A stretch of 64,000 bases of DNA from Azolla caroliniana (Eukaryota; Plantae; Polypodiophyta), in contig JBHGNT010000017.1 in NCBI GenBank assembly GCA_043228905.1, positions 6,324,001 through 6,388,000 of the forward strand, in the 5' to 3' direction. How positions within the stretch are numbered: the first letter of the stretch is position 1; each line of letters starts with the position of its first letter. This document shows, one piece after another, positions 1 through 64,000 of the stretch. The notes below the pieces were generated by a model. It was given only the letters and a program-made list of their open reading frames with translations, was not told the DNA's origin and did no database searches. The position numbers and the translations under genes are program-made.

Positions 1-912
1 AGCCTCGTCGCTTCGTCCATGCCCATCCCCGTCATTTCCGCATCGTAGGCTCTCAAAAATTTTGGGACCTCCTTCCCATCGAACCGGCCGACTAGACGGA
101 CCACCCTTTCGACCGCTTGTTGAGCCGCCTCTCGCCTCGCCCTCTTCCGTCCGGCGTCCATCAAGATCTTTGTCATCATCTCCTCGAAGTCGAAGCCTTC
201 CTCCATCTCTTTCTCCCTTGCCGCCCTTCACGTCGGGTTCACCAAAGATGTCGAGATATTTCGCAAGTGCGTGGAGAAGGGCGGAACCACGGGGGTCTTG
301 GACTAAGGAGAAGGGGAGAAGTAATAGGACTTCGGAATGGAGCTTAGCACAAGAAGAGAAAGAATGAACAAGAGGAAGATGGAGGCCAAATGCTTAACAA
401 GATATATTAGAACCGAAAACCGATTACAAAAATGGCGGCCGCGAAGGCCGCACCAAACGACACAAGAAACCCTAACTAAGGAACCCTAAACGAAACCCTA
501 ACCCTAAAACGAAATGGTATACCTCACTCACACTCAAAAATAAGGCAACCCCCACAATGGTGCTCTTCCTCTCCCTTTATAGCACAAGGAGGGAAGACCG
601 TTACATAAAGGTGCTACAAAATATCCCCTTTCAATCAATGGGGATATTTCCCTTGATTTTAGGGGAGGTGGGAAGGATGGGTCTTAACTCCCACCTCTAC
701 ACGAACTACTATGTACCTATCTCTCTCTCTCACGTGGATGTGCGCGCAAAAGCACATCACCTTTACACTTTACAAATCCTAAGGTGCATTTCTAGCACCA
801 CACTTACCACTATCGACAAATAGAATTACAACATGTTGATGTGCAACGTTGCACATCGCGGGTTTGCTTGCTTCGCTCGGTTTTCCGCCTATGGACGAAA
901 ATCTTCACGACA
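1..912 (-). mobile_element. Ty3/Gypsy element B (tRNA-Trp primed): 5' LTR 249-912, PBS and start of internal region, running off the window start; inserted into element A
   Basis: Minus-strand LTR TGTCGTGAAG(912)...CTCGACA(249), followed by PBS TGGTGAACCCGACGTGAA. It interrupts element A pol exactly at DFFEAA. The flank at 913-916 is ACGC. Confidence 0.8.
227..244 (-). promoter_or_regulatory. Primer binding site complementary to the tRNA-Trp 3' end
   Basis: Plus strand TTCACGTCGGGTTCACCA equals the 3' end of plant tRNA-Trp(CCA) plus CCA. The same motif occurs at 5092-5109, 29296-29313, 31792-31809, 42109-42126 and 49052-49069. Confidence 0.85.
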
Positions 913-2974
913 ACGCTGCCTCGAAGAAGTCCACGCCGACTTCTTCGTCCTCCGAAACCATGTTGCCCTCGTCATCAAACCTCGCCCTCGAAAGCATGTC
1001 GGCCATGGCGTTGTCCTTTCCGGAAATGTGCCGTATTTCCGGGTCCAGGGACTTGATGTACGCTATCCACCTGAGCATCGCCAGGTCCGGTGTCGCGCAT
1101 CTGGAAACCATGCCGAGAATTGGTAGGCAATCCGTCTCGATAATCACTTCTGTCCCGATCAGGTAGTCTTTGTCGGCCTTTACTGCCGAAACGATACCCC
1201 AAAGTTCGCGTTTAACCTGGGCGTACCCTCGCTGTCGCTCGCTGAGGACCTTCGCGCCGAATCAGATCGGGAACCGATTGCCGTCCTCGTCTTCTTGGTT
1301 GACGACCCATCCGATCCCGGTCGGACTCGTATCCACCGTTATGTATACCGGGGTACCCTTCTCGTAGACAGCCTTCCGGAGCGCCGGTACTGCCGCAAGA
1401 GCTTCCTTCAGCTTCCGGACCGACTCCGTGTGCTCGTCTCGCCTCTTGAATTTTCGCCCTTTCTTCAGCAACCCATATAGCGGCTCCGCAACGTGGGCGT
1501 AATGCGGGATCCATATGTGGTAGAACGCGCATGCCCCCAGGAACCTCTGAACTTCTGTAACCGAGCTACAGTCGGTCTTCATCGCGGAGATGGCTTCTAC
1601 CTTTGCCGGAGACGGCTTCTGGCCATATGGTCCACATAGGTGTCCAACCACCAGGATTTCCGGTTGCCCGAAGGCCAATTTCTCCCCGGAGAAGGTGAGC
1701 CTCGCATCCTCTAGCCTTTGTAGCACCTTCTCGCAGTCGTCGATGTGTGTCGCCACGAATCGCTGGCATCCGTCCGGCCCGACTGTCTCGTCCTTCTCTT
1801 CCACCGGGCACCCCTTGATCAGGATGTCGTCTAGAAATGACATGGTGATGTCCGGGATGCAATTCCTCAGTACTTTGTTCATTGCATTCACCATGTGGGC
1901 CACCGAGTTGGTCCCTCCTTGTTGCAGGGTACACATTCGCACCAGGCCGAGGGGAGTTCGCATCGTCGTAATGTCTCTGCTCTCCACATCTAGCTGGAAC
2001 TGGTCGTATCCCGAGTACAGATCACCGACCGAGTAAATCGACCTTCCGGCGAAGGCCTCTGCGAACTCGTCTATGGTCGGTCCGATTCCTGCGTTCCGAA
2101 TGGTCACTCTGTTGACCGGCTGCAGATCCTGAATGAAGCGCAATGTCCCGTTTTTCTTTGGTACGGTAAACCATCGGTTCGAGTATGGGGCACTCGACGG
2201 TTCGAGAATGCCCATATCGACTTTTTGCCTCAATAGCTCCATCAACTCCGGGATGTGCGCTCTCGGTACTCGAATCGGCTTGAGATTCCACGGCACATGT
2301 GGTACTGTGAATATCACCATCGGCTCCACAATCGTCGGGTCTACACACCCGATCTCTTCCGGCGAAAATGCGAAGGCTTTCCCGTGGCTTCCGAGCATTC
2401 TCCGAAACCGGTCTTCCTCCGCCGGCAGTAGGAACCCGCCCCCACCGATCTTGAGCTCCCGGAGCGTCCCGTCGGTGAAGGTGTGTCCTATGCAGGCCGG
2501 ATCTCGTAAACTGGGGTCCGACGCAACCCCTCTGATTCGGGACTCGCTACCCTCCGGTAAGGGTGCCGCGACGGGCCTTACCTTCCGGCCCACAGCCTTG
2601 TACTTTGTGCTAACTCGGGCCGTCCGATCCAACCCGAGCCCCCGACTGAAGTTCGCGATGACTTTGTACATCTCTTCGGAACATACCGGTATCGTCCGGT
2701 CTTCGTTAAGGTCTTCTCCAGCTACCTCCCCCAGCATTCCCAAGGTGTCGTCGAAGGAGACCGCCTCCACGGCTCCGCTAATTTCCTCGTCTGGGCCGAG
2801 AACTCCACATGCTCGAAGTCGCACTTCCGCCCTTGTCTTTTCTCGGCCGACGATGCCGACTATCATACACCCTCCGTTGTTGGAGAAGCAGAATTTCCTA
2901 CCTATCGTACAGTCGTGGGGTCTTTCCCGAGTGTCCGGGCTGTCTCGGCCCCACGCCTTGGCAGCCCTCTCTAA
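913..2974 (-). pseudogene. Gypsy pol (reverse transcriptase + RNase H), disrupted
   Basis: ORF 1262-2866 has KKNGTLRFIQDLQ, GDLYSGYDQF, FLDD, FLGAC and VDTS. ORF 905-1147 has ETDCLP and GKDNAMADMLSR. There is a stop at 1262. Confidence 0.93.
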
Positions 2975-2980
2975 AAATCC
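2914..2980 (-). promoter_or_regulatory. Putative -1 programmed ribosomal frameshift signal (G GAU UUU + pseudoknot) between protease and RT ORFs
   Basis: GGATTTT-TAG ends the gag-PR frame. The -1 frame is open from 2974 into the RT ORF. Stem GGGCTG/CAGCCC starts 6 nt downstream, and loop CGTGGGG can pair with CCCCACG. Confidence 0.75.
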
Positions 2981-5096
2981 TCCCGGTTCTCGCCACCGAG
3001 GGATTTGCGGTTTCTCTCGTGGTTCGGCCGCACCGTCAGAAATTGAACCGAATGACGCCCGTCCTGGCTTTTGACCCTCGCGTAGGCCGAACCGTTGTCC
3101 AGCACCTTGGTCTCCATTCGCGCCGCCGTGATGTATGGTTCCCCTAATATGACCGGGTGCGAGGACATCTCCTGTACGAAGAAGTGCTGGTCAATCTCGA
3201 CGTCGCCGATCTTGACTCGCACGTTCGGGCAGGCCCTGTGCAGTTCCTCGGTGGCGCGCGTCGCCGCCCGTATCTTCCACCCGTGCTTGGTGTTGATCGG
3301 CCACATCAGGTTTATTTCCGAACCGTGGTCCACCAATGCCACCACCGGTTCCTGAACATCTCCGATCTTTACCGGGGTCTCCGTGGTCGCTCGGGCCCAG
3401 TGCGGCCTTGAATAGTGGCTCTCGCCCACTCATCTTCCAGCGCCATGTCGTCGATGTGCGTTGTCCACACCTCCACCGGTCTTTCCGGTTCCGTCTCCGT
3501 CGACAGCCTCTTCCGTTTCACCAGGTCCACAATGGAGTCGTGGAACTCCTTCTTTGCGATCCCTAGCACCTCTCGCAATGACAGCTCCACTTTGCTGTCG
3601 AGGATCCGTTCTTCTAGGACCTTTCGTAGGTCCGTAGTCCTTTCTATTTCCGTCCCCAGTCGGTATCTGCCCTTCCTGGGGTTATCTTGCGCGCTGGACC
3701 CACCGGCATCGTTCCGTCGTTTCCCGAATCGGGTCTCGTACCGTTGTGAGGGCCCGGCCGCTCCGGCTTTCCCCACTCGTTTGTCTTCTACTAGAGCCTC
3801 GTAGTTCTGGCAGGCGGCTTCTACGAAGCCCGTCTTCTTCTCGACCGGATCGCTCCACCCGGTTATTTACCGGACCCGTCTCTCAGCGCGGTCCGTTTCA
3901 TCTTTCCTTAGCCGTGCGCCAACAAGGCCTTCCAGCATTGCCGACCAGAACCCGTCCTTGCTCTCCTTTCGGGCCTCGCTACCCCCGACCCGAATACCGG
4001 CCGACGCTGAGTAGTGGATGGCCTCCACGTGTCGGGCCGCTGCCTCTTCCATCAGTCTCTTCATACCTCCTCGCCCGTCGTTTCGGTTTAGGGCCCTTCT
4101 GGTGTTGCCGGCGTGCACCCGGCCTTCCCACAGGTACACCATCCGGTTCCTCAACGCTTCTGCGAAATCGCCGCAGTCCTTCCGGAGGTGGCCGACCTCG
4201 TCGCACCACATGCACTTGTTTCCTGCTACCGGCCGTCGGTCACGAGCCGGTTCGCCGCCTTCCCTTCGAGTCTGGGCGATCTGGAGATCCTTTATCGCCC
4301 GCGTCAACTCCTCTAGCGCTGCTCCTCCGGACGAGCCATTGACCATGCTGGTCGAAGCCGGACCGGTTTTGAGCCATTCCCGGGCTTCTTCCCTTCGCAC
4401 TTGCGGTGCCGGTTCGAGCCTCCTTGCTGTAACAGAGCCCGCACCTGCCGCCCCGTTGTCAGCCCATTCTCGCCGTTTGTCGAAACGGCCACAGACTCTC
4501 TTAACCGCAGCCCAGTCGGTTGTCAGCCCGTCTTCGGTTTCCAGCAAGGAGCCGACTTGATCCCGGTCCCGCTCGTCCACCGATTTGACGAACAGTAGGA
4601 CCCGGCTCGTATCCAGAATGGTTCGGTCAAGCGCCGAAAGGCGCGCAAAGCGTTCTTCGAACTCCCGGAGGAGTGCCGACGTGTTTCTTCCTTTGCCGGC
4701 GGACTCCACCCATTCCATGAAGTCTCGTTTCGAAAGCCGGAGCGCGTCGTCCAGCCCGTATTTTTCTAGGAGTCGGCCTTCGAACTCCTCCCAGGTACGG
4801 CTCTCCGCCCGCACCTCGAGCACCTCCGCATGGATGCTCGGCATCGCCACTCGAGGAAACCGGGCAAGATGCCTCTCTTCCGAAATGTCCCGCATCAGCA
4901 TTTCTGCCCAGTAGGACGCCAAATACTTCGTAGCATCCTTTCCGCTGAACCGGCCGATTGTACCGACGACCGCCTCAATGGCTCTGTCGAGGGCGCCAGT
5001 GCCCTCGCGTGCACTCAATATCCGATCCACGGCCGACGCCATGGCCTCTGCAAGATCCGACCCCTTCATTTTCTGCTCTTCTACCGCCTCCTTCAT
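2971..5096 (-). pseudogene. Gypsy gag-protease, disrupted by a stop and a frameshift
   Basis: ORF 3867-5210 has zinc knuckle CMWCDEVGHLRKDC. ORF 2971-3429 has aspartic protease motifs LVDHGSEINLM and VILGEPY. Confidence 0.9.
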
Positions 5097-5724
5097 GTCG
5101 GGTTCACCAAGATGTCGAGGTATCCCTCGCGGATGCGTGGAATGAGGCGGGACCTCGGGGGTCCTGTACCGAAGAGCAAGAGAGAAAAGGAGAGGGGAAG
5201 AGACCCACAAGGTGCGAGTGTAGATTCACAGGGACACGGCCCTTCGACACAGAGACGCGAGTGGGACAGCGACACAGAGAGACACGAATGTATGTCGAAA
5301 TATATATAAACAAGACAAACAACAAGCACGAAGTCGGTTACAACCGAACAGGCCGGCGAACAGATGTCGATGCCTGTTCGTAAACGTACAAAAAGGAAGA
5401 AGTAGGTTGGAGGTGCTGCCGGAAGCACTCGGGCATTCCTCAGAGCAGCGCGAGCCTCCCGAAACCTGCACAGAAAGAAGCTATGGAGTTTGGAAGAGAG
5501 AGAAGCCTTCGGCCCACAATCCGACAGCACTTCGTCCTCCCTTACTTCGCGATCCCTCTCCCCTCCTTGTCTCCCTCCTTTTATAGGCAAGGAAAGAGCC
5601 GTTTCCTATTAACTTCCTACCTACCGAGGATCTTCTATGTACAACATAAGGCGCACGTGTATGAAGAGCCGGTTCCTACGCTCCGGTGCACCGATTCCGC
5701 TTGTGGCCGGTTTTCTTCATGACA

Positions 5725-7190
5725 ACGGTTCGCGGTCAGTCCTTCAATCTAGACCTCCAAGTGGGTGTAGAACAACGAATAGGTGTCTAAGCGTAATGCG
5801 TAGGGGAAGGTTCCCTGTAACTTATCAACGTATAAGGGAGACGGCTACAACCGAATCCCTGCCAAGGGTTACACTTACATACTTGAACGCTTAGGTATTC
5901 AAGACACACACAGTGGATTAGCCGTAGCTATACACAGGAAATCAGAGAAGATAGAATTCTATTATGAGACGTTTCTTTACAATCCCAAAATTACACGCAC
6001 CCTCTATCAGAGGTTTTCTGCCCTTTATATACGCAGGGTCTATTTAGCCATTCACGCTTCCTGCGTAAACCATTACATGCGTTATGCTCTTATATTATTT
6101 CTTATTCCTATGCTTTTGTCCGTCGGTTACTATTCCGGCGGACAACACCTGGCACGCCTGTGGGACAGTGCCCTAGCACGTTGGACCCATCCCGTTCCTC
6201 CTCTTCCAAAATGGCCTGGATGTTTGGCTCTGTTGCGGTGTCCGTGTCTGGACGTAACGTAGGGCTCGTAGGTGCATTGTGCTATGGCTCCCCTGTTTGG
6301 TCGGGCTGGTTTCTCCCGGAGTCGCGGTCGCCGTGTGTGGGCAGTCTGGGGACGGTGGGCTCTTCTTGAGCTAGTGGGTTGGGCTTCGCCATTGTCGTGC
6401 TTGCAGTCAGCTGCGGCTCTGCCTCCATTGTTACATCCTCCGTGGTGTCAGCAGTTTTTGTATGTTCCGGGGAGTGGGCCGGAGATTCCGCCTGGCCCGC
6501 ACTGTTCTCCGTGTGGTCTAATGATAGCGTGGGCTCGTGCGGATGAACCTCTTGTTGTGCAGTGGTTTCGCTGTCTAGTCTTGTGGGGAACTCTGCTTGT
6601 CGGTCCCCGCTATTCTCCATCGTTTTCATTTCTGGTGATCGGGCCTGAGCTTCCTCTTCTTCGGTTGTGCCCGGAATTGGCGTCGCGCTAGATTCCTCGT
6701 TTGTAAGTGTATTGCCGGTTTGTGTGATCTAGTGAAATATCCCCTCCTGGCTTTCACCAAAATCATCTAAGAGCTGTGTGAGTTCTTCGGAGTGTTGGTC
6801 CGCTAGCGCACAATAGTCTTGCACTAGGTCCTCGCGTACGGCCGTAGTGCTCTCCTCATTTAGTTTATAGAAACCTCGACCGTCTTTTCGCCGGTTCTCC
6901 TAGTCCGCACCGCACGATACGCGTGCAATTCCGCTGCTTGGGTTGGCCATGCCATCCACCCTTTGTCGAGCGTCGTTCTCAATTGCGTTGTGAACATCTC
7001 TTGATTAGTTTGGAGAAGGATACGCACGTTATCTATGATGGCCTGGCAACGGTTGCGTGCGTCTTCCATCGACTTCTAGAGATTTGCGATTTCCTGCTGT
7101 TTAACCGCTGCCACTTCCTCGTACGTGGCCTTCAAGCCCGCCCACAGCTAGGATTCTATTGCATGTTGTTCTTCTAATTTCCCCATTTCA
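5725..7190 (+). mobile_element. Fragment of a probable Tat-like Gypsy element C: LTR end at about 6147, tRNA-Arg-like PBS, 5' internal region
   Basis: ...GGACAACA followed by TGGCACGCCTGTGGGAC (6150-6166), close to the tRNA-Arg PBS TGGCACGCCCAGTGGGAC of Tat/Retand elements. No core domain is visible. Confidence 0.45.
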
Positions 7191-7209
7191 TTGTTTAGGA
7201 GTTAAAAAT

Positions 7210-7607
7210 TGTTGAGCGGCAAGCTCAACCGGAACCGAATCGGCTGAATAAGCCTGAGCCGGTAAGCAAGATGAATCGGTATGCCGGTGAGCAACCGAGC
7301 TAGTAAGTAGTAAGGACCGGTGAGCTGGGGAGCCGGTATGCCGGATCAAATCCGTAACCGGAAGCCTAGTATAGGTTAGACTACTAGGAAGTTATAGTCT
7401 CGTAGTTAGTGTCAAATGCTCGTGTGAGCATTGAAGTACACCGTACTTCTAATAGTCCCATGTGGACTTGTATAAATAGCGTTGATGAGCGCGTTGTAGA
7501 AAAAAGCACAGAGTATTCATATAATTTTGAAGAATAGTGTGTCCTCTCTCTCTGTCTCTCTGTCTCTCCCGGGTACTCTCTCTCTCTTTCACAAGCAATC
7601 TTTCACA
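7210..7607 (+). repeat. 5' LTR of Copia D
   Basis: TGTTGAGCGG...TTTCACA, a direct repeat of 12724-13161, with TATAAATA at about 7471. Confidence 0.95.
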
Positions 7608-7657
7608 TGGTATCAGAGCACGTGGGTTGAGAACCTCTGCTCCAGACATCTACGCTT

Positions 7658-10600
7658 GTGAAGGAAACCCTAACAGATCAGAAAACAGACACAAAAGGAG
7701 AAATGGACAAAGGTATGGCTACGTCGCTCCCGATGGAGAAGCTCAACAGAACCAACTACGCATCTTGGTCATACAAGATGCACCAGTACTTGCTTGGGCA
7801 TGGCTATTGGAGTTATATCGATGGAGTGAACGACTCAGCACCGGAGACGACACACAAGGACTTCCTAGTGTGGGAACAGGCGGCAAGCAGGGTGATGTAC
7901 TGCTTTGCGTCCAGTGTCAGTGACCAGCTGCTCAGCCATATCCATGATGCCAAGACATCGAAGGATGTTTGGGGAAAGTTGAAAAAGGTCTTCAACGCAA
8001 GCACCACTGCCCGGAAGCTGCAACTCAGACAGGAGTTGAGCAATGTTCAACAGAAGAACATGTCGGTGGCAGATTACACAGACCGGATCAAAGGGATCTG
8101 TGAATCGCTTGCCTTTATTAACATCACCGTAGAGGAAGACGAGATGGTGCAGGTCTGTCTTGGAGGCCTAGCGTCCAAGTTCGGCGCTTTCCGGACTGCG
8201 GTTTGTACAAGGGAGAATATGCCCTCATTTTTCGACTTACAGTCGATGCTCCTTGTAGAGGAGAACCACGCCAGTGCCTCAACCAGTGCATCCCCAGACA
8301 GCCGGATGGGGTACACGGGAACGGATCGGTCCCGCGGGCATGGTGGACGAGGCGGGTCGACACGCAATGGAGGCAGCCGGCAAGAGCAGGAACAAAGGCA
8401 CAGTGAGCGTGCCGACAGTAGTTCCAGGACTTCCACAAGCAGGGGGAGTCAAGGTGGTGCCGGAGGCCGGCAAGACAAATCCGCTACGAAATGCTGGTAC
8501 TGTGGCAAAAAGGGCCACAGGGAAAGCGAGTGCTCGAGAAAGTGTGCTGATTTGGACAAATCCGGATCCGGCAGGACCGGTAAGGAAGGCCAGCAAAGCT
8601 CGCACTACGCAAACGGATCGGGAGGATCCAAGAACGGTAAGGGGCCAGCCTTGGTGATGAAGCACAAGGGAAACTCAATGAAGAAGACCACTTCCAAATC
8701 GGAGGAAGTGTGGTACGTTGACTCCGGCGCATCGAACCACATGACGAGCCACGAGGAGTGGTTCTCCTTTTTGGAGAAGCCGGATCAACCGGGAGTTGTC
8801 GAAACCGGAGACGACACTCCCCACCCGATCGTGCACGTCAGAGAAGTCCCTTTGAGCCACGTCGAACAGAGGGGGAAGCTGATGAATGTATTACATGTTC
8901 TGACGATCACGAAGAACCTGGTGTCGGTCAGACAGATCGTCGACCAGGGGATGCAGGTGCGGTTTACGCACCTCGGGTGCTTCATTAAGGATGAGGGCGA
9001 AGTTATTGCGCAAGGACGTAGAGATGGGAGGATGTTTATCCTCAACACCAATGACGTCGGCACCGCACTGTTCGCCAAAGGACAGAAGGTCGAGTCGGAT
9101 ATCGACCTGTGGCACAAGCGGATCGGCCACGTCAACTACCGGAGGCTTCAAGACCTGCAAACGGAACAAGTCGTTTTCGGTTTGCTGTAGTTTAGCGGCC
9201 GGAGAGCCCAGATTTGTGAAGCCTGGCAACTCGGGAAGCAACACTGGCTTCCATTCCCCACCGAAAGAAATCGAATCCGTAACAAGCTTGATCTTATCCA
9301 TTCGGATGCGTGGGGACCGGCACAAAATGTTTGCATTGGCGGAAGTCGATATTTCGTCTCCTTCATCAACGTCTACACGCGGCATACGTGGATCTAGCTC
9401 ATTGAGCGGAAGAGCGAAGTCTTCGAGTGTTTCCGGAGCCTCCAGAAGATGGTGGAACGGGAATAGGAGAGGAAGATCAAATGCCTACGGTCGGATGGCG
9501 GAAAAGAGTACTTTTCCAACCAATTCAATGGCTATCTGCAACAAAAAGGAATTCGGCGAGAATTCAGCTGCAAATACACACCGCAACAGAACAGTGTGGC
9601 CAAAAGGAAGAATCGGTCGCTGATTGACGCGGCTAGGGCAATGCTGGAGGAAAAGAGCATGCCCAAGTTCTACTGGGCGGAGGCGGTCCAAACGGCCGTT
9701 TACATCTAGAACCGGATCGGGGACAAGGTGTTAGCTCACGAGCTGTATTTCTGGCGCAAGCCGAATCTGAGACACCTCCGGATATTCAGCAGCATAGCCT
9801 ATGTACATGTGCCGGATGAGAAGCGGAGAAAGCTGGATGCAAAATCGGAAAAATGCATCCTAGTCGACTATGCTCAAGAGCAAAAGGGGTATAAGTGTTA
9901 TAACCCCTGGACGAAGCAGGTCAGAGTCAGCCGAGATGTCGAGTTTGATGAATCGGCATCGTGGTATTTCTTACCGACTCTGACTTCCGATCCCGACCCG
10001 ATGTCAGAGGATGGGGCGAGTGAGCCCGAACCAGCCCAAGTAGAGAAAGATGAAGCCGGGACTCAAGATGAGAGTTCGGAATCGTTCCGGTTAAGCGGAC
10101 CGAATGAGAGACTAGATCAGTCCAACCAGTCGGATGATGAGATGGCGAGTAGTAGAGACTCTGTCGTGGTCTCCCCGCGCAAAGAACCGAGGAGATGGTT
10201 CACACGCAAAGAGAAAGGGAAGCAGAAGATGCCGGAATTCGAGACCGGCAATGATGAGTCGGATCGGTGTGTATCTGACTTCGGCAAGGACATAGGCAGA
10301 TCTTCGGGAACGAACACCGAACCAGCCAAGAAGGGTCTCATACCGGGTAACGGTGAGTTACGCCGGTCCACCCGCCAGAAGGATCCCGTTAAACGGTACG
10401 GGTATAATGAGTACATGGCGCATCATTATGCATACATGACCAAGGTCGCGGATGTGCGTGAGCCGGAGAGCTACACAGAAGCAGCAAAGGACGCAAATTG
10501 GCGTGCTGCTATGGAGGAAGAAATGCGGGCACTGGATGCCAATGGAACTTGGGACCTGCTTGACCCTCCCTGTCACTGTAAACCGATCGGATGCAAGTGG

Positions 10601-12141
10601 GTGTACAAGGTAAAGTACAATGCCGATGGTACAGTTAACCGGTACAAGGCCCGGTTAGTGGCAAAGGGATATGCACAGACCCAAGTAATCGACTACGACG
10701 AGACCTTCGCTCCTGTAGCGAAGATGACGACGGTTCGTGTGGTACTCGCGGTTGCTGCGGCAAGGGGGTGGCATCTTCATTAGATGGATGTGAAGAATGC
10801 CTTCCTTCAAGGAGATCTTGAAGAAGAAGTCTTTATGACTTAGCCCCCCGGATTTCAGTCGGAGGTGAACAAGTCGGCGGTATGCCGGCTGAGGAAGTCA
10901 TTGTACGGCTTGAAGCAAGCCCCCCTGCTTGGAATGCTAAGATCACGCACTGGTTGCGAAAGATGGGGTTTGTTGCCTCCAAGTCGGACTCTTCCCTGCT
11001 TATCCGTCAAGGCTCAAACGGTCCGGTATGTATCTTACTCTATGTTGATGATTTAGTCATCACCGGCCCAGGTCTTCCGGAAATCAACCGCGTCAAGTCC
11101 CAGTTGTCAGACGCATTCGATATGAAGGATTTGGGGGACCTTCATTATTTTTTGGGGATCGAGGTGATCCGCACCCCCGACGGTATATTGCTTTCTCAAC
11201 GCCATTATGTGTTGAATATACTGTACAAGTTTGGCATGACGGAATGTTGACTTGTCTCCACACCCCTAGACCGGAATAAGAAGATCCATCCCAACTCAAG
11301 ACCAGCTTGCGATGAGAAACGGTTCCGACAAATAGTCGGAAGCCTGATCTACTTGACCATCACCTGACCCGGCATTAGCTATCCGGTCGAAGTGGTAAGC
11401 CAATTCATGCAGAAGCCGACCGTGGAGCACCTTCAGTGCGCGCAACGAATATTGAGGTATGTAAGTGGCACTAAAGACCGGGGGCTCTTATACTAGCAAG
11501 GTATAACCGAAGAGCTTGTCGGCTACACGGATGCCGATTGGGCTGGCGAGGCAATGGATCGTCGCTCAACTTCCGGCTTTATGTTTTCTCTTGGGAGCGC
11601 GGCTGTTGCGTGGAGCAGCAAAAAGCAGCCAACAGTGGCTCTATCCAGCACTGAGGCTGAATATCAGGGCACGACCATTGCCACCTGCGAAGCCTTTTGG
11701 CTTTGGCAACTACTGCAAGACCTGCGGATCGAGGTACCGACCCTGATCCTGATCTACTTTGATAACCTCAGCAGCATGCAGCTCGCCAAGAACCCTATGT
11801 TCCATGCTCGCACAAAGCACATAGAAGTGCATTATCACTTCGTGCGTGAGCGGGTCCTGAGCGGTGAAGTTGAACTACGGTATGTTCACACGGATCGGCA
11901 AGTTGCGGACATCTTCACCAAGCCACTCGGGTCGGACAAGTTGCAACACGTTACCGAAGTGATTGGTGTTCAGCATCTCAACGTGCCGCACTTGAGGGGG
12001 AGACACAAGGGCAAAGACACTACCGAAACGGGCAAAGGCAAAAAAATTGTTGAACCCGTAGGTAAGAGAAGAACCGGTAGAGGTGGACACAAGAAGAAAA
12101 ATGAAGCCGAGTCGATGAAGGAAGTCAGCACATCCGAATAG
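7658..12141 (+). pseudogene. Copia gag-pol polyprotein (gag, zinc knuckle, protease, integrase, RT, RNase H) with multiple stops and frameshifts
   Basis: Motifs [74 protein letters not shown] and ADIFTK. Confidence 0.95.
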
Positions 12142-12723
12142 GTCGGAGTGAGCAGTTGTGAAGAATAAGTGTACACTCAGGAAGAGAAGTGCATGCTATG
12201 CGGAGGTCATCATGATCGTAATGGCCATGATCTGGAGTCGAATGAAGAATTTGACTTCGGTGAACCGGCTGAAGAAGCCAAGGGAAGCACGGAGAATGCC
12301 AAGACCCGGACGTGGTCCGATGTGGTGAGAGGCCTGAAGCCAAAAATCGAATCGGAGGATACTGATTCGGACAAGAGCTGGAACGAATCGGAGACAGCCG
12401 ATTCGGATCAACAGACGGATCTGGATGAGTCGGATCAACGAGAGGCCAAGGAGACATGGACGCAGCGGAAGTCGATGCCATCGCGGAGCAACCGATGGAT
12501 CGGCAAGCGCCGGAGTCATAGCAGCGAAGGAGCTCAGATGGGCCTATTGAGCAGACATGCCGAAGGTTGAGGCGCGCAGAACCAAAGGGGTCGCGGCAAA
12601 CGGGACCGGACCGGACAAGGAGCGCGAGCAAGACGAAGCGACGCCAAGAGAAGTCGGTTGGAAGAACCGGCTGCCATAGAGGTGGACACTAAGACCCTAC
12701 CTCAGGTTGAGCTCGAGGGGGAG

Positions 12724-13054
12724 AGTTGAGCGGCAAGCTCAACCAGAGCCGGATCGGCTGAATAAGCCTGAGCCGGTAAGCAAGATGAATCGGTATGCCG
12801 GTGAGCAACCGAGCCGGTAAGCAATAAGGACCGGTGAGCTGGGGAGCCGGTATGCCGGATCAAATCCGTAACTGGAAGCCTAGTATAGGTTAGACTACTA
12901 GGCAGTTATAGTCTCGTAGTTAGTGTCAGATGCTCGTGTGAGTATTGAAGTACACCGTACTTCTAACAGTCCCGTGTGGACTTGTATAAATAGCGTTGAT
13001 GAGCGCGTTGTAGAAAAAAGCACAGAGTATTCATATAATTTTGAAGAATAGTAT

Positions 13055-13099
<45 letters not shown>

Positions 13100-13161
13100 C
13101 GCGTACTCTCTCTCTCTTTGTGTATTGTTCTTTCTAACGCTTCCACAAGCAATCTTTCACA
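12724..13161 (+). repeat. 3' LTR of Copia D (terminal TG mutated to AG; expanded CT microsatellite)
   Basis: Near-identical to 7210-7607 apart from the (CT)n region at about 13056-13120. Confidence 0.95.
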
Positions 13162-13166
13162 AAAAT

Positions 13167-14990
13167 GAAAAAAAGTATGATAGAAAACTAAGACATCTAG
13201 TGTGCATTAACAGTCGAGTTAGAGATATTGGGTGTTGTTGTCGTTTGAGATATTAGTAATGGTTGTTGTCGATTTTGGGTTTATTAAATATTGATTGAAT
13301 TGATTATACTCATGTGATTGACGATTTTCTATCTCTCTCTTCCAATCTATTGAAAAGTTTGGGTTGATTTCTTGGATTCTTAATACTAATTATACTAATT
13401 CACTATACTCGTGAAACTCATGAGATTCGTACCTTTCTCTTTCATAGATGTCCGGGACCGGAAAGACCTTGCAATATTTCTAGAAGATACAACCACTGAG
13501 AGTGGCCTCACCAATACCTGCAAAAATGTGCAAGACATCATCGCTCAATACACAAAGAGGGGGCAATGGCTCAGTAATGAAGAAAAGATGGTTTCGGAAC
13601 CAATTTCGAGACCAAGAGCCAGATGGGAAGACCATTAACCATGGGCTCGAGAGACTACTACAACCAAGAAGGGAAATGATGCAACCACGGTGGAGTAGTT
13701 GCTAAAGGAGATGGAGAATATGAAAATCACAATGGTGAAGAAGTCAGAAGACCATCCCACAAGTTTCAAGTATATGGACCATCGGTGCATATGGTGTGAT
13801 AGCACCGAACATGATCAGAAGGATTGCGATGAGCACAACGAAGCTCTACATCGGGATCTCATCTACTATGAAGGAAATCGGATCCATTCGATGCAATCTC
13901 GGAAGATGGCATGAAGAAGGTCCTAGAGGAGCAGATTGCGACAAAAAGAAATTATGCAACAACCGCGGGAATACGTGTGGGTGAAACATCTAGAGTGAAG
14001 TCATCTTTTTGGCTAGAAGTGCTAGAAATCTCCGACAGAACCGGCTCTGATGAAATCTGAAGCACCACGGAAGGCATCTGAGAAGCTACGGGATGGGAGT
14101 GCCCCATAGATAAGAATAGCGTATACGCCCTATGTCAATTACATGAGGTGTATGTAGATGAGAAACGACGGCACACGGATGATGCGATCAGACCATCAAA
14201 GACACTGGAGAGTTGGAATTCTGAAGAAAAAGGAAAAGTGAAACTGATCCCGGCATTCAAACTCACCTCGGACATCGAACAACACCTAAAGTTCAAAGTG
14301 TTTGAAGAAAGAATCCTTGATAGTCGGGTGGAATTTTCTCTTCGGGAATTGCTCGGAATAGCAAAGAAAGAGTTCCATGATCTCCTCGTGGATCTCATGA
14401 AGAGAAAGTGGCAAGCTACGGAAGAATCAAAGGCTTCAAGGGTCAATGCAAATACCGTTCAAATGAACACTTCCAGGATGAGATTCCGAACTCCCACTAT
14501 ACAAAGCCACACTAGGCACGGGCAACTACGGAGACTCCGGTCCGGATTGGAAACATCAAAGACCCTGTCATTACGTTGATTGATCATGGATCGGAGATCA
14601 ACTTGATGTCTGAGGAGTTCTACCGAAAGGGGAAGTGGCCTATAAACACCAATCATGGATGGAAGATTTGGAGCAGCATTTGCATAGATTTAGAGCCAAA
14701 GCAGAGGCAAAACCGTCCAATTCCTAATTGTGCCATCGAATCACGAAAGGAACAAGAGAGAACCCTTGTCCCAAACAAAAATGGATTTTTAAAGCGGATT
14801 GTTGCGGACTAGGGAAGTGATAGTCCAAGAAGCCCTGATACCCCACACAGGAAGAAAACTCTCAGAGCGAAACAAGTGCAAATCAGTCTGGATGGGAAGA
14901 AGTGAAACAAGTGCGAATCAATCCGGATGGGAAGAAGTGTGGAGTTCTAGTAAAATTCCTGATTCATGGAAAAGTGGTCTAAGACTTGTT
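13167..14990 (+). mobile_element. Degenerate Gypsy element E of the same lineage as A (LTR remnant, gag-PR fragments)
   Basis: Motifs CIWCDSTEHDQKDC, FEERILDSRVEFSLRELLGIAKKEFHD and IDHGSEINLM, plus GGATTTTTAA at 14783. Confidence 0.8.
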
Positions 14991-15029
14991 AAAATTATGC
15001 CAAAAGTTGCATCTCCTATGTATTTTGCT

Positions 15030-16563
15030 TAATGGAGATCAATCAATATCATTAATGGGTGACTTGTATAAGAATTTTGCCAAAGTAGTTGCAAATTATA
15101 GACTTCAAAAGGTATTGTCATTTGTGATCCATCCAATGCAATATGGGTTTATTAAGGGAAGGCATATCTTGCATAATATTTTGAATGTGCAAATGGTAGT
15201 GGATTACGCAAAGGAATTCAAACAAAAAATTGTAATGATACAATTGGATATCAAGAAGTCATACATCTTTTATTACTCAATTTATGTCTCATTAGGTTTT
15301 CGGGAAAGGATGTCTCGCATCTCGTTGTTGGTGGGATTAGGTTTAATGTCACACATTATGTTAAATGGTGGAGTTACTAAGGCGGTACCATTGACAAGAT
15401 CACTTAGACAGGATACCCATTGAGTCCCTTATTATTTGCAATTGCTACACATCTAATTTTGGTCAAGATGCATGAGTTGCCAACATGTGGGGAAATAGTT
15501 GGACTAGCTCTACCAATAGGGAAACAATTGATAGTTCAAGCATTAGCTGATGATTCGTTTTTATTTCTCAAAGCGGAACCCGATAATATAGCAAAATCCA
15601 TGGAGGTGTGGAATTTGTTCGCATTTGTGTCAAGATTACATATAAATATGCAGAAGTCGATGCTCATTACATGCACTAGAGTGCTCATGTTTATCTTGGA
15701 TGATGTGGCCAAATATTGGATCAAGGGAACATGTGTCAACGCTTAGGTTACCCTATTGGTGTTGATATCGCACCATCTCAAAGTTTGAACAGGATATATG
15801 CGACCATTTTAGACAAATTTATGTGTTGGAAGTCTCAAGCATGGTTGTTTAGTACTCATCTCAAAGTGGTACAAGCTATAATGATTCCAATGATTTCTTA
15901 TTTTTCGCCAGCTTGTTCATTTCAATATATATTGTGGAAGAAAGAATCAAAACTTGGTATGAGTTGGGGATCATGGAACAATATCTATACCCCAAAACAG
16001 TTAGCGGGAGTTGCATTACTGCATTTGGAGGATCATATGGTGGCTTGACGATTCAATCTGTTGAAAGGTATGTGCATAGGTACCCAACCTTGGGCCGAAA
16101 TAATTAGTTATTTTGTGGAAAAGGTTGGTATATACCATGGGAAAACCAGAATTAAAGCATCGTGATGGCACGTAGGTAATAGTACCCAGACATTTAAATG
16201 TTCAGAATCTATTATGGTTCAACAATTAGTGCTTTCTTGGCTTGGTGATGTTTGAAATTGTTTAATTGGAGGCCCCCTAAGTGTAGAAAAGATACTAATT
16301 CCTTGGTAGCAGAGGTGTTGCCAAATTCAAGGATATTATATTGGGGTGGAAAAGAAAGTCTAAATACAGAGTTCAATCAAATGCCAAGGCTAGGCTTGGT
16401 AATTATGGAAGATGGTATCTTAGAGTCACGTAGGAAAATGATGACCTTTCGGACAATCACAAATAAGATTCATATACCACGTGGATATGGGTATATTTGG
16501 CAATCAATATTGGGATTTCCTAGATTAGTTTTCCCGATTCTAGAGCTGGTGGTCAAAGAGTAA
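15030..16563 (+). mobile_element. L1-clade LINE reverse transcriptase remnant
   Basis: Motifs QYGFIKGRHILHNI, QLDIKKSY, RSLRQD-PLSPLLF, ADD and RLGYPIG, with many disruptions. Confidence 0.8.
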
Positions 16564-16569
16564 TGAATA

Positions 16570-16932
16570 TGTTTAATAACCCTTAGATTTGCTAAGATGC
16601 CTAGCACAAACAAGGAAGAGAGATTAATGTTCTCTAACTAAACACTTCACTAATCTCTCCTAAGCTTAAGGAATACAAGAAGGAGAAGACGAAGCTCTAG
16701 CTCTTAATCAACAGGGAGATCTTTACAAATGGAAGAACCCTTACAAAGACACCACAATGTGGTTTATATAGTATTTTCATTTAGGGTATGACTCTTTCAC
16801 ACATGGTAGTCCATTAGCACCTTTTCCTCTCATAATTTCCTCTTATAAATTCCTTTATCTATACTATGTACTTGTTGATGCGCTTTTCTTCATGACCAAT
16901 CATGGTACAATCCAAGCACTTAACATCCCCCC
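16570..16932 (-). repeat. LTR remnant with adjacent PPT
   Basis: TAACA-TCCCCCC at 16921-16932 reads as PPT+TGTTA on the minus strand. There is a minus-strand TATA at about 16765. Confidence 0.45.
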
Positions 16933-16989
16933 AACCTAATAGTACACACTCCCGGGTGCACCGTGGGAGGCGAGTTTGGGGCGTCAAGG

Positions 16990-18345
16990 GCAAGATGAAT
17001 GGAGTAGGGTGGTTATCGGGATGTGTGTCGAATACAGGTGTATAATGGTTATGTTCACACTATCCCTTTGAACAAACAAGGCTTAAGAAATTTATGTAAA
17101 TATGTCTAAGGGCAAATGCCCTAACCTAGTTAGTATATAATTGGTCTTGTAACCTAGTTGAAGAGTGGTTGTTGATTGTAACATTTTGGTATAATACAGT
17201 TACATTGTGTGCCTACTCTCTGTCTCTCTTTCTCACTCATATTTTGTTTCTTTGATCTTGTCTTTGTGAGGTTGCCTTGTCTGATCTGTTCTCCATAGTC
17301 TACACTGCCATAACTTGAAAATCTTCATCATATACTACTGATAATGTTTCAGGACTGATGGTCTCAACTTCAACATCTGGTAGTAGAGCCAGGTTCTTCA
17401 AGTTGCTATATGCCGTCATTTGTTGTCAATAGTGTTCCTGCTTTCATCCCCTTGAAGATCTCAAGTTCACAACACTCACCAAAATAAACTCTGAGATCTC
17501 GGTCGAACTGAAATCTTGTGCATAGCAACCACCAAGGTCTCACTCTGAGAAGAGAAAGATACATGTGAATTTGCACTTCACTGCATTAAATCACTTCTAA
17601 AGCAAGAAAGTCGATTATTTTCGCCACTGTCATTGTAACCACTCGAAGTGGGATCCTTAGCTTGACGACTCCAACCACATTCCATCTGGCTGAGTAGTAC
17701 TCGGACAGGCCAATCGGTGTTGTCTACTCAATCGCTATAGCAATCCGGAATAGGCTCAACATCAGGAATCGGCATATAATCTGTGACTGGCCCATAAAAT
17801 TGGTAATCGGATTTAGATCAGTAGTTCAATGTGCTCATCTGGCCAGGCAACATTTGGGAAGACCAGTTGGTTCTGTTCCTCCAAATCGCAACAACCACTT
17901 TGAGAAAGTTTAGTACCCAACTATCATCCGACATCCAACGGGCTAATCAATCGGCGCATTCATGCCCAACTCGGCTCACTCGATCGACTGTAGGTACTTC
18001 GGACAGAACCCGCCAATAGTCGAAGTCGATTTGACTCACATCTAAATCTGACTAGAACGATATTAGGTGAGCCAATCGGTTGCATCCCACCACTGCTTAT
18101 AGTCCACCTAGGACAGAGCATAGCTAGTCGACAAAGAGATGTCATCAACATCTTGCTCATCAAAGATGAGTCTAAGGAAGTTTGATAGGTTGAACTTCAA
18201 CTTCTGGAACGAACAAATGCAGGACTACCTCATTGTCAAAGGTCAGATAGATCTGGTTGAGTTCAAGTATTCTCCACAAGGATACAAGCCGAATGAGTGA
18301 ACGAAACTTGACAAAATTGTTCGAGCCACCATTCAGATGCACCAG
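16990..18345 (+). mobile_element. Truncated Copia 5' part (LTR end 17375, degenerate Met PBS, gag start)
   Basis: CAACA-TCTGGTAGTAGAGCC at 17371-17390, and gag-like NFNFWNEQMQDYLIVKG at about 18190-18245. Confidence 0.6.
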
Positions 18346-18428
18346 TCCTCCCCCAAAATGAGCCCCATCCTCCTTTTATAGGAAAGGGGGGGGGGGGGGG
18401 GGGGCACATTTGTATTTAATGCATATAT

Positions 18429-18961
18429 TGTGCGGAAAATAGCGCTCGGCCAGAACCGAGTCTTAAACAACAAAGGGAAGAAAAAGAAACTAATACCTAG
18501 ACGACAGAGGATGTTTACATGGAAACCCTAAATGGGAAAAAACCATGGGAGCCCACGGACTCCAACTATCACTATAAGGGAAGGAATACAATGCGAGACT
18601 CAGAGGCAACAACCTCGAGCTCTATGTCCTTGCCAACTGGTGGTTACAACAAAAAACTCCTTTTGTGTGTGTGTGTGTCTCTCTCTCTCTCTCGCTCTGT
18701 GGACAACAACAACTCTATATCGTCGTCTATGTAAAGTGATTGCCCTAAGTCATATTTATACTTATATGACTTTTGGGCTATTTACAAATATAGCCTCAGT
18801 GGGCTTATCCTAACATATTTACAAATATTTCCTTGGATGTGGTTCACACCAGATCCATCTGGGTTCACTGGTTCTGGTTTCCGGATCTCATCTGGAACCC
18901 CTCTGAATCCGTCTCCTCTGTTCTCATTCAGATCCCATCCGGAGGGACCGAATTCCCAACA
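18429..18961 (-). repeat. 3' LTR of Copia F
   Basis: Direct repeat of 33013-33539, TGTGCGG...CCCAACA on the plus strand. Confidence 0.93.
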
Positions 18962-19776
18962 AACTCCCCCTTCACTCTGGCATGGGATTTTTCGTTAATC
19001 CAATCCATTTCCGGCACGTGTCCAGCTTGTCATTTGAAAGCACCTTGGTCTGCATATCCGATCCATTCTCCTTCGTGTGGATCTTCATCAACACGAAGTC
19101 TTGATCTTGTACTCTCTCCTAGATCTAGTGATACCTCCGTTGGATGTGCTTCGTCTAAGAATGGTATGCCACATTATTTGCATGGTGGATGGCAGTCGGA
19201 ATGTCGCAATAGAGCTGATATTCCTCCTGTCGGATCCCTAGCTCTTCGATGAAGTCCTTCATCTAGATTACTTGCCGGCTTCTATGGTTGCCATGTACTC
19301 TGCTTCCGTTGTTGATAGTGCCATGGACTTCTGCAACCTCGACTGCCATTATACGGCTCCCTGTGCATAAGTCATGACATATCCGGATGTAGACCAACTG
19401 GTATCCGCATCAGCCGACATATCTGAATCCGTGAATCCGTCAAGTTGGGGTTTACCAGAGCCAAACCGGATGCACATACTCGAGGTGCCTTTAAGATACT
19501 GGAGTATCCACTTGACCGTGTTCTAGTGCTCTTTTCCGGGATTTCTCATGAACCGACTGACTACTCTGACATCATATGCAATATCCGTCCAGGTGCACAC
19601 CATTGCGTACATTAAGCTGAATCTGACGGCAGAGGCATATGGCATCTTCATCATGTGTGACTTCTCTTCCTTTGTCTTTGGGCTCTGCTTTCCGGACAAC
19701 TTGCAATTTTCCGGAAGTATCGATCCGACCAGTTTCGCCTCCGACATGTTGAACCTTTTAAGCACCTTTGTGACGT

Positions 19777-21368
19777 TGTCGTGTGCTTTTTCACACACGA
19801 TATGAAAACTATTTTAGATTAGATTTGTGGCTTGTTATAGAAAGATGGATGTAGTCAAGAGCTTCAAAACGCATTTTACTACATATAAAATGGACAACTA
19901 CATAACAAGTTAGGTGGACATGAAGTTTGAGAAGATAAAGAAAATAAAATTTTGAAATATCCCACATAGATAGGAAACTTTAGGAGCCAGCTATATAAGC
20001 AGATTGAGAACCATCAATTTTTCATCTATGTGTTAAGAGCACAACAAAAATAGTTGGGCTTGGGCCACTTTTGTCTAGTACAGATGTGGCTAAGTCACCG
20101 GATGTGGCTAAGTTGCTCGAACCGGTTGATGATGGAACTCAAACCGGTCAGTGAAGGAACTCAAACTGGTTGGTGATAGTACTTAAAACCCGATGGAGCT
20201 GGCAACTGGATGGAATCAGTGTACGGAGGGATCCGGTAACCGGTGATCGGGCGGAGCCGGCAACCGAAAACTGGACGGAGCCGGCAACCGGAAACAAGAC
20301 GGATTCGGCAATCGGAAACTGGACGGATCCGGTGACCAGACGATGCTGGCAACCAGAAACCGAACGGATCCGACGACCAAACGGTGCTGGCCAACCAGAA
20401 ATCGGACGGAGCTGGCAACGAGATGGAATCAGTGATTGAACCGGAACCGGACGGCGACAGGACCGGAATCGGACTGGACGGATGAAGCCGGACGCGGACC
20501 GGGTGGATCAAAGCATGGGCCAAACTTTGCAGATTATAGGATCATGCGGCTGAACTAAAATAAAGTAAAATAAAGTAAAGGTCATGTGGAAGGAGTGCAA
20601 CTAAAGGTGGAGGCTATGCATAAAGTAAAGGTCATGTGGAAGGCATGTAACTAAAGGTAGAGGCCATGCAACTAAAAGTAAAGGTGAAGCAACTAAAAAA
20701 GGAGGCCATAGAACTAAAAGGGGACGCCTGCAAAGCATCATGGGAGGCTATGATCTACGGAGAACTCCATATATATATATATTTCTCTCCACTTGGGGGG
20801 GGGGGGGGGGTTCTCTCCATTATTTTTCTTTTCCTTCTCGGTTCCCTTATCTCACAGAACCATAACACTCATAAACCCTAATTTTTCTTACGGAAGCCAT
20901 ATTTCTCATAAACCCTAATTTCTTTACAAAAGCCATAAACCCTAAATTTCCTTACGGAAGCAATAAACCTTAATTTTCTTTATGGAAGCTATCTATCAAA
21001 AACCGTAATTTTCCTTACGGAACCCATATCTCTCGTATAACCATAATATTCCTTACGGATATCATATCTCTCGAATAACCCTATTTTTTTTCTTATGAAA
21101 GCCATATCTCATAAATTTGAAACCTAATTTTCTTATTGAAGCCGAAAACCTTAATTTTCTTATCAAAGCCATATCTCACTAAATCTAAACTTCTATAATC
21201 CCAATATTGGGATTGGTTGTAATCTTTCTTTCCCTTTGTTAATGAAATTTGTTAATATTTCTCATTTCCATTAATTCTTTAATATAAACATACGAATTTG
21301 ATATCCTCTGGTCGGAGGCCCCAGGGTCCTACCTCAAGTTCACGTATCCTTGTCGTATTTTCGCGTCA
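19777..21368 (+). mobile_element. Large solo LTR G (about 1.6 kb) inserted in Copia F RT
   Basis: Starts TGTCGT and ends CGCGTCA, with flanks ACGT/ATGT. Removing it restores host QEKY(V)TKVLKRFNM. Internal minisatellites lie at 20230-20420, 20555-20720 and 20870-21160. Confidence 0.8.
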
Positions 21369-22485
21369 ATGTACTTTTCTTGTGACAACCAGAACAACTT
21401 CTCTGACCAGTCTCGGATTATGTGCATCCCTAATATTTGTGTTCCCGGACACAAGTCTTTCATTAAGAAGGTCTGGTTCAGAGCCTTCGTCAGCATCTGT
21501 ATCTTGACTTGGTCTCGTTCGACGATCAACATATCATCCACATAAAGGAGCAATATCAGGAAATCTCCTCCGTCAAATTTTTTCACAAACACGCAGTGGT
21601 CAACTTGCGTCTTGTGGTACCCTTGATCGGTCATGAAGGAGTCGAACTTCCGGTACCATTGCTGAGGGGCTTGCTTCAATCCGTATAAGCTCTTCTTCAG
21701 CCGGCACACCAGGTGCTCCTTCTCTTTCTTCTCAAATCCTTCTAGTTGATGCATGTAGATCTCTTCTTCGAGGTCGCCATGTAGAAATGTCGTCTTGACA
21801 TCTAGTTGCTCTACCTCGAGGTCCATGGTTGCCGCTATGCTCAATACTGTTCGAATGGATGTCATCTTTACTACCGGAGCAAAGATCTCATCGAAGTCCA
21901 CTCCTTTCTTCTACTGGAAGCCTTTCACCACGATCCGGGCTTTGTACCTTGGTGGATTTCCGGCGTCTCCCAGTTTCAGCTTGTACACCCACTTATTCCG
22001 GAGTGCTCTCTTACCTTTTGGCAACTCCATAAATTCATATGTGTGGTTCTCATGTATGGCACTTAACCACTTGCGGCTATGAGTGTCTCTCTTTGCTTCT
22101 TTGAAGCTTTTCGGTTCCCCCTCATCGGTTAGCAACACATGTTGTGCGTCCGAAAATCTCCGGGGGGCTCTTTTCTCTCAACGAGGATATCTTTGACCTT
22201 GGTTTTCGGCAACCGGTTCCTCCGTCTATTCCAAATATGAATCCGATTCGGGGTCTTGTTCGGTTCCGGTTTCAGCCTCTTCTTCTTCTTCTTCGGTCGG
22301 TTCGGTTTCTGCTCTAAGTCTAGCCAATTCTAGGAGTCTCATCCGGCTTCCGGCGAGATGGGTCCTCAGCTCCTTCAGTTGATCTTTGTGAGTCGACCCG
22401 GAATTCATTATCTTTTTCTCCGACTCCTAGTTGGCAATGGTCTTATCCTCCATGAAGATAATGTCCCGACTTCGAAATACCTTCT

Positions 22486-25400
22486 TGTCGTGGCGTGGCT
22501 CATCCAGAAGCATAGCATTGCATAGACAAAAGATAACGTGCAAGTGAGGAAGGAATCGTTGGGATTATGGACGGAAGAGATGAAAGAGTAGAGATGAAGT
22601 GTATAGAGATCGATAGGATATGGCAAGGTAGGATTTTTAAGAAATATGAGATACGGCAAGATAAGATATAACATGATATTTGAGAAAATGTAGGAAATTT
22701 ATAATTATTATCCTGAAAGAGTTACAAAATGGCTACGAGCGTCTTTGGACCTTCGATCTTTGTCTCACAAGGTAGTCACTCTTCTCTTTCTTGATAGTAG
22801 ACCACAATCTTCCCTTCTATCTTTCGATGAGGAAAAGAGTCGAACCTCCGCCTTTTCGTTGCGAGTTGAGCGTTGCCGCCACTAAGCTAGTTCTTCTCTT
22901 GTCTTTTGAAGATTGTATATAACTTTTACCTTCTCTCCCTCTTTCTCTATTATGATATCTCTTACAATATAATTTCGCTCAATTCCATACAATAATTCTA
23001 TTCAATATGATTGATTGATTCCCTGATATACGGGTGACTATACTCCCTTCTCCTTTTATAGGAATGGGATGGTTTTGCATGTGGGCCATATGTCACACAT
23101 GCAAAGAGGGGCTCTTGCATGTGTGCTATATGGTGCACATGTAGTATATTACATGGTGTAGACTATACAATGCTACTTCAAATAAAACAACACATTTTCT
23201 TTTACACATATAATGACTATTGGCTTAATGGTAGGCTTTGAGGTTCATAATGTGGAGGTTGTTGGTTCAAGTCTTCTCTGACCCATGTAATACAATTTAT
23301 GGTGCACATGTAGTACATTATATGGTTTAAATCCATATAGTACATTATATGGTTTAAATCCATATAGTACATTATATGGTTTAGGATTTAAACCATACAA
23401 TATTACTTTAAATAAAACAAGCCATATAATTTTATATATACTACAATAATAGGGTAAATGGTAAGGTTTTAGAGTCATAAGGTGGGGGTTACTGGTTCAA
23501 GTCCTCTCTTCTCCATATAATATAATATATATATATATATTATTTGCCTCTATATATAATGTATAATATTATCATAGTATGTTTTTTAATATTAACTTTA
23601 TAAAACATTATCAATATATATTTTATTTTAGTTACGTATATATCTTCTGGTAGACTTTTAATGTGAAGTTTTCGTACTTCACAACATCCAGCCCCTCTAG
23701 ACCTGCACATCCTCTAGCATGTGCCACTATCTTTCATCTTCATGTTGATCTATTGGAGGAGGTTCAAACTCAAACCTTTTTTAAAATACTTTTATCCTCT
23801 TTCCAACTACCATGTTTTGGATTAGTGTCCCATCCAATTCAGTAAGTTTATAAGTAAAGTTATCATATACTTTTCTTACTATGTAAAGCCCAAACCATCT
23901 TTAAGCAAACTTGCAAACGGTGCTATGTTGATTATCTAAACTGCTATCATACATGCGTACCCAATCCCCTTCTTCTATTTTCTTAGGCTGAATTCTGTGA
24001 GTTTTATCAAAACGAATTTTATTCTTTAGTCGAGCCTCCTTCAATCATTGGGTTGTCAATTCTATATCTTCAAGTTAGCGTTCTAATTGTTGAATTCGCA
24101 AAGCAAGCAATTATTCTCTGCTCACCTCCTCTCTCCATGGAATAGATATCCATGACATAATTGATTCTTCTACTAGCATGATGGGCTTTTGGCCAAGTAT
24201 CAATTCAGTTGGCATGTATCCTGTTACCGAACTATGCGTTGTTTGATCTGCGCATAGTGCATAAGGTAGCACGTGTGGCCAATTGCTTATTTTACCTTTA
24301 CAGCTTTTCACAATCGCCTTAACTATTGGGCTATGTCCTCTTTCAATCTTTCCATTGGCTTCTAGATTATACGCAGTTGTAAGTGATAATTTGACCCCTA
24401 TCCGGCTGAAGAATTCTCTAGTTTCATCAGAGTCAAGTTCTCCTCTATCTGCAATTGTTTTACCAACACACCCATAACGACATATTACATCTTCCAATAG
24501 AAATTTACATACAGCTCTAGTTGTTTTTTGTCGTAGTGGTCTTCCTTGTACTTGGTTTGTAAGGTCTTCTCTTGCTAGTACTAAATATCACATTTGACCT
24601 CCCCAAGTGGCATTGTCACTAGATCGACCAACCATTTATAATGCATTGATGATGAATATGTTGGTTTTAGCTTATCTCGATACCGGATAGTTGAATACCT
24701 CTGGCAGACCTCACAGGTTTCCACAAACTTCGTTACATCTTTATATATATGTGGCCACCAATACTTTTCTTTCAACTTCATAAATGTCACCCATATGCCT
24801 CTATGTCCTACCCACAAACTATCATGGAATTCATTAATTAATTTTCTCTTAAGGTCATCCTTACAAATTACTCGAAGAGGATTTTTGGTTGGCCTTTTTG
24901 GACGCCTCCATAAATGCCCTTCATGTAAAAAAAACTTGAATGCTCGTCTTTGAAATTCATTTAATTGTTTCTTTGATCATGATGGGTTGGCTTCTTGAGT
25001 CTTTTGAAAAATTCTTATTTCTAACCATTGACCTTCATACTCTACGTCTTTGAACATTAAGCTTACATTAAACTCATCATGAGGCTTAATAGATACTTGA
25101 TGACAAACTTGATGGCTCATAGTTGCCCAATTCTCATCTTCAATTTCCCCAATTCTTATCTTCATTTATGAACCTTGCTCTTGATAGCATATCTGCGACT
25201 AGGTTCTCTTTGCCCTTTATATGCAGTAATTCTAGGTTCATGGTTCTGATGTATGCAATCCATCGAAGCATTGCAATATCTGGTGGGGTGCAACTTGCTA
25301 TCATTCCGATGAGTGGTAGACAATCTGTTTCAACCACTACATCTACTCCGATCAAGTAATCTCTATTTGTTTTTAATGTAGTAAGCAAACCCCACAATTC

Positions 25401-28400
25401 TCGTTTAACTTGTGCATAGTTTCTTTGTTTTTCATTTAATATCTTTGCCCCAAATCTGATAGCATATCGATGTTGGTCTTCATCTTCTTGGTTGATAACC
25501 CAACCGATCCCGATTGGGCTAGTATCAATTGTTACTATAATTGGTCTTTCACCTTTGTAGTTTGGTTGACGAAGAACTTGTGCTTTCAATAATGCTTCTT
25601 TCAATTGTTGAACAACTTGTGTATGTTCATCAGTCCAAATAAACTTCTTCCCTTTTCTTAAAAGTTGGTAGAGAGGATCTAATACATGCACAAAGTGTGG
25701 TAACCAAATATGATAAAACACACATGCACCTAAAAATCTTCTCACCTCTGTTACCGATTCGCAAACCTCCTTCATATTTTGTATTGCGTTAATTTTGATC
25801 GGTGACGACTTCCTCCCATATCAACCACACATATAACCAACTATCAGAACTTCGTTCTACCCAAAGCTTGATTTTGTTCCTAATAGTGTCAAATGTACCT
25901 ACTCAAGCTTATTTAAAATACTCTCACAATCATTAATGTGATCCATCACAAACTTTCTGCAACCATTTCCAACCATAGTCTCATCTTTATCTCTTTCTAA
26001 GCATCCCTTAATAGGAATCTCATCTAAAAATGGCATAGTTACCTTTGGGATGTACTCATGTAGAACTTTGTTCATTGCATTCATCATATGAGCAACTGAA
26101 TTTGTCACACCTTGAGGTAGAGTGCACATCTAAACTAACCCAATTGGTGTTTTCATTGTTGTGATATTCTGACTATCAATTGTTATCTGAAACTGGTTGT
26201 ATCCCGAATATAGGTCTCCTATAGAGTAAATCGCTCTCCCAGCAAAAGCTTCTGCAAATTCATCAACGATTGGTCTGATTCCTGCATTTCGGATTGTGAC
26301 TTTGTTGACTGGTTGTAGATCTTGAATGAATCTTAGAGAACCATCTTTCTTTGGAATGGTGAACCATCGGTTGGAATATGGTGTGTTGGAAGGCTCTAAA
26401 ATCTTCATCTTGACTTTATCCTTCAGTAGCTCCAACAACTGAGGCAATCGAGCTCTCGGTACTGCAATAGGTTTAAAATTCCAAGGAATATGAGGGATAG
26501 TAAATATTACCATTGGTGTCACCACCTTTGGATCTATACAACCAATCTCCTCAACTTTGAATGCAAATGCTTTCTCATGCCTAAAGATCATTTCTTTGAA
26601 AGTCAAGATCTCTGATTGCAGAAGAAATTCACCCCCTCTGAAGAGAAGTGATGTCCGATCTTCTCTATTAGTCGAAGCATAGGGTCGGTTGCTACTACCT
26701 CCATCTTCTCTTCGTTACCAATGGGTAATGGTACTGCAACCTGTTTGACCTTTTTGTCTATTCTTTTGTATTTTGTATTACATAAACTTTCTACTTCTTC
26801 ATATTTACAATTATACCTATCAATCTCATAATACATATTAATTGAGTTTACATGTATCTTTCTAACACTCTCATCATCTTTTTTCAAATACATTTCTAAC
26901 TCTTCTATGGTATTTGCAAAAGAAATTTCTTCCATAACACTTTCAATGTGCTCTTCCATTTCAAGTACTCCATTATCCTTCAATGTCTGTTGAAACAAAT
27001 TAGCATTCTTTTTCAAGTTCCTCTTGCATTCATACATCCTAGTCACACATATAGCACCACTTTCAGAAACATGAAATGACTTATTCATATGTTGTAATGC
27101 CCTACGTGAGGGTCTTTTAATAATGGGACTATTGCAACCCTCATTTGCAATAGTCCTAGTCATAAACCTAATTATCAAAATCATCACATTCTTTTGGTAT
27201 CGAATGATCACGAAGCTCTTGCTTGTTCCTCTCATGATTTGGGCGAACTGTCATAAACTGTATAGTTCTTCGTCCATCTTGGCTTCGAATCTTCGCATGG
27301 GCAGACCCATTGTCAAGGACTTTGGTCTCCATCCGTACCGTTGTGATGTATCGTTGCCCCAAGATTATCGAATAGGTAGATCCTTCCTACTCAAAGAAAT
27401 GTTGATCTACATCTATATCACCAATAATAACCTTTACATTTGGGCATGCACCAAATAAATCTTCGGTGACTAATGTGATTGCTTTTACATGCCAACCATG
27501 TTGAGTATCAATTGGCCATCTACCTTTCTTGTAAAAATCAGCACTCATTATATTTATTTCAGAACCATGATCAATAACTGCCATCACCATGTCTGGAACA
27601 TTTCCAATTTTTACATGATGCTTAGTAGTGGCTCTTGCCCAACATTTGCGAGAGTAGTGGCTTCTTGCATCTATTGAACTTATCATTGAGGTTGATGCAT
27701 GTTGAGAGTCAACAAGGATATTGTTTGACTCGTTACTCACCACTTCATATGCCACCTTCGGATTTGTCTCTTTAACCTGCTCATGTACTTGCTTCTTTCT
27801 TCGCACAATATCAATTACTTCATCATAAAATTCCTTTTTCGCAATACCTAACACTTCTCTTAGTGCAAATTCTACTCAACTGTCTGGTATTCTTGTTTCT
27901 AAAATTTCTTTAAATCAGACATTAATTTGAATGAAGGACCAGATTTACCTTTTTCGACTTTTGCGTCCATCTCTTTTCTTTTGCTTTCTCTTGTCTCATG
28001 TTTTTTTGTTGAGCCAATCTCATCATCCTTGGTGTTCTACCATCTAAGCATAGATTGTCATAGCATCTACTGGAACATCCCATCTAGTGTTTTTTCTTAT
28101 AGAATCTCCGGCAACACAAAGGTCTTCCATCTTCAACTTTTGCTTTTGTGCGAAACTTACAACCTTCTCCCAAAATGATGATCGGTATGGTGTGTCATCA
28201 AGACGCATTCCTGCCGTTACCGAGTAGTACATTACAGAAGCCTTTTTTGCTTTAGCTTCTTCAGACTTAACCTTGTGGACTTCTAGTTTCAGTTAAGTAA
28301 ATGTTACCATTTTTCTAGTAGACCAAGTCTCGATTTTCCATGTCTTTATATTCCACACAATCACGTAGTCGATGTTTGAGACTATCACACCACATGCATC

Positions 28401-29826
28401 GAGGTCGAAATGGTTCCCTTGACCTCGAAGTCTAACAATTCTCAAGCTTTGACACTTTAATTGTTAGATCTTTCATACTTTGAACTAATTCATCCAGCAA
28501 AGACTCACTGTTAGTTTTGATCATTTCTCGTGGTTGATGGACCATTTTGTGTGATGGTTCTCGACCAAGTCTTTGAACTTCGATGTTTTGCTCAAGCCAA
28601 TTTATGATTCCCACATGTGGTATTTGTAGCATTGCACCATTCCTTTGCATTCTTTTCATAAATTTATTAGAAGCATTTGTTACCTCATTCCAATCTGTAG
28701 TGATACAATCCTAGGTATTTGATACTTCAAGCATAAATTCCAATTCTTTTCTATATCTCATGTCAATTGCCTGCAAAAATAAAGCAACCTTTTGCCAAGA
28801 CAAAGAATTTCTTTCTTTAGGCTTTAAGTGTCCATACAATCTATCAAACTCTTTTTTCGTGTCAGCCACAGATAATGCTTTATTTTCTTTTAGGACCCAT
28901 TCATGGAATGAACACATAGTAACGCGAGAGAAAACCTCACAAGCATATTCAAACACAAGTGCTTCTTTGAATGCATTCTAATCCAAACTATGCAATGTTT
29001 GTATTTCATGAATTCTATCTCTTCATTCCATTTCCACTAATTTATAAAATTTCGCCATCATATTGACATCATTCATACTAGACATTTCCATTTCATCATA
29101 ATATATATTCACATACTTCGAAATATGTGTGCCATCAAACATACCAATCTTCTCTCGAACTTCTCGTAAGGCATGAAATAATATATCTAAGTTGATTCAA
29201 CTTTTCAATAAACAACCTTACTGGATCCATTGTACTCGTACTTGCCTTGTTGATGTTGATCTTTACTTTAGATGTCTCTTCTACTGAATCCCCGTTTCAC
29301 GTCGGGTTCACCAAATTGTGTCGTGGTGTGGCTCATCCAAAAGCGTAGCATTGCGTAGACAAAAGATAATGTGAAAGTGAGGAAGGAATCGTTGGGATTA
29401 TGGACGAAAGAGACGAAAGAATAGAGATGAAGTGAATAGAGATCGACAAGATAAAGCAAGGTAGGATTTTTAAGAAATATGAGATATGGCAAGATAAGAT
29501 ATAAAATGATATTTGAGAAAATGTAGGAAATTTATAATCATTATCATGAAAGAGTTACAAAATGGCTGCGAGCGTCGTTGGACCTTCGATCTTTGTCTCA
29601 CAAGGTAGTCGCTCTTCTCTTTCTTGATAGTAGACCACAATCTTCCCTTCTATCTTTCGATGAAGATAAGAGTCAGACCTTTGCCTTTTCGTTGCGAGTT
29701 GAGCACCGCCGCTGCCAAGCTAGTTCTTGTCTTGTCTTTTTCAGGAAGATGACCACAACCGGGGAAGAGTCAAACCTCCGCCTTTTCGTTGCGAGTTGAG
29801 CACCGCCGCCGTCAAGCTAGTTCTTC
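22486..29826 (-). mobile_element. AT-rich tRNA-Trp-primed Gypsy element H: 3' LTR 22486-23686, gag-PR-RT-RH-IN remnants, truncated 5' LTR from 29319
   Basis: LTR homology 22486-22900 vs 29319-29740, PBS 29296-29313, PPT 23687-23697. ORFs contain IDHGSEIN, GSLRFIQDLQ, FLDE, ADMLSR, GHRG...CEVC, IADRGE and ANGKIERGH. Confidence 0.92.
23221..23273 (+). promoter_or_regulatory. tRNA-derived Pol III A box/B box pair in LTR of H (second copy 23450-23504)
   Basis: TGGCTTAATGG...TTCATAA...GGTTCAAGTC, with A-to-B spacing of 43 nt as in class I tRNA genes. Confidence 0.65.
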
Positions 29827-30099
29827 GCCATGTACTTCATTCCCCATCCGGACACAACCATGATCACCGGCTGTGTAGGATGAGAAGCATCTCCTTGACT
29901 TCGACCTCGTCCCCGATTTGTTCCAGTTTTGGGGACTCCGATACCAGCCTCTTCCCCGGTTGTGGTCATCTTCTGTAATCAAGGCCTTTTGATCGGTTTC
30001 GGATTCCCTGTCCTTTCGGCGAACTTCTTCATCTAGCAAGCTTGATTTTAACCTTGCTAGCGACAACTGCTTTCCTTAAGGCCCAGCGTTGCCCAACGT

Positions 30100-32534
30100 T
30101 GTCGTGCCTTTCGGCTCCGGATCGTTTGCGTGAGTCGGGTGGGAACCGCCGAGGTTTTGGACTAGGAGAAAGAAAAATACAAATAAGGCTAGTAAAGAAT
30201 AGGTATAAAGAGTTATAAGATAAGAATCTCGTGAATCCCACGAGTTTAGTATATTTAGTCAATATTTAGGTAGTAAGAGAGAATTATTTTAGTAAATTCA
30301 TGAATCCCACGAATATTTTAGATTGATTGATCATTATAGAAAAATAATCAACAAAAACTACAATGTGCTCCCCATCCTTATATAGTGATGGGAGAGACTA
30401 AGCATAGCTACATGCTTTTTCTAATATGTTCATGCACACTAAATGTGCATGTGATGCCTTTCTAATCCTTGCTTTTATTTGCTAAATATAGTGCTCATGC
30501 ACGGTAGATGTGCATGAGTCACTTTTTAGTTGCTTGCGTTTTTCTATAAAATATTCACGCACTCTAAAAATGCATGATTTACCTTTTAATAAAGGTAGGC
30601 GCAAATAAAGCACTTATAGTTATTAAATCTATTTATAGAACACTAAAGATAAGGTAGCATAATGGTAAAGTTGAGGTTTGGCTACATGGAGGTACAGGGT
30701 TCGAATCCTGCCCTATGCACGTGATAAATATCTTGATATATTACTTTATTTATTTATATGTAATTAAATCGGTTATATTATTTTTACTTTTTCACGTAGT
30801 GTACGAAATACACTACGACACTCGCCCCCTCCGAACCCGCACATCCTCCGGTATGTGCCGAAGTTGCCGATGCTCGTTGTCTCCCCTTCATCCTCCGTTT
30901 GTCCCGCTATGTCAACTTTGTCTCTCCATTTTGAGTAGACCCATTCTTTCCACCCGAACCATTGTCGCCATCCGATCCACCATATTCTTTGTTCTCTCTC
31001 GTCATATTCTTGGCCCTTGTCATTCGTGGTAGTGTCTTTTACTGGCCTCTTTGTTGTCTTTATCAACCTTGACTTTTTTCCGGATCGCTCTCGTCCGATC
31101 GACTTTCAGTTTGATCGGCTTCCGATCGGATTCGTATTCGGCCGAATCGGAATCGGTTGTTCGGTTTCGATTGAGTCGGTCTCCTTCCGGCCCGGTTTCG
31201 ATCTATTGGTTTCGGTTTCGGTTGGCTTTCTTTTCCTCGTTTTCACCAGCCTCGACCGGTCCAACCTTCGGTTGATTCGGATTAGCTTCTTTCCAGATCG
31301 GTCTCGTCCGATCGGCTTTCGGCTAGGTCGGCTTCCATCCATATTCGCGTTCGGCCAAGTCAGACTCGGTCGATCGGTTTTGACCGAGTCGACCCCTTTT
31401 CGGGTCGGCTTTCTTTCGGGTCGTCTTTCGGCCGAATCCTCATTCGCCCGGTTCGGCTTTCGTTTGTGTCGTCTTTCAGCCGAATTCTCTTCCTTTCGGT
31501 TCGGCTTTCTTTCGGGTCTACTTTCGGTCGAATCCTCTTTTACCCGGTTCAACTTTCTTTCGGATCGGAATCCCGTCCGGATCACCTTCCATCCTAACTA
31601 GCTTCCGACTTTACCTTTCTTGCCGCCACCTCCCGTCTCTTCGGTCTCACGTTGCTTCTCAGACACAACCGCCGAAGTCTCTAGGATTAGTGGGCAGGAA
31701 TCCTCGGTATTATCATCCTCCGTTGTTTCACCCATAGCCATATTCTCGGCTATCTCTCCGTCATACACATCGGCTTCGACCTTTGTTTTCTTTCACGTCG
31801 GGTTCACCAACTGTGTCGTGCCTTTCGGCTTCGGATCGTTGCGTGAGTCGGGTGGGAACCGCCGAGGTTTTGGACTAGGAGAAAGAAAAATACAAATAAG
31901 GCTAGTAAAGAATAGGTATAAAGAGTTATAAGATAAGAATCTCGTGAATCCCACGAGTTTAGTATATTTAGTCAATATTTAGGTAGTAAGAGAGAATTAT
32001 TTTAGCAAATTCGTGAATCCCACGAATATTTTAGATTGATTGATCATTATAGAAAAATAATCAACAAAAACTACAATGTGCTCCCCATCCTTATATAGTG
32101 ATGGGAGAGACTAAGCATAGCTACATGCTTTTTCTAATATGTTCATGCACACTAAATGTGCATGTGATGCTTTTCTAATCCTTGCTTTTATTTGCTAAAT
32201 ATAGTGCTCATGCACGCTAGATGTGCATGAGTCACTTTTTAGTTGCTTGCGTTTTTTCTATAAAATATTCACGCACTCTAAAAATGCATGATTTACCTTT
32301 TAATAAAGGTAGGCGCAAATAAAGGACTTATAGTTATTAAATCTATTTATAGAACACTAAAGATAAGGTAGCATAATGGTAAAGTTGAGGTTTGGCTACG
32401 TGGAGGTATAGGGTTCGAATCTTGCCCTATGCACGTGATAAATATCTTGATATATTATTTTATTTATTTATATGTAATTAAATCGGTTATATTATTTTTA
32501 CTTTTTCACGTAGTGTACGAAATACACTACGACA
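30100..32534 (-). mobile_element. Young non-autonomous LTR element I (TRIM/LARD-like; about 720 bp LTRs, about 1 kb internal region without pol)
   Basis: Near-identical LTRs 30100-30820 and 31814-32534, Trp PBS 31792-31809, PPT 30821-30832, TSD ACGT. Confidence 0.95.
30655..30708 (+). promoter_or_regulatory. tRNA-derived Pol III A box/B box pair in LTR of I (copy at 32369-32421)
   Basis: TAGCATAATGG...GGTTCGAATCC, spacing 43 nt. Confidence 0.7.
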
Positions 32535-33012
32535 ACGTGACAATGAACGTCTCCCAACTATCCGGGAAGGAACCGAGCAGGAGCAATGCGAGTACCTCGT
32601 CCGCGAGGGGTACTTCCAACGAGGTGGCTTGGTGCATTAGCCCTTGGAAGGCATTCATGTGCTCTGCCATACTGGAGCCATCTTGGTACCGAAGCCTCAC
32701 TAACTTCCGAAATACCAAAACCCAATTAACAGCATTTTTGTTCTAGAACATGATGTTGATCTTCTCCTAGAGTTCATGATCCTTACCTTCTTCATTGAAG
32801 TTGTTGTATAGTCTCATGTCGATGAAGCACCGGATGTACGCCATTGTCTTCATGTGCATCACCTCCCATATCATGGCATCGATCTTGTCTGGTTTCTTGT
32901 CTCCGAACTGTACCGGCAGCTAGAGATCTTTGACCACGAGCATGTCCCTCATCTTCGACTTCCACACTAAGTAGTTGGAGCAGGTAAGCTTGAACATGCT
33001 CTGATACCAGTT

Positions 33013-33539
33013 TGTGCGGAAAATAGCGCTCGGTCACAACCGAGTCTTAAACAACAAAGGGAAGAAAACGAAACTAACAACTAGACAACACATGATGTTT
33101 ACGTGGAAACCCTAAATGGGAAAAAACCATGGGAGCCCACGGACTCCAACTATCACTATGAGGGGAGGAATACAACGTGAGACTCAGAGGCAACGATCTC
33201 GAGCTCTATGTCCTCGCCAACTAACGGTTACAACAGAAAACTCCTTTTGTGTGTGTGTGTGTCTCTCTCTCTCTCTCGCTCTGTGGACAACAACAACTCT
33301 ATATCGTCGTCTATGTAAAGTGATTGCCCTAAGTCATATTTATACCTATATGACTTTTGGGCTATTTACAAATATAGCCTCAGTGGGCTTATCCTAACAT
33401 ATTTACAAATATTTCCTTGGATGTGGTTCACACCAGATCCATTCAGATTCACTGGTTTCGGTTTCTGGATCTTATCTGGAACCCTTCCGAATCCGACTTC
33501 TTCATCCGGATCCCATCCAGAGGGAGCAAATTCCCAACA
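33013..33539 (-). repeat. 5' LTR of Copia F
   Basis: Adjacent to PBS GCTCTGATACCA (plus strand) and followed by TSD TATAT. Confidence 0.93.
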
Positions 33540-33847
33540 TATATTTCCTCCAATTTTAGGAGGAAAAGGAATAAGTTTCCTGAATCTATGCTTTATTGTC
33601 ATATTAGATTCAAAATTAAATTCAAACCCTACACTAGTGTTGGACAAAGTCTTGAGAACAATGTTAGGATTTCGGTTGGGTTGGGACCTTTGCCAGCCAA
33701 GGTGGGGGACAGCCAGAATTGATTCCGGCCAGGTAGTGAAAAAATTGATCCTTTATTGCCTCGTAAACTTCCATATATCCCCGATATTTTAATTTTCTTA
33801 TTCTCTTTGGAAAACATGGATTGTGTATGTATGTTCCCCCATAGATT

Positions 33848-34575
33848 ATGCTAGTCCAACGTACTCTACATTATTGTTACAATATGTCCCACAACAAAAA
33901 TACGAAAGGCAAAGGAAAGCAAATCAACCTGTTTACAATGCTTCGTTTTAGGAAAAAATTGTCATCTTCCAATGAAAATGTGTCTATAGAAGAACCTATA
34001 AAGAATCATCAACACTCTCAAGAGTTACTTCATGAGATGAATTCATAGAGTTAGTAAGGCCAAACTAAAATTTCAAGAAGATGGACCTCCTAAATTAAGT
34101 GGCTTTAGGATTTGGAAACTAGTCTTTTATGTTGTAGTTATTGTAGGAGTGATCCTCATTGTAAGTCTTTATTTGTCAAAACAAGTGGCAAAAGTTTTAA
34201 AACTTCTGCATTAGAAGAACATGCTAGAAGTGAAGCCCATCACGATGTCATTTTGTTACAAGAACGAGACAAGAATGGTCTTGGAAGATGTAAATCAAAG
34301 AAAAAAGCTAGTCTAGACTTAACAATTGAAAGATTGTTTAAATGTGCATATTATATAACAAAAGAGGATCTTGCATTTAGAAAATTGGAAAGCCTCTTAC
34401 AATTGTTAAGAGAGGGTGGTATGGAAGGCCTTCCATGGATGTATAACAATAACAAGGCTTGTGCAAGCTTTATCTTGCACATTAGTAACGCTCTTGAAAT
34501 ATGACAAGTTGAAGACAAGCCCCTAGTTTGGAGTTATGGTAGATGAAGCTACCGATGTAAGTGTAATCGATAACT
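33848..34575 (+). mobile_element. hAT transposase remnant (ZNF862/DUF4371-like N-terminal half)
   Basis: Motifs CSYC...EHARSEAH and LFKCAYYITKEDLAFRK, then FGVMVDEATDVS at about 34528-34563, cut by Copia P. Confidence 0.75.
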
Positions 34576-34838
34576 TGTGCAGAATAGAAGCTCGGCCACA
34601 ACCAAGTTGAACACTCAATGGAAGAAAACAGAAAATAGAAATGAAGATTAATGCACTTACACTGAATGAGGCAACACCAGATGTTTACATGGAAAACCCT
34701 AATCGGGAAAAACCATCGAAGCCCACAGACTCCAACTATCTCTATTAGAGGAAGAATACAATGCGAGGCTCAGAGGCAATGACCTCGATCCCTATGTCTT
34801 CGCCAATCGGCGCTTACAACAGAAAAACTTTCTGTATA

Positions 34839-34869
<31 letters not shown>

Positions 34870-35279
34870 AACGGCTCTTTCTGACGTTGTCGTTATCGTT
34901 GTCTGCAACTGTCTCCCTTCCTCCCTCTCTCTTCTCTCGCTCTCTCTCCGTAACAACTCTTTCTGCCATTGCCATTGCCATCATTTGCAGTCGTCTACAA
35001 CGGCTGTTTGTTATCGTTGTCGTCTATTGTTGCCGCCATTTCTGGCTATTGTAACTGCTGTTGGTGCCGCTGTTGTCGTCACTGTTGTCATCAGTTCTTG
35101 GCCGTCACCACTACCGTTGTCGTCGTCGTGTGTAGTCGTTGTCGGCCGCCGCTATCACCTACGCTTCTGACGATGTCATCAGCTGAGTAAACGCATAGAT
35201 GTGCTTCTACACTCGAACCTAACGTAACGTACAAGGCATCAATGCTCGACTAAGTTTTTCTGTCCTCTTTGTCTTTTCT

Positions 35280-36095
35280 TTGTTTTATCTTTTGATTTAC
35301 AATAGGACTTCTAGACAAAACCATAAGGAAACACACGAAGAAATTATAAGTAAGGAAGAAGTTTTAGATGTCCTTAACCCTTTAGTTAAAATAGAAAAAT
35401 GGGCGAAAGAGATTGAAGCTGAAAAACAAAAAGATAAGGAAGAAAAAGAAGTGCTTATTGCTGAAATAACGAAACTTAAAGTAGACAACACGAACTTTTT
35501 GAAGCAAGTTAAGGACCTTGAGACATCTAGGGAAGATGGTGAAATATCTTCCCTAGAGGATATTAAGGATGAGATAAAAAAGTTCAAGGACGAGGATATT
35601 AAGTGATATGGAATTAGCAAAAACTGGGTGGGTTGATGTAGTAAAACGTAATATTAAAAAGGAACTAAAGGATGAAAATATTGTAAACACTACCCTTGAG
35701 GAGGAAAAATGCATCAAGCTCGACGCCTAAATGTACAAGTTACTGAGCTCAAGGAACAGGCATCTCCTGACGAAGATGGACAAACATTAGGGAAAATGTT
35801 GGGGTACAAAGCCCTACCAATCACTAAAACTTGGAGGGTAGGACGTGACACCACTAGGAAAAGCGCTTTGGTCCTTCAGTTTAAGGAATCAGAATCTAGA
35901 ATCACATTTTTTAAAAAGAAACCAATTCTTCAAGGATTGGGCGGGGACCCTATCTACCTCGATGAAGACCTGACCAAGATGCAAATTGAGCATTGTAAAA
36001 CTTGTATGCCGCGAGTCATACATGCTCGTAAAGAGGGGCATCGTGCTTTTTACCGAGACGGACGTGTGATAATAAATGATCGCGCTGCCAATTGA
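35280..36095 (+). pseudogene. LINE ORF1 remnant
   Basis: Charged coiled-coil ORF 35280-35606, followed by ORF 35709-36095 with RVGR...LVLQF...IYLDEDLT. Confidence 0.7.
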
Positions 36096-38921
36096 GGGCG
36101 TGTGGCCCATATGATAGACAATAAACTTAGGATGACTTTATGGAACTGTAACGGTGCACTTTGGACACACCTTGGCCGTCTAGAGGAGATCTTGAAGATA
36201 TCTAACATACTTTTTTTAGTAGAAACACATCAAAGCCCAAATCGACGACTGCTAGGAGTTGACGGTTTTCGTTGGGAATCTGTCTTTAGACAAACCTCAC
36301 GTCGACATACTACTAGAGGGGTTGCGATACTATTTCGAAGAGAGATACATAAAAAGATTGAAATACTAAAGAAAAACCTAGAAGCCCGTTTTATGTGGGT
36401 GAAGGTCCTCACTAACAAGGATCAGTCAATATTTATCGCCGTGTGTTACTTCCCCCCGAAAGGATCCCGATATAATATGGCTGGAGAGGCGAGTATAGTT
36501 GATGAAGGAACGCCGCATGGGCCTTCGTATGGTGGGCCTTCTCCATACGAACCTTTATCAGATGACATAATCCGATATTCTTCTCAAGGGGAAGTCTTCC
36601 TTGTAGGAGATTTCAATGTGAGAACCCAATCCCAACAATGCACAATATTTCAGATGGATAGAAACCTAGAAATGGTGAATGTCGACCCTTTAGACTTAGA
36701 CATAACATGTACATCAAAGGATCAAGGTGCGGACGCCACAAGCTTTGGCCATCATCTGCTTGAACTTGGAAGCCGACACCAGATGATCATATATAATGGC
36801 TTAGCCAAGTGGCTGGGCTCGGAAGCGCTCACATGTTTCCCACATGGAGGAGGGGAAAGCACAATTGATTATCTAATAGGATGCCTTGAAGCTACCCACA
36901 TTGTTAACTATTTCCGGGTGGCCCCATGCCCCATTGGTGCAGACCATACCTTCCTATACTTTGAGCTAAAATGTGACACCTCCCATGCCCCCAACTGTAG
37001 TCAATCAAACCATCACACCATAAAAAATTTCATGCATGAGCTCGTTGACATCTACTCCGGACATGTTCAAGCCCATCTCTCCTCTTTTGATTCTTCCTTT
37101 CCTTTAGAGAACCTCACTACAGAACTTGCACACATGCTTCACTCACCAGCAATTAGTAGCTTCCCATACACAAAACACTCCAATCATAGTAGAATAGGGT
37201 CTATGCCATAGAACAAGTGGTATGACGAGGATTGTAGAAAGTTGTATAGACAACTTCAAGTGTCGTGACTTAGTGGTACTATTTCCTCAGTACATGCTCG
37301 AAAAGAGATGCGCAAGATGACACATTGTAAAAGGAGAGCTTGGGAAGCATCTCAATATTGGGAACTCTACCATATGCTCATGAGTAGGGATTGTGCCCTT
37401 GCATGGAAGAGACTACGGGAACCGCGACCACAAAAACCCATCGAGGATCCCAATATTTGGCACACATATATCGAGACACTCCACCATGTCCCTCACCAAC
37501 CACCCATTCCAATGCCTCCAAGACCCCGAACTACTATGGGGACACTTTTCATGACCTCTAGGGTCACGAAGGTCATAAAAAAATTACAACATAGGAAATC
37601 CATGGACCACATAGGATTGCAAGCTGAGCACATCATATATGCTCGAGAGTGCCTAACCCCCTTTCTCACTCTAATCTTCAACCGTGCCCCTCGCCGAGGG
37701 TTTTCCACCACAATGGACCATGAACACGGTGGCCCCTATACATAAAGGAGGGGACCCGATGGATCCAAATACATATATGACCATTATGATAGCTCAAATG
37801 CACGCTAAACTATATGGTGCGGTAATGGAAGTGGAGCTCAGTGATTATATGGAAACATTAAGTCTTCAAGCACCTGAGCAGGCTAGCTTTAGACAAGCCT
37901 TCTCCAATATTGACCATATCTTCACACTTACATGCTTAATTGACCAGACGAAGGCTTGTAAGAAGAAACTATATTGTTGCTTTGTGAACTTCTGCAAAGC
38001 CTTTGACACTGTTCCTAGGGAGAAGTTGTTTGATAGACTTAAGAGCTTGGAGATACCAAATGACATGATCTGGGCCATATATGCCCTATATGAGCAAGTC
38101 TCTGGGTGCGTAAGATGCCCAGGTGGCCTCTTCGATTGTTTCACTAGCACCATTGGTGTAAAACAAGGTTGCCCCCTATCACCAACTATTTTTGTGATCT
38201 ACATTGATGAGATCATTGATTTTATGGCTCGTAGGTAAGGGAGTATCTATTGGGGATACGCAAGTTAGTCTCTTACTCTACACAGATGACATTGTCTTGC
38301 TCTCGGAGTCGGAACACGACTTACAAAAGCATCTTAATGCCCTAGATGACTTTTGTACACAACAAGGACTAGTAATGAATCTAGCGAAAACTAAAGTCCT
38401 TATCTTTCATACATCGTTCCGAGTTAGGAGTAAATGTCGCCTAATCCTCTGTCATAAATTAGTTGAGGTAGTTGGATCATATGTATACTTGGGAGTCACT
38501 TTTAGTGCTCGCTCAAGTAAATTCTCGATGATGCAGGCAGCCAAACATAGGCTAACGAGAGGGTATGCATCCCTCTCACTCTTAGAGAGACAATGCCACC
38601 AGGCATACTTTAAAGAGCCACGGACTAAGGGATGGCTCTTCGACTCATTAGTGATCCCTTCCCTCATGTATGCATCAGTAGTATGGGCTCCAGGTCTACC
38701 ATCTTTCATGTGGATGCAATTAGAGAGACCTTTGGTGACAATGTTATCACATCAACTCCGAAGCAAATTGACAGTACCACATGACATTATTAAAGGAGAG
38801 TTCAATCTACCCCCGATGTTAGTAGAAGCACTGTTTCAAGTGGTAGTTTTTATTCATCAGATACATAGCCAACCACAAGATAGGATATCCCATAGAGCCT
38901 TTGAGGCATCCCGATCCCTAC

Positions 38922-39495
38922 TGTTGGGAGACAGGTCCCTCCGGATGGGAAGGAAGAAGAACAGGCTACGGAGAGTCGGATGGTGCAGACCCGGTGAAGA
39001 CCGGATGATGAGTACCCGGCTATGGAGAGCCGGATGGTGCAGACCCGGTGAGAACCGGATGAGGAGTACCCGGCTACGGAGAGCCGGATGGTGCAGACCC
39101 GGTGAGAACCGGATGAGGAGTACCCGGCTACGGAGAGCCGGATGGTGCAGACCCGGTGAGAACCGGATGAGGAGTACCCGGCTACGGAGAGCCGGATGGT
39201 GCAGACCCGGTGAGAACCGGATGAGGAGTACCCGGCTACGGAGAGCTGGATGGTGCAGACCCGGTGAGAACCGGATGAGGAGTACCCGGCTACGGAGAGC
39301 TGGATGGTGCAGACCCGGTGAGGAGTGCTCACCGAAAGAAGAGACATATTCGTAAATATGTTTTCTGAGCATCCATTGTGGCTATATTTGTAAATAGCCG
39401 AAAAGTCATATTAGTATAAATATGACTTAGGGCAAACTTTTATATATGGTTGTTGTCATACTTGTTTGCGCGAGATTAGAGCGCGGAACTGTGTA

Positions 39496-39533
<38 letters not shown>

Positions 39534-39802
39534 GAGGTCGTTGCCTCTGTTGTAACCACCACCTGTGGCGAAGATAGAAAGCTCGAGGTTGTTGCCTCGG
39601 CGCTTTACTATTGTACACTGTAACATAGTGATAGTTTGCAGCCTGTGGGCTGCCGTGGTTTTTCCCTAGTTTGGGTTTTCCACGTAAACATCCTGTGTAC
39701 TCTTCTCTTCACTGTGTCGTGCATTCTTTCCTGTTTTCTATGTATGATTCTAAGCTCGGTTGTGGCCAAGTGTTGCGCATAGGGGACGTATAGTTCTCGT
39801 CA
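38922..39802 (+). mobile_element. Solo LTR Q (Copia F/P family) inside LINE O
   Basis: TGTTGGGA...CTCGTCA with TSD CCTAC (38917-38921 / 39803-39807). Similar to the reverse complement of the F LTR. Confidence 0.88.
38964..39322 (+). repeat. 54-bp tandem repeat, about 6.7 copies, in U3 of solo LTR Q
   Basis: Unit GGCTACGGAGAGCCGGATGGTGCAGACCCGGTGAGAACCGGATGAGGAGTACCC. Confidence 0.95.
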
Positions 39803-41381
39803 CCTACATGCGTCTAGAGACACTAGCTCTTGGTATAGCACTGTGATGATTTGGTTACTTGCAAACGGCATAAACATTAATAACCTACCCCCCCTTAAGT
39901 ACAACCATGGGACTTATCAAACTCTAATATCTCATGAAGACCATAATAAAGTGATACGCCAAAAAATATGGGAAATTTACACTTGATATAAATGGATGAC
40001 CCCACGAGAGCCACTCCCATCTAAAATGTTGTACTATAAGGAACACTCCTTGCACTTCTCTTAGTTAGCTTTTATTACACGACCAAGATATCTACATATA
40101 TTCTTATCAAATGCACTAAGGGTGGCCATTGGACAACTTAAGATATCATCTCACCAACTTGAGATTGAGAATGGTCGGGCTAATAGAGTCCCTAGAGAGG
40201 AAAGGTTATGTAGGTTGTGCCACATAGAGATAGAGGATGAGTATCACTTCACATGCAAGTGCCCAACTTATGCTGAGATACGAGTGGAATACCAAGACAT
40301 ATTAGGACCCCCTCCCACCCTCTCCAAACTATTAGATACCCCGAATGTAAAGAGACTAGGTAGGTATATCCTAGAGCTAAAACAACATAGGGAGAATAAA
40401 TTACAAAGTGTTAACTTTATCTAATAGTTTGGAGAGGGTGGGAGAGGGTCGTAATATGTAACTAGTGTAACCATAACCCTTTTCCTATTCATCAACTTGT
40501 AACTAGTGTAATTTTTCAAGAACAAGGGGAGACGATGAATGTGGATACACTTACGCCGCTCGACCTCTCTCTTGAGGAAGCCGAAATGCAAAGGACAACC
40601 AAACACCCTCGGATCTTGGGCTTCAAAACAAGTCAACACGGATTAGAAAGGATTAACAAGATAAGGGAACATGAGCTACGTTGACTAGAAGCTATGGTTG
40701 GGGTACCTTTTACATCGGGGCCATGGGCCACATCCACATCGAAACCCTTTGACCTGGATGGAAATGAAATGGGGCCTTGTATAACATCATTTTCATTGTA
40801 GATCATGTTTGTTATTTTACTAGAAATTTTTAGCTTAAAACTCTATTTTTATTTTTATTTTTTACTTTCGATGAATGGGTAAATATCCCATTTTTTGTTG
40901 TAAACCATTTCTCTCATGGGCCAATTTTGGCCTTAGAAGACGTTAATATATCTTTCTTTCTCAAGCTCTCTTTGTTTGTATGTATACACTTGTTCAACAA
41001 CATCACTGTCAGGAATAGTACTAAGACAAAGAGGGAATTAGTACTAAAAGATGCGAATTAGTACAAAGAGAGAGAAAAGGGTGTAGAACTCACGAGAGAA
41101 GGAGAGAGAGAGAGAGAAAGAGAGGAGAGATCGATAGAGAGAGAGAATGATGATAACAAAAGATATATATTTTTATATGAAGAGTAAATACCATAATAAC
41201 TATGACGCTTAAGACTGACGTTGAACCGATTTGGTTCGAAATAATGCCTTGTGCCTCCTTTTAAAGTGTTTTCAGGAGTACTTCTGAAGTTTCTAGAATG
41301 TTCCTGAGAAATCTGGAAATATACATCAATTTTGTATAGTGAAATAATAAATGAAAATAATATTTTTTGTATTATAATATA

Positions 41382-41434
41382 TGGTGTAATGGCAAGGGCT
41401 CAACCTATGTAACATAAGGTCATGGGTTCAAATC
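41382..41434 (+). promoter_or_regulatory. tRNA-derived Pol III A box/B box pair in LTR of N (copy at 58466-58518)
   Basis: TGGTGTAATGG...GGTTCAAATC, spacing 43 nt. Confidence 0.7.
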
Positions 41435-43730
41435 TTGCTATATCATGACACTATCCCCCTTTTAAAACGACGAGTGTTACGAGTCGTTTTGGATTGAGGA
41501 GCCGGTGTTGTGGGGAAAACTGGCTACAAGAAGAAACGGAGACCATAGGCGTGTGAACCACAAAGTGCACAGATGCACGCAAATTATAAACTATGCTTGG
41601 TTGGCGTGATGTAGGAAACTTTAATAGGACGAATTGAGCACATGAATAAATTTAGGCAAATCTTTGTCCGAAACGGCAGAGATTAACTACTTGACGTAAC
41701 AACCCTCTCTCTCCTTGGTGTATAAAAGGAGGGAGAGAGGACTGAGTTGGGGATCACGCGTTTAGGGAGAAGGAAGTGTTGTCGGACTGGAAACCGAGCA
41801 TCCTCTCTCCGCTCTCTGCTTTGTTTTTGTTAGCACGGATGCCTCTGCTAGCGTAGGAAGCCTGCGTGTTCCCGTCAAAGGCTACCTGTAGTATGATGGT
41901 GTGTGGGTGTGTGCGTTGTTCATTGAGCTCGTAGCTCAGCCCTGGCTGAGCCAGTTGTAATTACTCTATTTCCCTATTTAATCATTGGTATCTGTCTTGT
42001 AGATAATCATGTGTCCTTTCTCTTCTTTCTCTTCTTGTGCTCCTTGGTCCGAAGCCTCTATGGTCCCGCCTTTGTTTCACATACACACACATAATTCGGC
42101 GACATATTTGGTGAACCTGACATGAATAAGGCAGCTTAGGAGTGTGAAGATGAGGGGAACGAAACTTGCCGAGGCTATGGTGGCAACTGTAGACCGGCTG
42201 GTGAATGCTTGTGAAGGTACGGGAGCCCTCGACAGGGCCATTGAAATGATCATCAGCATAATAGGCCAGTTTAGAGGTAAGAACGTGACAAGCTATCTTA
42301 ACGCCTACCGGGCCATAAATGATAATGAGGGACATCCCAGAGGAAGAACGACTATCCGGATTCCCTCGGGTGGTGATGTCGAGCATCCACATGAAGGTGT
42401 TCGAGGTGCAAGCCAGTGGCCAGACTTGGGAGGAGTTCGAAGGACAACTTCTAGAGAGGTACGGGTTCGATGACTCGCTCTGTCTATAGAAGCGGGAGTT
42501 TATGGAATGGGTCAAAAGCCTTGGAAAGTAGAGGAACACATCGGTGCTTCTCCAGGACTTCGAGAAATGGTTTGCTTGGCTCTCGGCGTTGGACAGGACC
42601 GTGCTCGACACGAGCCATGTCCTATTGTTTATCAAGTCCGTGGACGCGCAAGATTGAGAGAAGGTGGGTCCCCTATTGGAGACGAACGATGGGCTCACGG
42701 CCGACTGGGCCATGGTAAAAAGGGTCTGCAACCGTTTTGACAAACAGTGTGAGTGGAGAGAAGAGGGCCCGTTGGCAGCAAGTCCGACAGCGGGGAGGTA
42801 GCGTGAAGAACCGGTTTCTGCTCGAATGGAAGAGACACGAAGGTGGATTGAGTCCGGCGCAGTCTCGACTGACGTGGTGAAGGGCTTGTCCGGAGGCGAG
42901 GCCCAAAAAGAGCTCACTAAGATGGTATGGGACCTCCAGATTGTGCAAACCCATAGAAAAACAGTGGGGGATAGTCGCGTGACTGAAAGCATTCGGTCCA
43001 CCAATGATGTATGTGGTGCAATGCGGTTGGCCACACCTGAAGAGTTTACGCGGATTTTACCAAGGCACTCAGAAGCAACGTGATGTACATACGGAATGGG
43101 CAGGTGCACACAAGTGAGACTCGGGAAGCCTTGGGATGGAATACCAGCCGGGGCGGAATGGAACGAGTAATGGAAGAAGCTGCGGTGTGACACGCTGAGT
43201 GATGGCGGCCTGAAGTCGAGAGACTTCTGATTCTGGACATTGGTGTTAGAAGGCCTCTCTGGAGTGCAACTAAGAAAGGAGGAAGCGAACCGCGCGGAAA
43301 AGCGGGTCCATGAGGTTACAAGGTGTGAAGCAATGTCTCTAAGTTTCGCGTGCGTGTGTCGCTCGAATGGGACCGCCAGGCCTTGGACCGGGGAGACAAA
43401 AGTAGTGAGGAAGTGGGAGATCAAGACAAAGACATGAGCAATTTATACACAAGTTAGATTTAATACCATGATTTCGGTGGTTTTCTTTGTTACATAGAAT
43501 CAGTTTCATAATTAATCAAAAACTGCTATGAATCATAATGGGTTTTTGTTTTTCTTTAAAATTTCTAGGCTTTAAAATTGCTAGGCTTGACATGATTTCG
43601 GTGGTTATTACAATAATCGGTTATAAATCAACCAAAGGATAAAATAATCTAGCGAAGGCGAGTCTAGTGGGCTTCGAGCTCGACTATGTCCGACGGCTAT
43701 GTTGCCTTGATTCGGAGTAGCTCTCATGCC

Positions 43731-46655
43731 ATTACAACCTCCCTTATGCCACCGGCTACCGAGTTGACTACCACTGAGATGCCGAAGATGTTGATGTATA
43801 AGGAATAGAAGCCCTAAAATATCTTGAGTAAGAAGTATAATAGAAGCAAAACTCTCAAACCCTAAAATCCTAACTCCTCTAGTATGTTGAGGAGAAAAGA
43901 AGAAAAGTAGAAAGAAGAAGCTCTCAAACCCTAACCCTAAAATGAAAAGATGAAAGAGAAAGTGATAAGGAGAAAGTGAGGCTACCAAACCTTAACCCAA
44001 GAAGAAGAGGAGAAGATGAAACCCTAGTGGTATACCCCTACGGCAAAATGGGCGAGTTACAACCTCCATTATGCCACCGGCTACCGAGTTGACTACCACT
44101 GAGATGCCGAAGAAGTTGATGTATAAGGAATAGAAGCCCTAAAATATCTTGAGTAAGAAGTATAATAGAAGCAAAAGTCTCAAACCCTAAAATCCTAACT
44201 CCTCTAGTATGTTGAGGAGAAAAGAAGAAAAGTAGAAAGAAGAAGCTCTCAAACCCTAACCCTAAAATGAAAAGATGAAAGAGAAAGTGATAAGGAGAAA
44301 GTGAGGCTACCAAACCTTAACCCAAGAAGAAGAGGAGAAGATGAAACCCTAGTGGTATACCCCTACGGCAAAATGGGCGAGTTACAACCTCCCTTATGCC
44401 ACTGGCTACCGAGTTGACTATCACTGAGATGCCGAAGAAGTTGATGTATAAGGAATAGAAGCCCTAAAATATCTTGAGTAAGAAGTATAATAGAAGCAAA
44501 ACTCTCAAACCCTAAAATCCTAACTCCTCTAGTATGTTGAGGAGAAAAGAAGAAAAGTAGAAAGAAGAAGCTCTCAAACCCTAACCCTAAAATGAAAAGA
44601 TGAAAGAGAAAGTGATAAGGAGAAAGTGAGGCTACCAAACCTTAACCCAAGAAGAAGAGGAGAAGATGAAACCCTAGTGGTATACCCCTACGGCAAAATG
44701 GGCGAGTTACAACCTCCCTTATGCCACCGGCTACCGAGTTGACTACCACTGAGATGCCGAAGAAGTTGATGTATAAGGAATAGAAGCCCTAAAATATCTT
44801 GAGTAAGAAGTATAATAGAAGCAAAAGTCTCAAACCCTAAAATCCTAACTCCTCTAGTATGTTGAGGAGAAAAGAAGAAAAGTAGAAAGAAGAAGCTCTC
44901 AAACCCTAACCCTAAAATGAAAAGATGAAAGAGAAAGTGATAAGGAGAAAGTGAGGCTACCAAACCTTAACCCAAGAAGAAGAGGAGAAGATGAAACCCT
45001 AGTGGTATACCCCTACGGCAAAATGGGCGAGTTACAACCTCCCTTATGCCACCGGCTACCGAGTTGACTACCACTGAGATGCCGAAGAAGTTGATGTATA
45101 AGGAATAGAAGCCCTAAAATATCTTGAGTAAGAAGTATAATAGAAGCAAAACTCTCAAACCCTAAAATCCTAACTCCTCTAGTATGTTGAGGAGAAAAGA
45201 AGAAAAGTAGAAAGAAGAAGCTCTCAAACCCTAACCCTAAAATGAAAAGATGAAAGAGAAAGTGATAAGGAGAAAGTGAGGCTACCAAACCTTAACCCAA
45301 GAAGAAGAGGAGAAGATGAAACCCTAGTGGTATACCCCTACGGCAAAATGGGCGAGTTACAACCTCCATTATGCCACCGGCTACCGAGTTGACTACCATT
45401 GAGATGCCGAAGAAGTTGATGTATAAGGAATAGAAGCCCTAAAATATCTTGAGTAAGAAGTATAATAGAAGCAAAAGTCTCAAACCCTAAAATCCTAACT
45501 CCTCTAGTATGTTGAGGAGAAAAGAAGAAAAGTAGAAAGAAGAAGCTCTCAAACCCTAACCCTAAAATGAAAAGATGAAAGAGAAAGTGATAAGGAGAAA
45601 GTGAGGCTACCAAACCTTAACCCAAGAAGAAGAGGAGAAGATGAAACCCTAGTGGTATACCCCTACGGCAAAATGGGCGAGTTACAACCTCCCTTATGCC
45701 ACCGGCTACCGAGTTGACTACCACTGAGATGCCGAAGAAGTTGATGTATAAGGAATAGAAGCCCTAAAATATCTTGAGTAAGAAGTATAATAGAAGCAAA
45801 ACTCTCAAACCCTAAAATCCTAACTCCTCTAGTATGTTGAGGAGAAAAGAAGAAAAGTAGAAAGAAGAAGCTCTCAAACCCTAACCCTAAAATGAAAAGA
45901 TGAAAGAGAAAGTGATAAGGAGAAAGTGAGGCTACCAAACCTTAACCCAAGAAGAAGAGGAGAAGATGAAACCCTAGTGGTATACCCCTACGGCAAAATG
46001 GGCGAGTTACAACCTCCCTTATGCCACCGGCTACCGAGTTGACTACCACTGAGATGCCGAAGAAGTTGATGTATAAGGAATAGAAGCCCTAAAATATCTT
46101 GAGTAAGAAGTATAATAAAAGCAAAACTCTCAAACCCTAAAATCCTAACTCCTCTAGTATGTTGAGGAGAAAAGAAGAAAAGTAGAAAGAAGAAGCTCTC
46201 AAACCCTAACCCTAAAATGAAAAGATGAAAGAGAAAGTGATAAGGAGAAAGTGAGGCTACCAAACCTTAACCCAAGAAGAAGAGGAGAAGATGAAACCCT
46301 AGTGGTATACCCCTACGGCAAAATGGGCGAGTTACAACCTCCCTTATGCCACCGGCTACCGAGTTGACTACCACTGAGATGCCGAAGAAGTTGATGTATA
46401 AGGAATAGAAGCCCTAAAATATCTTGAGTAAGAAGTATAATAGAAGCAAAACTCTCAAACCCTAAAATCCTAACTCCTCTAGTATGTTGAGGAGAAAAGA
46501 AGAAAAGTAGAAAGAAGAAGCTCTCAAACCCTAACCCTAAAATGAAAAGATGAAAGAGAAAGTGATAAGGAGAAAGTGAGGCTACCAAACCTTAACCCAA
46601 GAAGAAGAGGAGAAGATGAAACCCTAGTGGTATACCCCTACGGCAAAATGGGCGA
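43731..46655. repeat. 325-bp tandem array, 9 near-identical copies, telobox-rich
   Basis: Period 325 is seen directly and in the repeated 91-aa ORFs. 2925 bp = 9 x 325. Each unit has three AAACCCTA motifs. Confidence 0.98.
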
Positions 46656-46786
46656 CCCTCAAATAAGCGCTATCGCTCCTCTTTTATAGAGGAAAGAGGA
46701 GCTTATTTTAACATTACGTGCTTTTATTTCTTTCTTTATCACAAAAATGGAAGGAGAAGGGAAGCAAAATGCTTTGTAGGAAGAGA

Positions 46787-46840
46787 GACTCGAACTCTAC
46801 ACCTCTCTACATATACTTATAGGCCTTAACCACTAAGCTA
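46787..46840 (-). promoter_or_regulatory. tRNA-derived Pol III A box/B box pair in LTR L
   Basis: Minus strand TAGCTTAGTGGTTAAGGC...AGTTCGAGTC, spacing 44 nt. Confidence 0.65.
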
Positions 46841-48379
46841 CTACAAGTTACTTATTGTTTATTATTTTTATTCTTTTTTCTACATTATTTCATGAGATGT
46901 GTGTGGAACCTCGCTTTTTCTCACAATGCACACGCCACACCACGACAACGTCCTACCAAAACTACGAGGTGCTGGTGGAAGATAAGCGAGCGGGAAAGGG
47001 CGGAGGAGCCGGACCCTCTGGCCAGTACGAGACGCGGAGCGTGCCGAAGAGAAATGACGCCGACATTCCCGGCTCACAGGAAAGACCAAAACCGGCAAGC
47101 TACCGGCTAGGCTTAGAAATAAAGAAGGCGACAAACTTACGGAAAGTCCTTGAAGAACGAATCCTCTACAACAGGGTGGACCTGTCTCCGAGGGAAGTGG
47201 TGGGAATCGCTAAGAAGGAGTTCCACGACTCCATCGTAGACATGGTGACGCATAAAAGGCTCGCGACAGAGCCGGAACCGAAAAAGCCCATGGAAGTGCG
47301 AACGACGTACTTAGATGACACGGCTGTCGAAGATGAATTGGCAGATAGCCACTACTCGAAGCTACATTGGGTGCGAGCGACTACTGAGACCCCCGTCCGG
47401 ATCGGGAACATTGAAGAGCCGGTGGTGGCCCTAATAGACTATGGATCCAAAATAAACCTGATGTCCATGGATTTCTACAAAAAATGGAAGTGGTCGATCA
47501 ACACCAAGCATGGGTGGAAAATACGTGCGGCTATGCGTGATACGAAGAAGCTACACGGGGCATGCCTAAATGAAAACTTGAAGATTGGCGATGTCGAGGT
47601 CGATCAACACTTTTTCGTGTAGGAGACTTCCTCACGCTCGGTGATTCTCGGTGAACCATACATTACAACGGCCCATATGGAGACCAAAGTGCTTGAGAAC
47701 GGTTTAGTGTACGTGCGGGTGAAAAGCTAAAACAGACGCTACTTCGTCTAATTTATTACTGTGCGACCGAACCATGAGCGTAACCGCAAATCTCTCGGCA
47801 GTGACGACTGAGAGGATTTTTAGAAAGGGCTATCAAGGCGTGGGGCCATGATAGTCCAAACACCCTAGAGAAACCCCACACGTGTACCATAGTGATGAGG
47901 TGTTTAAGACAAAGGATAATCTTACACTATATGAGGGCTTGAACAAACCGGTTACATGGAGTTGTGACTCATAATATATTATATAGATCAAGAGAGACTC
48001 AAGAAATTAAGAAAAAAGGATAGAGAAGATGAGAAAGAGATAATATTGTTATGATATTCCAACATCAAGACAATACAAAGGAGATAAACTCCACATTCAA
48101 CTAAGAAACCAAAGACCTTCTTACTACCAATCACCAAAAAATTACAATTAAGACCCTTCCTCTTTCACTAAGATTTCTCTTCCTAAGACTCCCTCTCCTC
48201 TATTAGGATCCTCTCCCTCTTAATTCTTTTTCTTATTAGTCCTTCCACTTCTTCTTTTTCCTCGTTCACGCTGTCGTAGTGTATTTCGTACACTACGTGA
48301 AAAACTTATAAAGTACCGATTTAATAAATATGAATAAATAGTAGAAAATATTAAAATGTATATAACATGCATAGGGAAA

Positions 48380-48432
48380 GATTTGAACCTTGCACCTCCA
48401 TGTTAATAATGTAATGTCTTACCATTACACTA
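48380..48432 (-). promoter_or_regulatory. tRNA-derived Pol III A box/B box pair in LTR of J (copy at 51075-51127)
   Basis: Minus strand TAGTGTAATGG...GGTTCAAATC, spacing 43 nt. Confidence 0.7.
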
Positions 48433-49085
48433 GCATTTCATTAGTGTTCAAAAATAGATGTTCCACATAGAAAGCTTAGTTCACCTAGGATAAACTTTAG
48501 TTAAAAGAAAACGCATGCTAAAAGAAAAAGCTACGCATGCACATCTAGCGTGCATGAACGCTATAGTTGATAAAAAATGCACAAGTTAGAAAAAACATGA
48601 TCACTTTAGATAAAGCATATAGTCTATCTATAGGAAAAGCATGGAGTCTATAGTTAGAAAAAAAAAGCATGGATTCCTAAGACTCCCTTATCACTACATA
48701 AGGATGGGGAGCACAATGTAATAGGGGTGTGTGAAATATTTAGAAATTGGATATATTTCCGAAAACACCAACCGATTAATATAATCATGGGATTCACGAA
48801 AATAATATAATCTATACTTGTGGGATTCACAAGTTTCTTATATCTTTCTTTCAATCTAAATACATATTCTTATCTAAATATTGATTAATCGAATACAATA
48901 CACTCGTGGGATTCACGAAATTTCTATCTCTCTTTCTAATAATCTATTCATTACTAGCCTCATCTCATATTCTTCTTTCTCCTAGTCCAAAACCCCAGTG
49001 GTTCCCACCCGACTCACGCAAACGATCCGGAGCCGAAACGCACGACACAGTTGGTGAACCCGACGTGAAGACGGGTAGCAAGGAG

Positions 49086-50354
49086 ATGGAAAATCAACAA
49101 AAGGCCAACATGATGATGATGTTCGAGAGAATGCTACAAGAACAACGTGCGATGTCGGAGATGAAGTCGGCAGTAGAGCGGCTTGTGCAACGAAACGGGC
49201 AATTCAACGGAAATGATGTGTCATGCTATCTACGTGAATACAAGGCGGAGATGATGCGATGTGGGATACCAGAAGGATTGCAAGTGATATCCTTTAGCCG
49301 GGTAGCCACGGATGAGTTACAAGAAAGAATCTACAAGATACGGCAACAAAATCCAACATGGGGGTCCTTTGAAGAAGCTTTACGAGAGGCATATGACTAC
49401 GAGAGATCGAAGGGACGAGATCGACGCGAGTTTGACGAATGGGTGGCATCAGAGAAGACCCACCGAAGTGCAACACAAGCATTCCTAGAGTTTGAGCATC
49501 GTCTTGCTCGACTCTCGGAGCGGGAACAACAATTGGTGGGGGAGGATAAAGTCCTAATGTTCGTAAAATCGATCGATCGAAAAGAAAGGATGGACATCGG
49601 GATCGAACTCGAAGACGATGAAGGTACAAATGGTCTTACCGAAGATTGGGCCAAAGTCCAAAGGGTATGCCGGAGACATGATGAGAGGAAGATGAGAATC
49701 TTGTCAACGACATGGCCGATGAAGGATGGTCGATTGAAGACAAACGATGGAGCCGATATGAAGGCCTTCGGAATACAAGTGTCTGAAACATTGGGTGAAA
49801 AAGGGGTAAGCATAATTGATGTTTGCATAATTGATGCAGTGAAGGAGAGTAAGGAGGACTTGATTGAGGAGGTCACCAAGAAAGATGACATCGAATCGAA
49901 GGTGGCTATGGACGAATCAATGGCGGATGGCCATATCGAGATTTCTCCACCGCTGATTCCAGAGACTCTGGCGGTTACGTTCGAAAGGCAACGTGAGACC
50001 GAAGAGACGGAAGGTGGTGGAGAGAAAACAGAGGTTGAAGCCGATTCATACGACGGAGAGATAGCCGAGAAGGAGGCTATGGTTGAAATGATAGAGGATG
50101 ATAATACCGAGGGTTCATGCGCACTAATCCTAGAGGCTTCGGCGGTTGCGTCCAAGAAGCAACGTGAGACCGGAGAGACGGGAGATGGCGGCAAGGAAGG
50201 TAAAGTCGGAAGCCGGTTCGGATGGAAGATGATCCGTCTGAAATTCCGATGTAAACAAAAGCACGACAACGCGAAGGTCGGGTCTACGATGGGAGAAGCA
50301 TGTAATACGGAGCACGCGCTACGGCACCAAAAGAAGCACGTGCTACGGCGTTAA
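49086..50354 (+). CDS. Gag-like protein (422 aa) of element J with acidic C-terminal extension
   Basis: Uninterrupted ORF. GQFNGNDVSCYL..YKAEM, KVLMFVKSID and GLTEDWAKV match the gag of element A (GRFSGKDATKYL, RVLLFVKSVD, GLTTDWAAV). Confidence 0.8.
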   Translation: MENQQKANMMMMFERMLQEQRAMSEMKSAVERLVQRNGQFNGNDVSCYLREYKAEMMRCGIPEGLQVISFSRVATDELQERIYKIRQQNPTWGSFEEALREAYDYERSKGRDRREFDEWVASEKTHRSATQAFLEFEHRLARLSEREQQLVGEDKVLMFVKSIDRKERMDIGIELEDDEGTNGLTEDWAKVQRVCRRHDERKMRILSTTWPMKDGRLKTNDGADMKAFGIQVSETLGEKGVSIIDVCIIDAVKESKEDLIEEVTKKDDIESKVAMDESMADGHIEISPPLIPETLAVTFERQRETEETEGGGEKTEVEADSYDGEIAEKEAMVEMIEDDNTEGSCALILEASAVASKKQRETGETGDGGKEGKVGSRFGWKMIRLKFRCKQKHDNAKVGSTMGEACNTEHALRHQKKHVLRR

Positions 50355-52114
50355 GAGAAGCACACGCTACGGCGCAAAAAGAAGCACGCGCTACGGTGCA
50401 AAAAGAAGCATGCACTACGGGGTAATACGACGCATGCGCAACATCGAGAAATAAAGCATGCATTAAAGCCGCACAAGGACCTAATAGCGAGCGCGTATTC
50501 GGAGGTCGACATCGACGCGTGGGTAGAACCTACAGAAGACAAGCGCGGAGTGGAGAGAGACAACACACCGAGATGCTCAAGAGTACCACAAGGGACCATG
50601 ACAACCACTCATGGCAATGCAAAGAATGAACGAAGATTATGGTGGATCGGATGGCGACAATGGTTCGGGTGGAAAGAATGGATGTGCTCAAAATGGAGAG
50701 ACAAAACTGACATAGCAAGAGAAACGAAGGGTACAACAAGTAACGAAGAATTACGAGGGCCGGTAACCAGAGACCGGACAGAGCCGGCAACTGAACTGAA
50801 CCGGAAACCGGCCGGAGTCGGCAACCAAAAACCGGAGACCGAACGGGGCTGGCAACCAAAAATGACCGGTGACGAAACCAACCATGCGGAGAACGGATAG
50901 ACGAGACTAACAATCACCGACAACTTCGGCACATACCGGAGGATGTGCGGGTTCGGAGGGGGCGAGTGTCGTAGTGTATTTCGTACACTACATGAAAAAC
51001 TTATAAAGTACCGATTTAATAAATATGAATAAATAGTAGAAAATATTAAAATGTATATAACATGCATAGGGCACGATTTGAACCTTGCACCTCCATGTTA
51101 ATAATGTAATGTCTTACCATTACACTAGCATTTCATTAGTGTTCAAAAATAGATGTTCCACATAGAAAGCTTAGTTCACCTAGGATAAACTTTAGTTAAA
51201 AGAAAACGCATGCTAAAAGAAAAAGCTACGCATGCACATCTAGCGTGCATGAACGCTATAGTTGATAAAAAATGCACAAGTTAGAAAAAGCATGATCACT
51301 TTAGATAAAGCATATAGTCTATCTATAGGAAAAGCATGGAGTCTATAGTTAGAAAAAAAAAGCATGGATTCCTAAGACTCCCTTATCACTACATAAGGAT
51401 GGGGAGCACAATGTAATAGGGGTGTGTGAAATATTTAGAAATTGGATATATTTCCGAAAACACCAACCCATTAATATAATCGTGGGATTCACGAAAATAA
51501 TATAATCTATACTTGTGGGATTCACAAGTTTCTTATATCTTTCTTTCAATCTAAATACATATTCTTATCTAAATATTGATTAATCGAATACAATACACTC
51601 GTGGGATTCACGAAATTTCTATCTCTCTTTCTAATAATCTATTCATTACTAGCCTCATCTCATATTCTTCTTTCTCCTAGTCCAAAACCCCAGTTGTTCC
51701 CACCCAACTCACGCAAACGATCCGGAGCCGAAACGCACGACAACGCTATTTTTAGAAGCTTTTTATCTCCTATTTTTAGCTAAGACCCAGCGACCTTCTA
51801 ATCGTCATATCTCCATCATCATAGCTCCAAATTTAGTGATTTAAACATCTATAGATATCTCTCTTTACAAGCTTTCTAACCCATATTTAAACATAATATT
51901 TGGGCCACACACGAAGGAGTTATGACCATTCCTTTTTTACTTTTTTTTATGGTCCGCTTTTTCTCTTTTTACTTTTCTCTTGGTCTCGTACTTTTACTTT
52001 TGACTTCTTCCTAAGGTCTTGGTTCGTGTTCTTAGCTTCCAAATGTGAGTTATCCATACTTTATAGTCTTCTAATGTTCAATGGCTTAGATTCTAAAAAT
52101 ACTTTCACACATAG

Positions 52115-55100
52115 ATAGGAAATTTTGGTTCTCCGACAACGTCCGGGAAAAGAAGCAGGTCGAAGAGCGTTTAAGGGCGTGCAGTGCCCTTAGCTCTGAA
52201 GACGAGATCAGCGGTGCCATGGAGGCAGTCTCTTTCAATGATGCCCTTGGAGAGATCGGGGTGGTAGCTAATGAAGGCTTGAGCGAAGACCGGGTAATTC
52301 TGGTCAATTTCGTGGAAGTGTACGAAGTCATTACGGAGTTCTTGGAGAAAGTCGGGTCGGGGAAGATGGCCCTAGTTGACACCAAATACAAGACTGTGAA
52401 CTGGAAGGTGAGGCCTGTCGTGGCTCCCTTGCTAGAGAGCAGCAAAGAGCGGATGAAAGGGGTCACATCAGACCCAAGTTTGCGGAATCCGGCCGGCATA
52501 GGGCATCGGTTCACCGACGATATGCTACGGGAGCTGAAGATTGGTGGGGGTGGCTTCCTACTGCCTGCGGAAGAGGACCAGTTTCAGAGGATGCTCGGGA
52601 GGCACAGGAAGGCCTTCGCATTCTCACCGGAGGAGATCGGGTGCATCGACCCGACAATCATAGAGCCGATGGTTATCTTCACGATACTGCACGTGTTGTG
52701 GAATCTCAAACCAATTCCGGTACCTAGAGCTCACATCTCGAAGCTGATGAAGCTACTGAAGCAGAAGGTGGAGATGGGCATCCTCGAGCCGTTGAGTGCC
52801 CCATATTCGAATCGGTGGTTTACGGTGTCGAAAAAGATCGGCACATTGCGCTTCATTCAGGACCATCAATGAGTTCGCGGAGGCCTTCACTAGAAGGTCG
52901 ATCTACTCGGTTGGTGATCTATACTCAGGATATGATCAATTCCAACTAGCCATAGAGATTAGGGATATTACAACGATGCGGACCCCTCTCGGCTTAGTGC
53001 GGATGTGTACCGTGCCACAAAGAGGAACCAACTTGGTGGCGCACATGGTGAACGCCATGAACAAAATGTTGAGGGACTGCATCCCGAACATCACCATGCC
53101 AGTTTTGGATGACATCCCGATCAAGGGATGTCCGGTAGAAGAGAAGGATTAATCGGTCGGACCAAACGGATGTCGGATGTTCGTGACAGACCATATCAAC
53201 GACTGCCAGAAGGTGTTATACATGCTCGAAGGTGCATAGCTCACCTTCTCCGGAGAGAAGATGGCTTTCAGGAAATCCGAAATCTTGGTGGTTAGGCACT
53301 TGTGTGGGCTGTATGACCGGAAACTGTCTCCGGCGAAGTTGGAAGCCATCTCCGCGATGAGTGAAGAATGCAAGTCGGTTACAGAGGTTTGGAGATTCCT
53401 GGGGGCGTGCGCATTATACCATATCTGGATTCAGCATTACGCACACGTCGCGGAACCGCTCTATGGGCTGTTGAAGAAGGGCCGCAAATTCAAATGGAAT
53501 GAGCAGCACACGGAATTGGTCTGACGGTTGAAGGAGGTGCTTGCCACGGCACTGGCCCTTCGAAAAGTGGTTTACGGAAAGGATACCCCGGTTTACGTGA
53601 CCGTGGACACGAGCCCGACCGTGATCAGATGGGTGGTCAATCAGGAAGACAAAGACGGCGTAAGGTTCCCCATCCGATTCACAGCGAAAGTATTAAGCGA
53701 GCGGCAGCGAGGATACGCCCAGGTTAAACGTGAACTTTGGGGTATTGTTTCGACAGCCAAAACCGACAAAGACTATTGATCGGGACAGAGGTGGTAATCG
53801 AGACAAGCTGCCTACCTATCCTAGGTATGGTTTCCAGATGCGCGACTTCAGACCTGGCTATGCTCGAGTCAATCGCGTATGTCAAGTCCCTAAACCTGGA
53901 GATCCAACACGTCTCCGGTAAAGACAACGCCATGGCCGTGTGCTTTCAAGAGCATGCTTTGACAACAAAGTCGGCATGGTGTCAGAGGATGAAGAAGTCG
54001 GCGCGGACTTCTTCGAGTCGGCTCACGTAGCAACAAGGGAGGGGAGCACTCCGAGATTGAATGAGTTTAATGAAAACGAGTAGGATGGGGAGTTGCTCCA
54101 GATAGGCAGATTCTTAAGGACATTGGCACCAGACACAGCATGGACGAGGGATGAGGCAAACATGATCAGGAAGAAGGCGTATCGGTTGTTCCTATGGAGT
54201 GGGAGCATATAGAGGCATCCGAAGAAGTGTAACGACATTCCGCTCCACGTAGTGATAAGAAGGGAAGAGCACAAGGCGCTATTATCAACGTACCATGAGA
54301 GCCCTTGGGCTGGTTAGCGTGGAATGTGGCCACGTTTGAGAAGCTGAAGGAAAAATACTGGTGGCCAGGAATGTACCAGGATGCGCATCAATTCGTGACA
54401 ACCTACGAAAGTTGCCAGATGCATTCTGTGATCCAGCACACAAACGAGTTGCACCTGACCTACCCGCCGACCATCCATTTCAAATGGATGGTGGACTTAG
54501 TGACGATGCCAATGGGAGTGGGGCAAATACGGTACCTGGTGCTTGCACGGAAGGACCTGATGAACCAAGTGGAGGGTCGTGCACTGCAGAACAAAACGAC
54601 CGCGACCGTATGCCGGTTCCTAATCAAAGAGGTGGAGTTTGCCAGTATAGATGCGTGGGGAAGATCGTGGCCAACCAGGAAGAACTGGATGCGCAAGAAC
54701 CCGAAGAGCTGTTTGGCCGGTCGGGGGTAAAACTCTCTCTCACTACGGCGTACAATCTGGAGGCCAACAGGAAGGTGGAATGCGGATACGATCCTATCAT
54801 GAAGGCGCTAGTGCGGGTGTGCGAGGGGCAAGTCGGGAATTGGCCACAACTCCTACCTTACACGCTTTGGTTGAACCAAACTACGCACAGTTTGGTGACT
54901 GGGTTTATGCCGACAAAGCTTATGTATGGGCAAAAGCCGATCATGCCAATGGAGTGGACGATCTCTTCATTGGTAGCAATCGACTTGGCAGACGAAATGA
55001 GCCGAAAGGAGCTATTGGCAGCGCGGATTCGCTAACTCGAGTGGAGCCCGGAGGACGTGGAACGCGCAAAGGCGAAATTGTATGCGGCGCGGAAGAAGAA

Positions 55101-55446
55101 GAAGGACCGGTTCGACCGGACACACCGGCTGAGACCAAAGAAGATCGAGAAAAGCAACTGGGTGTTGATTTACAATAGCAACCTCGACAAACAGCATAAG
55201 GCAATGCAGAAATTCGCAAGGAGATGGTTCGCGCCCTACGTTGTGATGAGAGTGAATGACAACGCCACGTACCATCTCGGAGAGCTCGACGGAACACGGA
55301 GGACGGTACCGATTGAGGGAAAACGGATCAAGGCATTCAAGAAACGGTACGAGGACGAGTTGGACCCGGGTTGCGATGATGAGAATGACGACCTGGAAAG
55401 AGCGAACACAGGAGGGAAGGTCGACAAATCGGAGGACAACGAGTGA
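52115..55446 (+). pseudogene. Gypsy K pol (RT, RNase H, integrase), heavily disrupted
   Basis: Motifs GTLRFIQD, GDLYSGYDQF, VLDD, FLGAC, GKDNAMA, KWMVDLVTM and PYVV..NATYHL. Confidence 0.92.
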
Positions 55447-58113
55447 TAAATGGCCGGTTCTTCCTCATATATATATATCGGCACATACCGGTGGACGTGC
55501 GGTTTGGTGGGGGTAGATGTCGTGGGGGAAACCGGTTACAAGAAGAAATGGAGACCATAGTTGTGTGAACCGCAACGTGCATGGATGCACGCAAATGATA
55601 AACTATGCTTGTAAATAACCTAGGACTAGGCTAGGTTGGCATGATGTAGGAAACTTTAATAGGACGAATTGAACACATGAATAAATCTAGGCGAATCTCT
55701 GCCCTCTCTCTCGTTGGTCTATAAAAGCAGGGGGAGAGGACTGAGTTGGGGATCACGCGTTCAGGGAAAAGGAAGTGTTGTTGGACTGGGAACGGAGCAC
55801 CCGCTCTCTGTTGTCTACTTTGTTTTTGTTAGCACCGACGCCTCTGCTCGCGTAGGAAGCCCACGTGCTCCCGTCAGAGGCTCCTGTAGTATCTTGGTGT
55901 GTGGGTGTGTGCGTTGTTCGCTGAGCTCATAGCTCAAACCGGGCTGAGTCTTCCATTCATCTCCTAGTCGAATACGTACGAGGTTATATGCTCCTCGCAA
56001 GTCGATCTTTATGAAGAACCTTGCACCATTGATCCGTTCTAAAAGACTTGAGATAAGGGGGAGTGCATACCTATTCCTGATGGTGACCTTATTCAAACCA
56101 TGGTAATCTACGACAAGACGAAGTGATCCATCCTTTTTCTTGACAAAGAAAATGGGTGCGCCAGTTGGAGATTTGGAATGTCGAATAAAACCGTTTGCCA
56201 AATTCTCCTCTATATAGACTCGAAGGACTTCTAGCTCGGTTGGTGACAAGTTGTAGATCGGGCCCCATGGTGCCTCTTTTCCCGGTTGTAAATCAATGGA
56301 GCAATCATACTGTCAGTGGTGAGGAAGTGTATTGAATTGTACCTTATCGAACAAATCGATATAACGACGATACGTCTCTGGAAGTTGAACTATGGATTCC
56401 TCTTTAGTGGTGTTAGAGAAGGTTTTTACTGATACTGCGAAGACAAACATTCCTTCCTTGCGTCCTTCCTCACGCAATTGGTGTAGAGAAATGGTTGGAG
56501 TCCTATGAGTAGATCCCCGAATTTCTCAGGTGCTAAGACTTGTACTAGAGGAATACTTTTAGTACTAACCATTACTTGATCAAGAGTTGGCTCTGGAATC
56601 TAAGAGTGCTAAGACATGTACTGGAGGAATACTTTTAGTACTAACCATTACTTGATCTAAGAACACATTGCTAACTTGCTTAGAGGAAATGGAATCACTA
56701 ATGGGTTGCACAGATCTAGGGTTGTCCAACCAAAGAGCTCCTATTTTGGCTGGACTTAATCGTTTAACTCTTCTTCTAGTTGACTAAGGATTTCAAATTT
56801 GTTTGAAAGGCTTGGGCTATTAGTACTATTAGGACTATCAAATATTCCTATTGAAATAGACTCGGGGACAGTTCACCGCAACTAGAACTAGCAACTATTT
56901 GGTTTACCTGTCTTCTTGGCCTATGGGGATAGTTCACCGCAATATGCCCTGGTCCACCGCAATAGAGACATAGTCGATTTGCTCGGCGCCGTTGCTTTTC
57001 CTCTTCCGATAATGGTCCGCGACGATGTGTGGTGTCGATTTCCATCGGAGTTGGAGTATTTGCTGGAGACACATTATATGGGGACAGTTCACAGCAATAT
57101 GCCCTAGTCCACCACAATAGAGACATAGTTTATTTGCTCAGCGTCGTTGCTTTTCCTCTTTCGATAATGGTCCGCGACAATGTGTGGTGTCGATTTCCAT
57201 CGGAGTTGGAGTATTTGCTGGAGACACATTATATGACTCCCTTGGAAAAGGTTTTGCTACAATTGAGGCGTAGGTGGGCTCTGATCTTGTACTTGGCATT
57301 TGGAACTAACGTTCCGAACGTCGTTCGAAAAGGCGGTTATGGCACCGCGCAACTAATTGCTTCTGTTAATGATTTTGGCTCTTCGGGGAAAGTTAAGAGT
57401 AAATCCTTGACATCATTACGTAGGCCAAAACGATATTGTTTCATTTATGCCTAATCATCGAAGGGAATATCAGTGGCTTGAAGACGCAAATCCGTGGCAT
57501 AAGCCGAGGTCGGCTGCTCACCTTGGCGCAATCTTCGGATTTTGTTGATTGTCTTCCTAACACTATCAGTATCTCCAAAACAGGCTTTAAACTCGCTAAT
57601 AAAACTCTTAGAAATTATTTAACAAGGGATAGTTTTTTTCTAACGGGGGAGCAAACCATGCCAAAGCCATGCCACTAAGTAGCGTGCCTACTAGTCCCAC
57701 TCGTGATGCATCGGTGGGATATCGAGAAGGATACGTTTGAATCACTAAGCGTACCTGATTAAGAAAACCTCTGAACTGTGATCGGGTCCCATCAAATTTC
57801 ATAGGAAGTCTGATCTTGGGTTCTTTTTTAGTCCCTTGAGCACTTGATCCTTGTTGTTGTAGTGATACAATAGTCGCTTCAAGTTTTTGTACACGTAACG
57901 TCAGCTCCCCGTGTTGTTGTTGTTTTTCTAAAGCTATTTGTTAAAGATCCCCCCACAGACGGTGATTTTCTTGTTCTAATGCTACAAACTTCTCTTTTAA
58001 GCACTGGAGCTCTGAGAAAACAAATTGGTATTCCTAAGCACTAATAGTTGCCATTTTACTATGGAGGATAAGAGGATTAGTATGAAAGAAAGGAGGGGTG
58101 AGAGGATGAGGAA

Positions 58114-58125
58114 AAATTGGTTCAA
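58114..58125 (-). promoter_or_regulatory. Self-priming PBS of Tcn1 element N
   Basis: Minus-strand TTGAACCAATTT just inside the 5' LTR is complementary (11/12) to AAATCGGTTCAA (58316-58305), which lies about 30 nt downstream of the TATA-like box. Confidence 0.7.
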
Positions 58126-59305
58126 ACGGTCAGGAACAGTACTAAGACAGAGAGGGAATTAGTACTAAGAGAGAGAAAAGGGTGTAGAACTCAGAAGAGA
58201 AGGAGAGGGAGAGAGAGGGAGAGAGAGAGAATAATGATAAGAAAAGATATAGTATATTATATTAAGAGTAAGTACAAGAATAAGTATGAGGTTTCAGATT
58301 GGCGTTGAACCGATTTGGTTTGAAACAATGGCTTGTGCCTCCTTTCATAGTGTTTTCAGGAGTACTCTTTAAGTTTCTAGAATGTTCTAGAGATATCTAG
58401 AAATATACATCAATTTTCTATAGTGAAATAATAAATGAAAATAATATCCTTCGTATTACAATATATAGTCTAATGGCAACAGCTCGACCCATGTAACATA
58501 TGGCCATGGGTTTGAATGTTGCCATATCATGACGATCATAAAGTGTTTTCTTTATGTCATATTTACACTTACATGAGTTTAGAACTATTTACAAATATGG
58601 CCATGATAGGCACATGAGAAACATATTTACAAATATGTCCCTAGATCCGGTTCACACCGTATCCATCCAATCCGGCTCCTCCGGTTCTCTTTTGGATCCC
58701 ATCCGAAGGGACTGAATTCCCAACAAGCTCCCCCTTCAGTCCGACATGGGATGTCTTATCAATCTGATCCGTCTCCTGCACAGGTCCAGCTTGTCGGTTG
58801 ACACCACCTTGGGAAGCATGTCCGACCCATTTTCCTTTGTATGGATCTTTGTTAGCAAGAATTCTTTATCTTCTACCTTCTCTCGGAGCCAGTGATATCT
58901 CCTTTCGATGATGTGATTGGTCCGTGAGTGGTAGGCTGCATTCTTCTGCAACCTCGACTGCCACGATACGACTCGCCCTGCATATGTCATGACATATCCA
59001 AATGTGGATTAGATGGTATCTACATTAGCCGACATGTTTGAGTCCGTAAAGCCTTCCAAAACGGGTTTACCGGAGCTGAATCAGAGGCACATCCTCGAGG
59101 TGTCTTTCAAGAACCGGAGTATCCACTTGACCGCGGTCCAGTGCTCCTTTCTTCTCGGAATGCTCATAAACCGATTGACCACTCTGACAACATATCCGAT
59201 ATCCGGTCATGTATACACCATTGCGTACATCAAGCTTCCGACAGCAAAGGCATATGGTATCTTCATCATTTCCGAATTCTCTACCTTTGTCTTCATCATT
59301 TCCGT

Positions 59306-60031
59306 TGTCGTGCTTTTCGGCGCCGGATCGTTTGCGTGAGTCGGGTGGGAACCACTGAGGTTTTGGACTAGGAGAAAAGAAAATTCTAAGGCAATGAAGA
59401 ATATGAAATATGTTGTAAGAAAGAAAGATATGAAAAACTCGTGAATCCCACGAGTATAGTGTATTAGTGAGTACTCAAATTAAGAGAGAAAAATAGTTAG
59501 CAAATTCGTGAATCCCACGATTATATTATATTAATCCACCCTTATAAAATAAGCAACAACCCCCCATACATCTTTCTCTCCTCATATAAGGATGGAAGAG
59601 GCTAAGCATAGCTTCATGCTTTTTCTAATGTGTTCATGCACACTAAATGTGCATGAGTTGCCTTTTTACACTATGCTTTTATTTCCTAAATATAGTGCTC
59701 ATGCTCGCTAGATGTGCACGAGTCATTTTTTATTGGTGTACATTTTTCTTATAAATAAAGTATTCACGCATTCTAAAAAATGCATGACTTACCTTTTAAT
59801 AAAGGTAGGCATAAATAAAGGTCTTATATGTATTAAATCTATATTTAGAACACTTAGGATAAGTTAATATAATGGTGAGGTTGGGGTTTGTTTATGTGGA
59901 GGTATAGGTTTCAAATTTTTCCTTATGCATGTAGTAAATATTTTTAATATTTTATTTTATTTATTATACGTACTTTAAATCGGATATAGTATTTTACATA
60001 TTTCACGTAGTGTGTGATTCACACTACGACA
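59306..60031 (-). mobile_element. Solo LTR of the I/J family
   Basis: TGTCGT...ACGACA, collinear with 30100-30820. The flanks (CCGT/ACGC) do not match and the two sides are unrelated, consistent with inter-element recombination. Confidence 0.88.
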
Positions 60032-60369
60032 ACGCATAAATGGAAGGATAAGGAATATTTTGATTGATTTTAGTACTTTTTCAATGATTTTACAAAACAC
60101 ATTGATACTAGTATCATACATGTTCAAATATACTATGAAAAAGGTTAAAAATCCACCATTTTCATGATTTAGAAATAAATAAAAAAAGAGGAATTCCATA
60201 AAGTTACATTCTCAATTTATATCACAAACTTTACAACCAATGTTATTTTATAAGAAACTTTTTTTTAGAAATCTAAAAAATTCAAAACACGTGCTTTTAT
60301 ATTACTCGATTTGTTACAAGCGGAATGTAATTACACTTAATAGCCAAAAATACATTCATGATCACTCCT

Positions 60370-62175
60370 TTACGAGGAATCACTACTATAACTAATATAA
60401 ATTGACGATTCCTCCTCGTCATCCTTGGATGTACCAATCAATGCATTATCTTTGTCATAAACCAAATGGTTTGACTCTAGTTTATATGTAGCAGATCTCG
60501 TTTGCCTTCGACTCGAGCCACCTTGTAGACCTGGTAATTTTTCTTTTATTATATCTATTGTGGACTTTCTTAATCGTCTGGCTTTTGTAAGCGTGAAGTC
60601 GTACAAGATGATATCCACATCAGAGATATCAAGGGTCGAGGTGTTACAAATGTTTCGCTTCCTCTTCCTACATCCCCTTGTCGTTGGGCATTCAATCATC
60701 TCCAATGTATACTTACCCGTAAAAGCATTTGCACTTCTAGTGTTGTACCAATGAACGTTTATAAACTTTATCGTGTTTTCTATTTCATGCATTAGCACTT
60801 CTAGAATTTTACCAACCCAAAATTAGTGGCCATGTGAGTTCTCATCAGCAAGCGTTGCAATCAACATTCCCGCCGTGAGCTCTTGCAAATTGCCTTGCCA
60901 TCAAGCTTCGACTACTTTGGTCATCCTTGGTCCCACATAAATGTCTCTTTGTTGTAGATGGAACAAACTATCTTTAATCGCATTTGATGGTTGCTCCGGA
61001 GTTTTATTTACACGATCATGTTGTAGCGACCATGTGAATGGCGTTTCCAAATTCCAATTATCCTCAAATACACAATTGTCTATAATTCCTTTCTGATCAC
61101 TAAAAAATACATCCCACCATGACGTGTGTTGTGCAACATATTTCTTTGCGGCCTCAATATGCTTTCTTTTTTCTTCCAAGGCTTGGAGCCATAACTGTTT
61201 TTGTTCCGATACCAAGTCACTATGCAACTTTCCTTTCTTCTCAATTGGCATTTGTTTAGCTCCATGAACAATTGTACTCGGCATACAAAGTAATAACTGG
61301 CAACCACCTTCAGGTTCCCATGTTGTAGAAGATGAATATTGTTTAGCATACAAAAGCGTAGAACCACTTATTTCATTTTCCTTTATCATAAAAATGTGAT
61401 TGAAGCTTATATTGTTTAACTGGGCGAGCACTTTAACATTCCCAACAACCCCATATGATATATATCTCTTAAATTCATATACGTCCTTCAAGTGTAACAC
61501 TTTTGGGTGGTGTATATGCATCACAAATGACATCAAATAGTTTTAGTAATGTGAAGGCATCATGCCGAGACAACTGTCTGGAGAATGTGCTAAACATCTG
61601 ATCTATACATGATCATGTGTGTGGCCAACCAAAAGAAAATTGACTTTCACTTTTCTAAACAATCCTTCATTGACCAACATACTTAGATAGCCAAACACAG
61701 TTGAATTTTTGTTCTCTCTAGCAGTATTGTCCAATTGAATGTATAGAACAGGGGGGAACGGTTGGCCCCAAGACATCAAAACTCGGTGAATCACTATAAC
61801 TGTTAGGTTAGGGTCATTGTGAACATTGGGGTATGTAATGAAGACGTGAGGTCCAACAGACCTATTATAAGCTAAGCATCCCACCAAGTGATTTGAACAA
61901 GGCACTCATCATTGATGTCTTTGGGGAGCCTCAACATATGCGGCAAGCACGTCTTCTTCTGGTCCATGCCATCTATGATTAATCACATGTATTGTTCGGG
62001 CCTCTTCAAACACTTCTCTCTATGATGCATCGCCTTCTTTCGTTCTAATGATCGTGCGTCACGATGCTCATGTAGTAACTTCTTACTCATATCCTTTTCC
62101 ATTGATGTCTTTGCACCTTTAGCCAAACTTTTAAGATTTGCACAAATGGAGCAATACCCCATGCATACTTTACAC
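60370..62175 (-). mobile_element. DDD transposase remnant, Sola1-like by inference
   Basis: Motifs IDGMDQKKTCLP (about 61945-61980), LYIQLDNTARENKN and FLLVGHTHDHV-DQMFS. Fragmented. Confidence 0.65.
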
Positions 62176-62778
62176 TGTCATGGAGAAAACCGCACCTAGG
62201 AGGAATAAAGGGGAGGAGGTGTGACCCAATCCTTTTTGTGTGTGTGTGTGTTTATGAATTGTACATAGCTAGGAATAGATCGGTTGATGTACATATGTAC
62301 TAGGAAGTGTATTAATTGTCTAGGGAATCGATGCATATCTCTGTCCAAAAGGACAGAGAATAAAGTTGATGTGTTTTGATGTAACGGCCTCCTCGTCGAC
62401 CTATAAAAGGGAGGGGAGAAGAAGAAGATAGGTATCGCGTTTTGGCGAGGACGAAGTGTTGTCGGACTAGGGACCGAGCTCTCTCATCCTCAACCGTTGC
62501 TCTCCACTACGTTTCTGTGTTGGTTGCCTCTACTGCGTGTACGCCCCTGTGCTTCCAGCAGAGGCTCCACCGTGCGTTCTCTATGTCGTCCGTGTGTGTG
62601 CGTGGGACCTCCGTTTTGGGTCTGTTGCCGGTTTCCCGGTTGTAATCGTTGTTGACATTGTAATTGAATCTTCTGTTCCCGTCTCTCTCCTTGTGTTTCT
62701 GTGAATTGCTCTCCCTCTTCTTTCTCTCGTTGTATCGAGTTCCTGTTTAAAGTTTGTGTTTTGTACATGAACTCGATA
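62176..62778 (+). repeat. Solo LTR related to the element A/K LTR family
   Basis: Starts TGTCATGGAGAAAACC (element A LTR starts TGTCATGAAGAAAACC). TATAAAAGGGAGGGG...GAAGTGTTGTCGGACT is shared with the K LTR. The 3' end is uncertain. Confidence 0.7.
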
Positions 62779-63319
62779 TGGCGTATCGAGTACCTATATA
62801 AAACCCTCTTTTTAAAAAGGAATATTGGGGTCTTTGGGGGAACTTATTGATGTATGTGTGAAAAGATACCAATTTTATGTCCAATTCAGACTTTTTAGTG
62901 ACATTTGCTACATTTTGTAACATTTAGCGCCCTTATTGAAACAGGTTTTATGTCTTATAATAGCTTAAAATAATAGAAAATAACACACGAATTACCTTTA
63001 TGATACCAAATTCAAACCTATCATATTAAAATTCTCAACAATATGGGATATGGAATCAATATAAACCATACCTACCCTCCAATATGATACATATCCTTGT
63101 AAAATTATTAAGATATATAATATTCGAAGTTGAATAGCCCTTACTAAATTTAAATTCACAATAAAGGTCTATCATGTTCACAGAAACTATGATTGATATT
63201 TAGAGTTTAGCACAAATCGCTTGCTAGTTTTGGTCTTGGTCTGCTTATGTATATTTTAATAGGTAACCTTAATCTAGGGAACCAACTAACTTATATTTTC
63301 GCATGTCTTTTCTTAAATA

Positions 63320-63906
63320 GGTCATTTGAGAGCTTGTCAAACCGACCTGTGAAGAAAATCAAGCTCGGAATTCAGGGCTCTCCAATTGAGACCCAGAAAC
63401 AAATAGTTTCTGAGAACATGAAGAGAGGAAAAGAACTTCTCTTCAACGAGGAGACAAAATCTCAACCATCAGATGGAATTAGCCAAAAGGAAATGTTAGC
63501 TGCTACTGGTAGTGAGGACCTTCCTGATCGTGATCTAATGGACAAGGAATGGTGTATGTAGTACGTCGACTCCAAGAAAAAAGTCGTGTTGTATACGACA
63601 AAGAAGAAGGGCGACGATCAGCTTGAAAATGACACCGCATTAATGTATGGCTGTATTTTACGATTTGACTATGAAGATTAAGATTCAGCCAACATTCTTG
63701 TAATGATAGAGTGCACGAAGGCGGTATATAAAGTGTACCTTTTTGAAGATCGACTAGTAAAGGAATCTTGTGGGCCAGAATCTTCTAAAAAAGATCTACA
63801 AAGCTCACAAAATCTTATTGTCACCTTGAGGCCTTATATACAAGGCCATGTAACTCTAAGGGAGCCTTTTTCCTCCTTGGTGAAGGCCCCCAAAAAGGGC
63901 ATCTAA
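63320..63906 (+). other. Unidentified coding-like remnant, probably transposon-associated
   Basis: Two in-frame ORFs (63247-63561, 63703-63906) are separated by one stop. A possible splice acceptor lies at about 63320. No recognised motif. Confidence 0.3.
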
Positions 63907-64000
63907 AGTGCAATCAAGACCAGCAAATAAGAAGACCACTAAAATGTCGGACTCCGACTCATCAAGCTCAACCGAAGATGAGGACACTAGGGGGACGCCA

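Follow-up and report, generated by a model that had tools for sequence, protein, structure and literature searches.

Retroviral pro-pol shifts are canonical −1 frameshift signals. Umbra- and dianthoviruses use G_GA X_XX sites with spacers of 5-9 nt, according to the accessible part of a 2016 review (PMC5009743); that text gives phage Mu, the arteriviruses and Trichomonas vaginalis virus 1 as cases of −2 shifting and, for plants, following a 2003 survey, only +1-frame layouts. The arterivirus −2 site is RG GUU UUU (available excerpts of PMC11818727 and PMC4937337), and the shift depends there on nsp1beta/PCBP acting on CCCANCUCC, with no RNA structure (PMC4937337, in excerpt). In the available portion of Lin et al. 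(PMC3458567), the best spacer for −2 shifting is 1-2 nt shorter than that for −1 shifting, with both stem-loops and pseudoknots; the slippery site in that work is U6A, and the −2 optima with the SRV-1 pseudoknot lie at 6-7 nt, not 5. Among plant retrotransposons, the accessible sections of the REXdb paper (PMC6317226) characterize the Phygy lineage by an NCGN target duplication, a tRNA-Trp primer, a length of 7656-9968 bp and no extra domains, list its coding layout as ND, and show no Ty3/gypsy group with overlapping PROT/RT frames. In the literature accessible without subscription we found no frameshift described in Phygy or bryophyte elements and no natural −2 shift described in a retrotransposon; the open portions of PMC8310308 and PMC7466625 contain nothing on either.

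We analyzed a window of 64,000 nucleotides from Azolla caroliniana (GCA_043228905.1, JBHGNT010000017.1:6324001-6388000) and searched the 523-Mb genome that contains it for related elements, which fit the Phygy lineage of non-chromoviral Ty3/gypsy. LTRs of the form TG...CA, a 4-bp NCGN target duplication and a tRNA-Trp primer site mark the full-length copies. Of 20 regions fetched, 9 yielded no LTR pair; in the 11 elements whose two LTRs could be placed, the 5' flank reads NCGN without exception and is identical on both sides in 9. The primer site, TGGTGAACCCGACGTG after the 5' LTR, complements the 3' end of host tRNA-Trp(CCA) genes at 4/4 loci scanned. Element length is 6956-8001 bp, inside the Phygy range for 8 of 11, and Pfam finds RT, RNase H and integrase, and no chromodomain, in the two pol proteins searched; Physcomitrium, Riccia and Adiantum supply the nearest named homologues. 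The elements thus resemble Phygy in the NCGN duplication, the tRNA-Trp primer, a short internal region and close Physcomitrium homologues, and differ in their overlapping PROT/RT frames, where the layout listed in the accessible part of PMC6317226 is ND. Upstream of the slippery site lies a retropepsin domain, whose pLDDT-58 model resembles Ddi1 and retroviral proteases (E 3e-5); atlas matches carry Asp_protease_2, while Pfam and PDB sequence searches did not recognize the domain. Matches to the tRNA-Trp 3' end, on which the lineage primes, also occur in arrays at C8:17.80-17.82 Mb and C16:4.99-5.11 Mb of the genome (G000; 16 and 19 of 64 matches), with a spacing of ~1.2 kb on C8.

Four copies in the window, A, E, H and K, carry the protease/RT junction (Table 1). 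The first-pass annotation had placed a heptamer and stop in A, E and K, stems beginning 6 nt past the heptamer, a 12-bp stem in H, downstream partners for the loops of A, K and H, and an open −1 frame leading into RT in A; each of these is present at its position. The stems that it named separately are real, but all are one homologous 31-nt hairpin. The protease frame of copy A ends in E D F stop, and its −1 frame runs for 642 codons through RT (PF00078, E 7e-13). Stops or indels interrupt gag-PR or pol in 4/4 copies: E also has a deletion in PR and retains only GGG of the stem-1 loop, and in K pol homology ends at 47891 and resumes at 52111 beyond an insertion. Given this decay, the argument has to be made from copies beyond the window.

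Table 1. Features at the protease/RT junction of the four window copies (window coordinates).
Copy	Feature	Position	Strand	Remarks
A	slippery heptamer G GAT TTT, gag-PR frame	2974..2980	-	
A	6-nt spacer	2968..2973	-	contains gag-PR stop TAG 2973-2971
A	stem-1 hairpin, 31 nt	2937..2967	-	9/12 pairs; loop CGTGGGG 2955-2949
A	stem-2 3' strand CCCCACG (CCCCAC 2920-2915)	2914..2920	-	7/7 pairs; 0.15% of shuffles as good
A	protease-bearing frame	2974..3429	-	small internal deletion; retropepsin fold from H-family homologue
A	pol ORF, −1 frame	1265..3190	-	RT and start of RNase H
E	heptamer GGATTTT + stop TAA	14783..14792	+	decayed; pol in −1 in family copies
E	stem-1 hairpin	14796..14826	+	loop degenerate
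E	stem-2 3' strand CCCCAC	14841..14846	+	
H	position of family site AG GTT TTT	27162..27169	-	mutated here; premature TAG 27170-27168
H	spacer GACTA, 5 nt (27161-27157)	27156..27161	-	family gag-PR stop TAG 27158-27156 overlaps first base of stem
H	stem-1 hairpin, perfect 12 bp	27126..27156	-	loop ATGAGGG; folding z −2.8
H	stem-2 3' strand CCCTCAC (CCCTCA 27112-27107)	27106..27112	-	
H	pol N-terminal ORF, +1 (= −2) frame relative to PR	26606..27250	-	
K	heptamer GGATTTT + TAG	47814..47823	+	PR frame broken by stops upstream
K	stem-1 hairpin	47827..47857	+	folding z −2.4
K	stem-2 3' strand CCCCAC	47874..47879	+	

The insertion that splits K directly after the predicted pseudoknot holds a short element (48272-51742, + strand) with 99% identical LTRs, an ACGC target duplication, a tRNA-Trp primer site, a gag-like ORF and no pol match. 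Nine near-identical 325-nt tandem copies (43732-46631) lie between the gag and protease parts of K, and a Copia element (7211-13024) and a LINE (36096-39355), the latter with 54-nt repeats at 38899-39384, sit among the Gypsy copies.

Genome-wide, a heptamer-plus-stem pattern gave 2,448 matches against 0 in the control, and an end-of-protease pattern gave 2,679 against 7. In what we call the DF families, gag-protease ends in G GAU UUY-stop, a 31-nt, 12-bp hairpin follows 6 nt on, and pol lies in −1. The A-like loci, three of them tandem neighbours, read GGATTTTTAG in 30/30, with the −1 frame open through the full 541 codons retrieved in 6 of the 30. The L065-type, L097, L093, L112 and E families show G GAU UUY-stop with pol in −1 unless the copy is broken downstream, and in three full-length copies pol is open in −1 for 1158-1167 codons. 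We counted 124 distinct junctions in the genome, omitting loci whose anchor motif failed to match: 81 combine GGATTTY and the stem with the −1 register, 22 combine AGGTTTTT with the +1/−2 register, and the crossed combination of site and register occurs in none (0/124). The remainder have a mutated site in either register (14), register 0 (2) or no stem (5). PR and RT in one frame, named in the first-pass annotation as speaking against a frameshift, is therefore confined to two junctions, one of which is an H copy minus one T; Retand, which shares with Ogre (both of the Tat clade) an ORF boundary after GAG-PROT, differs in crossing it by a single in-frame stop. The gag-PR stop codon varies among TAG, TAA and TGA while TTT is invariant. 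The DF families thus show the canonical −1 features, namely a heptamer in phase, a 5-9-nt spacer and a downstream ORF in −1, and from these sequences a pseudoknot-stimulated −1 frameshift after the protease appears very probable. The annotation's proposal of such a shift stands, on sequence grounds, in A, E and K and in no fewer than six families or subfamilies; it fails for the clade of copy H. The DF arrangement resembles that of umbra- and dianthoviruses in its G GAU UUU (which does match the site given for these viruses in the accessible part of PMC5009743, as the annotation had it), the nearby stop, the 6-nt spacer and the 3' structure. It differs from them, and from retroviral pro-pol, in belonging to a nuclear plant retrotransposon with a single shift after protease.

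Homologous proteins end in comparable ways, although protein ends do not reveal frames: among the 120 listed, the end is [DNG]F in 77 and [DG]F plus five residues in 14; VF is followed by one residue in 3 and by five in another 3, and 23 have other ends. The class with DF/GF plus five residues (mostly ...PL) comprises P0001, P0052, P0054, P0056, P0058, P0061, P0065, P0067, P0079, P0087 and P0093 and includes Physcomitrium and Adiantum proteins; two Riccia proteins (P0078, P0080) end in VF plus five. Both classes are candidates for further site variants. The "PL-stop" class, sought in the Azolla genome itself, returned known families in the 3 loci examined of 20, and no relative was found among viral contigs. 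The genome also holds derivatives of two families that have lost pol (L168, L102, L105, L109, L116, L132, L142, L145 and L192; L104/L131). In these, Gag-PR is one ORF (688 codons in L168), the protease stop leads almost directly into the polypurine tract and LTR, and the pseudoknot is missing.

To examine the structure across families, we aligned 13 real copies from eight lineages in the pol-codon register, without gaps through stem 1. TTT is invariant (13/13), and a hairpin of 12 bp with a 7-nt loop starts 7 nt past the pol-frame TTT codon in every copy. In stem 1, 89% of cells are paired, compared with 25-39% in slid controls. The first-pass annotation had pointed to compensatory changes, and double changes indeed affect 9 of the 12 pairs across the 13 copies; the covariation score is reached by 0/500 shuffles, a control that ignores relatedness in an alignment where five rows are close kin. 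The pairing that it proposed between loop and downstream sequence (stem 2) fared less evenly. Partners lie 13-16 nt downstream (GUGGGG/CCCCAC, UGAGGG/CCCUCA, ACAGGG/CCCUGU) and beat shuffles in 6 of the 8 lineage representatives (p<0.03), whereas L112 and L189 do no better than shuffles and two other representatives have only 4 bp. Cognate partners pair better than swapped ones (p 0.018). Single-sequence folding beats shuffles (z below −2) in only 5 of 12, Rfam gave no match in 6 loci, and synonymous conservation at the junction is significant in 2 of 5 non-independent pairs.

The H clade departs from the DF families at the site itself. The annotation had supposed that H needs one extra base, and we rejected a one-base deletion: the siblings of H read CAG GTT TTT GAC TAG at the gag-PR end and share its register, and the window copy differs from them by two substitutions, one creating a premature stop and one altering the U-run, with no indel. 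Across the clade, gag-PR ends in CAG GUU UUU NAC UAG, pol lies in the +1 (= −2) frame, and a hairpin homologous to that of the DF families begins 5 nt from the site rather than 6. Of 112 H-family matches, 98 of the 100 listed share a register; of the other two, one is short of a T and one is unrelated. In ten H-family regions, pol is open for 1164-1181 codons in +1 in six, carries a single stop in one and is decayed in three, one of which has its downstream piece in −1; LTR pairs are 96-99.9% alike in the seven less-decayed regions. Two contigs from other public runs bridge the H site gap-free. A metagenome pattern scan gave 21 loci, of which we dropped 18 as chance matches and kept three: L177, a near relative of the H family (+1, pol open 998 codons); L183, a sister family reading CAG GTT TTT TAC TAG (+1, pol open 998 codons, a single metagenome contig); and L189, a single contig with G GTT TTC, a 6-nt spacer and pol in −1, so that a protein ending in VF alone is no proof of −2. 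Further GGTTTTT families were sought in the Azolla genome with 0 matches.

In the H clade, pol stays open over 1150 codons that encode RT, RNase H and integrase, and its dN/dS is 0.10-0.17 within and between families. Pol dN/dS between L152 and L183 is 0.098 at dS 1.09 (gag-PR 0.115): both ORFs are under purifying selection, and pol would thus have been translated throughout. Over the first 25 pol codons dS is 0.29. It is hardly credible, then, that the layout is an inherited lesion, with pol dead and the family mobilized in trans: the pol-less Gag-PR derivatives do indicate that trans-mobilization occurs in this genome, but the low dN/dS largely refutes a dead pol. The −1 frame of the H clade closes after ~23 codons, and a −1 shift cannot lead into pol there; −2, +1, reinitiation or splicing is required.

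We consider likely a joint reading in which the ribosome slips −1 at G GAU UUY in most families and −2 at AG GUU UUU in the H clade; for the −2 frameshift in the H clade taken separately, we are moderately in favour. Gag and protease occupy one frame and RT-RNase H-integrase another, and slippery site and predicted pseudoknot would join them. The pseudoknot would make the ribosome pause while UUU occupies the A site. Most ribosomes would terminate at the stop 0-1 codon on and yield Gag-PR; in the others tRNA-Phe would re-pair on the upstream UUU and pol would be read, yielding Gag-PR-Pol, with Gag-PR presumably the more abundant product, as the annotation supposed. In the DF families this would be a tandem −1 slip on G GAU UUY, and in the H clade a −2 slip on AG GUU UUU in which re-pairing is exact for tRNA-Phe but not in the P site; the A-site UUU would lie 7 nt from the stem after either slip. 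Counting against −2 is the P-site tRNA-Val, which would be expected to land on AGG with no pairing.

The best-surviving alternative concerns the H clade alone: a +1 slip on GUU UUU would give access to pol, and the pseudoknot would play the part it has in mammalian antizyme. The frame of pol there is formally +1, and the accessible part of PMC5009743 describes the antizyme pseudoknot 3 nt from its site and one cassette that shifts +1 or −2 depending on the host. We nevertheless judge this unlikely. The next A-site codon is GAC or UAC, neither a stop nor evidently slow. In most H copies G follows UUU, so that +1 re-pairing of tRNA-Phe, on UUG, would be imperfect and −2 re-pairing exact. The site is also the arterivirus −2 octamer, and the relatives of the H clade would slip backwards.

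Poorer still are the prospects of pol as a separate product, for which ribosomes would terminate and then reinitiate at a pol-frame AUG close to the gag-PR stop. Such AUGs do precede the stop in both −2 families (−26 in L055 and L177, −17 in L183), which also counts against −2, and in L189 (1257-1336) the stop overlaps the pol-frame start as AUGA, which we take to be a stop-restart motif as in victoriviruses. Of eight −1-family representatives, however, four lack a pol-frame AUG anywhere between −90 and +150, in two the only one sits at +77 or +107, and in one a stop closes the AUG. The AUG position is not conserved within the −2 clade while the U-run is invariant in 13/13, and the strong stem just 3' would probably hinder a restart.

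Slightly less probable again is an intron of the Ogre kind, whose excision would take out the stop and fuse PR with RT, with the U-run plus AG as splice acceptor. The Ogre intron lies at the same boundary (PMC6317226, accessible part), YAG acceptors occur within 30 nt of the stop in 11/11 representatives, and CAG|GT at the H site resembles a splice acceptor, a further point against −2. An in-frame donor (at least 4/6 consensus within 350 nt, by a crude score) is nonetheless present in only 2/11, at unrelated places, and in none of the −2 clade; the stop varies among TAG, TAA and TGA while TTT is invariant. Ogre has a spliced spacer, and the elements here have overlapping frames, a slippery site and a predicted pseudoknot. 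Contigs of four runs placed on L055 and L164 show low-depth joints only, and these runs are probably DNA; a search with the H-family query listed no RNA data set containing it.

How the proposed −2 shift may have arisen is suggested by phylogeny. The H family, L177 and L183 form one clade (support 99), whose placement in the tree is without support; the −2 layout is thus confined to one clade and therefore has one origin. In a quick PR tree, DF-ending proteins fall both inside and outside the group containing the H clade, so the −1 state is likely ancestral. We lean, if only slightly, toward regarding the H clade as a retrotransposon case of −2 shifting, natural and selected, that derives from a −1 ancestor and has an RNA pseudoknot as its sole driver. 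The −2 shift would have arisen through enrichment of the site in U and shortening of the spacer by one base, with the same predicted pseudoknot kept. The H clade would work like the arterivirus −2 shift without being a member of the arterivirus type. It shares with arterivirus nsp2TF (−2/−1) the same octamer and a downstream ORF in the −2 frame, and differs in having a predicted pseudoknot at 5 nt and no CCCANCUCC, where the arterivirus shift is protein-stimulated: the arterivirus motif 10-11 nt downstream is absent, and the 12-bp stem occupies its position. With the U6A cassettes of Lin, Gilbert and Brierley (2012; PMC3458567, available portion) it has in common a shorter spacer with the −2 frame; those are constructs, whereas here two natural sister lineages are under selection.

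If true, this reading would settle how a major bryophyte retrotransposon lineage, ND in REXdb, makes its polymerase, and it would add a protease/RT-boundary frameshift in plants. Paired −1 and −2 signals with a common structure would offer a natural test of spacer length and U content against slip direction and size, an effect so far shown on engineered or protein-stimulated cassettes; evolution would have run the spacer-length experiment of the mRNA-tension model. The overlapping frames would also explain split or falsely spliced ORFs from gene callers.

Two minor features were seen in individual copies. In two GC-rich copies, L164 and L165, a 325-codon +1-frame ORF overlaps RT, which may reflect GC content only. 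Eight H-family matches (in G000, C2:17073699, five places in C4:8.85-9.80 Mb and two in C10:8.50-8.51 Mb) share two changes, one of them a stop just before the slippery site, and are either duplicates or a non-autonomous subfamily.

What the first reader, a model, noticed from the sequence alone, without database searches (positions are those of the whole stretch)
23221..59917. tRNA-type Pol III promoters (A box + B box) built into the U3 end of four different LTR families
Seen: ten A-box/B-box pairs at 23221, 23450, 30655, 32369, 41382, 58466, 59865 (plus strand) and 46840, 48432, 51127 (minus strand). A-to-B start spacing is always 43-44 nt, and all lie within about 15-470 bp of the LTR 5' end, upstream of the Pol II TATA box. 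They occur in LTRs with no other evident similarity: Tcn1 chromovirus N, Gypsy H, the I/J family and L. The boxes and spacing are kept while cloverleaf stems have largely decayed. Orientation is antisense in N, H and I/J and sense in L. Established: this spacing matches U8-G53 of class I tRNAs, Cassandra TRIMs carry 5S Pol III promoters in their LTRs, and TFIIIC-bound B boxes act as chromatin barriers in yeast and mammals. Inference: these retrotransposons convergently captured tDNA promoters, either as insulators that keep their promoter usable inside heterochromatic nests or as sources of short antisense RNA.
Basis: partly seen in the sequence, partly recalled or inferred. Interest (0 to 1): 0.8.

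Follow-up and report, generated by a model that had tools for sequence, protein, structure and literature searches.

The report
Backward tRNA promoters in moss LTRs
Several families of jumping genes, likely from a moss, carry near the start of their terminal repeats a worn, mostly backward-facing tRNA gene that has kept its two promoter boxes but lost its cloverleaf, which likely serves as a docking site for the tRNA transcription machinery that helps keep the element's own promoter usable, although binding and function are untested.

Summary
All ten A/B-box pairs are present and far above chance (9 pairs at spacing 43/44 versus 0.02 in shuffles), plus an eleventh, sense, at 22889. They are tRNA-derived units with decayed stems. 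The labels need correcting. N, H and L are Phygy-type (Trp-type PBS; NCGN TSDs for N). The Tcn1-type chromovirus is I; J has no unit. The units are family-wide. In 122 related loci, 9 of 36 complete LTRs carry one at the same place, and 21 of 23 U3 units are antisense. Invariant box positions vary less than the rest of the unit (10/60 versus 108/288 columns). Against function: C56 of the B box is mutated in 27-38% of N-family depth, and most Phygy LTRs lack the unit. No RNA or chromatin data were available. Best reading (0.45): DNA-level TFIIIC/Pol III sites next to the LTR's Pol II promoter; a passenger relic is the main rival (0.3). tRNA boxes in LTRs are known (Helenus/TRIMp3), but in tiny elements; these fail that membership test. 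This scan noted similar cassettes in fungal genomes. New variant of a known kind.

The parts
22486..23686 (-). 3' LTR of H (Phygy-type, degenerate gag-pol 23733-29193; PBS 29297-29313; truncated 5' LTR 29319-29740)
23214..23284 (+). tRNA-derived unit Ha (A box 23221-23231, B box 23264-23274), antisense in U3 of H
23444..23514 (+). tRNA-derived unit Hb (A 23451-23461, B 23494-23504), tandem duplicate of Ha, antisense
30100..32534 (-). element N1: non-coding Phygy-type derivative, LTRs 30100-30820 and 31814-32534 (710/721 identical), Trp-type PBS at 31809, TSD ACGT
30648..30718 (+). unit in N1 3' LTR (A 30655-30665, B 30698-30708), antisense; TATA at about 30385
32362..32432 (+). unit in N1 5' LTR (A 32369-32379, B 32412-32422), antisense
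41007..58534 (-). element I: Tcn1-type chromovirus, LTRs 41007-41450 and 58128-58534 (357/409 identical), TSD ATCAC/ATCAT, DUF4939 gag, RT fragment, predicted self-priming; J, L and N2 are nested inside
41375..41445 (+). unit in I 3' LTR (A 41382-41392, B 41425-41435), antisense, ending a few nt from the LTR 5' end
58459..58529 (+). unit in I 5' LTR (A 58466-58476, B 58509-58519; C56 mutated), antisense
41506..42104 (+). 5' LTR of J (Phygy-type, gag-pol); carries no unit (negative case)
43334..46947 (-). solo LTR of family L inside J gag, inflated by a 325-bp x 9 tandem array; its relative L080 shows a 1209-bp LTR and an internal part of about 210 bp with Trp-type PBS and PPT
46776..46847 (-). 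unit in L (A 46840-46830, B 46796-46786), sense, followed by T runs, then TATA at 46689
48272..51742 (+). element N2: gag-only Phygy-type derivative, LTRs 48272-49047 and 50967-51742 (768/776 identical), Trp-type PBS at 49052, TSD ACGC
48369..48439 (-). unit in N2 5' LTR (A 48432-48422, B 48389-48379), antisense
51064..51134 (-). unit in N2 3' LTR (A 51127-51117, B 51084-51074), antisense
59306..60031 (-). solo LTR N3 (flanks CCGT / ACGC, not matching)
59858..59928 (+). decayed unit in N3 (A 59865-59875, B 59908-59918), antisense

Best explanation
These are tRNA-derived A-box/B-box units fixed near the start of the LTRs of several Gypsy families, mostly pointing away from the element's Pol II promoter, and they likely persist as DNA docking sites for TFIIIC/Pol III that would help keep that promoter open inside repeat-dense chromatin. 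Shown: the units, their position, orientation, family-wide presence, loss of stems and better-kept boxes. Inferred: capture from tRNA genes or tRNA-derived SINE heads, at least twice or once with later transfer (Phygy-type N, H, L and Tcn1-type I); spread by swapping and duplication of U3 blocks; and selection acting only on the few master copies that replicate. Also inferred: antisense orientation, or a T-run stop before the TATA in sense L, would keep Pol III from running into the Pol II promoter. The units cannot be the promoter of the genomic RNA. Untested: TFIIIC binding, transcription, any chromatin effect.
For: (1) Spacing spike at 43/44 in the window and in 122 loci chosen only by their PBS. 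(2) The unit is in 9 of 36 complete LTRs: 8 of 8 in one LTR cluster, 1 of 1 in another, 0 of 27 in ten other clusters. It is also in four partial LTRs. A profile trained on window units alone gives 19 loci hits above the best reversed decoy (7.6 bits), one of them a real tRNA. (3) In 4 runs the N unit is covered as deeply as the rest of the LTR. No substitution at or above 3% is listed at T8, A14, G18, G19, G53, T54, T55, A58 or C61, and no indel within the unit. (4) Within 6 groups of related units, 10 of 60 invariant box columns vary against 108 of 288 other columns (Fisher p=0.0016; all 19 box positions 30/114, p=0.036). Pooled pairwise identity is A 0.83 and B 0.80, against 0.70 between the boxes and 0.71/0.64 in the flanks. 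(5) Stems are lost while boxes stay, so the constraint is on DNA motifs rather than a tRNA fold. (6) The unit is duplicated in H, L043 and L047, and a second, sense unit lies downstream of the TATA in H, L043, L047, L054 and L070, bracketing the promoter. (7) L002, with gag 84% identical to N2, lacks the unit but has a 17-bp x 12.5 array at LTR 95-307 that reads as antisense B-box-like cores (2 exact; 11 hits within 2 mismatches in the LTR versus shuffle mean 1.8, max 6 of 300; one contig, copies not independent). (8) tDNAs act as insulators in yeast and animals (PMC7544208, passage).
Against: In N copies C56 is read as T in 27-38% of laid depth in all 4 runs, against 2.5-7% at the CpG at 30685. 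Many copies therefore have a dead B box and show no sign of protection, or C56T sublineages still amplified. G10 is T in 46% of depth in one run. In the N alignment the B box (0.63) is no better kept than the flanks (0.62/0.67), and in the I LTR pair it is worse (7/10 versus 92/103). 27 of 36 complete LTRs, including the abundant A/J-type with pol, have no unit. Most units were first found by their boxes, pairs within groups are not independent, and nearly all loci come from one series of assemblies. TFIIIC tolerates variable spacing (recalled), so the fixed 43 nt is not predicted by this model. My searches found no paper showing TFIIIC barrier activity in plants.
Confidence: 0.45

Rival explanations
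1. Passenger relic: a tRNA-derived SINE head or tDNA landed in U3 of one or a few masters and hitchhikes with a useful U3 block (RY motifs plus TATA). The antisense bias would only reflect loss of sense insertions that disturb polyadenylation or the promoter.
For: B-box CpG heavily mutated in N copies. B box not better kept than flanks in N and I. All 9 unit-bearing LTRs also have 2 or more RY motifs, against 5 of 27 others (members related), so a linked block could carry it. Most Phygy LTRs lack it. Positions 44-47, outside the boxes, are also kept in 10-11 of 11 family representatives, as shared descent would give.
Against: Invariant positions, several of them G/C and so prone to decay, are kept across families whose inter-box sequence matches at only 9-20 of 32 positions between N, H, I and L. 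No indel between the boxes within the aligned groups, while flanks have gaps. Repeated duplication, second sense units and the L002 array. No free-standing copy outside an LTR in the window.
Confidence: 0.3
2. Small-RNA cassette: Pol III makes short RNAs of about 65-230 nt, antisense to U3, that would regulate the element or soak up host silencing, like the Pol III miRNA units in foamy-virus LTRs.
For: Runs of 4 or more T follow within about 65-230 nt of the predicted start in 20 of 23 U3 units. The T arm is the best-kept stem (70%). Foamy-virus precedent (PMC3993851, passages).
Against: No conserved fold: arm pairing does not beat cross-unit permutation for the D, anticodon or T arm (p=0.70, 0.44, 0.07; acceptor 0.013). 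Inter-box sequence and predicted length differ widely. I has no terminator inside the LTR.
Confidence: 0.15
3. Targeting device: the unit acts as a landing pad for elements that aim at Pol III genes, or tethers the element's own cDNA to tDNA-rich chromatin.
For: Earlier notes on fungal genomes report insertions at fixed distances upstream of LTR-borne boxes (e1-10420520, e1-10420559; unchecked). Real tRNA genes lie beside 2 of 122 Phygy loci (L028 about 203 bp from the LTR start; L017).
Against: No insertion sits upstream of any of the 11 units in the window, and no joint is listed across the N unit in 4 runs. L028's LTR has no unit.
Confidence: 0.07

Closest known systems
Helenus / TRIMp3 (Kojima 2024, PMC10886601; read parts 1-4 of 6, searched passages and the one supplement held as text)
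   Same: tRNA-derived sequence in both LTRs, boxes A and B conserved, tRNA function lost, PBS and PPT present, origin by SINE/tRNA insertion proposed. The paper notes in passing that 'not a few LTRs' in Repbase contain part of a tRNA, but analysed only TRIMs under 1000 bp.
   Different: Helenus is 311-1263 bp and is proposed to be transcribed by Pol III; the only plant family is from Selaginella (120-bp LTR, 5-bp TSD), and no moss or liverwort name was found in the supplement. Here the LTRs are 0.4-1.2 kb with a Pol II TATA, the elements are 2.4 kb or more, some encode gag or gag-pol, and 21 of 23 U3 units are antisense.
Cassandra TRIM (5S rRNA promoter in LTR; as described in PMC10886601)
   Same: Pol III promoter embedded in a plant LTR.
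   Different: 5S (type 1) promoter, sense, and it drives the element's own RNA; here type 2 boxes that cannot produce the genomic RNA.
Phygy and Tcn1 lineages (Neumann et al. 2019, PMC6317226; passages and supplement rows)
   Same: Phygy: 4-bp NCGN TSD (100%), tRNA-Trp PBS (81%), matching N, H, J and L080. Tcn1: chromovirus of mosses and club-mosses, self-priming, matching I.
   Different: The passages seen do not mention Pol III boxes in their LTRs.
Foamy-virus LTR Pol III miRNA cassettes (PMC3993851, passages)
   Same: Pol III units with A/B boxes in U3 of a long LTR that also has a Pol II promoter.
   Different: Those encode conserved hairpin miRNAs with shown expression; here there is no conserved hairpin and no RNA evidence.
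tDNA / B-box chromatin barriers of yeasts and mammals (PMC7544208 passage; further detail recalled)
   Same: TFIIIC-binding boxes placed at the edge of a promoter region.
   Different: Those are host loci with tested barrier activity; here they are carried by mobile elements in a plant and untested.

Membership tests
Helenus (TRIMp3) | tRNA-derived sequence with conserved A and B boxes in the LTRs | tested here: met
Helenus (TRIMp3) | not a functional tRNA | tested here: met
   ARAGORN 0; stems 44-70% paired versus 89-100%
Helenus (TRIMp3) | TRIM size (311-1263 bp), non-coding | tested here: not met
   N1 2435 bp, N2 3471 bp with gag, H with gag-pol, I with gag and RT; L080 LTR 1209 bp plus about 210 bp internal
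Helenus (TRIMp3) | Pol III promoter placed to transcribe the element | tested here: not met
   21 of 23 U3 units antisense; in sense L080 a T5 run lies at LTR 200 and 16 runs of 4 or more T follow the unit
Helenus (TRIMp3) | 5-bp TSD in plant Helenus | tested here: not met
   N1 ACGT and N2 ACGC are 4 bp; only I has 5 bp
Helenus (TRIMp3) | actual Pol III transcription | not testable with these tools
   no raw RNA reads were offered
Phygy (for N, H, L, J) | 4-bp NCGN TSD | tested here: met
   N1 ACGT, N2 ACGC; L has ACGT on one side only, J CCGG on its one intact side; H not assessable (5' LTR truncated, left flank TTCT)
Phygy (for N, H, L, J) | tRNA-Trp PBS | tested here: inconclusive
   N1, N2, H, J, A and L080 share one PBS type; that it is Trp is recalled, not checked against a tRNA set; Phygy is 81% Trp
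Phygy (for N, H, L, J) | placement in the Phygy clade with REXdb references | not tested
   no reference set available; H, J and A share one pol lineage whose named homologues are from Riccia and Adiantum
   N has the same tRNA-type PBS as H and J, and its gag is 35% identical to A gag
Tcn1 chromovirus (for I) | chromodomain-bearing Tf1/Sushi-like pol | tested here: inconclusive
   integrase is deleted here; many full-length homologues 80-93% identical over the RT fragment carry PF00385
Tcn1 chromovirus (for I) | self-priming PBS | tested here: inconclusive
   sequence after the 5' LTR is 11/14 complementary to LTR position 219, about 34 nt after a TATA-like box
tRNA-derived SINE insertion | own TSD, 3' tail, free copies outside LTRs | tested here: inconclusive
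   no free copy in the window; TSD and tail were not searched systematically; no whole genome available
tDNA/TFIIIC barrier | TFIIIC occupancy and B-box-dependent block of silencing | not testable with these tools
   needs ChIP and reporter assays

The most novel reading that the evidence does not exclude
Bryophyte retrotransposons of two distant lineages have armed their LTRs with portable TFIIIC boundaries. Backward tDNA units sit upstream of the Pol II promoter, in some families a forward unit sits downstream so that the promoter is bracketed, and in one relative a pure B-box array takes the unit's place. This would be an anti-silencing strategy in which the element borrows the host's Pol III machinery, and evidence that tDNA-type barriers work in plants.
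Probability: 0.3. Interest if true: 0.8.

Novelty: new variant of a known kind. Interest (0 to 1): 0.52.

Why it matters
If the boxes are bound and needed, retrotransposons that pile up in heterochromatin would carry their own means of staying transcribable. That would give a direct way to test whether TFIIIC-bound boxes act as barriers in plants, in a group with a tractable model (Physcomitrium). It would also extend Pol III-promoter capture from tiny TRIMs, where it drives the element, to large Pol II LTRs, where it must do something else. If they are passengers, they still show U3 blocks moving between families, and they can confuse tRNA and SINE annotation in moss genomes.

Tried and rejected
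No whole genome was held, so no genome-wide count. No RNA holder was listed for the N element; the one run guessed as RNA was flagged as probably DNA; this says nothing on expression. Donor tRNA type: the free 22 positions of 23 units were compared with 44 distinct real viral tRNA segments and none beat shuffles (lowest p 0.064), so no isotype is assigned and single versus multiple donors stays open. Gag tree (47 rows; 5 with unit, 17 without, 25 unlabelled; rows under 85 aa, including L059, left out): 5 changes, at least 3 forced, no better than shuffled labels. This fits swapping or repeated gain and loss, but 5 rows give little power. Viral collection: no Phygy PBS or pol hits. 19 distant chromovirus-like contigs (35-42% identity) plus one bacterial PBS-pattern hit, 116 kb in all, had no unit, so no second Tcn1 family could be tested. 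Longer flanks for five 300-nt loci were not available, which leaves the sense units of L092, L100 and L111 incomplete. The Rfam MIR1023 hit at 40282-40474 is below threshold and unrelated. 'Four convergent captures' was rejected as unproven; 'N is Tcn1' and 'I/J family' were rejected. The 22889 A box may be partly an accident of decay, since its two other copies differ there and have a dead B box. Literature searches found no description of antisense tRNA-type boxes in moss Phygy or Tcn1 LTRs. The library lacks most subscription papers and Repbase entries, which may hold such notes.
Full report
Setting. The window is a nest of retrotransposons. No whole genome was held. The named homologues of the main Gypsy RT are from Riccia and Adiantum, and the lineages present are described from mosses, so the host is a non-seed plant, likely a moss (inference).

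Observation. All ten pairs are present. With recalled generic boxes, the window has 9 pairs with at most 2 mismatches at spacing 43/44, against 0.02 in 100 shuffles, and 11 against 0.15 at any spacing from 30 to 60. ARAGORN finds no tRNA and a whole-window Rfam scan gives no tRNA hit. On two units scanned alone, tRNA is the top family at 14-15 bits against a cut-off of 29. Arms pair at 44/57/47/70% in 23 U3 units, against 100/89/97/99% in 75 real tRNAs. The units are tRNA-derived and are not tRNAs.

Which elements. N1, N2, H, J, A and a further element at 244 share one PBS type. N1 and N2 have 4-bp TSDs, ACGT and ACGC. Neumann et al. 2019 (PMC6317226; passages and supplement rows) give 4-bp NCGN TSDs and 81% tRNA-Trp PBS for Phygy, and self-priming for Tcn1. 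N is therefore a non-autonomous Phygy-type family (N2 gag 35% identical to A gag), not Tcn1. The pairs at 41382 and 58466 are in the two LTRs of one element, I (41007-58534). It has a TSD of ATCAC/ATCAT, a PPT, an 11/14 self-complementary PBS, a DUF4939 gag and RT homologues with a chromodomain, so it is Tcn1-type. J, L and N2 are nested in I, and J's LTR has no unit. L is a solo LTR. Its relative L080 shows a 1209-bp LTR and about 210 bp of internal sequence with the same PBS type and a PPT. The unit is thus in three Phygy-type families and one Tcn1-type family.

Independent sequences. Box pairs again spike at 43/44: 10 of 12 hits with at most 2 mismatches, one of them a real tRNA. A profile from the window units alone recovers them above reversed decoys. 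Of 36 complete LTRs (35 pattern calls, 2 dropped as short or doubtful, 3 added by hand), 9 carry an antisense unit with its A box 119-261 nt from the LTR start. These are 8 of 8 in one cluster and 1 of 1 in another; 0 of 27 in ten other clusters have it. Partial LTRs in L051, L073 and L078 add antisense units, and L080 a sense one. In all, 21 of 23 U3 units are antisense. H, L043 and L047 have duplicated the unit. H, L043, L047, L054 and L070 have a second, weaker sense unit downstream of the TATA, so the promoter is bracketed; the last four are related, and single hits of that quality are within chance. LTRs are mosaics: L054 joins parts of two groups, and L002, with gag 84% identical to N2, has a different U3. 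On a gag tree of 47 rows the 5 unit-bearing rows are scattered. Either several captures or block swapping would fit, and the donor tRNA could not be assigned.

Is it under selection? For: within six groups, 10 of 60 invariant box columns vary against 108 of 288 others (p=0.0016), and all box positions 30 of 114 (p=0.036). Pooled identity is 0.83 and 0.80 in the boxes, against 0.70 between them and 0.71/0.64 in the flanks, with no gap between the boxes. In contigs of four runs per call the N unit is covered like the rest of the LTR. No change at or above 3% is listed at nine invariant positions, and no indel in the unit. L002 has, in place of the unit, a 17-bp array whose repeats read as antisense B-box-like cores (a single contig, a hint only). 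Against: C56 is T in 38, 33, 34 and 27% of depth, while the CpG at 30685 is changed in 2.5-7%, and G10 is T in 46% in one run (contig depth is a rough measure). In N the B box is no better kept than the flanks (0.63 versus 0.62/0.67), and in the I pair it is worse. Three quarters of the complete LTRs lack the unit. Positions 44-47, outside the boxes, are also kept. Most units were found by their boxes, and the comparisons are not independent. The balance favours constraint on the boxes over long times, with free decay in genomic copies, but not decisively.

Mechanism. The unit cannot drive the genomic RNA. It points outward in most families, and in L it is followed by T runs before the TATA. 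What is kept is the DNA motif pair, not a fold. The most likely role (0.45) is a TFIIIC/Pol III docking site at the outer edge of the Pol II promoter that keeps it accessible in master copies. Barrier activity of tDNAs is known in yeast and animals (PMC7544208, passage); my searches showed no plant test. Rivals: a passenger on a U3 block with RY motifs and TATA (0.3; 9 of 9 versus 5 of 27 LTRs with 2 or more RY); a short-RNA cassette as in foamy viruses (0.15; PMC3993851, passages); a targeting device (0.07). Binding, transcription and effect are all untested.

Known versus new. Kojima 2024 (PMC10886601; parts 1-4 of 6, passages and supplement search) describes Helenus TRIMs with tRNA-derived boxes and notes that other LTRs hold tRNA pieces. 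He expects autonomous partners to use Pol II and lists only Selaginella among plants. The elements here share the boxes but fail on size, TSD and placement, so they resemble Helenus in origin and are not members. Searches found no report of this in Phygy or Tcn1 LTRs. PMC13437025, PMC7466625 and PMC8825457 were seen as passages only and added nothing on it. This scan has unchecked notes on similar cassettes in fungal genomes, none by sequence for this family, and none on this feature among the 8 of 45 notes shown for this genome. Verdict: real, family-wide and probably constrained; new variant of a known kind; interest 0.52.

Noticed in passing
L002 LTR positions 95-307 (locus about 496-708): 17-bp x 12.5 tandem array whose repeat reads as an antisense B-box-like core, in the U3 position where its close relative N2 has the tRNA unit.
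   Followed up: partly
window 43732-46655: 325-bp x 9 tandem array (99% matches) grown inside the L solo LTR; the relative L080 has one copy.
   Followed up: partly
L080 1-1473: Circular contig of a non-coding Phygy-type element: 1209-bp LTR, about 210-bp internal part with PBS and PPT; a large-LTR TRIM-like family.
   Followed up: partly
window 30702-30703: The B-box CpG is several times more mutated among N copies than the CpG at 30685 in four runs; unexplained.
   Followed up: partly
U3 of N, H and L001, L009, L043, L047, L054, L059, L070, L071, L073: Clusters of RY (CATGCA) motifs, mostly between the unit and the TATA; RY is recalled as a B3-factor site, which might link expression to ABA or desiccation.
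   Followed up: partly
L028 1150-1224; L017 2244-3042: A tRNA-Arg(CCG) gene about 203 bp from a Phygy LTR start, and three tandem iMet-like tRNA copies upstream of another PBS; a possible hint of insertion near tRNA genes.
   Followed up: no
L098 28-303; L100; L092; L111: Further sense tRNA-like pieces within 300 nt of the LTR 3' end; L098 has a 278-bp LTR with spacing 48 owing to a 5-nt duplication.
   Followed up: partly
window about 59575-59600: In solo LTR N3 the TATA segment appears inverted relative to N1, and the flanks (CCGT/ACGC) do not match.
   Followed up: no
L004, L013, L014, L025, L033, L054, L067, L071, L079 and others: Many Phygy 5' LTRs are directly preceded by a PPT, pointing to tandem or shared-LTR arrangements, or to collapsed assemblies.
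   Followed up: no
window 40282-40474: Near-perfect inverted repeat (42-nt arms, 95%) giving a sub-threshold MIR1023 hit; MITE-like or hairpin.
   Followed up: no
window 36096-39352: LINE with endonuclease and RT, ending in a 54-bp x 6.6 tandem repeat.
   Followed up: no
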